This document shows, in pieces, positions 1 through 64,000 of a stretch of DNA of 64,000 nt. Within the stretch, counting starts at the first letter, position 1, and every line of letters begins with the position of its first letter. Source of the stretch: Octopus bimaculoides (taxonomy: Eukaryota); NCBI RefSeq assembly GCF_001194135.2, contig NC_068984.1, forward strand, positions 52,181,334-52,245,333. The letters run 5' to 3'. A model generated the notes under the pieces. It saw only the letters and a program-made list of their open reading frames with translations, had not been told where the DNA came from and did not search any database. The translations under genes and the position numbers were made by a program.

Positions 1-598
1 GTGGACAAAGTGCACCTGGTGCGTTTCTGTTCAGGAGTCAAAAGGCGAGGGACCCACCTTGCAGAAACCTTTGAGAATCCAAGTTCTTTTGTCACAATGT
101 TGTCTGCTCTTTCAGTTGAGATGCCCAGTCTCTCGGCTATCTGACGACATGATATTCGGCGATCTTGCATTATCATACCAAGAGCAAGGTCAAGGTTGTC
201 CTTGGTGGCTGCAGTTGGAGGTCTCCCTGGTCTTGGATCATCTTCCACACTCTCCCTGCCACGCTTGAATTCATTTACCCAGCGTTTGACTGTTGCATAT
301 GAAGGAGCATTGTCTGTTAAGGTTCTCCCCATCTCTTCATGGATTTCTGATGGAGTTTTGCCTTTCTAATGAAAGTACTTTATGACAGCACGATACTCAG
401 TTTTCTCCATTTTCCTTCTAAATTCGAAGCTTGTTTATTCAAAAATCTGCAACAAAAAAACTTTAAATATCAGAATCATGAAAATGAGCAAGAATACTCC
501 GAAAAGACTGTACTTACCATAAAAAATTGTTTCAAATTGTTTCAACTATATAGCAGCCCCGATTCTAGGTTAGGCTCAAAACTTTTCAGACACCCCTC
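1..598 (-). mobile_element. Mariner (Tc1/mariner) transposon 5' part with transposase pseudogene
   Basis: ATG at 410: MEKTEYRAVIKYFH*KGKTPSEIHEEMGRTLTDNAPSYATVKRWVNEFKRGRESVEDDPRPGRP...SARWVPRLLT (HTH region and WVPR motif). One in-frame TAG at 368-366. TIR-like GAGGGGTGTCTGAAAAGTTTTGAGCC ends at the gap (598). Confidence 0.9.
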
Positions 599-791
599 NN
601 NNNNNNNNNNNNNNNNNNNNNNNNNNNNNNNNNNNNNNNNNNNNNNNNNNNNNNNNNNNNNNNNNNNNNNNNNNNNNNNNNNNNNNNNNNNNNNNNNNNN
701 NNNNNNNNNNNNNNNNNNNNNNNNNNNNNNNNNNNNNNNNNNNNNNNNNNNNNNNNNNNNNNNNNNNNNNNNNNNNNNNNNNNNNNNNNNN
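599..791. other. Assembly gap
   Basis: N run. Confidence 1.
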
Positions 792-1459
792 CATACATAC
801 ATACATACATACATACATACATACATACATGCATAGCCTCGGGCCGACCAAAGCCTTGTGTGTGAATTTGTGTGTGTGTGTGCGTGTGTGCGTGCGTGCG
901 TGTGTGCGTGCGTGCGTGTGTGCGTGCGTGCGTGCGTGTGTATTCAGAACAACCGGTGTTGGTGTGTTTACGTCCCCGTAACGTAGCTGTTCGGCAAAAG
1001 GGATTCGATAGAATAAGTACTAGGTTTAAGAAATAAGTCCTGGGGGCGATTTGGTCGGCTAAAACTCTTTAAGGCGGTGCTCCAGCATGGCCGCGGTCAA
1101 ATGACAGAAATGAATAAAAGAATATACATATATATAATAATAATAAACACAACAAACATAATTGGTATTTTAAGCTATAAAACATACGTGTATTTCTCTA
1201 AACCGGTTGTCATTATTTTGCAAACCAAGTGGCTCGTCTGTTTTTTTTTCCTTCCTCAATATTATCAGTGAAAAATACAAAGCTAAATTGGATGTTTGCA
1301 TTAATATATTTCAACTATGCAAATTACGTTCATTATCACTGGCATGGTAGAATAGGAGATGAAAGAATGTGAGTTGTATTAAGAGTAGACAGACAGTCGA
1401 TGACAAGAGGAAGAAAATGGTTAAACCTACCCTCCATAAATAGGCAGACATACACACCT

Positions 1460-1494
<35 letters not shown>

Positions 1495-1745
1495 TAAACA
1501 CGCACATACACACAAATACAGTAGAAAAGAGAGGAAAAATGAATTTAATCAGAGATGATGTAAGCTCAATGATAACAACAACAACAAAAACAACAGCAAT
1601 AACAACAATAATAGCGACCACATTACGAACAGTCAGTATCATATCTCAGGATGTAAAACCAAGATAATGGGTCGGTCGCTATTACAAGTGCCAACCATGT
1701 GTCTGAAGCAAGAAATAAAATAGTAGAAAGCTGTCACCTGCAATA

Positions 1746-1782
1746 TATATATATATATGTATATATATATGTTTTAATGAAC

Positions 1783-1876
<94 letters not shown>
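1746..1876. repeat. (TA)n-(TG)n microsatellite
   Basis: Seen directly. Similar tracts at about 792-940, 3523-3591 (CT), 9386-9493, 10225-10345, 40095-40350, 48421-48479, 58371-58413 and 59822-59970 (GA). Confidence 0.95.
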
Positions 1877-1878
<2 letters not shown>

Positions 1879-1974
1879 TTTAATGAACAGTTTATTGTAA
1901 ACACATTATCCATCCATAAAACGATATTTCACGCAAAACGCCCTTGTTAGAGAACGTTTAGGAAAATCTGTAGG

Positions 1975-2520
1975 TGCATAGACTCAGCGCGTGTCTTCGC
2001 ATCCATGGCATACTAACCCGTCTTCCAGAGGGTGTTGGCAACAGATGGCTTGCCTGACCAGTGGGAGTGAAAATATAAACGCTCATGTCCGGCTAAACGT
2101 GGACTAGAGGAAGGTATAACGGTCAGGCGGTAAATTATTAAGAAAGCAATGTAGACATTTGCGACCTCTGCTCTTCCTTTTAGAGATAGTTTCCTTTCAA
2201 CTCATTTCTGAATTAGGCTGGCCACCCTGCTTGTAACCTTGCTCCAATCCCTGTCCACCTGAAATTTCGAACCAAAACAAATCCTGGGCAATTTCACCAA
2301 TCCGTATGTCCAGTGACCTACTCTGCTCTTTGATGGCATAGAGTTACCTCTCCACTTGCTGAGCAGCCTGTCCACCGACTTGTTTGGATTTATCTTTACT
2401 TCTGCCATTGTATTCCTTTAGAATGTAATTTATTACCTGAACTTTTGTGATGTCTGATATCATCATGGTGACGTCATCCGCATACGCCAATACAGCTCTC
2501 CCGCATCCCAATAACAATAT
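1975..2520 (-). mobile_element. Non-LTR retrotransposon (L1/Tx1-like) reverse transcriptase fragment
   Basis: YADD at 2484-2473, followed across frameshifts by KINPNKS...DWSKV...ERKLSLKGRAEVANVYI, typical of L1/Tx1 post-RT regions. Confidence 0.75.
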
Positions 2521-3519
2521 TTAACATAGGCACGTGGCCACATATTTGTCGAGGGAATCTCATATGTAACTGCATTTATTATGTCGCTTCTGCAACCTGT
2601 GTTGAATTAACCTAGTAGTAAGTGTAATAAATGCTATAATATCCACATCTTCAAGGGTTCTGCGTTAAATGCTTTATTACAACGCTACTATACTCTCTTC
2701 TGTGTTTATGAAAGACTAGACGTTTAAGACTGATCCTATATATTTTAAATTAAACAAATTACAATAATCAGGTAGGATGTCAGTAGGAATGGGCTAACTT
2801 GCTTCACTTTTGTCAGATGCAAATTACTGGGCTTGCCATTCTGTTTCCCCATTTTCGATGCATTAAACCTGTCACACAATAATTGAGCTTAATTATTATT
2901 TTCTCATAATTAAGATCGGTTGAAGGCATTACATTATTACTGATATATTGCAGCCAATCAAATACTAACCATACACATTAAATTAAATCACCATTTGTAA
3001 ACAGGCAATAAATATTTTATTGTGTACTGTTTCTACTTAACCTTATACCGTTATGTAAAAATATAGCACGAATAACAAGTTTAATACATAGTAGTAATGC
3101 CTTGCGTTACCCTTTTATTGCTTATTCGCTATAACGCTCTTTTATTTTTTAGGAGACAATATTTTTACTGGGATTGCACTACTTAAGTCTAGGAACTGGA
3201 TCCTGGAAATTTCACGTTATATAAATGTTCTTTTATTTTGTAGCATAAATTTATATATCTTTATAACAGTTTTGTTATGTTAAAATATTTTTCCATGATA
3301 ATTGAGTTTATTCAAAAAAGAAAAAAAAAAAAAAGGAAATTGTTCGTTCTGATGCCGTATCTTTGGAGCACAAAATCATTTGTGAAGTTGCCTTCTTGTT
3401 TGAACAAATTAAGCAACTATTTTATGTTCACTTTTTTATTTTCTCTTCGTACTCGACTCATTTCAAGAAATTCTCCCTGTTATTCTGCTCGTTACTGTTC
3501 GCTTAGGTCATTTCAAAGC

Positions 3520-3594
<75 letters not shown>

Positions 3595-3949
3595 ATGTCT
3601 TCTTTTAATGAAGACTTCTCAATGATAAAAATTAAGAAAGAATCGCTCTGAAAAGAAATTTCAAAACTGTTATAACATTTCAAACACACAAAGAGAATTT
3701 TATTTATTTATTTATATATTCATTCATTTATTTATTTTTTTAAGGTGGTGAGCTGGCAGTGTTGTTGGTACACTGGGCAAATGCTTTGTTGTATTTCTTC
3801 CGGTCTTTTACGTTCTGAGTTAAAATGTCGCTGAGATCAACTATATCTTTCTTCCTTTTGGAGTCAGTAAAATAACCACCAAATGAGCACAGGAGTTGAT
3901 GTAATCAACTATCCTCCTCCTCTGATATTTCATGTACTGTACCAACAGC

Positions 3950-4132
3950 AGGAAGAAGAAGAAGAAAAAGAAGAAGGAGGAGGGGGGAGGAGAAGAAGAA
4001 GAAGGGGAGAAGAAAAGGAAAAGAAGAAAAGAGGAGGAGAAAGAGAAAGAAAGAGACGATGAGGAAGAAGGGAAAGGCGGAGGAAGAGAAAGAAGGGGAG
4101 GAGGAAGAGGAAGACGAAAAAGAGGAGGCGGA
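3950..4132 (+). repeat. Polypurine (GAA/GGA) low-complexity tract
   Basis: About 180 bp of almost only A/G. Confidence 0.9.
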
Positions 4133-4149
4133 TCATTCATAGATCACTA

Positions 4150-4890
4150 AGACTGATTTGATCGAGCTAAATGACACCATAACCCATACAGCATCCGTAT
4201 GTTTTGTGAAGCTGGAAGTGCCAACACCCAGACAGTCAACAAATTTTTCCAGGTCCTAAAGAGTATCATCGAACGTGGCAACAACTCAACTTGTATCCAA
4301 TGCAGATAAAACAGACCTTTTTCTAAGATAAAAAAAAAGCACCATGCCGCACTTTCAAAGCTGCTTCTAGGTTCAAAGCCAGAATAGGCCATTTAACATT
4401 ACCACGTGGCGGTAAAGCATCAGGAGATTAAAAGCTAAACCCATTGCTAGCTTATTCAGAACAGTGGAAGCAATGAGGGGAATATCAAAAATACAACGGC
4501 CTGTAGCTTGGGAATCAAACTAGAAAATTTGTGACAAAATCAGCGGTTTTTTTCATGCGTTTGTCATCTAATAATTTGAAGTCGTTGCAAAAGGGAAAAA
4601 AGAAAATCACTAACCTGAGGTATTATTAGTGACTAATAATAATTCAGGCCACGCCAAGAATTTTGATACCCATTAGATCTATAATCTTGTCAAAGTAGTT
4701 AGCCTGTCAGCAAATACCTTGCATTAAGGTACATCCAGGTTCATTACATTCATCGCACTTTCAAAGAGTTGCACAACTTGTCTGGGACTTTTGGGTGAAC
4801 CACTTTATCATGAAAGCCATAAATAATATCAAAGCAGCCTAGGAAGAAATAATCGAGAACTGCACGAACAAAGTTTGGAAGAAATTATGT
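4150..4890 (+). mobile_element. pogo/Tigger (CENP-B-like DDE) transposase relic
   Basis: Frameshifted segments EAGSA..., NADKTDLF, FKA...HLTL..GGKASGD*KLNPLL and FW...AA*EEI...VWKKLC match Tigger-type motifs (NADETGLF, GNASGDFKLKPLL, WKKL). Confidence 0.75.
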
Positions 4891-5100
4891 TAAAAGCAGA
4901 CTATCATTCTCGTTTCTCTATTTATGTTATACAATTATGACTGTATAGTGCTGGTTCATTTAGCGATGGATTTTGGGAAATCGAAATTAACACTGTGTAG
5001 AAAATTTTTTATTTCATTTTATTATTATTATTTTAATCTTTAGTCAGTAAGTGTTATTTCGTATTTACTTCTGTCTAGAAATCAAAGGAAATTACTACTA

Positions 5101-5401
5101 TTCCCTTCAAACTTTGCTTTTGTGACCTGGACTGCAATGCTTTGAAACTGACTTATTCGCCATTACATTTCAGATAGATTCAACGCTGAGTTGCCAAAGA
5201 AGAGATATCGTTATAGCAAATCTGCTCAATGCCACAGAATTTGCTTGTGAGTTGCTTGACCTTAACTACTTGAGCATATCCTTTAGTGGCTGACAATACG
5301 TGCGTCTCTGAGCAAAAGTATTGGGGGAACATCATAGTCATGTGTTGAGAAGGATTCTTTGGGCTTTGAATAAATGTAACAAAAGCAAAGTTTGAAGGAA
5401 A
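5101..5401. mobile_element. MITE with about 26-bp TIRs flanked by TA
   Basis: ttcccttcaaactttgcttttgtgac ... gtaacaaaagcaaagtttgaaggaaa (2 mismatches); TA at 5099-5100 and 5402-5403. Confidence 0.8.
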
Positions 5402-6725
5402 TATTAGCCATTTTTCATATTTTCAATAGGGAATAACAGTTGCTATCCAAGATCAAAAATCGTGCTACACAGTGTTATTGTCGTCATATTTTCAATGTTA
5501 TCCCATAAACGAAAATCTGGCCTACGAATCAAGTGAGAACATTTAATCTGAACTCAAAACGTAAAGAGCCGGAAGAAATATCGCAAAATATATTTCTCCG
5601 ATACTTAAACGATTCTGCCAGCTCGTCACTTTCATTGATCTTATTAATAATGGTTTATGCTTTAGACAGAAGGCCAGCAACTTACAGCGGGGTGGATTAG
5701 TTGATACCATCGACCCCAGTATTTCATTGGAACTTAATATTTTTTCGACCCAAGAGGGACGAAAGACAAAGTTGATCCCGATGAGATTTGAACCTAGAAT
5801 GTAAAGAGCCGGAAGAAGTACTACAAGGCACATTTTTTCACCGATATTTAAACGATTCTGCCACCTCGTCGCTTTAATCAACCTTATGATCGTAACAATA
5901 ACAATAATAAATCTTTTATAAGATTCATAAGCGTTTCTTTCGTGTTTGTAAACATATATAATTGACATTCATACACATGACGCCACGGCAATTTGACATA
6001 TGGGATTGCCGTATGAACTAATATAACTTCAAGCAACGTATTTTATATCGAAATAAACTCAGTGGCTCTAGAAACGCTAGTTTAAAACATAGATACGCAT
6101 ATCTTAAGAAAATAAAGAGGTAACTGATAAAACAGTAGGTTCTGATAAACAGAAATAGAAAGTTGGCGGCGGTAAGACCCATGAGAATTGTGAGTAGAGA
6201 GTATATCGTTGTCCGACCAAGCGAATCTCCAAGGATCTCAGAAAATATTTGTATGTATTGAAAACTAGCAGGGAGGGCCACGAAAGAAATTTTGAAGGTG
6301 TGTATGTCTGCCTATTTTGAAACCCCTGATAAAATCCTTCTCGGGATATTCAGTTCGAAAAAGAAAACTGGATGAGTGACCACAAAACTGAGTCAGACTA
6401 GGTGAAACTTTAATTCAGAATCTCTTTCAAAGCTGCAGGCTCAAAAGGAAACTAATACATCGCCGACACATCAGATTTTGGTAAAATACTATTTTAAACA
6501 CACACACACATACACACACACACTCATATAAACACATACACACGTACATATATATATATATGTACATACATACATACATACATATGTAAATATGTATATA
6601 TATATATATAATAATTTTCCAGAGGATGTAGCACAGAAATGTTAACATAGAGTGGCGAATAAATCGATATATCGAATTTGAAGTCTCTGTCTCTTTTGAA
6701 TATGAAAATTTAAAAGTTAAAAACC

Positions 6726-6776
<51 letters not shown>

Positions 6777-7064
6777 TTTTATTACTTTATTATTTCATTT
6801 GTTTCAGTCATTTAACTGCGGCTATGCTGGAGCACTGCCTTACAGGGTTTTTAGTCGAAGAAATCGATCCCAGGACTTATTCTTTGTAAGCCTAATACTT
6901 ATTCTTTGACCCCCCCCCCTCCACCAACGTTGGTTGTCAAACGATGTTAGGGGACAAACACAGACATAGACATATACGCACATACACACGCGCGCGCGTA
7001 CTATGTATGCATGTATGTATGTATATGGTGCACTTCTGCGGTTTCCGTCTAAAGTTGTTTAACA

Positions 7065-7707
7065 CAGTGCTTCTCAACCATCGTTTTTTAATCTATGGAC
7101 CCCTTTGATCCCTATTTTACTCGGTTGGACTATTGTAGTCATTCAATGTTTAAAAAATTCTATTATGTATTTTAGAATTAAATATTATTAGGAATTGTAT
7201 AAAAGAAATTGTTGAAATATTTTGTGTATTATACAATTATAACCAATTTATTATCTTTTGTGCTCTATCATTTATCTTTTACTTGTTTGAGTCATTTAGG
7301 GCACCGTCTTGAAGGGTTTTAATCGAAGAAATCGACCCTGGGACTCTTTTTTAAAAGCTTGATACTCATCCTATTGTTTCTTTTGCCGAATCGCTAAGCT
7401 ACGGAGACATAAAGACACCACCACCGGTCGCCAAGCGGTGATGGGAAACACACACACATACACACACACATATACGATGGGCTTCTTTCAGTTTCTGTCA
7501 ACCAAATCCACTCAAAAGGCTTTGGTCGGCCCGATGCTATAGTAGAAGATACTTGGCCAAGGTGCCACGCAATGCGACAGAACCCGGAACCATGTGGTTG
7601 AGAAGCAAGCTTCTTACCACACAGTCACGCCTGCAAATAAATTTTAATAACAAAATCTTATAGATCCCACTCCCAAGGACCATATGGACCTCGATTGAGA
7701 ACTACTG
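7065..7707. mobile_element. hAT-type MITE with nested SINE insertions
   Basis: Termini CAGTGCTTCTCAA / TTGAGAACTACTG; 8-bp flanks gtttaaca / gtctaaca (7/8 match). SINE pieces lie at about 7265-7632 inside. A related end fragment is at about 58750. Confidence 0.8.
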
Positions 7708-9385
7708 GTCTAACAAATCATTTTTCAGCTCCAGGCTACAATAAACACTTGCTTACGATGTCATGCAGTGGAATCGAACTCACAACTAAAAGGGTTGCAA
7801 AATGAGCATCTTCATTAAATTACACTGTCCGCATCTATCAGTATAGGTGATAGAAATTATACATAATTAATATATGCCTCTGTTAATAATGGTTTCAAAT
7901 CTTGGCACAAAGTCGGCAGTTTTTAATGCCAATTCAATCGACCCCAGTACTTGACTGGTAATTATTCTATCGAACACGAAAGGTGATATCGACCTCGGCA
8001 GAACAAAATTAAAACCACTGAGTTGGCTGGCTGCGTATGGGGTTTGAAGTCTAACGCCACACCACATACAATAAAGTGGAAAACAGTTGAAAAGTCCACA
8101 CTATATGTTAACGGATCAAAATATTTAAGCTATGCAGTGCTGAAAGAATTCTACCGCACCGCTGGATTTCAGATCTGAATAAGTTCCTGTTAGCGAATTG
8201 GAAAGTACCTCTCTCACTCTCTCTCTGGACTGAGTAGCTGTACCACAAACTAGGCTACCATCTTTTCAGTCTTATAGCTTCACGGTCAAAGGAGTCATAA
8301 CTCTAATTCTCCCTCACCACCTATCATTTATCTTTTACTTGTTTCAGTCATTTAGGGCACCGTCTTGAAGGGTTTTAATCGAAGAAATCGACCCTGGGAC
8401 TCTTTTTTAAAAGCTTGATACTCATCCTATTGTTTCTTTTGCCGAATCGCTAATTGTTTGTTTCTATTTTCTTTTTCGTTTTTCGGTTTTTCAGCCTTAC
8501 ACCTTTTTACATCTACTTCCTTCTCGCCTTTTGTGTTTTTATTCTCTCATCCTGTCGTCCTGTTTTCAGCTTGTTGTGCTATGAGGACACAGCCTGAAGA
8601 TTGCGCTAAGGCACCAGACGTGTTGAAAAATGCTGTCTGATCTGTTTTCATAGCATGAGACTACTGGTAGCCCATTAAGATATACACTGTATTTATTGAA
8701 TAACATATATTTACGACGGGCTTCTTTCCGTTTCCATCTACCAAATCAACTCACAAGGCTTTGGTCAGCCCGAGGTTATAGTACAAGACACTTGCTCATG
8801 GTGTCACCATGTGGTTAGAAAGCAAGTTTCATACCACACGTCCACGCAGGTTTTTTTTTTTTTTAAACGCTATGTTCCAGAATATTTTTGATCCTATAAT
8901 AATCCTTTCTGCTATAGGCACAATGCCTGAAATTTTGGGGAGGGAGCTAGTTGATTACATCGACTCCAGTACTTGACAGGTACTTATTTTATTTACCACG
9001 AAAGGATGAATGGCAAAGTCGACCTCGGCAGAATTTGAACTCAGAACGTGAAAACGGACGAAATACCGCTAAGCATTTCACCCGGCGTACTAACGATTCT
9101 CCCAACTAACCGCCCTACATCTTGATCCTGTAATAATACCGACAATTTTCAAATTCAGATTCCAGAGAAGCAGCAGGATTGTAAGACACTTCGATGGCCA
9201 ACATTTCGATGCTTGACAGTTATTTCCAATTCAGCATCTTTTCAAAATATAATGTCGGGTACATCCAATCGTATTTTATTGATATGTTAAATGTCAAGTT
9301 ATAACTCAGAGAAAATATTAAATACTTGTAGACCGACCAAAACTTTCTGAATGGTTTTGATACACGGAAACCTGGAAGAAGCCTG

Positions 9386-9484
<99 letters not shown>

Positions 9485-10229
9485 TGTGTGTGTTAGTTTG
9501 TTTTCGTCCCCGTGAGTTAGCGATTGGAAAAAGTGACAGGCTTGAAAATAAGTAACCCTTCAAGACGATACCCCGGCATAGCCACAGTCCAAAGACTGAA
9601 ACAAGTAAAAGATAACATCAAATTAAAATACAGATTCTTTTTAAAAGACATAACGTTTTAAATAATAAAAAAAAAGTTCTACGAAAATTTATCAATGGCT
9701 GAAGTTGACTGGCCTGCTCACAAATATTTGAAGATTTTTAGGCCTATTTCTGTATTTATATTAATATATATTTATATTTTTCCTATAGCTTATAAAGTTT
9801 TGTCAGATAATTCATAACTGAAGTAGCATTTATTATTAAACCAAAGTTTGTAGATAAAATAACATTAAGAAGCTTCTATCCGTTTTCCCCCACCCCTTTT
9901 ACTTTGATTTATCATCTTTCATACTACTAAATATTCTTTCAACTTCTGCATTGAAGTGGGGGAAGTTTCAAAGTTGAAATAGAAATCTGTAAGGCGTTTA
10001 AAGAAATTGTACCCAGAATACGATTAATATTAATAAACTTTACTGCTCGGAAGGTCAGGAACAGTTTTATTGGTCCGGAGTCCAATAAAGGGTTTTTTTT
10101 TTAATTTTCTTTATTTTTTATTGATATTCAGCAGAAGATATGGATTCTTTTGATACTCCCAAATATTTCATCAATTTGGAAACCGAATTATACATACATA
10201 CATACATATATATATTCATACTCACAAGC

Positions 10230-10273
<44 letters not shown>

Positions 10274-10840
10274 GTATGTATGTATGTATGTATGTATGTA
10301 TGTGAGTGCACGCGCACACGCACACACACATATACATACATATATATATTGTTTCATCTTTTTTTCACATATATCGTTTGTGTTTATTTTGAAGAGGAAA
10401 ACGAATAAGTTTTTCTTGTGGTTTTTAATATATATCTCGGTAAACGAATAAGTATTTTTGTAGCTTGGTTAAGGCAAGCAAGAAAAACTAGTCATTATTA
10501 CCTTAACTGCTGAAGAAAAAGGCGGCAGGTTATACTACAAAAAAGGACACACACATATATAAAAAGAAATAAATAAAAAACGCTAAGTTTCATTTTAAGG
10601 TTTTACTTCTTTAAATTTAACATTTTATGGCATCAAACACGAAGTTGGTATAATTTCACTTTGGGTGAAGGTTAGGAAACGAATAAAAACCAATTAGATA
10701 TACGTACTGTAGCGTGCAAGCTAATTAACTTCTGCGTTTCATCGTTTGTAGCTACTGCAAAACCGCAATCACAAGTTACCACAACTAATCTTGCATCTTT
10801 GAAATACGTCGCTTTGTGACCATGAACATGTCGAAATTTT

Positions 10841-11040
10841 ATGTATGTATGTATGTATGTATGTATGCTTGCATGCATACATACATACATACATACATAC
10901 ATACATACATGCATGCATGCATGTATATGAGTATGTATGTATGTGTGTATGAGTTTATGTATGTATGTTTGCATGTGTGTATGTGTGTGTATGTATGTAT
11001 GTATGCATGCATGCATCCATGTATGTATGTATGTGTGTGT
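10841..11040. repeat. (TATG)n/(CATA)n compound microsatellite
   Basis: Seen directly, with internal strand switches at gcatgc. Confidence 0.95.
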
Positions 11041-11044
11041 TTCT

Positions 11045-11730
11045 CCTGTGGGTTTTATCGAAGTTCTTCAGAGAGTTCAAGCCGGTCATAAACAAAGTGA
11101 TAAGGCTTTTTGAGTTAAGAGAGTTCCCCGTGTTTGCAAATAATTAGTTGAGTTAGTGTGTTGGTTGAGCTGTCGATGCACACACTTGGGTGTGTGCATC
11201 GACAGCTCAACGAACAGCCAAGTGTGTGCGTCTAAAGAATCTCAGATGGACAATCTTTGTAATGTCTTACAAAACTTTACTGTGTTACTAACAGATTGGA
11301 TTTGGAGAATCCACGTCAGTTTCTTTTGCTCTTTCTTCGAAAAATCAAATATTTCTAGGGTTTTTTAAAGGTAAATTTGTATGTACATAACCTAATGCAC
11401 CTATGATGATAGGTACAAATGGTCGACAATCTTTCTTCGGTTGACTATTATGCATGAGCATTTATCTTTCCCAAACTCTCTTCCTGTCTCGTGAGAATGT
11501 TGTGACTAGATCCAATTGTTTCTTGGTGTTGTTCATGTTGCCACAATATAACTTTAAGGTCATCAGCAAAAAATGTGTTGTGCGTATGATTTTTCTTTTA
11601 GTTATATCTAAGTTCTTAAGAAAGTTCAAGTCGGTCGCTAACAAAGCGTCAGGACTTTTTGAGTTAAGAGAATTCCCGCTGTTTGTAAATACGCGGTTAG
11701 CTTGGTGTCTTGGTTGAGCTGTCGATGCGC
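11045..11730 (-). mobile_element. R4/Dong-like (REL-type) non-LTR retrotransposon remnants in tandem
   Basis: Frameshifted FADD-LKLY..NMNNTKKQLDLVTTFS at about 11570-11480, then the C-terminal PIIIGALGYV...QIQSVSNTVKFCKT. An approximately 140-bp segment occurs twice (11045-11190 and 11590-11730). Clade assignment is by motif recall. Confidence 0.55.
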
Positions 11731-12139
11731 ATTATGCATGTTATTATTCAGTGTTACTTCAAAATTTCTTGCTAATAGAGAATGAGCCGGTTTCTAACCT
11801 TGATCCAAGGCTCCTTCACTGAAATTTCAACATCAACAGGGTATGTATGTATGTATGTATGTATGTATTATGTATGTATGTGTTTATGTATGTGTTTATG
11901 TATGTGAGCAGAATTGTATGTTTTGTTTTATGTATGTATTCTCATGAATATACTTGCATATCTAGATATACTCTTATATACTTAAATGATAAACTTCTGA
12001 AAAGTTTTACAGATTTTTACAGTTCCATTGATGGCTTGGATCTGTAGTCTTCGAATCAGCTTTCTCCTTTCTGGTTTTGAGAAGCCCAATTTCTCAAGCT
12101 TGGTATTTAGTATTTAGGCAGTATGTATGTGTGTATGTA

Positions 12140-12600
12140 TGTCAAATCACTCTTAGTGTTACGGGTAACATATAATCCAGTACAACCTGTCGCATGATCA
12201 GGCCGTCAGTAACTATACCGACAACCCTACCAAGCCTGTTTGGTAAGGAAGATGGTTTTCGTTAGATATCCAACAGGGTGGAAAACAAAATTTGTCAAAG
12301 GACGCAAGAACTCAATAGACTCAATGGCCATCCAACAGCTAGGAGTGAGAGACTCCTTGCCTTTGTTTAGACATCTCCCGAGGAGTAGAAAATTCCAAAA
12401 TAACACCCACCTCATTGCGAAACCGAACATCTTGCTTTTGTTTGTTTCTGAATTACTTGGCTTTGGAAATGAGAGTCGTAGTGATGTTGTACAAGCTACA
12501 GCGGACTTTTAATTTCTGCACGGGCGTTGCTGACAGCTATTGTCTTTAACATTTAGGATGAGATAATTTGTCAGTGATGGTCATACTGTTGGCAGCTGCC
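12140..12600 (+). mobile_element. Retroelement 5'-UTR-like repeat (RTE-type), copy 1
   Basis: Start ggtaacatataatccagtacaacctgtcgcat is homologous to the start of 54794-54240 on the minus strand; GC-richer than its flanks; follows (TATG)n. Confidence 0.45.
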
Positions 12601-15600
12601 ATGTATTTATGTATGTAAGTGTTCACATGTGTACGTGTGTATGTGAGCATGTATGAGTGTGTATGTGAGAGAGTGTACAATTCAGAAACAAGTATAATTA
12701 CCAAATCTTACAAATCACATTTATAAGAACAGTTGCTTTACATTATGCTATTCTACACTCATACATAATTTAGTCTTTTAAATATATTATATTTTTCCAA
12801 AAGATAGGCACAAAAATTTTCACGCATTCGTAAGTTGACTCTCAAAAAACACTTTTCCTCACCAATTAGTGAATAACTCCCACAAAGTTGCAGCACTGTG
12901 CTGATTTTTAAATAAAATAACAAATATGATTATATTCCAAAAGTGCCGGTCATTTGCTCATAGAGTGGGAATTATAAAAATACTAATTTGAAAAACTTGA
13001 TAGAATTCACTACATTTTTTTGAAAATTACCTGAGTTTATAATTATTTGCTAGGTGACTATTTTCCTGTTAGTTATTGCTAGAAATGAGCTAAGTTGATA
13101 ACCCTGTGTATTGGCTTCGTTATAAGACAATTTAAGGGCGACCCTATGAAGGAGTTTCTGCACAGTTGCTCGGTCTGCATTGAGCTAATAAGAAAGCTTT
13201 GTCACTTTTTGCCAAAATATATTTTACTCGCAGCACACTTTAGAGCAAACAAAAATATTTTTCCGAACTTTGCGAATAAAGTTAAAAGATGTGTATTAAA
13301 AAAGATTATCGATAGGAAATATTAGCTTCAAATTTGGTAGTGACATTTCTGCTTGGACGTATTTGAGATAAACATCTGTTTTCAATGCCAAGATGTCTCT
13401 CATTCATTTTCGCTTGTATTTAATGTTACTGGGTGGTAAAGAATCTTCGAATTCCGATGTACAAAATTTAATTAAAATAGATAAAGCTTTTTAGCTAATG
13501 TGTTGTAGCAAGGCCTAGAATTGAAAACTTACAGCTTCAGTAACTAGAACCAAACCAGACTGGCGATATGTCCTGCTTATTAACCCGAAATATGTCCTGC
13601 TTATTAATCTGAAATATCACCCCATATTAAAGCTTGGTTTATTTTGTACCAGTAGTTCCCGCGCTTTTGTGGTTATATAAGCACAACGTGCGCAAACAAA
13701 TCAGAGAGTGGTACTTCGGAAGCACAAGCAACATGCCCTTTATATCGACAAGTTTTCCTTGGATGAAGTTCAGCCCCGAGTTAAAAGGATGATTCTTCAA
13801 TTAAGATGGTCAGAACATTATTCCTGCCTCTCACGTGATCTAATCCCTTCTGTTTGTTATGGAATTGCAAACTACATTCGTCTCTAACACACCACACTAC
13901 TCTGCTATAATAATCTTCGATAAAAATTAATGATATTTTAACAACGTTCGGAGTTGGCTTATTGTGGGACAACACGCAGCTAAACTTAATACCAATCTGT
14001 AAATACCCATTCGACCAACCCGACAGTGTCGATTATGTCCGTTATGTTTGCGGGCTTGATATCAAATCTGCAATCGCTGAATATGGAAGCCAACTCTTTT
14101 CCTTCAAATAATCTTAAACAAATAAAATTTTGATAAATAGGCTTCAAATCCCATCATAGAATTCTATTAATTAAAGGCACACTAGGCAGTCATGATTAAA
14201 ATAAAGCTGTGTGCATTTATATTTTTAACACGTTCGTGTACCTTCAAACATAGAAAGACTATCACGACGTTAAGTATCTAGGAAGAGAAATTCTCCTTAC
14301 AGAGAATGTATGTAAAAACACGCCGAGTAAGCCGTGAATTACGTCATCAGATTGTAGGACGCGTGTTTCTGCGTCGTTACGTTTCATTAGCAACAATGAA
14401 TCTATCGTCCATAGTCCACTAAGAACTACCTTCTTATATATACACAGTAAACAATAAATTTGATGGCGTGTGTTAAGTTTTGTCAGCAAATCTATTGTTT
14501 GCTGTGTACATATAAGAACGGTAGTTTACAAAGAAAATTTCTCTTCCCAGGCATTTACCGCAGCGAAAGTCTTTTCATATTTGTGTGTATACGAACATGT
14601 TAAATATAGATGTCCAGAACCTTATTTTAATAGTCTATTATTAATTTGGAAAATAAAGTTTATATTCTCTTCCGAGTTTTTCAACTACTCAACAAGAGTT
14701 ATTTCTATTAATTATCTTGACATTATTGCAAGCATTTCGAAGTTACCATCTTTAGCTTTAGTTTTTTCAAACACTATTTCCTTCTGAAATGCAATCAGTT
14801 TGTCTAGCGAAATGAGAATATTTTCTACTTTATTTTGCATATTCTCATAATTTTGGGTACTACTTGTGACTACACTCTTATGGACACAGGAACAAATTTT
14901 ACCAATTTTACAAACTAAAATCCCGATATACTCATATGCGTATTTTTTTTCTTTCTTAGAAATAATATATATTTGATTTATCAACTTAATACTTCCGGCC
15001 ACATCTTGACATTTATTTTTCTGTCTCCATTCCCTGTACGTTTTTGTCTCTTACAGCCTACCAATTTAATTCTTTCGACTCATATTTTCTCAAACAATCA
15101 TTTTTCTTATTACTTTCAACGTTCTTACCAGGAACAACCAACTCCCGCCTCCTTGACGCACATTGCTTTTGCGTACGTGAATTCATCCACCCTTCGACAA
15201 TACTATTCCATCCCTTGCCGTCTCTCATTTCCATTCTTGCACCCGAAGACTACAACTTTTTGTTGACGTAGAGTGAACATCTTTTGTGACAAGTATCATT
15301 TACCCTACTAAGCTATTACAGTTATTAATTTCTTAATGCATTTTTCTAACATTTTAATGCATGTACACCCTGTACTGTATGTTTAAAATTTTTCCGTCGG
15401 AAAGCATTTCAATCTATGACATGAAAGTCAATGAGAAAATGGGTTTCGCGTTACAACATTCTATGTTACTACAACATTTTCAGGAATGCAGCTTTTCCAT
15501 AATGTGAGGTATGCCCATACTTCTGTTGGTACTGCTAATATGTTACTATCTCTTATACCTTTCCTCTTAACAGCTATATGACTTTTGTATGTAAAACGAC

Positions 15601-17011
15601 ACTTCTACTGTGAATCCACATCGAAACAAATTTGTTCAAATAAGCAAGTCTTCATTGGAAAATAAACATTTCAACAACTTCGTCTAATATATATTTTACA
15701 TTCATCAGCTAATGTTTTTGAAATGCGCATCTCCCTACGGAGAACACAATGCATCTCCATAACACTACGCTTATGCTGTTTTATGAGTGATGCAAACCTT
15801 TTATAGAGCTTACGCGGATGGAGTCCCAGTAGTACAAATTCTGATCATTTTGATGCTTGACTTCCATTTTTCAAAGTCGTCAAATATATTATGAAAGACA
15901 CCTTAACCTCTCATTGTGTATGGCAATTTTTTTTTTTCTTTTGTAGACAAAAAACACTGCTTTATAATTTGGTCTCCATCAGCAAAGCAAAAAAATGCAA
16001 TTATGCTTTGTTACCAATGTCAGTTGATTCATTAGTTTGCAAGCAGATTCTGAAGTTTATTCCGACACCTTACATCTTCTTTCTTATCTAACAGATCCAT
16101 AACTCGTTTAGGAAAGATATTATTTGAGAGTGGAATTTTTGTCCTCTTACTTTCTAACATTTTTTTAACAACTTTCTAAATGCAGGTAAAATTGATTCAT
16201 GCAAAATGTGTAACTTTGCGTTTTGTGCCATCATCTCTGCTCTCTCAGTATAAGCGATCTGAGCTTTTGAGAAACTGATAACCCTTGTTATTTTTTACAA
16301 ATAGTTTCTGTGATCTGATTGGTTTTCCTGATAATCTTCTGAAATAATTCAAGTACGTAATCGAAATAAAGATAAAGATGATCTTTATCAGTAGAACTAA
16401 GGGTTATCATTGTGCAAATTTTTATGACTTCCTTACACTGAGCTAACCAACACTTGTTTTCTCAGACTCTAATTTTTCTCCGAGTAAAGGACGTATTTTC
16501 TGGTCGAATTGACTTTGATGATTCATTATACTAATTTTACTCTGATATGGCCCTGGGTTTGATTTCTCTTTGCAGCATTTTGAGCAAGTATCTTCTGCCA
16601 AGGCTCTTAAGTGAAATTGTTAAGACGAATACTATTTAGCGATGTGAAAAGGTGAATGTGGCTAAGGTCCTGATAATATTATAATCTTCTGGTTTCAAAC
16701 GGGTGATGATAAAGGACATCAAGAAATAGGAAGACACAAGTTAAAATTGACGGCCACATTTATTTCTCCGCTAATAGAAGATACAGCAGACTGGTACACA
16801 TGAATAATTCAGTTGATAAAAATACATTGGTTTTTCGTGCAGCTTCAAGATGATGTCCTCGGGAAAAACACAGAGCATGGCGACAAAAATCTCTGCAGAC
16901 AATTCTCTCCTCACTGAGAAAGCATAGCGGAATAAAATTTGCTCTATGCCAAAGATCCGAACACCATCGTGACGACCCACCCCACTGAAGAAAACAGCGA
17001 GAAAAGGCATC

Positions 17012-17078
17012 TTTAAATAGTTAAAGGGTAAGCTCAAAAAGGAGCGGTCTGATTGGATGGCTTAAAGCACCCAATCGG
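17012..17078 (-). promoter_or_regulatory. Candidate Pol II promoter: two NF-Y (CCAAT) boxes and a TATA-like element
   Basis: ATTGG at 17052-56 (minus-strand CCAATCAG), CCAATCGG at 17071-78, minus-strand TATTTAAA at 17019-17012; CpG-retaining context. No linked transcript identified. Confidence 0.3.
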
Positions 17079-17199
17079 CACGAACAAGTATGGTCGTGTG
17101 ACCGCTTGCAGAAAGGTGATGGTCTAAAATGTGAGTACTTAAAAGTAAACTGTGAACATGCTTGCTACAACTGTACAAACGCTCCTACACCCTTATAGA

Positions 17200-17957
17200 T
17201 GCTTTTTGTAATATTCGTATTGTGTTGGTGCTTTGTTTGAGGGGTGCTGATTGTTTGAGCGTTGTTGATTGTTTTGTGCTGTTTTGCAGCGGTTTTTCAG
17301 TTTGTGCTTTCTCTCTGCGTGTGTGGAGAGTCGGCCGTGTCAGTGGCGAGGAGTGTGTATTGTTCAGACCTTGATGGGTCTGAGTTGTCTTCGGAGGAGG
17401 AGGAGTTCGTGCGGGCGATGGATGAAATGGACGGGTGTTTGATGGAAGAAAGTTTTTCTGGAGCGTCGGAGGTCGCAGAAAGAGGCGTGGATCTGTCAAA
17501 TATGAAAGGATGCGAGAGGGTGGAATGCAGGGAGGGTGGTGATGTTAAGTTGTCACCGCCCCGGAAAGTATTGGAAGATGTGGAGGGGAAAGCAGTAACA
17601 TGCAAGGTGTATTGATGGAAGGGAGGAGGATTGAGAGCGTTGCGACGTAGACGATGGAGAGAGCGTTGGGGCCCGTCTGGCAGGATGTAACGTCTTGCCA
17701 GAGAAAGCAGATACGGAGCGATTGTCGGTGAAGTAGTCCTCCTCATTAGAGGTGCACAAAGCTGTGGATATCGGCACGAGTCCAAAATTCGTTGCTGGAT
17801 GGAGTGGGGGGGGGATGAAGTGCAAACCCCCTACTGAGGAGGGGGCGCTCCACCTCAAAGAGGGGAAGATCCGGAGGAATGGTAACAACAAACTGAAGTA
17901 GAGAAGGGGTGGCGGGGATGGTGGAAGCCCAGGAGGGAGGGGATGGGGGTATGTGTG
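17200..17957 (+). mobile_element. GC-rich decayed ORF, possible retroelement ORF1 5' region
   Basis: Abrupt GC/CpG rise; acidic reading (VARSVYCSDLDGSELSSEEEEFVRAMDEMDG...) broken by stops; runs into a gap. No diagnostic motif. Confidence 0.3.
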
Positions 17958-18499
17958 NNNNNNNNNNNNNNNNNNNNNNNNNNNNNNNNNNNNNNNNNNN
18001 NNNNNNNNNNNNNNNNNNNNNNNNNNNNNNNNNNNNNNNNNNNNNNNNNNNNNNNNNNNNNNNNNNNNNNNNNNNNNNNNNNNNNNNNNNNNNNNNNNNN
18101 NNNNNNNNNNNNNNNNNNNNNNNNNNNNNNNNNNNNNNNNNNNNNNNNNNNNNNNNNNNNNNNNNNNNNNNNNNNNNNNNNNNNNNNNNNNNNNNNNNNN
18201 NNNNNNNNNNNNNNNNNNNNNNNNNNNNNNNNNNNNNNNNNNNNNNNNNNNNNNNNNNNNNNNNNNNNNNNNNNNNNNNNNNNNNNNNNNNNNNNNNNNN
18301 NNNNNNNNNNNNNNNNNNNNNNNNNNNNNNNNNNNNNNNNNNNNNNNNNNNNNNNNNNNNNNNNNNNNNNNNNNNNNNNNNNNNNNNNNNNNNNNNNNNN
18401 NNNNNNNNNNNNNNNNNNNNNNNNNNNNNNNNNNNNNNNNNNNNNNNNNNNNNNNNNNNNNNNNNNNNNNNNNNNNNNNNNNNNNNNNNNNNNNNNNNN
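17958..18499. other. Assembly gap
   Basis: N run. Confidence 1.
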
Positions 18500-18598
18500 A
18501 TATATAATATTAGGGACAAAATCCAAAATTACAGGTAAAAAACTCAATTAAAATCAATTTATAAAAAATTAATATTAAATTGAGCCTTATAGATAAAG

Positions 18599-18647
<49 letters not shown>

Positions 18648-21600
18648 ATATGTATCATCATCATTAAAATGCATAGCAGCATTTTGTCTGTCTTTATGTT
18701 GAGTTCAAATGCTGCCAAAGTCACCTTTGCCTTTCATCCTTTCAAGGTCAACAAAATATATACCAGTTGAGGACTGGGATCGATGTAATCGACTTACCCC
18801 TCCTTCGAACTTGCTGGCTTGTGCCAAATTTTGAAACCAATATTTCATTACCAGTTTTGTTTGGATAATCAGAAATACTTCATACATTTTATTAGTTTTA
18901 CAGGTTTTATCAAACTTGCTGCTATATAGAGTTACCCAAACTTTATTCTTATAAATAATATCTGCTGTGGAAACTTCCTTTCTGTCTTAGCATCTCTACT
19001 GGTGAAACCAGACTTTGCTGGAAGCATACAAGATCTATGTCTATGTTGATTTGGGATTTATACTGTATGGGTATTTTTATTTTCATATTACTAGATTTAT
19101 TTTATTTCTTCCAGCTCACTGCACTACAAATTCCCAGATATTTGTACTCATATGAGCACTACAAAACAAGGTCATTCAATGCAGTTGCTAGTTTATGGTT
19201 TGGTGTAGATTCCACTCTGCATCATCTTCAGAATTGTGCATTATATTCAAATGCAAGTTATTTTTTTATTTTATCTTTTATTTTTGGAGGAAAGGGGTGT
19301 ACATTTTGTTAGTGAATGGGAAACTGTGTTGCTACATAATCTAATTTCCTTGAAAATTGATTTTTTTTTTTTCATCGCTCTGTTGATTCTGATGTCAAGT
19401 GGTTCAATGATATAGGACAAAGCACTAACAAGTAACATCATTTTCTTTGTAACTCTCATTAAAAATTGCTTACATTTTGCTATGCAAGTAATTATAGAAT
19501 GCATTTAGCAATGGCAAGAGTTTCTTAGGAGAGCTACTATGTATCTTACCTCCATGATAATAAGAAACTGAATACCTTAATTTAAAATTATTGATATTTT
19601 CTTTTCCAAAGACATTGTTGATTTTTCACTTTCCTATTATGCATATTGATTGTACAAAATTTAAATTAATTATAGCAAGAATGAAATGCTCAAAGAAGAA
19701 TAGCAGCAAGACAAAGTTTTAGGAAACTGTTTATTAGGAAAATCAAAAAAAAGCAATAAAATTGTTACAGTGATAGATGAGCTGCTAAGTTATAAAGTGG
19801 AAGCTGCAAAGTTACTCCTGATTACAGCAGATTAGCAAAGCAATTTGTCTTCATTTAAAATGTTTCTTCTTTCAAATCAACACAATTCATACTTTTCTTT
19901 CTGAGCCAGTTTGACTCTCAATGGAGGTTTTCTTCTTCTTAAACATTTGAATGGGTAGAATGGAAACCAAAGGAATATCAGAAGAAAACCAAGAGACTTT
20001 CAGAATTGAAACATTCCAAATAATATGACAGATCAACCATATTTTTAAAAGTCAAGGTTACTATCCCCTTATTTCATGTTATGCTGAATGAGTTTACCAC
20101 AGATATTTTCTTTAAAAAGGATGGCAGAATTAATGAAATAAAATGATACAAGTCTACATTTGGACTGAAATTAAACACATGCACACTAAGATATATATGT
20201 ATAGGTACATGTGAATATATATATATATATATATCTATATATATGTATATATAAAAATAGCTATGATTATATTGACAAAAACACATATGAATGTAGCTAT
20301 GTGTAAATATGTGTATATGTATGATTTATATACAAACACAAAAAGCAATGTTTATTTTGATTTTAACATAAATGAAAAGTAAAACTGAGTTTATGGGGAA
20401 ATAAAACAGAATTTCAGTGTTACTACTATGACTGCTGAATGTGTTGTTACTTCTGAGAATGGCAACCTGTAACTGAAGCTGATAGCAATAGATTTCTTTT
20501 AAATGAGCCTACACTTGATTGAAGGAATTCAGATTATGCCGAGATTGTCTGAAAGTTGTAGCTTCCTCAATCGTATACATATATATATAAGCATTCCAAA
20601 TTATAGCTGTTAGTGTTCTGATGTACTGTTTTACTAATCAGTAAACTCAGTAACTGAACTTACCTATGATTATTTTGTTAACCGTTGATGACAAAAGCTA
20701 TCTATAACACACACACATATATATATTGATATAGATATATATATGTGTTAGAATCAAAATGATTGCAAATTGTGATTGTCTACATTTATGGCAACCATCA
20801 AAAGCTTGGTTAATAACTATGACACCTTGTAGAGGTTGTCATCAACATTTATTGTTACCTGTATGAAGTGCACCTTTACTGCTATTATTATTATTAATAC
20901 TTATTTTAATTACAAATACCAATAGCTGATTGTCACCATCTCTTCTCACTGATAACAGCTTTGAATTAACTTCATATATCAACACCAATGCATACTGAAT
21001 AACTGAACATAACATTATTACCAGACAAAGATTATACAGCTTATCTTTCTAGTATGATGATTAATACATCAACAAACAAAAAATAAACTCAAATGAAAAT
21101 TGAGAGCTATAGAAATCCAAACTAGCCCTCATTTTTAAAAAAATATCTACGGTAAATCTTACAATGAATATTCTTGACTATTTTACCAAAACATGTTCTC
21201 ACTGGTCACTGTCAACAACAATGTCTAATTCTTTCCATAATCGTTTTAGATTCCGTTTTCTTTCCAAACCTGTCATTCATATTTCTGTGATTCCTTAAAC
21301 AGTGCCATTGGCAGAAAAGACACTTTGTTCTGTCTGAAATGCTGTCAATTAATCTCTAAAGGCAACTTAACCAGTTAATCAATTCATTTTACACGCAGTT
21401 TTATCTTCAGTTAACTTTAAATGTTATTTTCTTAATTGATAAAATCAAATAAAAATATAAGACAGATTTATTTTAAAAAACCCAGATTATATGGTATCCC
21501 AGTAATTGAAATTATGTCCTAAAACACATTTAGGGTCTGTGTACTATCTTTTAATATTATAACAAACAAAAGACAAAGGATACACATAGGTGAGGCAAAT

Positions 21601-21780
21601 ATTACAGACATTTCTATAAGTCTATATAGCCAAAGAAGTGTAATAAAATTACTTTATTTTGATTAAAGTTCATTTGTTAATTATACTTATACACAAATGG
21701 GAGAAAAAAAAAAGAAACTTAAGAAAATGCATTAAAAAAAATCAAGCAATTTCAGAAGACCCTATTTCCTCTGAAAATAA

Positions 21781-21908
21781 TTAACAACTTAATGTCTTCA
21801 CAGCACGTTTCATACATTCTGAGTCACCAAACTTCACATCTCTTTTCTTAATTTTCACTCCATTTCTGCATGGACCAAATTCTCCCCATGGGCCAAAGAA
21901 GCAACGTT
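21781..21908 (-). CDS. PTN: PTN/MK-like exon 7: divergent 4-Cys terminal domain and stop
   Basis: tatttttcag|AA CGT TGC TTC...AGT TGT TAA. Encodes [42 protein letters not shown], spacing C-10-C-17-C-9-C, phase-compatible with exon 6. Confidence 0.85.
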
Positions 21909-24505
21909 CTGAAAAATACAAAATTCGTACAATATTAGTGCTTAATTAAAAACTCATTTTTATGTGCAAAAATTCTTCATTCACAAGAACTATTTTACAG
22001 AGATCACACCATGTTAAATAAGGTCTTTGAAAGACTGCAATCTAAGGAATGAGAAACTTTTGTAGAGCAAGAGGTGAATTGCTAACATAACTGAACTGAG
22101 AAAAATAGTATGTTTGCAATTATATGAACTGTTTTGATCATAATGCTTAAACAGGAGTTTTTTCTGTCTTCTCATTTTTTTTCCTTTTTTCATGACAGTT
22201 TTAGAGACTTCTCAAGTAAATGGTTTCAAAATTAAATGTGAGTGAAATTCGGCCTAAAGCAAGGAGTTTCCCATCCCATTCTGAAAATGTTAATAAGAAG
22301 AGCAATCACCAAAAAATGATAAACTGTTATAATAATGAATGCAGTTGAATGATTTGTCAACATTTCATACTTACAATGGTTATAATGCTATTTGAGTCTA
22401 CTATTAAATCATTTTGCTTCACAAACTACCTTTCAAAAGCACCTAAAAATCATTTCACAAAATTCTTTCCAAACTGTTCACTGTAACAGGATATCTCAAC
22501 ATAATCATAAATACATTTCATCCATTAAAAATTCTCAAAGAATAAAATATCTATCCTGCAATTATTATAACATACAATATGAAATAACCTTATGTTGTGC
22601 TTGTATCAACAATTTGTGAAGGTGCATGGTTTAATGGTTAGGGTATTTGGCTCCTGATCATAAGGTCATGAGTTCAATTCCTGGCAACATATTGCATCCT
22701 TGAGCAAGACACTTTATTTCATGTTACTCCAGTCCACTAAGATATCTATCTTCCATGTAAACTATTCCTATTGCTAAATTTTTAAGTAATTTGTTGATAT
22801 GGCACTGTCAGTAATGACAATAAGGGTTCCAGTTGATCTGAGCAGAACAGCCTGCTAGTGAAATTAACGTGCAAGTGGCTGAGCACTCCACAGACATGAG
22901 TACCCTTAACGTAGTTTGTATCCATGAGTATGACACTTTATTTCACATTGCTTCAGTTCACTCAGCTGGCAAAAATGAATAGCACCTGTATTTACAAGGG
23001 CCAGCCTTGTCACACTCTGTGTCACACTGAATCTCCCTGAGAGCTACACTAAGGGTATACGTATCTGTGGAGTGCTCAGCCACATGCACATTAATTTCAT
23101 GAGCAGGCTGTTCTATTGATTGGATCAATTGGAATCCTCATTGTAACCAACAGAGTGCCAATGTTTATGTTAGAAGAGCAACAGAATGTAGAGTATTTAT
23201 TCTATACAGCTGCATACAGCAGCTTCCAAGGTAAATCATTCATTCAGAATATTCACACATCACTAAATTAGAGGAAACATGCATACCAAGATACTCCACA
23301 TAATGCTAATCACTGCAAAATGAAAATAGGACCTGTTTTCAATGCAACAAACCAATTCAATACTGGATACAATGGTTTCACTCATAACTTCTGCGACAAA
23401 AATTAGCTCCTGATCATTTCAGCCATGTGTCACTTAATCAGTCATGATTAAGAAAATATTTCAAATAAAATAAGTGAAAAAGAATAAAATATATTTCTTC
23501 TCATATCAAGCCTAAAATAAACACTGCTGCTGCTGCTGTTGCTGCTACTACTACTACTACTACTGCTGCTGCTGCTACTAGTACTACTACTTCTTCTTCT
23601 TCTTCTTACCTTTTCCGCCTTTCTTGCTGCAAGACTTTGTCACTGTTTTAGTTGCTTCACACACTGAACCATCTCCACTCTCTAGTGTCATAGTCTTGGT
23701 ACGAATGTTGCTTGTTGTATTACAAGCACTCCAGTCACCATATGAATATTTGCAACCTAGAATTTCAGTGAAAAATCAAAATGAAAAAAAAATTACTTAT
23801 TACTGTTACATCACTTTAGCAGAGTTATTTCTATTTACATAGTTATGGCCAATTGGCACTAGAAACACTAGTTCCCTTCAGATCATCAACTTTTGGCACA
23901 TCAAATCAGACTAGCATATAAACGAAAGATGAAAAACTCCTTAGGGTATTAGGCAAGTATCATAATAACAAACCCATGTGCTTCAGTTTAGAACACAACT
24001 CAATTTCCATCTCCAGCCAGAGGCAAAAAAACATTCAGTCTACAAGAATGGGACTGGCATCAAAAATGAATCTACCCATAATATTATGTACTAAAAATGT
24101 TAAAATGTAATAAAATTTAACCTTCTGAATTGCAAAGAAGAAATATTTGAAAGATAGATTTTCATTTTCCTTTTCTGTTTTCTATGCACTATGCATATTA
24201 TAAGTAAGTATTTCCAGCAAGTTTTTTTTTTTATATAATATAATAATGATTTAGCATATTATAAATTATTGCCACAGACTTAATGGATCTTTTATCTTTT
24301 ATGTTTCAGTCATTAGACTGCGACCATGCTGGGGCACCATCTTGAAGAACTTTTAGTCAAATGAATTGATACCAGTACTTGTATTTTGTTAATCCTGGTA
24401 CTTATTCTATTGGTCGCTTTTCATCAAACTGATAAGTTATGGGGATATAAACAAACCAACACCAGTTGTCAAGCAATGGTGGAAGACAAACACCGACACA
24501 AAAAC

Positions 24506-24543
<38 letters not shown>

Positions 24544-27500
24544 AATATATGAGTATATGCATATATATGTACATGTATGTACATACCTTCATCTACATGT
24601 ACATATAGATACATATCTGGGTACATGACATTGCAAAAAAACAGACAAAATGATAAACAAGGTACAAAAAACAAGCAGGCCACATAGAGAACATATCCTT
24701 CATCAGCTGCCACCAGTAAAACACTGGTGTTTCGAAGAGTTAGGGCAGGACGCATCGTTAAAATGGATCTTCCCACGAACGCAAATTAAATTTTTTTTTC
24801 GTGGAGGATAGTGGCGGACAGAAAACAATGTATGTATTTATTTATGTATGTATCTTTACAACAGATTTCTTTCAGTTTCCGCCTACCAAATCCACTTACA
24901 AGACTTTGGTTGGCCCAAGTCTATAGTAAAAGACACTTGCCCAAAGTGTCACACAGTGGGACTGAACCCAGAACCATATGGTTGAGAAGCAAGCTTCTTG
25001 CCACATAGCCATAACTGTGCCTATTAAAATATCAGAAATGCAATTTTGTGTCAACTAAAATTGTGGTGGCATATATGTAATTCATTAAAAAGTTCAAAGT
25101 GAGATATAAAAGTAGACAAGAAAACCTTTATGTCCCTCAATGCTTGTAAAAGTGAACAGAAATGAAACATACCTTTGTTATTCACATTACCCTTGCACTG
25201 CTTAGTCTGTGGCTTGATGGCTGGACACGAGCTGTCATTTGGGGCCTTCAAAGTTAGTGTTCGGTGTTTAGTTTTTGTAGCTGGGTCACATTTTGACCAT
25301 GCTCCTTTGTTATATTTACAATCTACAAACAAGAGGAAAACAAACTAATAACAAAAGTTTTACTCATCAGAAGTAAAGTAGATAAACCAGAGAACGTTTA
25401 GTTTACTGCTCCTAAAACTGGGACAATTAATGCTATGAATACAATAACAATAATGATACCAAGAAGGACCTTCTATGAGTTAAACATTCTCACAATTATG
25501 AAATATTGCTATATACATATTTTAGTAATTAATATTTAAGTGAAGCACAAACAAAAACAAATAAATTTTTTTTTTTAATGAACAAGAGCTGATATATTTA
25601 TTGTTGTGGATGAAAAGAAAACAAGATAAGGCAATATTTCAGACAGTGATCCTTCATCAAAAAAGAAAAGATAGAAAAAAAATAAGGAAGGAAAAAAAAC
25701 CTGCTGTTGATATGAATCAACATTTTTTCTTTCCTGCCCCCGCCCCTTTTTTTTTTTTTTTTAGTTTTTCCTCTCTTGTCTTAACAAAGGATCATTGTCT
25801 GAAATCTGTGACTTATCCTTATTTCCTTTCATCCAGAGGATTAAATACCATGACTTTGTACTGTTGTTCTTATTGCTTCTCTTATCTTTTTTTTTTCTTT
25901 TTGGTTTATTCTTGTTTGTTTCTCATATGAATGACATGGCTGTGTAGTTAAGAAGTTTGCTACTCAACCACATGGTGCCATGTTCAATACCATAGCATGG
26001 CACCTTGAGCAAGTGTCTTCTACAATAATACAAGGTTGACCAAACCCTTGTTGAATGGAACTGGTAGATATATATTTGTGTCTCTTTGTCTTCACATTAT
26101 GTGCTAGTCATGAAAGGGTGTCACTGTCTTACAAACAGCGTTATTCATTTCTAATATTCTGTGAGAATATGTCTGGCCATGGGAAGATATTACCTCACTT
26201 GGAAACAAGTGAAGGTTGACAACAGGAAGGACATCAAACCATAGAAAATTTGCCCCAATAAACTCTGTCCAATCCATACAAGCATGGACAAGTGGACATT
26301 ATGCTGATGATAATTATGTTCAGTGATGAGAGTGGGCAGTACTCATCACATTTTTCAGTGGTTCAAAACTGTTGTGAGGAATGAAAACATCCTCAAACTA
26401 GAGGCCTGGCCTGAATGCTTGCAAAAATGTGAACTCTGTGAAAAACACCCAAAGTAGCAAGCAGTAGGTGATGAATTAGGTCCACTTTCCAGGTAGGTCG
26501 CAGCAAGATTAGAACTCAGAATGCTAAGAGCTAGAATAAATGCCATAAGGAGTCATCATGTTCAAGGAGCTGACAGTTCTGCTAGCTGACTGCACTAGCC
26601 TGGTACTTAAAGTATCTAACTTGGAAGGATGAAAGAAGGTAAAGTTAATCTTAGTAGCTTTTGAACTCAAATTACTAGAAGCATTTTGTCCAATACTCTC
26701 ATGATTCTCCCAGTTCACTGGCTGGATATCAGTTACTGCATCAGTGCAGTAATTGATATAATTTAGATATGAAATGTTGAAAGAACTTCATGAACTCTTA
26801 AACTTCAGTCATTTCCAACATGTTGAATTCTTTACAAAAGTATCTCATTTTCTAGAGTAAAACTGCTTTCAAATTTTGGCACAAGACCAGCAAGTTTGTG
26901 GGAGTGGGTAAGTCAATTACATCAATCCCAATGTTCAATTGGTACTTATTTTAATAACACTGAAAGAATCAAAGGTAAAGCCGACCTCAGTGAAATTTGA
27001 ACAAAGAACATACAGACGGATGAAATACTACTAAGCATTTCTCCCAGTATACTAACAATTCTGCCGTCTCACCACCCTTTACTATAGTAAAATTGCAATG
27101 CAACTTACATCAACTTTATCATCAGCATCATTTTATATATATTTTATATATATTTTGAACTCTTATAAAGAAAATGCTGTTATAAGGCCCTGGCTCTACA
27201 CCATCCAAACACAATTAGTTATAATAATAACATCTCTCCCAACTATATCAGAATATTGACTATTTACGCAAGGGTCAATTATAAGAATCAGTAACTCAAT
27301 CAGTGATATGCAGCAATCATATCAATATGAAATTAGAAATGCATGTAATGCTGGTAGTGGATTCCACCAAGAAGTTAAAGAGCTGCCAACAGAAGATTTA
27401 ACAATGGTAAAGAAGTAATATGCATTACAATATCCATTCCTCATTGTGTTGTGCTGGCTTATGTACCTCAATGACCCCAAAGGCTTTGTTAACTGAGTAC

Positions 27501-30500
27501 AAGACCCTGTAGAACCTCTTTTGCTGAACAGGTCAAAAAATAGAGGCCAGACAAATATGGACCACCTCTTCCTAGAGACAAATATGGATTTGTGTAGGGC
27601 CAAGACTCCTACCTAAGAAAAAGTAAAGCTACAGAAACAATGATGACAATTCAAAGCCATCAAGCCTTGGAAGAGGACAGCCCAGAATCAAGAACAGTAA
27701 CAATAAATGAACACATACATTCACATACGAAACTGTTCAGGTTGTAACACCAGTAGCAACAGAAAAAAACACAAAGAAACCATTTGAGTAGTAATATCAA
27801 TAACAACATATGTAACACTAACAGTTAAGTAAAAACAGTTGAAATAGTAACACTAATGTTAACAATTCTAGTACAAGTAGTAACATGAAATAATATTTTA
27901 ATAAAAGATATAAATAGCATTATGTGTAACACAAACAGTAAAATGAATAGTTCCTGTTATCATAGATATAGCGAAAAAAATAATATTAGTGTATACAAGT
28001 AACAACAGCAGTAACAGATGTAACACCAACAACAACAACAGATGTTACGCAAACAGTAACATGAACAAATAGTTTATGGAGTAACATTGACAAAACAGAC
28101 AATAATGTAACAGTTCTTGTAGTTACACACAATTGGAGTAACACCAATAATAACAGATGTAACACAGATAATAATGTAACAGTTTTTTTTACAAACATCA
28201 GTAACAAAATAAACACGAACAGTAACGTGAAACATAGTTCACATAGTAACACCAGTGACAACAGATGTAACAAATGTTAACATGAGAAACAATTGCAATA
28301 ATGACATTTGTAACAGTGTCATGAGGAACAGTTTTAATTTTTTGAATGGTTTAGTCAAAATAAAGCGGATGCTTCTTGGATGTTTGTTGGTAGGGTTGAT
28401 GTTCATGAACATTTTCAAGTCAATGCAAAGCAGGAAGAATATGAGGACATACAGAACTGAAGAGGGTCCTCATTCTATAAGATAAAGATAAGGAGGAAAT
28501 TGTCAGTGCAGGGCTGGAAGAGTGGGGAGGGGATCATAGTATAGGTCAGAGGTTGCCAAAGGGGGTTCGAGGGACCACCTAGAGGTAGACTGGGAATTAT
28601 AGGGGTTCAATAATAGCCAAGGGGTCAAATTGGGGTCAGCGTGTGAAAGACCAGCTCACCCAGATGAACTGCTTGAAACACTTAGTCAGCACCATGCTCA
28701 TCCCTCACATTGATATTGTCAATTTCAATAAAAGATTTTCCAGCATTTTTCACATTTTCAAACCATGAAAACAATTTCATAAAAATTAAAAGTTTAATAA
28801 TGTATACTTGTACACGAAGTTTTAAATGTAAAAAGTGTGTCATTTTCATTAGAATTTCTTAATTTGTTGTATATGTATATTTTAGCTAACATTTTAATTG
28901 CCAGCATCAGTACCCGGTACGCATTTTAAATATAGTATGGTAGGGTAGGGTATTAAAATATTTTAAATGAGGAGGGTGCTCAATGCGGAAGGAGAAGTGG
29001 CTAAAGGGGGGTCGATGTGGAAGGACAAATGGCTAAAAGGGGTCGATGGTCGAAAAAGTTTGGCAACCTCTTGTATAGGTGATAAGAGACAATTGTATTG
29101 AGTGGGCTTGAGTAAAGACAGTCTGAAATTAGCTAGCTCTAACGAGCTAAGGCTATTGCAATAGTGGTAGGAACATTTCCGGTACAAAGACAAGCAACCA
29201 AAGGCATGGACAAGTAAAGCAGTATCTGTAGATTTTCCATATTTATTTTGTGAAGTATATGATGGTTGGAAGTTTAAGAGAATCATGAAATATATAATTT
29301 CATTTGAAATTGTATTTTTTCTCAAGGATTTGATTTATCCGATGGTGTCAAATTATACAGGTTGTACTGAAGGTGTAGTTTTAGGAGAGAACATCATCAA
29401 ATACTATATTCTTTGTTATACACTTGTCACCTGTTCTACTTTGAGTGTTGTTATCTATTATTTTTTAAATTTTTATACATATAAAGAACTGAAAAATTCC
29501 AACTATGGAATGAAGCCAAAGATATAATCTATCCATAATTTTATTCTGTTATGGCACAACAACATTAGTAAAGTTTTATCAAATCTTAATTATTTTACTA
29601 ATGATATAAATCATCATCATCATCATCATTTAATGTTCTATAATGACATGGTTGGATGGTTTGATAGAATCCAAGGAGTCTAAGGACTGCATCATGCTCC
29701 ATTTTCTACATTGGTGTGATTTCTGTGACTGGGTCATCTTCCCAATGCCAATTTTACAGAAAATATAAATTTTGTGCATAAAATAGATCATCTTAGCTTA
29801 ATTTCATGGTTAAATTTTCATGTACAGAAACTGTAGTTGAATAACATCATAGATTAGAATCAATAAAAGTAATAATCTATAACTTATTAATTAATTGGAC
29901 AATATCTCATGCATCATCATTATGTTGTGTTTCCAGAAGGTTAAATAAATACACTTATAGGCTTCCCTATGATTTTTTTCTAGTTTTTTGGAACTTAACT
30001 CTACCAGTTAACATAACATTCATCATACCTCTATGAGGTAGAAATAGTAGCCAAATCTCACTTTATCACACACCTCATTATTGTTTATCCATTATAGCAT
30101 CTATTTTCTTTGTAATGTAGATCCAGATACACTAGCTCTGATAAACAAAACAGGAATGTCACAGCTAAAATGCTTGTCATTAAACAAGGTGGGGTGTTGA
30201 AAGATTCCTGGCTTCGGGTAAAAAAAAAATACAGGAGGATCAGTTAATTATGATTTTATGCAACATATTCTCCTCTCAGATTCACACACTTATTGCAGTG
30301 GTCCTTCAGTTTTTCTAAGTCCTGTAAAAGAACTTGGAAGATTAGGCCTCCAACCAGGCCTTTCACCATACCTTTAAAGCCAGGAACTTTTTAGCACCCC
30401 TTCATATAGCATCTATTTTCTTTGTAATGTAGTTCCAGATACAATAGGCCCAATAAACAAAAGATGGGTGTCCCGGCTAAAATGCTTGTAATCATATGTC

Positions 30501-33500
30501 TATTGAATCAGGACTAAGATGAAACAATACAGCTTATAGCAGTGGTACAGAAGTGACTTCTATTGGTTCAGAGTCCTTAATAACCATATTGTCTGGACAG
30601 TTAAATGCCATGTGCTATTACTGCTCCATGGATACACAACCCACTGCTTCTTTAGCAATTAGGCTATACCTTTAATGACACAACAATAAGACACAATATG
30701 GGTAACAGCATGAATATTATAAGAAGCAATCTAGGAAATATCATAAACTATAGAATAAGACAATGTAAGTAGTCAATAACAGAAAATGTAACAAAAACTG
30801 TAATGCAACATGTAATAAAGGCTGTAACATGAATAAACAGAAACAGTAATATAGCATGCAATACGTACAATAGTACAGCTATACAAAAGCTGTAAAATGA
30901 TACAATAATACATGTAGTAGAAGTTGTAATGCAAAATAAAATAAATGTATCATGAATAAACAGGAACAGGAACACAACATGTAAGAGAAACTGTAAAATG
31001 ATACAGTAACATGTGCAGTAAAAACAACAGCACACGTATTAGAAGCTGTAGTTTAACTAAGCAGACATAGTAACACAACATGAAATAGAAATTGTGACAC
31101 AACATAAAAAGGAGGCAATGGTAACACAGGTATAAAGCTGTAATACAAAAAACATACAAAGTAATGTGAATATTAAAACTACAACCTTTAGAATGAAGAA
31201 CCATGGACATTCCACTTTTATAAATTTTCACATTCATATTTTCATGCATAAATTTATAGATCTCCAAAGCTTTATTTCATTATATTAAGGATTACAATTA
31301 TGTCTTCAGTTTCATTTCATAGTTAAGATTTTCTGAAGCATAACACACCACCACACAAACACCATGGAAAGCAGAATAATATTGTAGATGATAAAACATA
31401 AGCAGTAACATATGTAACATGAACAGCAATACAACTGCAATTCAGCTACTATTCAAGTAGTTAAGTAACTAGTAAAAACAGTAATTCTTTTCAATGTGGG
31501 ACCTAGGAAGAGGAGTTTTCTCTTCTTAGGCCCCACATGAGGTGATGAGGCTCAATATTCTATCCAGTACAACACAGTCATTTGGTTCTGGGATACCTTT
31601 ACTGGTGCCTAACTTGTTGCAAGCATTCAGCTCAGCCTTACAATTTACACCCTACCCATGTTTTTCCTGTGGACATTGACTTGCAGATATTCAAGCTAGG
31701 CATCAGCCATATCAATCTTATAAGTCTGCAAAGGTCATGATGCTTATTTAACATAAACACATAAAAGGAATTACTATCAGTTTTGACAATAAGTATTCAA
31801 CTGTTCAATGAACAGGGCTACCTGTTTGTTAAATTAACATGTGAGACATCAGTATGTCTTAATGTAATTCTCAGGTAGAGCCTGCATGATACATGTGACA
31901 AGATTGAACTTCTAGATTACAGGTGTAATCCTTGTGATGGATTTGCACACAATTTCTGACTCTCCAATTTCACTCACAATGCTTGAGTTGACTTGAGGTT
32001 ATGGTAAAAGACATTTGTCCAAGATGCCATGCAGTGGGAACAAACCCAGGGCCTTGTAAATGCAAAGCAAACATTTTAATCATTCAGCCATGGTTAATAC
32101 ATGCAATAACAGTTATAACAATGATTGGCCAAAGAAAGAGTAATGTAGACATTGTGAAAATTAATAACACAAAAAGTATCACATAAAATAACAAAGGAAG
32201 GAAATGCAGAAAATGACTAAAACAATAAATAATCCTTTCTTCTGTAGGCACAAAGCCTGAAATTTGGGGGCAGGAAATTAGTCGATTACATCAACCTCAG
32301 TGTTTAACTGTTATTTTATCAACCCCAAAAAGATGAAAGGCAAAGTCAACCTCAGAATGTAGCAATAGGTGAAACACCACTAAGCATTTCGCCTGGTATG
32401 CTAATGGCTCTGCCAGTTTTCAAGCAGGAATGGAAGAACAGTATTAAACCATCATAACTTGATTTATTACATTTGGATATTTGGCTTCAAATAACTGAAT
32501 ACAACCCAAAATATTGCAAAACTTTGCTACACAACTTCCCTTTTAATGATACTCCATTTTAATAATATTTTTTAAAAACCATAAAAATAAAAATTTAATT
32601 GTTAATTATGCAAAATGAATACTAAACATTCATAATGATTATTTTAAAAGTTTAATACCCACACACACTTTGATAATGTGCATTTAAGTGTTTGTTCATT
32701 CATTCACTCATTCAGTTAGTTTGTATATTGGTGTGGTGCATGCATACTGTATTCACTTTCTCTCCATTTCTCTTTCATCTTGAAACATATCAATCGATTC
32801 ATCCTTCCAATCAGACTGGTTAATTTTGTAAATTTCTAGCTGAATCTGGTGTATTTCAACACAACATAGGTAATGAAAATAGTCACCTTGGGAATAGCTG
32901 TAAAGCTACTTAATTTTTAAAATAATGTAGCATATTCTAGCTAGTTTCTCATTATTAGTTATTTTATAATTTTGATGAGCTGACCCAATCACATAGCAAG
33001 GCAAAATGACTGGCAAACTTAAGGAATAACCTCATTTGACAATTTGCTTCTCTTTTAGCAAGCTAGATATTTGGAAACAACTGAAATGCTAAGTTGAGGT
33101 ATTCTTGTAATAGCAGATATTTCTAAATAATATTTCTATATAACACTTGCCTGAATTAATGTTTAAAAACTTTAATCTTTTCCATAGCAACTCATCTAAA
33201 ATTGCCCCTGGTCCTACAATACAAACCATTTGCTTTAAAATGAGTTAAAAACCTTCCATCAAAATTTCATGCAAATTTATGCTCCAAACACCAGCTTAAT
33301 AACAACAAAGTTTATTTGACTAAATTCTTCTTTATTTTCAAAATTAATCAAAACAAAGGCAGTATATTTCATTAAAAATATAATATTGAAGTGGGGTTAA
33401 ACATAATCAGATCATATATTATTGTGTACATGTAATGCACATGACAATAAAAGAAACTCTATGTGATTTAGCTGCCATTTCTAGCAGCTAAATCTAGATG

Positions 33501-36067
33501 GTCTTGCAAAGAATGCCTTTGATCATAGGCCTACCTTGTCAAGGCAGATCTGGGATTAAACAACCACAACAACAGCAACAACAGCATGCTAGCAAAGAAA
33601 ATCAAATGCATGATGATGAAAACAATGATGAAGATGGTGATGATGATGATGATGATGGTGATGGTGATCATGACAATGACTACAACTAAGAATCTGAGTT
33701 GTTAGGAAAATATTGATGAAGACAAAATATTACATTGTTAGCTGAGATGAGTAATGGACTATTTCCAATGACGTTGAATGAAAAAAGTTATCTTCACTGA
33801 AAGATTAATCTATCAATAAAAATAACTATTATCAATAAATCCAAGAAATATCTTGATTTATTCCTTTAAAACCACTGACAAAAGGAAACAGATAAAGGAA
33901 ATTTCAGTTTGATCTAATAACTTAATTTGAACTATGATAAAACAGGTGTAAAAGCTTAAACAAAAAAAAAAAAGCTACAGCTAACACACTCACAAGCAGG
34001 AAAGACTGAGTAACAAATGCCATGCTTTTGCAAAATGTTTACGTGTTCATATAGCTGCATGCAGACAGGGTCACTCTCTGAGCTCTCTTGCCCTGGACCC
34101 AGTAGAACATCCAGTGTTTGATAGCTGGAGAGAAAGACAGAGAGAGAGAAAGCTACACCAGCATTGTGCTGGTACTTCTTTTCAATTAATCCTTGTAAAG
34201 ATGAAAGACAAGAGCACCTTGGCAGGATTTGAACTCAGGAGTGCAGAGAGTTAGAACAAATATCACAATACATTCCAACCAACCCTCTAATAACTCTGCC
34301 AGTCAACCACCTCATAGAAACAGGTGTAGGGTTTAGTAATTTACAAAAACTATAGCAATGCAAGGAAACTCAGGCATCAACAATAACAAGTGCTGATAAA
34401 TTCAAGAAAAATTTTTAAAAAAAAGTTAAATCATATTAACTCACTTCGGCGACAGGACTTGCTTATTGTCTTTTCCTTTTCACAGCTATTTGGATCCCCT
34501 CGACGTAAAGTTAGAGCACGGACCTTTTTATTAGTGACAGGGTCACAGGCAGACCACTCACCCTTCTCATATTTACACTCTAAAATCAGTAAGGATAATT
34601 AATTTCAACTGGAATAGGAATATTACAGAAATTTAATGTTCTGCTATAAGTTTTCAAATGCATACAAGTTAGATTAGAAAAAAATATATAATGGAACACC
34701 TCGTATAACAATGCACAATATCACTTTTTAGTTATATGCATTGGCTAATTATAGTCAGTGATCTGAGAAATTCTAAGATTATATCTGCTTTTGTTTCAAC
34801 ACAATATCAGAAATATTTAAGGAAATAATAGTATGCTGTATATTGCTATATCACTTCTAAAAAATATAAGTATAGAGATTTTTATTTGAAGTTCTAGTTT
34901 TTACAGATTACTTCATCAAAATGATTTATTTGTAAAAATATCAGCAGCAAGCTCGATTCATAGATTAATTTCTATTAAAACTGACAAAAAATTTTCAGTA
35001 ATTTTTTTTTCTCCCTTAGCTATGAAGTCAAGATTCATTATAAAGCTGTCAGAAAACAAATTGTTTATATTTTTAGAGTCAGCTTAAGCTAATGAATAAA
35101 ACAATTTTTTTACTTCATGAATAATAGTTTGGGATGTATAATTGTATGACTTAGCAGAACACAAATAACATATCTCCTTTTCTGCTGAGTATTTATCTTT
35201 ATTTCATCACTGAAATGATAATTTCTTTTAGCTATACTTACTGGGGCTTAATTTTATTTTATCTTATTTATTTATTTATTTATTTATTCATTACCTTAGA
35301 CTGAACACAGAACACTCTGGAACAGAGAACCAAAGGAAATACTATAAAGCTATTAAAGCTATTCTTTAACTACTAAACTCTTGCTCCAAATATTCTCCTT
35401 TACATCCTCATGAAAATAGAAATAAGGATAGTCTTTTTTAGTGTATAATGTATTAATGTTGCCTATTTTGTATGTTGGAACTGGGTAAATATCATGTAAT
35501 ATATTGTATACATGTTTAGTTAAAAGGGAACATCTAATGAAGATTATCCAAAAAAATTATATAGAATACTATCCCTTGTATGATGAATAGGAGGAGGATG
35601 AGATGCAGGAAGATAAAGATGGTGATGATGATGATGACAATGACGACGATGATGATGATGATGATATGTAACCCTCATTTTCAGAAACTGCCAACATATA
35701 TCTGACATAACTGATAAGAAGTAATTGGAGAAGGTAAGGCAAAAAGGTGTAAGTTGGAATGAATTAGGTTTGTAAAATGTTTAAAAGTATGTTTTGCATG
35801 GTCATATTCTCTATTTTATTAAATATGATCAATTTTTTTTTTTCGTGATTATTATATCAATGTATAAAACTATCATGGTTGGAGGGAGCAGTTGCTAATA
35901 TTCAGCTACAAAGCTGGAAATTTTTAGTAGGTATAACAGAAATAAATTAATAATAACTAATATCGTATAATAAATTAAGAACAGTAATGTAAATTACAGT
36001 TGTAGAAAATTTGACTGTTTTCATATTATATCAGTGTATATATATGCATATACATACATGCACATAT

Positions 36068-36102
<35 letters not shown>

Positions 36103-39100
36103 NNNNNNNNNNNNNNNNNNNNNNNNNNNNNNNNNNNNNNNNNNNNNNNNNNNNNNNNNNNNNNNNNNNNNNNNNNNNNNNNNNNNNNNNNNNNNNNNNN
36201 NNNNNNNNNNNNNNNNNNNNNNNNNNNNNNNNNNNNNNNNNNNNNNNNNNNNNNNNNNNNNNNNNNNNNNNNNNNNNNNNNNNNNNNNNNNNNNNNNNNN
36301 NNNNNNNNNNNNNNNNNNNNNNNNNNNNNNNNNNNNNNNNNNNNNNNNNNNNNNNNNNNNNNNNNNNNNNNNNNNNNNNNNNNNNNNNNNNNNNNNNNNN
36401 NNNNNNNNNNNATATATATATATATATATATACATATATATGAAATTGTATGTAAATATATATTTGGTCTAGAAGAGGCTGTACCAATGACTTTTCAAGA
36501 CCATCGTGCTATTTGAGGCCTTTCAAGACCATTGAGCTTGACAAAATTGATGTTTTATGTATAATGAGACAAAGCTAAATTCATTACTGAACACATCACT
36601 ACGTTACCTAAGTCTTTTTAGTTGAACAGTCTTGAGATACTCTAAATAGAAAGCATGCTAAAACATCAGGTATTTCTCACTGGTTCTCAGTTTACTCCTT
36701 ATCAAGGACAGAAAATATTTTAGAAGACTAAATTGTAAATTAAATAATATTTGACATTATAAGTACCTGTTTGACATAGAAAAGAGAAACAGATCCATTG
36801 GTAAGATTGTTTTACACACACACACAGACACACACACTCTCTCTCTCAAATAGGTCCTTAGATATGCCAGCTCTTAAAGTTGAAAAATTCTGGCAGATAA
36901 TTCATTTATAAAATATAGATAAGTTTATTTAGTTGACAAGCAATTAAACAAATGGTTTAAACATATTCAGTGGGTTAATTTTGATTGAATCTGTTCATCT
37001 CTCTACAAACTGACTCTGTAAAACAAAGGTTTGAAATGTTGCTAACTTACTTAATTTGCATGTTTTTGTTAATGTCTTCTCCTTTTGACATCTGTTTGGG
37101 TCTCCACGCCTTAGTTTTAACACCCTTGTTTTTTCATTTGTCTGGGCATCACATTGGGACCAAGGGCCTCGGGTATATTTACATGCTACAAACAAATTCT
37201 AAACATTATGGCCATATAAATAAAATATAAAGCATTCATTTAGAACTCCTCAAGCTTAAAAGCTGTAAATTATACAAGTGATTCTGTATAACCGAATATA
37301 AATATGAGTCTTCACAAACACACATCCACATGTGAAATGTATGGAAAACCCTATTGGTGTTGGATATTCAGCAGATAAAGTCAATATGTCTTGTTAATCT
37401 TAAAACACAAACTTTCTTTGTCATACACATAATTATATTTTCTTTCTAACAAGTTTTTATAATAAATGATCCACATTTAGGGGTTTTGTTTTTTTTTTTT
37501 TATTTTACATCTTTTCAAAAGGGGTACTTTACATATTAAAAAGTATAATGTATTATAAATAGAGCTCCAAAATAAAGTTCATGTATATTCTGACTGCATC
37601 ACAAACAAACTAACAGTAAAAGCTAAACAAAGATTTAAAAAAAGAATAAACTCTAAATTTGTGAGAAAGAGAAAAGAAACCAAACCAAAAACAAAAAAAT
37701 AAGAACAATTATACTAAACTTAGAAAGGAGTAATTGTGGTAGGTAAAAACCTAAACAGATTAAAATTTCACTGTTAATCTTGAAATGTATGAAATAAATC
37801 AATACTCTATGTTTATATTATCTTCCACATAGACATCACCAGCTCTTAGTACTGTACAGATTTCTTATATATTATTTATTCCGTTTATCTAAACATAGCA
37901 TACACTCAGTAAAATTATAATTCCCTTTGCCACACTCAGACATCATATAGAACAAAGTTATTTATAACATTCACTAAAACATTTGGAATTGTGTTTCACC
38001 ACAAACTGAATGGTAAGATTTCTCAGAAATAAACATTCCCTTTACATTGAAATTGTGGCCAATGAGAGGATGATGATTCAGTTTCAAACATATATCATTA
38101 ACCATCATAAGATAGTGCAACAATAAGTTCTCTTTAAAGGTTAAATGGAATGATATATTTTGTAATACTGACTTGTCTTTTTTTTACATTTTTATTGTCT
38201 TTTCAAATCCTTCATACGTTTACAATTTTTCTTTTACAAATTACTTGCTCACAGACTTTTATTGAATCAATATCAGTATCATTAATGTCCTTTTTTGCTA
38301 TCAATCTCCAAAGGGAGAAAATGTGATTTGCTTCAACACTCAGTGACCTTTGTGCAAGGAGTCAACTTGAAGGCCATGAGCCAGCAGCCTCTCCTGACAA
38401 ACGTTCAGCCAGATAAACATTAACAACACAGCTACACCCATTATACCTTTTGATCAATTCAAAAAGATTACAGTATTTCAGTCTAGTTTTGACTGTATGG
38501 ATTCCAAAACCACTAGAAAATATGCTTCCTTACAATAGTTTTGCTTATCATCCAGATATATCTCCAGGATATGGTATCCTCTACATTAGTTTTAGGAATA
38601 TAGCATACACTTGGTAAAATTATAATTTTTCAGATTCTTGACCTCATCTTTAGAGCTGAAACATTTCTTAATACTTACATCTTAAGCTACTTTATAATCA
38701 GTTTGATTTCTGATTGTCATCAGGTTTCTTACTCCTGGGTATATGCATAATACAGGACTAGATGCATCAGTAGCCAAGCAGATAAAACCATTACTACCCA
38801 TGCTTTAAAAATCAAGGTTTATTTGCACATTAATACAATGTACATATCCAGGAATAAGGCACCTAATGATGATTAGAGATCAAAACAATTAAAACCTGGT
38901 GTAGATGAAAATATGTAAAATAAGGTTTCATCTTTACAGATGATGTTGACAGTCTGAAAAATGACAATCTTATTAACAATAACTCAACTGAGGCATTAAA
39001 CATTTGATAGTATATACTAACATTTTATAATATAAGTTTTTTTTTCTATAAAATGAGACTCCTAATTCAATTATTATATGACTCAATACATTCTGTATTA

Positions 39101-40213
39101 ATATCTATGAGAATTACAAATCTTTTGGATGGAATCGAATACTTGTATGAGTTAATCTAATAATCCTTTCTAATATAAACACAAGGCCTGGAATTTGGGG
39201 TGAGGAAGTAGGTCAATTAGATTGACCCCAGTATGCAACTGGTGCTTAATTTATTGACCCTGAAAGGATGAAAGGCAAAGTCGATGCCGGTGGAGTTTGA
39301 ACTCAGAACAGAGCAACAGATGAAACACTGCTAAGCATTTTGCCCAGTGTGCTAATGATTCTGCCAGCTTGCCACCTTAAGAGTTAGTCTAATAATAATC
39401 CAATACTTGTACTGATCACAAGATCAATCATATTTACTCTCACAACTAGAGACTGGACCAAATAAACTTGATTTGATTCTTTGTTAATTAGGATAAATAC
39501 CAAAGTATTTTTAGTATGAAATGTTTGGTGTAACATAGTCTAGGAGACATTTATTTATATGTGATAACTTGTCCATTGGCTCAACAAAGTATCAACATTG
39601 CAAGACAGGTCAATTCTTCCACAACTGCCCTTGCATGCTTCCATAACTTAATGTCATTAACATTTATGTATTCATATACACATGTACATACCGCAAAATA
39701 AAAACACAAAAATAACACACAAATAACACACACACACACAAGATAAAACTCCTTTGAGTTATCAACTATATAGAAGACAAGACATATTAAGAGATATCAT
39801 CTAAACAATGATAGTATTGAGTTTCTGGAGTCTTCAAGCATTAATGATCTTTCTTGATTACTATAGATATGAATGGTTAGAAGAAAACCAATTCTTCTTT
39901 TTAATTAATTGCTGGGTATTTTGCTGGATGATGTTCAAAATTTACCAATGCTAACATATTTGTGTCAAGGCTGATAGAAGTGAGGCAGAAAGATTTCTGA
40001 ATATCATAGGTGTTCTGTCACCCTTGTTCTCAGTTTTCTAATAATCACCTGCTTAAAGGATAGTAATGGTTGTCATTGATAAGTGATACATACTCACACA
40101 TTACACACACACACACACACACACACTCAGAGACATATGCATATATATATATATATGCATAAATATACATATATACGTACATATATATACACACACACAC
40201 ACACACACAACAC

Positions 40214-40284
<71 letters not shown>

Positions 40285-43200
40285 CATACATACATATATA
40301 TTTGTACATTCACACCATACTCATGCACACACCCACACACTCACACACACATGCATGCAGGAGGAAGAAATGAGAAAACAGATGCAAATGGAGAAATATT
40401 TGCCAATGCTGTCATAAAGTGGGAATACAACAGAGCAAAACTACTTTTCTGATGATGCAAAGCAAAGTTTCTTGGGTTCTGACCAAATACTTTTGTAATT
40501 AAGTCACCATTTTTCTCACTGTATTTAAAGAAGAGGATGGTAATCTTTTATATATTTTTATGAATAAAGGATTTAAGAATGACTGCCGTTGTTGTCTTAG
40601 TAGATATATAAGTCCATTTGCAGTTACAATAATAGAGTACAACAAATGTACACAGCCATCATCTACAATGTACAATTACAAAAACATCTATGCAGACAAA
40701 ATTATAATAAAAAGAAGCAATATATAACTACAGTTGCAATATACAACAAGTGTATGCAACTAAAGTGAAGTTATTGCATGCAGCAACAGTTATGGAATTT
40801 TCTGTTATCACATTTTTTTAAAATTAATTTTTTTGCTGTAGATTTTACAGACTAGGCAGTGAATTTAAAAACTTACCCTTTCCTTGTTTACAACCCTTAG
40901 ATTTTATTCTAGTTGCAGGGCATTTCTTTGGATCACCTTTCTTCAACATCATTGTCATATTTTTGGTGCTGGTGTTGGGATCACAAGCAGACCAAGTCCC
41001 TTTCATATACTTACATTCTGTAACAAAGGAAAGAAATAGAAAAGTAACTCTTACACATTGGACAACATTATATATTGCAAGATATCAGAATTAGATGAAA
41101 AAATCTTAACAGAAAACATCAAAACATCACTTGTATTGTAACATTCTTTTCTACTCTAGGCACAAGGCCCAAAATATTGGGAGAGGAGGCCAGTCAATTA
41201 GATCGACCCCCAGTACACAATTGGTACTTGATTGATCGACCCTGAAAGGATGAAAGGCAAAGTCAACCTTGGTGGAATTTGAACTCAGAACATAAAGACA
41301 AAACGAAATGCTGCTAAGCGTTTCGCCTGGTGTGCTAACGTTTCTGCTAGCTCGCCGCCTTGTACTGTAACTTTAAAACTACAAAGCACTAAGGAATGCT
41401 TTATGTAGATGCTTGACCTACTAAAAGCAGTTGTCAAATTTTCCTTAAATTACACATCACTCTATTTGAAACGGATGCATTGCTTCTAAACATAAACTAT
41501 TATCTTAAAAGTAGAAAAGATGCATTGGACATTGTAGACATACAAAATAATAGGATGGTCATAGTAGGAGCACATTTCAGTTAGGGTTGACTCGGTTTGA
41601 ACAACAGGAAGCCTACTTTAAATATCAGACCAAAACAATTACTTCAACATAGGGGTACATATGATTGTGATAATATCTTTGCTCCTAATCAAAGAAAATT
41701 TAATAAATTCTTTGGATACACTACCTTATGTAATTCTGGAGGTCATTAAACTAAGAATCAATTATATCACATGATTACATCTTGTGACTACTTACTTTGT
41801 AGTTACAGAAGATAGCATCTATGCAACTGCTGGATCAGTTACAAATAGCAGCCAAACCACCCTCAAGTAATAGGCTGTTGTCTTAAAGAAAGAGAGAGGG
41901 TGAGAGGGAATGAGAGAGATAGAATTTTAGTCCTGGATAAACAAAATTAAAGAAGGGTCGGGATTAGAACAGTTTTGATCATAGTTCTGTCTGCTCAATC
42001 AAAACCAGCTTAGAGCTAAGTAACTACTTAGTTTACCACTATAAAATGTCAGTAACAATATCAATATATATGACACCTTTTCCCTTAAAAACATAGAGTT
42101 GATTCTGCTTAATTACTTCTGTAATTGAAAATCTCATGCTATCAACAGAATTTGCAAGATAGGTGATAAATTACAAGATTTCAGTGTGCTGTCAGTAGTA
42201 AAGTATTGTGATATTTCACACATATATTAAATACAGAAGAAAACAAAAATAAAATTTTATTTACAATACATTTTATGTAAACATAAATTACTTATCTTAC
42301 ACCCAGTTCATGCTGTTTCTTTGATATATTATTGGTATGACAATTGCTTTACTTATCCCCTATGAGGTTTTTTCAGTTGCTTTTGATATTTTTCAATTAC
42401 CCATTCTTAACTTGACAAAGGTTTTCACCCGATTTGAATTACTCAGTGATAACAACTTAGGTGATGCAGAAAAATTTACTGGGTCCATCACAGATTGAAG
42501 TAGTTGATAATGAAAACAAGATAACATCGTTTGACTAAAGAATATCTTTTGGCAATATTTATCTACAATGAAAACTTATCTATTGAAGAGTTTTATTATA
42601 CTATTAGAAATGAGATAAAATTCACTGAATGAGTAATGTGAACACATTTCATTTTTTAACATTAGTTACTTAGGTGTTGCCTTCTGTCATTCTAATTCAT
42701 CATCAAAACAGAAGCTTCTAGAATCACCTAATTCATCCTAAATCAAATATATGTTCAATTTTAGCATACATTGAGCTAAATGTTTACTCAAAATCTGAAA
42801 AAAAAAAAAAAAAAAAACTTGCGTAATTAACTGAGATTGGCATCATTAACTAATGTAAATGACATTGATTGATTAACTGAAAGTTAATTGTATAAAATAA
42901 ATTTCACATAGCTTCTATGTTAAACCAGTGTCTCTCATAATGATAGGCTGGGAAGAATGAAAAAAGAGATGGAGAAATTTTTGCATTTAGTAAAACTGAG
43001 ATGGTTTTAAACTTTTAAAACTTGTCCAATACTATAACAAAGAAGAAAGAAGTATATGGATGTAAGCTCTATTTTATCTTCTCGTTACTAAAGAGGGTGG
43101 AGCATAATGTTTCCACAATATTTTGGTTGGCTTTTATTCTGTTGTTCTGAGAACCATGGTTCTGAGAAATGGCTTGGTATTTTGAAAAAAAAAGCAATTA

Positions 43201-46200
43201 ACAAACTGATGAAATTAATCAGAATTGCTTGTACATGTTCTGATAAAAAGTTTTTAGTTGATATAAGGATATATTTTATGGCAAAGTAGTTTTAAATTTT
43301 TTTCTTTCCTAAAATTTCATTTTTCCATTCTAGCATGGCCAATATTATATTATTAGAGTAAATAATTTTACAGTTAGCTGTTCTGGGAGTGGCACATTTT
43401 TCTAGCTTGACTTGATCAAGCAGATTAAGGTACATCACTAAGAAGTGTAAATGTTATGTATTTGATCTTCAAAAGTGGAAACTTACAGATGTACCAATCT
43501 TAAGAGGATTTAAACATAACATATACATAGAAAGGTCACTTTAAATTAGAGACATCTGTAACATGTTGCTTTCAAGAGTCAGAATGTATAGATTTGAGAA
43601 TGTAGTCAAGCACAGTATATATTCTAAAGTGGTGTTAGTAGATGGGTAGCTATAGAATAAATGCAACTGCAGTGAAGTAACTTGATACCTGACCTACTTT
43701 AATATGAAAAGATAAATGCTGAAATAATTGAAATGGATCATTATTTATAATTGAATAAGTAAATAAGAATTTGAATTGGAAATCAATATTTATTAAATTA
43801 ATTTTGAAGTCATTGATGATCACTTGAATTTTTGAAAGAAACGTTTAATTGATAGCTGGGTTCAGAACAAATTATCATTTTTATGCTTCATGCTTTAGAC
43901 ACAGGTGGAGAAACTTTTACATACAAAGAGCAAATTGCAAGTGATTGAGAATTTTAGGTGTATCTGTTCTGAGAAAAATAATGAATCTTTAATTTTACAA
44001 ATTCATAAGGGCATAGCTTATATTAAATTACTGTTTTGGTCTTAAGGCATAACACTTAATACCAACCTGCCTACCTACCTAAGATCACCTCTAGTTGTGA
44101 TACTAAACCTCTCATTTTGAATTATGCCTATTTGATATAAAAAACATCGATCATAATTTTATGAAACAACTTCTCATCAAGTTATGTTGCAAATGCTAAC
44201 TTCATAATGAAACAGTCTAAACCCTTGTGTATTTCCAAAAAGTAGTGTATGTCAGTAGAAATAAAGTGATGAAAGAATTAAACTGATTCTTACATATGGA
44301 ATTTTAATGATTTAGTTGGTAGACCATTTCAAATGTTAATGTGAGAGAAATTTTGCCCATGAGTAGAGGTTCTCCACCTCTTGAACTTTCTTTAATAATC
44401 ACAATATGTATAGAAGAACAAGATAATATTTCTATTCTTATACTTGTGTGTGTGTGCACCTGTGTGTGCATGTGTGTGTGCATGTGCATGCACATGCATG
44501 CTTGTGTGTGTGTCACTTGGAAAATATTCAACATAGTAACAAACGGAATTTATGCATCACTTTTTTATTTATAGAGCGTTATAGTAGGCAATGAAGTGTA
44601 GTAGAGATGTTTTGGAAAACTCAGTCTGAAACCATGTTTTCCATAGCTTATGTTGATATATTCTTTGCACTGTGAGCAATAAACTCATTGGACATTTCCA
44701 TTTCAATGAGAAGTCCAACTGAACAATGAAAAGTTCACTAGATTTAAGAGGGCACAAGTGACAATTTCATTTCAATTATTGCTATTCCTGTACTTGTATC
44801 CAGTTTTTCCTCATTTTGATCATATAAATTGGTTTGGTTAATAATTGTCTCTTATTGATTGCTAGATGGCATGGTCAATAATTTCTTAGAATGACCAATA
44901 TTGACCAAAACGAGACTTTTTTTTTCAACATTCAGCTCTTGAAAGTTTATTGTTTAAGATGATTCCAACTGCAACTTAAAATTTTAATTTGTGTTCTGCT
45001 ATAAATATCAGAATGGCCATTAATCACCTCTTGACTGATACTAACAATCATTAAAAGTCAAATTAGTAGTGATAAATCATTAATTAATAATTTAGATTAA
45101 CCACAACAAAGACTAGTGATGTATAAACATAAAATTTGAACAAGCAATGATAACAGTAGTTACGCCTTGTTAATTTACTGTGAATGAGTGTGTGAGCATA
45201 TTTATATATAAATATGTGTTACACAAAAGGTTAATTAATCATGTTACTTAAAAGTTTCAGCAACAAAATCATTTGTCAGATTTTATGATTATTTGGTTAC
45301 AAAGTTTAGAAGAATAAGAACACTCTTAACCATTCTCAAACAGAGATTTTCATTAGTTTCAGAATGCTTTTCAAAACTTTGGTGAGCATAATACTTGAAA
45401 TTGAAAGCTCAAATATAAATAGATATTAAACATTATTTTGGTCAATATTGATCTTATTGAGAAATTATTGACCATACTGTGTAGCAATCAACAAGAGACA
45501 GAGCACTAACCAAATCATTTTGCATACATTATTAAAACTAGAGTTATGAAAAACTGGATACAAGTAAATGAATAGCAATAATTAATGTGATATTGAAGGG
45601 TATAGAATAGTTATAGTTACTTCTCTGAGAACTATTAAAAAAATTTTAGGAAGATTTTGAAACTAATAAAGAAATTCATTGGAAAATATCCAAAGAGAGA
45701 TAAAGTAAGTTCAAAATTTCCTTACTTATCCACTCCCATCTTTTACTAAAATTACATTCACACCCAGGATCATTGTTGAAATATCAAATTGTCCCAGTAC
45801 TTGACAGGTACTTTATGTTATCAACCTTAAAAGGATGAAAGAACAGAGTTGATCTCTGTGTTATTTGAACTCATAGTGTAAAAGGCCACTACTAAATACT
45901 TCTCTAATAATTCTACCAATAAAGTATTTAAAAAGATATGAAATATTGAGAATGAAATGGAGATTCCAGATTGAAGAGAATTCAGACAAAATCATAAATT
46001 AAACAAAATCTTATGTTGACTATATTTCCTATTGAAGTAAATCAAATTTTTTTTATATTTTTGGATGAAACAAAAAGCAGTTCATATATTTTGCTTAAAT
46101 ATGGATCATCACATAAGTTCTTGGATCAATGGCACCATTTAATAAACAAAGAAATTTTTCTGATCTAATTGTGATCAATATTAATAAAGTTATTGCCACA

Positions 46201-48419
46201 GTAGTTGCAGAAGGAGTAATAAGTTCTGAAGATTAATAATGTTCAAAATTATTAACAAAAAAAAAGTTATTCACAGTAAGAGAAAAATAAATTGTTGTGA
46301 ATAATAACATAACACATCATGTGGAAAGTGTTATGTTCTTTGACCTAAAAAGGGAAAACAATATATCCATTTTCCTCCCTCCTCACCACTGCCAAACATC
46401 ATTAAAGAATTCTTTTCTTTGTAGAGAAATAACTAGATAATAAAAAAAATTGTTGCTAAATACATAGTGTAACAATTAAAATCATCCAGAAAAATTATTT
46501 ATGAGTATTGAATGAAAGATTAATGTTATTTACAGAAAATATGAGAGAATTATCAGTACATTTCTTAAAATGTTAGTCTGGAACAAAAATGTGCTGTTTT
46601 GTTATATTAAATAATTACTTCTATTGAAGATATAAATTTACTTCTAAATTATGTCTTAGCAAAGTTTCTTCAATTGATTTCAAACACAAACATGGCTATT
46701 TGCTTTGCCTTTAAGTAGACAGAGTAATTGATTAATGAAGTAAATTTAATGTAAAGTAGATTCTGCACCAAAATTTTGCAAAACATGCTAATATTTTGAA
46801 AACCATGCCAATGTTTTCCAAAACTCGCTAAAATTCTAAAAGCCTGCCAAAATGTGTGCAGAGTTCTGTATTTTCTATATTTCTATAATCTAGAATGTTT
46901 TGAAATAAAAAAAATCAATAGCTGCTTGCACAACAATTTTTTACAAAGCAGTATTTTACAAGAAGGAAAAAGAATAAAGGTTTTTATTTATATCAAAATA
47001 CTTTGAACTTTAGCAATAAACATTTTCAAGTAAATCTATTAGCTCATTCATATGCTTTCTGAGTTAAATATGAAAATTTACAGTACAATATTGTTATTAA
47101 TGCTTCAAACTAGTTAGATATAGACAAAAATTAGATGTAAGGTTAAGATACCAATGAGTAAAAGTAAAAATGAGACACTTTGGCCTTTTTAAACAGAGAT
47201 TGGTTGTAAGATGGAAATATAGTATTCAGTCATGTATTACCCAGTAAAGCTCTTCAGTTTTCTAATGTTGAACATGTATAATTAGAATATTGAGTAAATT
47301 ATGGTTACTTATGCAGTGTTTCTCATTTAAAAGAGCTAAGGACTGTTAGGATTGAAAAAGAGATGGACAAATCACTTGGTTTAATAAATTTATTATGATA
47401 GTTTTAAACTTTTGAATTTGTCCATGGTAATGGTAAAGAAAGAAGAGTTATGTAAATGCAAGCTCTCTTTTTACAAGATAAAATGGAAAGAAGTAAAAAA
47501 ATTTCCCTAATATTTTAGTTTAATGGAGCCTGGCACTTTGAGAACCACTTCTGCAGAAGATATGCTGTTTTGAACTGCATGTCTTGATGCCTATATTTTA
47601 AGATTTTTGTCAGTTATTGCAAATGTTTTAAATTTGTGTTTTATTTACATACATTAAAAAATGTAATATACTACATATATTCAATAGCACACTGACAGAG
47701 TATTGCAATGAATGATTGCTTGATCAATTTCTTGCTACAGACATGAAATAGCAGCCACTTTACCTTCACTTCAACTAGCTTTCCCTTAGAATAAATGAAA
47801 ACCCTTGTCAATTTACCAGTGACAGCATTTGATTTTATTACTTCTGTTTCAAAGAGATATGTATCTAGTAGTACTGCATACATGCCAACACAGCCGTCAT
47901 CATAGCACTTGATGGATGGATCAGATTCTTTGGAATGTTACTGTCAGTGAAAATGTTTGTAAAATTTACATCCTTACCACACACTCAAAGTATATGGTAA
48001 ACAGGCCATCTCACCAAGCATTTTTCATCACTATAGTGCAGTTTGTTGGGCTCCAGGGTCACTGATATGCCTGCAAACACTAGGAAATATTTGATGACAT
48101 TGTTTTTTACAGTATGTTGGAGAATCTTCCAGCACTGAGTCAGCATGAGAACACATATCCCTGAGCAGTGAGGGAAATGTGTGGGAAATTGTGGAAAAAA
48201 TACAAACTAGCATTTGTCAGTTTAAAGGGTTATGTTGTTGTTGTTGTTATCATCGTTGGGCAAGAGTCTTCTACGTTAGACTTAGGCTTACCACAACCTT
48301 GTCCACAAAATTAACACCAAACAAGTCATCCATTTCTCCCCATAGCAAGCAGTATACAATCTATAGATGGGGAGTATACTGTTGACTGAAACTAAGTGAA
48401 AGGCTGCCATGTGCATATG

Positions 48420-48481
<62 letters not shown>

Positions 48482-51400
48482 TTACTGATTTACATTTGTG
48501 AAGGATATGAACATTGACATGAAAATGAAGTTAGTGCTTTATGAATAGAGGTCCTTAAAATACTTGTTCTGTATCCATGTTACACACACTCCCTTGTCAC
48601 TTGTCATCAGAAATGCACTGAACCAGTGATTGGTCTATTGAAAGCCTAAAGCTACTATTGTTCACCAACCGCAATATACTAGTTGAAATGATTGGGTGTG
48701 TGGGTATTTTGTTAGGTATGCAGGTATTTGTAAATACCTCATGGAGTGACGACTGTGCCCTGCATAATTATGGGTTGCCCTTTGGCAAGGTATAGAATGC
48801 ATTCAGCCACCCTGCCAGGGATACAGCAAAGCCATGGGACTGCAGCATGGTGGATTGTGAAGAGGTAGCAGAAGAACTCAACTGAGCCAATGGTGCTTTT
48901 TACATTGATGCTGAGTGGAGGAATCCTAAAAGATCAATAGTCAGGATCACCAAGCTCTATCAAGAGAGTAACTGCAATACATCAATGGGGGTGACATCCA
49001 TGGATGTGTAATCAGTTAATTAAAGATTCAGTTTGATTCAAGCTCTCAATTCAAATTCATAATAATGGAATTGGATGGAGACAGAGAGTCGTGAGAATCC
49101 ATGAAAATAACGAAGAAAAAAAATATATAAAAATATATTTATTGTGGATGATGCTTCAGAAATTGTTGGATTTGGGAATCAAAGCTCTGCTTCAGACATC
49201 TTATTTTCCCAATCTTTCACCGAAACGATTTTAATTTTTTCAAATACCTAGACAGTTGCTTGAATAGTACACATTTTCAAAACCAGACAGTATCATAGAA
49301 GCTTTCAAAGGGTTTATAGATTCTATAAACACATTCATTTCTACATGACAGGAATCTATAGTCTTACTACATTTGTACTGAATCAAAGCATAGTTTTTCA
49401 CCTCTGCTTTATATCTTTTCAAACATTGATCCTTCATCATCATCATCATCATCATCACAATCATAATCATCATCATGAATTCCAGACAACAAAGCAATGA
49501 GACTGAAAACTTTTACAAAACTCTTCACGATTATTATTTAAAAACAGCCATTATGCTCAGAAGCATTTACAATATGATAACAATCTTATGAGAATAACTA
49601 AATATAATTACATCATCATCCTCATCATTATCATTATCAGCACCACCACCAACTGCCACTACCATCATCACCACCACCACCATTATAATTCATCATAGAA
49701 ATAGAACAAATTACTTTAAAACAACATTAGGAATTTAAACACAAGGATAAATAATCCAGAATCTTAAACAGTTTTGAAGCAAGGACAATATAAAAACTGA
49801 CCTTCACAGTAACAGACAACCAATAAATACTCCTGCACAGACTCAATGATAAATAGACCAGTCTATTGCAAGAGTTAATTTATTGACAATGAAATAATGG
49901 CAAATACAGTATTGTTCATAATTATCAAATTTAATAAGTTAGTGGTTGTGAAATGTAGGCTGCTATACTCTGACCTACTATCACTAATAAATTTATGTTA
50001 TCTCAAGTCTGAAGTTATATAACCATTACCATTCATATGGTAATCATGAAATATAAATTTCTATGCCATTTGCATTTCACATGTATTTCAATAGTTGTGT
50101 GATTTTATGACTGTTAAAGCATTCAAGAGGATGATTTTCTATAGCAGTTTCAAAATGTCTGAACTATATAAACTGGTTACATTTAAGATTATTTCCCTTC
50201 TATTTTTCAAATCATGAGTAACACTATCTTTTTTTTTTTTTTTGCTTTTTCTTTCTCTCCACTCCTCTTTTACTTGGATATTATAAGTAATTATTCTGAT
50301 TATCTTTACTGAATGCATGCAACAGAGAAACAGACTTGTCTATGATTATGAAACTAGTTGGAAATACTAAATATTGAATATACAAACAATATAACCTTTT
50401 GAGTTATATGTCTACGATAACTTTTCAGTGAAGAGGAAAAAAGTGAAAAAGACAGGATATAATTTTTACATAATTTCCTCCCTCATAGGAAAAATAGATG
50501 AAACATATAAATAACCAGCTTTGTTTTACTAGTATAATGTCTTGGAAGATAAGCTGTCTTAGATTCTAAATCCTATTAAATTCTGTCTTTCATAATGCCT
50601 TGCTAAACTCCTGGCAATATCTTCAGATTAGCTGTTAAGTGATGAGCTGGCGGAGCCATTAGCATACCAGACAGAATGCTTAGTGGCATTTCATCTGTCT
50701 TCACATTCTAAGTTCAAACTCTACTGAGGTCAGCTTTGCCTTTCATCCTTTAGGGATTGATAAAATAATTACAAGTTAAACACTAGAAGTAATTAACTTA
50801 CCCCCACTCCCAAAACTGCTAGCCTTGTGGCAATTTTAAAATCACTATCTTCAGATTAGCTATATTCATTGTTTTTCAAACTTTTTCAATAACCACCCAC
50901 CTTCTTTAACTACCATTTTTCCAATGACTCCTAGTTATAATTCAACAAAATGAAATACACCACAAAGTATTTCTGCCAACAACTACTTGCTGTTAACAAT
51001 TACTTGCACATAAGTCATGTTCATCAATGGAGTGTCAAAACATTCCAAGTACTAATACTGGTTTCAAATTTTGGCACCAGGCCAGTAATTCTGAGGGAAG
51101 GAGTAAGCCAGCTACACCGACCTCAGTACTCAACTGGAACTTATTTTATCAACCATGAAAGGATAAAATTCAAAATAAACCTCATTGAAATTTGAAATCA
51201 GAATGTAAAGACAGACAAAATGCCACAAAGCAGTTTGTCTGGCATGCTAACAATTCACCAACTTATTTCGAGTACAGATATTTGTTTCATATTTTAGCAG
51301 AAGGATAGCAATTTCATTGGAGGGGTAAAGCCAATTGCATTGACTCCAGTGCTCAACTGATACTTATGTTATCAACTCCGAAAGGAGGAAAGGTGTAGTC

Positions 51401-54400
51401 AACTCCAGCAGCATTTGAACTCAGAATATAAAGCTGGAAATAATTTCACTAAGCATTTTGTCCAGTGCGGTAACAATCCTGCCAGCTCGCCACCTATTGA
51501 GCACTAATATTACCAGATGGCTTAAGATGGTAAACTGGTAGAGAAAATGCTTAGTGGCATTTTTTCCAACTTTACATTCAGAGTTCAAATATTGCTGGGG
51601 TCAACTCTGCTTTTCTTCCTTTCAGAGTTGATAAAATAAGTACCAGTTGAACACTGGGGTCAATTTAATCAACTTACCTGCTTCAAAGAAATGGCTGGCC
51701 TTGTGATCAAGTTTGAGACCAATATTGCCAGGGGATTTGCATAAAGAATAAAAATTGAAAATATATTTCGAAAACAATACTTTTGTATATCATTTATTAT
51801 TTACAAGCATAAGTAGCATATATTCTATTTGTATTAATATCCACTTTTCCATGGTGGCATGGGTTGAACAAAATTCATTGAGACAGATTTTCTAACACTG
51901 GATGCTCTTCAGTTTTATTTATTTACTTATTCAAATTTCAAAGTTTGTTACTGTTAATATTGGTGACACACAAAAGACATCTGTGCTAGTGGCATGTAAA
52001 AGACATTCATGCCACTAACTCATAAAAGGTACCTGTGCCAGTAACGCATAAAAAGGCATCCATGCTGGTGACACATAAAAGGCACCCATGCCAGTGACAC
52101 TTTAGAAGTACCCATGTATACTCTATGGAGAAGTTAGTGTTAGGAAGGGCATCCAGCTGTAGAAACCAAGCCAAAACAGACTGGAGTGTGGTACAGCTCT
52201 CCAGCTTACTAGTTCCAGTCAAACTGTCTAACTCATGCTAGCATGATAAACAGATGCTAGATGATGATGATGATTGTCATTGTTATTGCAATTAAGGCTA
52301 ACTAAACAATTTAGCTTAATATTAGATTAAAACTTTTTTAAAGTTAATATTTAAATAATAGACAAAGACTAAAAAGCTGTACAGATGCAATTTATCACCC
52401 ACCCAACTGCCTTTTTTGTCCCCAGTACCCACATAGAAATTTTCATCCTTCCCAGAGTGTGATACTGCCAATTTTGAGAAGCACAGAACTATACCCTCAC
52501 AATACTATAAAATAGTATTGAGGCTAATGAACAAATCACCATTTACATGCAGCATGTAACTATATGAATCACTAATAGTTTGAAAAACATATTCTTTTTA
52601 AATATACTTCTAACACATATTAATGAAATATTGCTTTAATTAATGTAAATAAATTATGAATTCACTGCAAGTTTTATTGATTTCCCAGTTGAGCCTTAAT
52701 CTCTTGCACTGATCAATTAGTGCATCACAAATGTAAGTCTATGTTTTTACAATGTTACAGTTTCAATAAGTATAAATGAACGATTGTCTCCACAAATTTC
52801 TGAACATTGCTCATAAAACATGCCAGAGTTATTAGAGTATTTGTTAAGTTAACGTTATGTCGAGTCTCTTTCATAGGATTCTAAAATCCTACATACCTTT
52901 CGTTTTCTTACCTCCATAACACAACTATCTTCAAGACAAGATTGGTGGCATGGTTTCAACATCAATTAACTTTTTGGCAGTATCTTTTTCAATAGAGGTC
53001 ACTTTTATGCTGGATAAATAAGATGTTCCTTACTTTTCCAGTCTTTATATTTCATTTATCAAGCTACTTCTTACTTATTTGTTATTAGTTTCTAGTTTAT
53101 TTAGAATTATTCAACTGAATTACATTTTATTTTCATTTCTTGTTTGAATTATATACTTCTGGCAATATATCTCATTTGCTATACCACCTGCAGGGAAATC
53201 ATTACTTTAAAAACATTACGCTCTCTACTTTTATTCTCATCTATTACAATCTATTGTAACAGTCCTTTTTTCTAACAATATGCTCATTATCCTAGTTACT
53301 GCCTTTTTCCTAAAACCCTTTTAAGAAATCAATTCAAAGAAGGAGTCTCTAAATGGTTGCTCAAAATAACAGCCAATTTCCTTCAGATCATACATCCTAC
53401 AATCTTAAAAAAAAGGTAGGGCATATTCAACAATGTAGTACTGAATATCTAAGATCACAAGTGGAACGTTTTCAATCCTAGATCAATTTGGTTAGGAATA
53501 AGCTGGGCTAAACAACGACTTTTGACAAGTTCTATCCTTTAACACATGATATTCATTGTTATTTAATGCAGAGTGGCAGAAAGAATAGAACATCTTACTA
53601 AATCAAAGTATTTGTTTCTGCCTTAAGGGATGATAGGAATTTTGTTCAAATCCCTTTCCATTTTCTGAAGTTCAATAAAATAGAAACCTTGTCATGCTGG
53701 AACCTTCTATACAGTTCTCAAGCCACTAGAAATAGCAACACAATTTCATCAATTCAAACTCTACAATCTTAAAAACAAAGGACACATTTGCCAATGCTTC
53801 ATAGATACATACAAAAAGGATAAGTTGTTCAAAGCTGAAAGAACTTTGATCATAGAACTTGTCCATGGAAATGGAACTAGTAGGAAATGCTAAAAATTAA
53901 ATGCATAAACAATATAACATTTTGAATCACTTGCCTACAATGAAAAGAAAAAGTGATAAAAATAAAATTAAATAATTATGATATAATACAGTTCTATATT
54001 TAAGAGATGAGGAATTATATACATTATTTATATTATTTACAATTGACGGATATTTGTCCTCATCTTGTTTGTTGTTAACACAACATTTCGGCTGATATAC
54101 CCTCCAGCCTTTATCAAGTGTCTTAGGGAAATTTTGAACGTGGGTTCTTATTCCTAAGGTATTTTTTGATGCTGTTATTATTATATAAAAATATATACTA
54201 AAAATAAGATAAATATATATAGGGGGAAAAAAAAACCCGCACATATCGAGCAGAGGTCGGCAATGCCTGTGCTGAGTTTTAGGTCCAATGAGGCTTGCAC
54301 AACACCTCACAGACCCTCTCCACTTTATTGACATTATCCAGAAACAAGCCGGAGCAAGATGTCTGGTGCCAATATGAGTCGCAGGCTCAGGGATGTGGGG

Positions 54401-57400
54401 GCGCCGTGATCTCTAGCACAAACCAAAGATCCCCAAAATGTCCAATGCCATTCTCTGCATATTTGGTTTTATATCAGAGTGACCTTCTCCTAGAGACATG
54501 CTTCAACAAAAGCTGAGGGGCGCCTCACTCCCAGTGGTCTTTCAGCACACTGGACACCATCCCAAAATTTCTGCGTACCCGTGCTATTGCTAGACAGCCA
54601 TTGAGCCTGCACTAGGTCCATCCGAGCTTTCAACAGGTCTTGTTTTTAATCCTGCCGGGTTTTTAGCAACCCTCCTCACCAGGGTAGCCTGGTAGGGGTG
54701 CCAGTTTAGTCGCCAGCAACCCGACCATGCAACAGGTTGTACTGGATTACATGTTACCAGTAGCACTTATGAGAGCCTCATACGTGACCTGACATACATA
54801 CATACATACATACCAATGTATGATAAGGAATTTAGTGATAAGAACATTTGTGGGTGCCACCTTAGTGTATGACCTACTCGCCATATACATTTTAGCATGC
54901 AGTCTACCTCTACTACAAGAATTTTATACTACAGGATGATATAACAAGTTGAATATTATTAAATAACGATTAATTATTAATGACATACAGTTGATCATAT
55001 AAATCTTAATTAAAGTTTGAATCCTTTAATGTGACACACTTCGTACAGCATTTTGGAATGCTACAAACAAATCTACAGCATCTTTTCTCAGTACTTTCTA
55101 GCAACTGTGATCAATGTGTAACTAGAAAAGCTCACTACTGATACTTAGAGGGCTAAAATAGGTAAGCACAGGTAATAAATTCATAACATGAAAGGTCACA
55201 AAACCAGCTGAGATTTCAGTAGACACATCAGGTCATTTTACTGAGTTGACTACAGCTACTGTGGTAGATAATATGCGAAAGTAGCAACTGTTTATGTATT
55301 TCTGCTATGACAAATGTTATCAAATGTAAAAATAACATTTGTAGTTTCATATTTAATTTTACAACAAACTGCAGAAAGACTGACATAATAGCTATTTGCA
55401 AATATAAAGAAAGCATATATGAAAATGCAGATGTAACTGAGTGCAAGAAAAACATATGAAAAAATGATCTACTTCATTTGTCCTTTCTGATGAAAACGAA
55501 TCGAATGACAATCTTGTAAAGAAAGAAAGACACATATGAATCAGCTTACCTTTGCCTCCAGCTCGTTTTTTCTTGTTTTTGTTCATTTTATTATTCATCA
55601 TATCATTGCTTTCACAAGGTATTGTGCAAGCTAATGTTTTCTCTTTTTTACCACAATTACTTCCTGTTCTCCGGCCAATTTTTTTACCAGATCCACAGGC
55701 ACCCTCATTTGCTTTACATTCATCAAAAACCCATTTGGAACAATTTTTTCCTACAAAATAAAAGAAAGTATGCATTTTAAGTTAATTTTTTTTTCTATAA
55801 CTGGCCATTATGTTTCAGATATGAAAAAATAATTTTAGTTGAAGAAAATATACAATGCTAAATGCCCATACACTAAAATACAATATAACTTCCAAAAGTA
55901 ATGTAAAGTTAAAACATATTTCTATGCAGTGAAATGGAGACAATGCATATCTGAAGTGGAAAAATAGAAACATGATTTACTTATTTCTCTTGGTGAAGAA
56001 TCTTATTTGTATATTAGCAACAACTAAACCATTTTCCTTCAGTAAAGTGAAGACTGGAGATATTTAATGTAGTGGAGCAAGAAATTTTAGATAATTAAAA
56101 TTATTTAAAAACAGGATCACTAGGAAGTGTGTTAGAGTATTGTCAGTACAATGTAAACTGAGGGTATGCTTTGGTCTTGTTAGACCTCATTAGCAAAACA
56201 CAGTCTAACTGTTATTGCCAGATCTTAGATGACTAGAGATGTATGTAGAATTTTAGAGAATGAGCACTGATTAGCATGATGATTTAAAAGAATGACTGCT
56301 GGGTTGGGAATACCAAGGATGCTTAACAATTTACCTTTAGTCTATCTCCACTTCATTTCACAGATAAACATGTGAGAGTACCCAATAATAACAAATGCAA
56401 ATAAATTATTCACTTGAAATTTTGTTCCAACAGATTATACATATCTAAATTTCTAACTTAAATATAAACTACCTTCACGGTGGTGCTCCAGCATGGCCGC
56501 AGCCACTTGGCTGAAACCCATAAATAAAATAAAATAACTAGAAGCATTTATATTAAAATCACACTGTTAACAAAATAACAAATACCGAATGGAACTAGCT
56601 AACAGATAATAGAGGTTCTAAAATGCCTCATCACATAAAAATATTATTTCAAATTTTGACAAAAGGCCAATAATTTCAGGGGAGGAGATGGTGAGTTGAT
56701 TACACTGGCCCAATACTCAACTGGGCCCCAAAAGGATAAACGACGAAGTCAACCTAGGTGGAATTTCAACTCAGAATGTGAAGATAGAGGAAATGCTGCT
56801 GAGCTAACAATTCTGCCAGTTCACTGTCTTTGATTGCATAAAAATAAGGTTTAACAGAATTCTTTATATTCTGAAAAGAAACTGTTGTCTTCAACTGAAA
56901 TCATACAATACTTTATTGTGATTAGCCGACAACAGATTTAACTTCCAACATGAAAATCATCATCATCATATTGATGTCCACTTTTCCATGCTTGCATTAG
57001 TTGGATAAAATGTATTGTTGCAGATTTCCTATGGCCAGATGCCTTTCCTGTTGCCAAACCTCACTTATTTCCAGAGAAGGTAATATTTCCAAGGCTAGAC
57101 ATGATCTCATGGAATAGTGGAAGTCAAAGATATTGCTTCTATGACTGTGACAATCATTTAAAGTGATGCCAAAACAGAGAGAAACAAACGTCCATACACC
57201 CACACTCCAACACACACATAGATGTGTATTCTAAACACACACATACACACACACACATGTACATACAAAACAGTTTCTATCAGTCAAATCTACTTGCAAG
57301 TCTACTGTTGACCTGTGATTATAGTAGAAATCCAAGGTGCCACACATGCATAAACACACTACATAAAGGTAAAGTAAGTTATCTCCTTAAGTCACACCAG

Positions 57401-58224
57401 TTCATAAGGGCTGGTTTTCTGGTTTCATGGCATATATATTCCCTACCTAGATAGGATGCTGGTCTGTTGCAGGATTACTCATTTTTGCCAGCTGAGTAGA
57501 CTCGAACAATGTAAAATGAAGTGTTTTGCTCAAGAACACAATATGTTGCCTGGTCCAAGAATCGAAACTACAATCTTATGATCATGAGTCCAACACCCTA
57601 ACTACAAAGCCATGTGCCTCCACAAACACACTACATTCACAACACACACACACACACACGTTCACAAATTTGAATACCAATTACAGACATCAAGGCAACC
57701 TAAAACTCTATACCCATAAGCTAAAGAAAAAGAAATATCAGAAAATACTCTTTTGAAACAGAAGACTTGACTAACTAAATAATTTCTAAATAATTCTAAG
57801 TAATCATGACATGTATAACAAATTTTAAATATATTTTTCATAAGTAACATATATGACTAGCTAAATAAGCTCCAAGCAAAGAACTCTAAATCAACTTAAC
57901 TAGTACAATAAGCTTTAAGCCATTAACCTAAGTTGAATGATTAACATTCTTAGAATATCTTTTTTTATAAATTTCAAAATATCAAGCTTAGATCAAATCT
58001 GAAACATTAAAAAGGAAAAAAACACTAAAATTATATGCAACAGCAATTCACAAATGTTTCAATATATAACATGATTAATCAAAATATATTTTGTAGAATA
58101 TTTTCATGATAATCTGCTTACTTTTTAATGCAGCTGCTGGTTTGTCTACTTGTTGGGCTTTAGCTACATCTGTCATTCCAAAAGAGACAGACAGAATACA
58201 TGTAATAATCCACAGGAATTTCAT
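21781..58224 (-). CDS. PTN: Pleiotrophin/midkine-family secreted heparin-binding protein, multi-domain (SP + N-domain + 4 C-domains + divergent terminal domain); join of 7 exons, 334 aa
   Basis: Exons 58224-58122, 55750-55550, 41017-40877, 37185-37051, 25322-25173, 23756-23610 and 21908-21781 join via GT-AG phase-1 introns into one ORF of 1005 nt. Protein: [334 protein letters not shown]. The symbol is family-level (equally related to PTN and MDK, cf. Drosophila miple). Further small exons in the large introns cannot be excluded. Confidence 0.9.
22621..23160. mobile_element. Cluster of tRNA-head/CORE-like SINE pieces (family D) in opposite orientations
   Basis: Head 22621-22740(+) with ccttgagcaagacact; inverted 3' body at about 22795-22916(-); body at about 22920-23160(+). 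Same family at 57480-57620(-) and 60782-60905(+). Confidence 0.75.
23524..23607 (-). repeat. Compound trinucleotide microsatellite (AAG)6(TAG/CAG)n at the exon 6 donor
   Basis: Directly after G|GT on the minus strand: aag x6, tag tag tac tag tag, cag x4, tag x6, cag caa cag... Confidence 0.95.
23610..23756 (-). CDS. PTN: PTN/MK-like exon 6: C-domain repeat 4
   Basis: attctag|GT...AAAG|GTAAGA, 147 nt. [11 protein letters not shown]-20-C-9-C. Not in the ORF track. Confidence 0.93.
24295..24490 (+). repeat. Dispersed repeat family C (SINE-like), representative copy
   Basis: tttcagtcatt.gactgcg.ccatgctgg.gcacc...ttttagtc.aa...ttatggggat.taaaca.acc. Copies at about 950-1110(-), 6795-6960, 7275-7445, 8330-8453, 9495-9610(-). 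Confidence 0.8.
25173..25322 (-). CDS. PTN: PTN/MK-like exon 5: C-domain repeat 3
   Basis: gtttgtag|AT...AAAG|GTATGT, 150 nt. [12 protein letters not shown]...C-9-C. An alternative in-phase donor is possible at 25190. Confidence 0.92.
25935..26315 (+). mobile_element. tRNA-derived SINE family A, near full length
   Basis: Head catggctgtgtagttaagaagtttgct...gttcaatacc (A/B-box-like), accttgagcaagtgtctt core, tail aggaaggacatc...catggacaagtggac. Other copies: about 7474-7632(-), 8716-8848(-), 24862-25012(-), 832-870(+); tails at 52140-52270(+), 56960-57110(-). Confidence 0.8.
27430..27690 (+). mobile_element. RTE/BovB-like LINE 5'-UTR fragment
   Basis: Motifs gtacctcaatgacccc, caggtcaaa..tagaggccagacaaa and gctacagaaaca resemble RTE 5' UTRs as I recall them. 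Confidence 0.4.
28547..29072. mobile_element. hAT-type MITE
   Basis: TIRs CAGAGGTTGCCAAA / TTTGGCAACCTCTT; perfect 8-bp TSD GTATAGGT at 28539-28546 and 29073-29080. Confidence 0.88.
30184..30404 (-). mobile_element. Mariner-derived non-autonomous element
   Basis: TIRs ggggtgttgaaagattcctggctt / aagccaggaactttttagcacccc. The internal minus-strand [18 protein letters not shown] matches the mariner transposase C-terminus. Confidence 0.8.
36103..36411. other. Assembly gap within (TA)n, in PTN-like intron 4
   Basis: N run flanked by (TA)n. Confidence 1.
37051..37185 (-). CDS. PTN: PTN/MK-like exon 4: C-domain repeat 2
   Basis: gtttgtag|CA...TTAA|GTAAGT, 135 nt. [12 protein letters not shown]...KTR...C-9-C. 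Confidence 0.93.
40877..41017 (-). CDS. PTN: PTN/MK-like exon 3: C-domain repeat 1
   Basis: ttgttacag|AA...AAGG|GTAAGT, 141 nt. [11 protein letters not shown]-20-C-9-C pattern. Not in the ORF track. Confidence 0.93.
41145..41360 (+). repeat. Dispersed repeat family B (SINE-like), representative copy
   Basis: ggcacaaggcc...atcgaccccagtac...aaaggatgaaaggcaaagtcaacct...gaatttgaactcagaac. Copies at about 3745-3900(-), 5670-5880, 7885-8010, 8900-9115, 18685-18840(-), 26870-27080, 32230-32420, 39165-39380, 50630-50830(-), 51055-51260, 51280-51495, 51520-51725(-), 56640-56830, 63750-63850. Confidence 0.85.
51960..52110 (+). repeat. Degenerate minisatellite, unit about 27 bp
   Basis: About five units of gtgccagt.acacataaaaggcacccat, immediately upstream of a family-A tail. 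Confidence 0.6.
53960..54200 (-). mobile_element. Penelope-like terminal-repeat fragment carrying a decayed minimal hammerhead motif
   Basis: GACAC-TTGATAA-A-GGCTG-GAGGGTATAT-CAGCC-GAAA-TGTT-GTGTT at 54122-54077. Confidence 0.5.
54240..54794 (-). mobile_element. Retroelement 5'-UTR-like repeat (RTE-type), copy 2
   Basis: Homologous to 12140-12600. Contains ggagaaggtcactctgatataaaacc, resembling RTE 5'-UTR motifs, and several hairpins. Begins at (TATG)n. Confidence 0.5.
55550..55750 (-). CDS. PTN: PTN/MK-like exon 2: N-terminal domain (6 Cys) plus Lys-rich linker
   Basis: tttgtag|GA...AAAG|GTAAGC, 201 nt. Cys spacing C-7-C-6-C-13-C-8-C-3-C is identical to the human pleiotrophin N-domain, with conserved W, CG-G, R-G and IPC. 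Confidence 0.95.
58122..58224 (-). CDS. PTN: PTN/MK-like coding exon 1: signal peptide
   Basis: Acceptor tatttcag then CATC-ATG (exon starts 58228, so a non-coding exon lies further upstream). Encodes [23 protein letters not shown]|[11 protein letters not shown]: basic n-region, hydrophobic core, A-X-A cleavage motif. Ends A|GTAAGC, phase 1. Too short for the ORF track. Confidence 0.85.
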
Positions 58225-58367
58225 GATGCTGAAATATAAAGAAATAGATAAATTAATTAATCAGTTAATTTGAAAAAGAAACATCAACTTCATGAGTTTT
58301 GCTCCTCTACACCAGGAGATCTTCAATTAACTATAGATTTAGCATTTTCTTCTGAGCACTACAGGAT

Positions 58368-58415
<48 letters not shown>

Positions 58416-58828
58416 AACTCTGTATCGACAAGTACACATTAAGTATGAGACTGTCTTGATCTTTGAGAAAAAGCAATGAAATCTTTCTCAAATCTCAGCC
58501 TATCATCTTTTAGAAAAGGAAGAACATCAGATAAAATTAGTCTTCCCAGATACATAGCACAAAACAAAAAAGACTGAAGAGTTATTGGCTGAAGTAACTT
58601 ACATTAGAGTTCTCAATCAGATATGACCTGACGCTAAAGAACAACAACAAGTATGATAGATGAACCAACAAGAGAGTCCTCTAAGCAGTCACTCAATAAG
58701 CTACAAATACCTGCCAATTCTCCCTCAAATCACACTCTACTGTCTGAAACAGTGGTTCTCAACCATTTTTTTTACTTATAGACCTCTTTAGACTGTTTTA
58801 ATTCTTATTTTACTTAGGAGGAGGGGAG

Positions 58829-59427
58829 TCAGATGAAGATGGAAGGGGAGTTGAGCCCATATGGCACAAAGGAGTGAAGAGAGAAGATTAATTCCTGTTC
58901 ACAGCGAAGGCAGGAGTCTGGATGGACTCTGTGCAAAGACAATCCAAACACAGACAGGTGTTGTAATGAATGACTGGTAGAGCGGAAATGGTGCAAGACC
59001 AGGGTCTCATTGCCGAGTCTAATGTCTCGGGGGTACTCCGCGAACCGATCAGCCAAGCGGCGTCCCGTTTGACCGATGCACAGAGAAGGGCAGAAAGAGC
59101 AGGAGGTACAGTAAATGATGTTGCTAGAAGTGCAGGTAAAGGAGTCAGTGATATGATTGGTACGATGATGAATACCTGTGAGGATGGTGGTATTGGAGAG
59201 GTAGGGGAAAGTGGGCAAATGTAACGGCGCGGGCGGGAGCACAGGAACGAACCAGGCTGGGAGGTGGGGTTAGGGAAGAAACTGTGGACCAAGAGGTCAC
59301 GTAGGTTGTGGGCTCATTTGAAGGAGGGAAGGGTAGGTTGGGGAAGATGTACGAAGTGGAAGGGTCGGACTGGAATCACCGGAAGGCTTGGAGCTTGATG
59401 CGTTGGAGGGGCAGGGTGGAATAGATA
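58829..59427 (-). mobile_element. Penelope-like element 3' fragment (RT linker + GIY-YIG endonuclease), frameshifted
   Basis: FTCTSSNIIYC..C..C..L(C)IGQTGRRLADRFAE...HF...HS....EQELIFSL....GLN, preceded by NLRDLLVHS; characteristic PLE GIY-YIG domain. Confidence 0.9.
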
Positions 59428-59835
59428 TAATTATAAGGGCAACTACTGGGTAGCGCCACATGCTAGTAGAAGATGCCAAATGGCTCTAAAACTACCTAAT
59501 TTGTGTGTGTGTGTGTGCATAAAATCAAGAAAATCTTTACCAAGTAGCAAGCATATAATAAGACCATATAGTTAACAATACAAAATATATAGTTATATAG
59601 ATATGATTATAAAAAGAGTACTAATGAGTTGCGTCACATGCTAGAAATAGATGCCAATGGCTCAAAGAATTACATTATTTACCACATTGGCACGGGCTGA
59701 AAGCGAGAGAAGTGAACAAAAAAGATTAAATTATGTTGTTCTTAGAGCCATTGGCGTCTATTTCTAGCATGTGGCGCTACTCATTAGTGCCCTTATTATA
59801 ATTATATTTATATAATTATTTTGTGTGTGTGTGTG

Positions 59836-59919
<84 letters not shown>

Positions 59920-59925
59920 GAGAGG

Positions 59926-59956
<31 letters not shown>

Positions 59957-60781
59957 GGAGGGAGAGAGAGATTGTGTGTGTATATATATATATTATATAT
60001 ATGTATAAGTATTTATCTATACATCTCCCTCCCTCTCTCTCTCTCTGTATATATATATATATTGAATAGATAGATAGATACATACATACATACACACATA
60101 CATACATACATGGACACACACATGCACACACACACACACACACATACTCACAGACATGCATCCACATCAATACCTCGATTAACAAAATTAATGTTCCTCT
60201 TTTTAAAATTTCTTTGTTATCAGGTAAAGGCAAAAACAGTTTTCATGCAGATTAGGTTTTTTTTTTATTAATTATTGAAATAAATGTAAATTTACATTAC
60301 AGCATGTCTACAAAGGAAAAAATCGTTTCAACAAATTTATATATATAATTCAATCAAAAGCATGATACACTTTCTTTATTTCATCAAACACACACAGACA
60401 CCACACATACACATGCATACATTTATATGATAAGTACCACATGCCTTACTATAAACACTACTTGCTCTGATATACAGTACACACATGCACGCATGCACTT
60501 ACCCGTACACACACACACACATTAATATGCGAAATATTTCACGCACAAAACTCTTTGAACATTATATACGCTCACAGGCAAATACCCACATAAAGTGATA
60601 CCAGTTTCCTTTTGGACAAACTCAACACAAATAACACAGATGTATACACACACCCATCCATTTGTCAGCTCCTGATTCCCCAACCCTACACACACACATA
60701 CACATACAAAAAACAAGCGTTTTCCATACATCCGCTGTTCACTTTCATCTCACACATAACAGACATAATAAACCCTTTGAA

Positions 60782-60905
60782 GACACGTGGTTAAGTGGTT
60801 AGGACAATCGGCTCACGAGCGTAAAGTTGTGAGTTCGATTCCCAGCCGCGCGTTGTGTCCTTGAGCAAGACACTATATTTCATGTTGCTTTAGTCCACTC
60901 AGCTG
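60782..60905 (+). mobile_element. SINE family D tRNA-like head
   Basis: A-box TGGTTAAGTGG, B-box GTTCGATTCC, then gtgtccttgagcaagacact; CpGs retained. Confidence 0.8.
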
Positions 60906-60909
60906 AAGA

Positions 60910-61800
60910 AAAGCATTGCTACCAAGTTATAGAGGAAGAAGAAGTGTGAAAATACGTATTTCCAGAGTTACACCAGAAATTAAACCAGAGTGGTTGGTTG
61001 CAACAGTGCTGGCTGCGACCAAGGAGGAGCCGGAATTGGGACCAGTGGCGAAATCAAAAGTGCGCAAATGGTGGGGATTTGGACTCGAAATGTGGCTTTT
61101 TGCCACATTCGAGGACATAGAAAGAATTCCCTACCAGATAGAAGTGGAGGATGAGAGAACGTTAAATGTTGTAGTCGAGGGAAGGAAACCAATTGCTACA
61201 TATGCGGGGAAAGAGATCATATGAAGACCAAATGCCCCCTATATGAGTTCACACAGCCACAGCAAAAGAAAGCACAAGCAAAGGAGGAAAACATTGTAGA
61301 CCACACACTGAGGAAATGAAAGAGAGACAGAAGTGTGAAACAGAGAAAACAAAGGAGAACGAAAATGGAGCTACTAACCTTAAAAAGCGAAAGAAAAACA
61401 AGTCAAAGGAACGGTCAACAGAAAACAAAAACAAAAAAAAGAGATAGAAAAGCCAGAAACTAATAATGTACAAGAAGAGGAGGAGAGAACGGATAAGGAT
61501 GTTAAATACAAGGGGTTTTTGATAAAGTACGAGAATTGCGAGCAGATGGAGAGAAAAGTCGAGAGGCTGGAGGAAATAATAAGAGTGAAGATGCCGGAGA
61601 AATGCATTTTGATACATGAGGAAAACTACTGGGAGTACATAAAAGAACTTGGTGAAAATATAATAACGAAACGGGTATGGTTGGTGGAGACACCACCCCC
61701 TAGAACTGATTATTTGCAGTTGATAAGGACGGAAGTAACAATTGTTAATGGGAGAAAGGTAACGAGAGTGTTTGAATTTTTTGAGTTACAAAACCGTTAA
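60910..61800 (+). mobile_element. LINE ORF1 (gag-like) relic with zinc knuckle, probably L1/Tx1 clade
   Basis: CYICGERDHMKTKC (CX2CX4HX4C) at 61194-61235, frameshifted from the upstream ...LNVVVEGRKP reading; K/E-rich low-complexity sequence downstream. Confidence 0.75.
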
Positions 61801-64000
61801 AATGTTTACATGACGTTGAACGTAAAAGTGAAAAACTGGATAAATGTAACCACCCGACTTCGGGGATCGAGTGGACATTGTGCCTCATTTTTTTCATTCT
61901 TGCATATTATCATTTTATTTTAATTACCCCGAACCAACAAAGCTAGATATAAACCCAGAATTTCAAAGACTGGAGAACGTAGTCTAGAAACACTGGATAG
62001 GGGCCCAACTCAGCCACTGAGGTTATTTGATCAACTAAAGATACTAGAAGTTGGTCTTCTATTAGTGCTGTAGTTCAACGGCTAACCGAGAGAAATATAA
62101 ATGAAAACTTTAGATATTTTTTTTCAAACAATTTTCAGCTGCAAGTGCTACCAGTTGAAAGCTCTGCATACCGGATGATAGCAAGTTTATGGGTCATCAA
62201 GAGAGAATGTGCGCCATTTTAAGGCTTTCCTCTTGATGGCATTATTGTGCACAGCCCTACTCACCAAGAGGAAGCTAGATCAACTGGTTAGTAGGTTTCG
62301 CTCAATATACAATTAAACTGAGAATTGCCGGTTAAATTTTTTTTTAAAAATAAACTTTGCACCACTATCTTGAATCAATTTTTTTTAATGTGAAATCTCA
62401 TGATAATTGTTGATGCTGTTTTTTCTTCTTATTCTCTAACAATAAACACTAGCTGATGATTGTAGTTAAGGGTGATTGATATTGAGAATGCCCAGCAGAA
62501 TCCTAAGTATAACATCCTGCTATATCAAATCAACATAGTATTTGCTCTTCTGAAAGTCAATAAAATAAGTGTCCTACTAGAGTTGAAATAATTACCGAGA
62601 GAAAGAAGATGGTAGAGAGAGTTTTAAGAACCCTTGATTCCAGCTGCTCCAACATAATTTCTTCTTCTAACTTCTTCACTTCCAAACTGTACTTTAGAAA
62701 CTATAGATTTTGGCATCTGGTCAACTCAAGAGTGCCATAAAACTTGTTCAGAATTGCTTGGTAATCTATGCAGATGACAATAAACACACACACACACAAA
62801 CTCACGCTCACACACAGTCACACATGCACACACACAATTATAAAATCAAGCACGCATAGTATCTGGATTATGTTTCCTTTTTCTTTCTTAATACAAGGAA
62901 ATTGCTCTCATATGATTTTGAGATAGAATTGATGGCACGAAGATAAATTACAAATTCTCTCTCTTCGTCGTATTTAACCAGCGTTTAAAAAATTTTTTTT
63001 TTTATGATCAACTTAGCACCTAACTATTCTGTGGTCGGTAAAAATAAGTAAATATATGATACAAGAATTTAAGGAAGGTTGATGGAGAAAAAAGGTCAAT
63101 GATAAGAGGAAACCAAAATACTAAAAGGAAACTGTTTCTAAGTAAGATAAAGATTGGTAAGAAATATTTCCCGAGGAAAACAAATTGCAAGGAAATTGCG
63201 AATTCAAGTCGAAAACGTATTTTCCAGTAAATCCATTTCTGATAATTTTACCATTATCCCAACTTCTCAAAGCTGGTGCCCATTTCCTCAACAATTTCCT
63301 CTCATCAAACATCTCATCCTGATATATTATTCAACACACTAGCTCCCTTTCCCCAACCACATTAAGCAGCTGATTTTTCTTTCTTTTGGCTTGACCATCA
63401 TCCAATCTGCTTGCTAAGGTCATTCAAATGTAATAAGTTGACAGCTTCTCATTGTTATCTGCCAGCCATTATTATTGGAGTTAAGATAGGGAAGATAAAT
63501 TTGCTATTAAAATAACACGATAAACAAATGAAGAAGAAATCGGTATCTAATTTTATCTGCTCCTTTACAGAAACTTTACCAATTTCCTATATAGGTCTGT
63601 GTACAAACACATGACCCAGTGAGGAAACCTCTAGGGAAATCTCTAGAAATAGCAACCAAGTTTCTCTCAAATCATACTACATATTATTATTATTATTGTT
63701 ATTATTATTTACATCTTTATTGCCCACAGGGAGCTAAACACAGAGGGGACAAACCAAGACAGATAAACGGATTAAGTCGGTTACATCGACCCCTGTGCGT
63801 AACTGGTACTTATTTAATCGACCCCGAAAGGGTGAAAAGCAAAGTTGACCACGATCGTTTCATGAAACTCCATTTAATTGAACAATGCAAACATTACATC
63901 AATTTAAAATGCAGAGCAATCCTCAGCTGCACAAAGACACAGAATTTAATTAAATTAGAACAAATGGACACATTAGTAATAGTTATACCTAAAATCTCCA

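Follow-up and report, generated by a model that had tools for sequence, protein, structure and literature searches.

An octopus gene of the midkine/pleiotrophin family with tandem C-domain exons and a thrombospondin-repeat-like terminal domain

Work on midkine and pleiotrophin deals almost exclusively with the small vertebrate cytokines of two domains, whose receptor mechanism remains a matter of debate. What, then, is encoded by a locus of Octopus bimaculoides at which the C-type domain of these proteins recurs several times within one reading frame, and how does its product relate to the vertebrate and arthropod proteins? We analysed this locus, LOC106868732, within a 64,000-nt stretch of genomic DNA (the window), starting from an initial annotation that had been made from the sequence alone.

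Gene structure and family membership

LOC106868732 is a spliced gene on the minus strand running from an ATG at 58224 to the end of a TAA at 21781, exactly the limits that the initial annotation had assigned to one spliced gene. Instead of the seven exons counted there, we found eight coding exons, which in the full model form a 1140-nt in-frame CDS for a protein of 379 aa with 30 mature cysteines, in the order putative signal, PTN_MK_N, five PTN_MK_C and a terminal T domain (N-C-C-C-C-C-T). All exons are open, the splice sites are strong, each of the seven introns is GT-AG and of phase 1, and every structural domain has its own exon.

Coding exon 1 (58122..58224, on the minus strand like all that follow; 103 nt, ending in phase 1) carries the putative signal peptide and the start of the N-tail. 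Its product is identical to residues 1-34 of the RefSeq proteins P0001 and P0017, and the hydrophobic N-terminus, ending ...AKA|QQ, was judged a signal peptide by eye. The strong acceptor that lies 5 nt before the ATG suggests an extra non-coding exon further upstream. Exon 2 (55550..55750; 201 nt, phase 1-1) encodes the six-cysteine PTN_MK_N domain, recognised by Pfam and by alignment with human PTN, together with a Lys-rich hinge. The five PTN_MK_C domains follow, each on a phase 1-1 exon: C1 on exon 3 (40877..41017; 141 nt), C2 on exon 4 (37051..37185; 135 nt), C3 on exon 5 (34445..34579; 135 nt), C4 with a GNVNNK linker on exon 6 (25173..25322; 150 nt) and C5, the least basic, on exon 7 (23610..23756; 147 nt). 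Exon 6 also contains an alternative in-frame donor at 25191 that is used by no database isoform. Exon 8 (21781..21908, with the stop TAA at 21783-21781) encodes the four-cysteine, TSR-1-like T domain. The cysteines form a single domain of six, then C-9-C-20-C-9-C repeats in tandem and, in exon 8, the final C-10-C-17-C-9-C domain that had been proposed from the outset. No further copy of the C-domain exon was found elsewhere within the window.

Both Pfam families proposed for a check, PTN_MK_C (PF01091) and PTN_MK_N (PF05196), matched above cut-off. PTN_MK_C hit five stretches of the full protein at 172.8 bits (E 1.8e-51), far beyond chance, with C5 alone scoring 46.9 bits; PTN_MK_N, whose cut-off is 20.4 bits, scored 25.2 bits on the whole protein and 28.0 bits on the domain alone. 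The octopus N domain aligned with that of human PTN (8voh_B) at E 3.1e-7, N plus C1 was colinear with human PTN 2n6f (PTN residues 4-109; E 1.3e-12), and the C-domain profile aligned over its full length with 1mkc, 2n6f, 2lut and 2luu. The conserved Trp is present in all five C domains. Pfam and PTN structure alignments therefore confirm the assignment to the midkine/pleiotrophin family, with an N domain, tandem C domains and a divergent end domain. Judged by its sequence, LOC106868732 is a cephalopod member of the family's long-form branch, a provisional grouping that we define by two or more C domains in tandem ahead of a conserved T, with or without N, and into which the octopus protein falls.

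The octopus protein resembles vertebrate PTN and MDK (2n6f, 1mkc, 2lut, 2luu), which are secreted, in its highly basic composition and its predicted secretion. In both, a 6-Cys N domain precedes a 4-Cys C domain, and the latter agrees in cysteine spacing, Trp and basic heparin-binding residues. Whereas the vertebrate proteins have one C domain and then a Lys-rich tail, the octopus chain adds C domains 2 to 5 and the TSR-like T and, in its spliced form, ends at the last cysteine of T without such a tail; the N-C-C-C-C-C-T layout rules out a vertebrate-type protein of one N, one C and a Lys-rich C-tail. MK R89 sits in a one-residue insertion that is missing from invertebrate C domains. Drosophila Miple1 and Miple2, described with ‘repeated motifs’ (review PMC3267162), share with the octopus protein, itself predicted to be secreted, repeated PTN_MK_C-type domains in one secreted basic chain. 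D. busckii Miple2 consists of two PTN_MK_C domains (C-C) and a long pro-region that is acidic or of low complexity, and has neither N nor T, which makes the initial description of fly Miple as two-domain proteins of the vertebrate kind misleading. Chelicerate relatives are C-C-C, whereas the octopus has N, T and five C domains; an arthropod Miple-type protein, built of C repeats only, is ruled out by the presence of both N and T.

Isoforms and cassette exons

Omitting exon 4 or exon 5 from the model yields proteins letter-identical to RefSeq isoforms X2 (XP_014769616.1, without exon 4) and X3 (XP_052823018.1, without exon 5), each of which lacks one of the two C exons bordering an assembly gap. 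Because of this identity, the 334-aa protein with 26 mature cysteines that had been assembled initially, which equals the full model without exon 4 or exon 5, is a valid annotated isoform, but it is not the full complement of 379 aa and 30 cysteines: the gene holds five canonical C exons, and the four tandem C domains taken for its content represent one splice isoform.

The gap itself, 309 N at 36103..36411, is non-coding and falls within intron 4 (37050..34580), at distances of 640 nt to exon 4 and 1524 nt to exon 5. It is bordered on either side by one and the same (TA)n microsatellite, and no coding frame spans it. That the gap conceals an exon is improbable, since in the full-length O. vulgaris orthologue C3 comes immediately after C2, and the junction shows the Lys expected from the split codon A|AG.

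As all introns are of phase 1 and each domain occupies one exon, any C exon can be skipped in frame. Annotated isoforms (RefSeq/Gnomon predictions) of three Octopus species contain three, four or five C domains—exon 7, for instance, is skipped in O. vulgaris isoform P0002—and the range becomes two to five once a cDNA-like contig of another cephalopod is added. The residues at the isoform junctions (E, N, D, E, K) agree with the split-codon prediction. The cephalopod cDNA L004 has A|TC as its junction codon, made up of the last base of the hinge and the two bases with which the C3 exon opens in L001; this comparison is between two related species, and gene-level loss of C1 and C2 could also account for the junction there. 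Intron-less cDNA-like contigs of another cephalopod, from three independent runs, encode N-4C-T.

The exact 379-aa 5C protein of O. bimaculoides was absent from the protein collection searched. Its O. vulgaris counterpart (P0020) is likewise 379 aa long, colinear and 93% identical to our model, reaching 100% in C2 and 98% in C3, and the 5C form is supported by this model together with the intact, conserved exons. As every internal exon is symmetric (1-1), the C-domain exons behave as cassettes in the annotated isoforms, and alternative splicing would set valency and reach.

The terminal domain and the spread of the long form

Profile comparison and modelling identify T as a distinct conserved module that appears nearer to thrombospondin type-1 repeats (TSRs) than to PTN_MK_C. 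Its consensus, CFFGPW...C.NGV..K.R....GG..C.RKAVKT..C, is shared with other long-form invertebrate proteins, and seven alignment columns (C, W, C, R, G, C, C) are invariant across Mollusca, Priapulida and Hemichordata. The octopus T scored 76 bits on an HMM of T, and hhalign related T to C with 92.6% probability. Among 12 T orthologues, 9-10 matched the Pfam models TSP1_spondin or TSP_1 and only three matched PTN_MK_C; the TSP1_spondin matches, 10 of 12, had a best E of 2.1e-6 but stayed below the gathering score; the octopus T reached 14.1 bits on TSP_1, under the cut-off of 21.6. AlphaFold2 (AF2) modelled the 42-aa domain as three strands with a pLDDT of 93.8, and a Foldseek search returned canonical TSRs as top matches (probability up to 0.97, TM 0.6-0.68) at weak E-values of 0.6-1.5. 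TSR proteins—properdin, the semaphorin-5A TSRs, MIC2/TRAP and the TSR of complement C8/C9—are the best fold matches for both T and the whole chain and consist, as in the octopus, of three-stranded, disulfide-stapled, Trp-bearing modules. Canonical TSRs measure ~55 aa with six cysteines and a WxxW layer, whereas the octopus modules measure ~42 aa with four cysteines, T included. Many TSR modules bind sulfated glycans.

Repeat number across lophotrochozoans and beyond, which the initial annotation had wished to see charted, ranged from one to ten C domains over 340 family clusters among 1.84 billion proteins, several loci having multiple predicted isoforms; 35 of the top 150 clusters carry T. 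The N-nC-T layout occurs in a brachiopod (Lingula), a priapulid (Priapulus), hemichordates (Saccoglossus, Glandiceps) and echinoderms (Asterias, Amphiura), with two N domains in Glandiceps and three in Amphiura. Lingula LOC106165955, Saccoglossus ‘Pleiotrophin-like 150’, Asterias LOC117305338, Priapulus LOC106820788 and Gigantopelta LOC121370308 share with the octopus the N-nC-T or nC-T order and T itself. Other molluscs have 5-10 C domains plus T, the bivalve and gastropod forms examined here being without an N domain, and in one relative (P0041) three C domains are joined to four of the fn3 type. The brachiopod, priapulid, hemichordate and echinoderm occurrences rule out N-nC-T as an octopus novelty, a possibility that had been raised at the start: the layout is routine across invertebrate phyla and already stands in RefSeq and UniProt as ‘uncharacterized’, although our literature search found no publication that characterises it. 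With a layout so common and already predicted in databases, the octopus gene is uncharacterised rather than unusual.

Being common to brachiopods, priapulids, hemichordates and echinoderms, N-nC-T is probably the ancestral bilaterian form, and the vertebrate N-C and arthropod C-C(-C) proteins may be reduced versions of it. A fuller scenario, to which we give slightly less than even odds, would have the ancestral protein end in a TSR-like T cap (a module unnamed and without its own Pfam model) that was lost independently in vertebrates and arthropods, with the phase-1 cassettes of cephalopods, and probably also those of brachiopods and echinoderms, being alternatively spliced to tune the number and valency of glycosaminoglycan (GAG)-binding C domains in one secreted ligand.

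Charge, structure and likely function

The mature protein (about 355 aa) has a pI of ~9.8, with 86 K+R against 31 D+E, in keeping with the strongly basic character first ascribed to it. In midkine, the heparin sites are W69/K79/R81/K86/K87/K102, of which K79/R81/K102 and K86/K87 form the two clusters of the C domain (PMC3267162). All five basic positions are K or R in C2 and C3; four of five are kept in C4 and in C1, where the R81 equivalent is M, and three of five in C5, which has lost the basic pair of cluster 2. Given these losses in C1 and C5, not all C domains need bind GAGs. The structure prediction that had been suggested, run with AF2 on the full-length protein, gave confident domains and non-confident linkers (pTM 0.26), with properdin, PTN and midkines as top fold matches.

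The best explanation, with a probability of roughly 0.6, is a secreted long-form midkine/pleiotrophin protein with cassette C exons that serves as a multivalent GAG ligand. The mature protein would resemble beads on a string: small three-stranded beta modules follow one another, and the majority bear midkine's basic heparin-binding residues. Since most modules keep these residues, multivalent binding of sulfated GAG chains—on heparan/chondroitin sulfate proteoglycans and in the extracellular matrix—by a single polypeptide would be the most likely activity, and is plausible from the sequence; the conserved T cap may provide a separate TSR-type binding surface.

Alternatively, the protein might be mainly an extracellular-matrix organiser or pattern-recognition scaffold, in the manner of properdin and the spondins, rather than a receptor-clustering, growth-factor-like ligand. 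Properdin, a tandem TSR chain, is indeed the structure that best matches the full-length model (1w0r_A, E 1.1e-5), and the affinity of T to canonical TSRs, the N-less bivalve and gastropod orthologues and the fn3 fusion of P0041 point in the same direction. However, N plus C1 is colinear with the whole PTN core, midkine's heparin-site residues are conserved, and the match to properdin has very low global TM-scores (0.13), since the model does not predict how the domains are placed relative to one another. In midkine and pleiotrophin, moreover, binding to matrix does not preclude signalling, and we regard a predominantly scaffolding role as unlikely.

Less probable still is a chiefly cationic antimicrobial or innate-immune effector whose tandem basic domains bind and disrupt microbial surfaces. 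The octopus protein's strongly basic character would suit such a role, midkine, pleiotrophin and relatives are bactericidal according to Svensson et al. 2010, as cited in PMC4224452, and transcriptome lists for infection and integument include insect ‘pleiotrophin-like’ genes. Yet the Tribolium gene is repressed (0.17-fold) rather than induced after septic injury, and over >500 My the disulfide framework, Trp and heparin triad have been precisely conserved, which speaks for a specific ligand-binding fold and not for charge alone. That the multi-domain protein arose from faulty annotation or assembly, out of separate small genes, pseudo-exons or a false join over the N run, might be suspected from the gap, the purely computational isoform models and the missing exact 379-aa entry, but is very improbable given the gap's intronic, (TA)n-flanked position, the open phase-1 exons with strong splice sites, the colinear models from three Octopus species, the intron-less N-4C-T contigs and the same architecture in five phyla.

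Should N-nC-T prove ancestral, the vertebrate proteins would be trimmed versions of a multivalent GAG-binding chain, and T a functional module that they have lost. With its 3C, 4C and 5C isoforms, a one-domain-per-exon, all-phase-1 gene would offer a natural system for relating valency to proteoglycan binding and clustering. For routine annotation of the octopus genome, an ‘uncharacterized protein’ can now be named as a member of the midkine/pleiotrophin family.

An eight-exon midkine/pleiotrophin gene

A motif scan of all six reading frames of the window revealed six consecutive cysteine-framework units on the minus strand: five with C-9-C-20-C-9-C spacing (C1, 41015-40890; C2, 37183-37058; C3, 34577-34452; C4, 25320-25195; C5, 23754-23629) and a terminal unit, T, with C-10-C-17-C-9-C spacing (21903-21784). 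Upstream on the same strand lie a 6-Cys unit (N, about 55750-55550) and a hydrophobic leader starting with an ATG at 58224. Each unit forms a short open segment, with a pyrimidine-rich (T/C)AG acceptor on one side and a GT(A/G)AGT-type donor on the other. Joining the eight exons (E1-E8) yielded a 1140-nt in-frame CDS that encodes 379 aa, including 31 Cys (30 without the leader), 88 Lys plus Arg and 32 Asp plus Glu residues; all seven introns are in phase 1. Pfam recognized PTN_MK_C in five stretches of the protein (172.8 bits, E = 1.8e-51) and PTN_MK_N at 25.2 bits (cut-off 20.4), upholding the assignment to the midkine/pleiotrophin (MK/PTN) family made in the initial annotation. Cys units, splice sites, reading frame and Pfam matches together confirm the gene at 58224-21781 (LOC106868732): it is real, and the rival view that the model is an artefact is nearly excluded. 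No extra domain copies were found in the 64 kb by tblastn with every domain as query.

The initial annotation had counted four C domains, one too few. Its 334-aa protein does exist as an annotated RefSeq isoform, lacking one C exon relative to the full model: omission of exon 4 or exon 5 leaves 334 aa with 27 Cys, and these assemblies are letter-identical to XP_014769616.1 (isoform X2) and XP_052823018.1 (isoform X3), respectively, of LOC106868732, which identifies the DNA as that of Octopus bimaculoides. The exact 379-aa model has no identical entry in the protein collection, nor has a 373-aa variant with a shorter exon 6 (donor 25191), which we rejected because the GNVNNK linker is present in every database isoform.

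At the 5' end, the ATG follows a strong polypyrimidine-CAG acceptor (58225-58245, minus strand) at a distance of 5 nt, which suggests a non-coding exon further upstream. The full-length Octopus vulgaris orthologue carries a 23-aa N-terminal extension without in-frame support in the O. bimaculoides sequence. Towards the 3' end, leaving the exon 7 donor unused would add seven open codons before a stop (23570-23625, minus strand), and the readthrough protein would end past C5 in a Lys-rich tail resembling those of vertebrate midkine and pleiotrophin. At the start of intron 7 itself stands (AAG)5, and after it comes a triplet array of TAG/TAC/CAG (TRF, 23533-23591).

An N run (36103-36411) interrupts intron 4 (37050..34580; 2471 nt as assembled), leaving 640 nt to exon 4 and 1524 nt to exon 5. 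Since the internal exons are all of phase 1-1, an exon hidden there would leave the frame intact. On each side the gap borders on an identical (TA)n microsatellite, which is what usually causes assembly gaps of this kind, and no reading frames cross it. In the O. vulgaris orthologue, C2 is joined straight to C3 via a Lys, the residue expected if the codon A|AG spans the junction; counted from the Met common to both species, the protein has exactly 379 aa, with 93% identity to the O. bimaculoides model. This comparison makes a hidden exon unlikely, and the gap is harmless for the gene model.

Three N runs interrupt the window, whose sequence is AT-rich overall (34% GC). Outside the gene it holds microsatellites, two more gaps (599-791, 193 N; 17958-18499, 542 N), which several mechanically listed ORFs cross, and ORFs without Pfam or Rfam match: Pfam returned nothing for the flanking ORFs at 17262-17785, 58829-59242 and 60916-61800, and Rfam nothing across the window. 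The second of these (minus strand) is a Cys-rich ORF of 137 aa, separated from the 5' end of the gene by about 600 nt and with no Pfam match at E ≤ 0.1; given a stretch that looks GIY-YIG-like by eye ('IIYCTSC...CIGQTGRRLADRF'), it may be a transposon remnant.

Cassette C exons and isoforms

Because each junction codon is split 1|2, the residue encoded there is set by which exons join. The predicted residues (Glu for E3>E5, Asn for E4>E6, Asp for E3>E6, Glu for E6>E8 and Lys for E4>E5) were all present in the matching isoforms of O. sinensis (X2, X3, X4) and O. vulgaris, which indicates that isoforms differ in C-domain number, with three, four or five copies.

Independent evidence of a transcript-like kind comes from another cephalopod, in which intron-less contigs of ~1.2 kb from three sequencing runs encode N-4C-T (P0005), and a contig from a related species encodes N-2C-T (P0008). 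The junction codon of the latter, A|TC (Ile), equals the last base of the hinge exon plus the first two of the C3 exon (A|AA and G|TC, respectively, in the cDNA-like contig L001), and we read it, in a comparison across two species, as the signature of C1 and C2 skipping. In four cDNA-like contigs from other cephalopods (L001-L004), C4 is joined directly to T without an equivalent of C5, which may be octopod-specific or skipped in the underlying samples.

Between O. bimaculoides and O. vulgaris, no part of the protein is better conserved than the two skippable domains C2 (100% identical) and C3 (98%), which indicates that each has a function when it is included. The duplications that gave rise to the C exons are old. 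A recent origin was rejected, as the C domains are 40-64% identical among themselves at the protein level, the intron sequences around the C exons show no similarity, and the other cephalopod has orthologues of C1-C4 in matching positions.

The terminal domain and the spread of the architecture

The 'divergent terminal domain' of the initial annotation proved to be a module in its own right rather than a C domain in decay. Homologues from gastropods, bivalves, one priapulid and one hemichordate end in this 40-residue module as well, with seven invariant alignment columns (C, W, C, R, G, C, C) and the consensus C.NGV..K.R.V..GG.EC.RRAVKTK.C in its later part. Profile-profile comparison recovered homology to C domains across the last 35 T columns (probability 92.6%, E = 4.6e-7). 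Pfam searches with 12 T members returned TSP1_spondin (10/12), TSP_1 (9/12) and PTN_MK_C (3/12), all below gathering scores, and the sole match of octopus T alone was TSP_1 (14.1 bits). AlphaFold2 predicted three strands and a short helix (pLDDT 93.8), for which the top Foldseek matches were canonical thrombospondin type-1 repeats (TSRs) of MIC2, complement C8/C9, semaphorin-5A, TRAP and Unc5D (TM 0.6-0.68, probability up to 0.97; E-values weak, the query being small); midkine/PTN domains ranked below them (TM about 0.45). A merely degenerate C domain was rejected as a full description, T being more conserved across phyla than C and nearer to TSRs. We regard T as a separate cap domain, TSR-like and not covered by any dedicated Pfam model.

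When isoform X2 (334 aa) was run with phmmer against all 1.84 billion representative proteins, 340 clusters in total reached E ≤ 1e-3, marking the family as small. Local N, C and T HMMs, applied to the best 150 of these 340, counted one to ten C domains per protein and T in 35 proteins. Among these 150, the combinations included N-4C-T (n = 5), N-3C-T (n = 3), N-2C-T (n = 4), N-C-T (n = 2), 5C-T (n = 5) and 7C-T (n = 3), as well as 3N-3C-T, 9C-T, 10C-T and, in 17 vertebrate-like sequences, N-C. A word-indexed protein search with the T profile or a broad C profile gave three fragments each and added nothing.

N-4C-T is found in Lingula anatina (isoform X4) and Priapulus caudatus, N-3C-T in Saccoglossus ('Pleiotrophin-like 150') and Asterias, and N-3C in Lytechinus. 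Further examples are 10C-T in Gigantopelta, 9C-T in Potamilus, 8-9C-T in Mercenaria, 7C-T in Mya, 6C-T in Haliotis, 5C-T in Solemya, 6C in Pomacea and 7C in the annelid Paralvinella; Tachypleus and Stegodyphus have 3C, and Trichoplusia and Drosophila, including D. busckii Miple2, have 2C without N. The N domain is present in two copies in the hemichordate Glandiceps (2N-3C-T), in three in the brittle star Amphiura (3N-3C-T) and in none in bivalve and gastropod long forms (P0006, P0007, P0024), implying that both ends of the architecture are evolutionarily plastic. T, by contrast, stays single and terminal. The occurrence of N-nC-T across Lophotrochozoa, Ecdysozoa and Ambulacraria is most simply read as ancestral.

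Unusual fusions of PTN_MK_C-type repeats also occur among the phmmer hits: P0041 (626 aa) has three C and four fibronectin type III domains, and in P0113 and P0127, both low-complexity, AT-rich-looking and taken from sequencing-run assemblies, C/TSP1_spondin-like repeats are fused to a jacalin lectin or beta/gamma-crystallin domain.

The octopus gene is thus an ordinary member of a widespread architecture, already in databases as 'uncharacterized'. The initial annotation had allowed that this architecture might be both routine across molluscs and already characterized; the former holds, but for the latter a full-text literature search found no paper on a mollusc, cephalopod or long-form invertebrate MK/PTN. 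Mentions were limited to passing 'pleiotrophin-like' rows in transcriptome tables of insects and to one sea-urchin paper with a list of Pfam domains.

Heparin-site residues and possible function

N and C1 are colinear with nearly the whole human pleiotrophin core (2n6f residues 4-109, E = 1.3e-12). When 52 invertebrate C domains were combined in a profile, it aligned end to end with the C domain of human midkine (1mkc), with PTN and with zebrafish midkines, so midkine numbering can be transferred to the octopus C domains. Reported heparin-binding residues are K79, R81 and K102 (cluster 1), K86, K87 and R89 (cluster 2) and W69 (Muramatsu review, PMC3267162); R89 falls in an insertion of one residue that is particular to the vertebrate domain. 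At W69, K79, R81, K86, K87 and K102, in this order, C2 and C3 carry W, K, R, R, R, K; C4 carries W, K, R, K, A, K; C1 carries W, K, M, K, K, K; and C5 carries W, R, K, E, S, K.

Short linkers of 3-8 residues separate neighbouring C domains, and a Lys-rich stretch of 21 residues separates N from C1. An AlphaFold2 model of isoform X2 (10-sequence alignment) showed confident three-stranded modules, whereas confidence was low for the leader, hinge and C4-C5 linker; a pTM of 0.26 fixes no mutual arrangement of the domains, which is consistent with beads on a string. Best fold matches of this model were properdin (tandem TSRs, E = 1.1e-5), pleiotrophin and midkines. The mature chain is strongly net positive, with a pI of about 9.8. 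A matrix-organising, properdin-like role is a less likely alternative to multivalent glycosaminoglycan binding, and a cationic antimicrobial role is another. No evidence emerged on the part in neural development or arm regeneration that the initial annotation had suggested.

Family, domain order and gene structure, along with the conservation pattern at heparin sites and the strong positive charge, are observed features of the octopus protein. The protein is probably secreted, and several of its C domains probably bind sulfated glycosaminoglycans simultaneously; splicing would alter the number of binding modules, and T may add a separate TSR-type surface.
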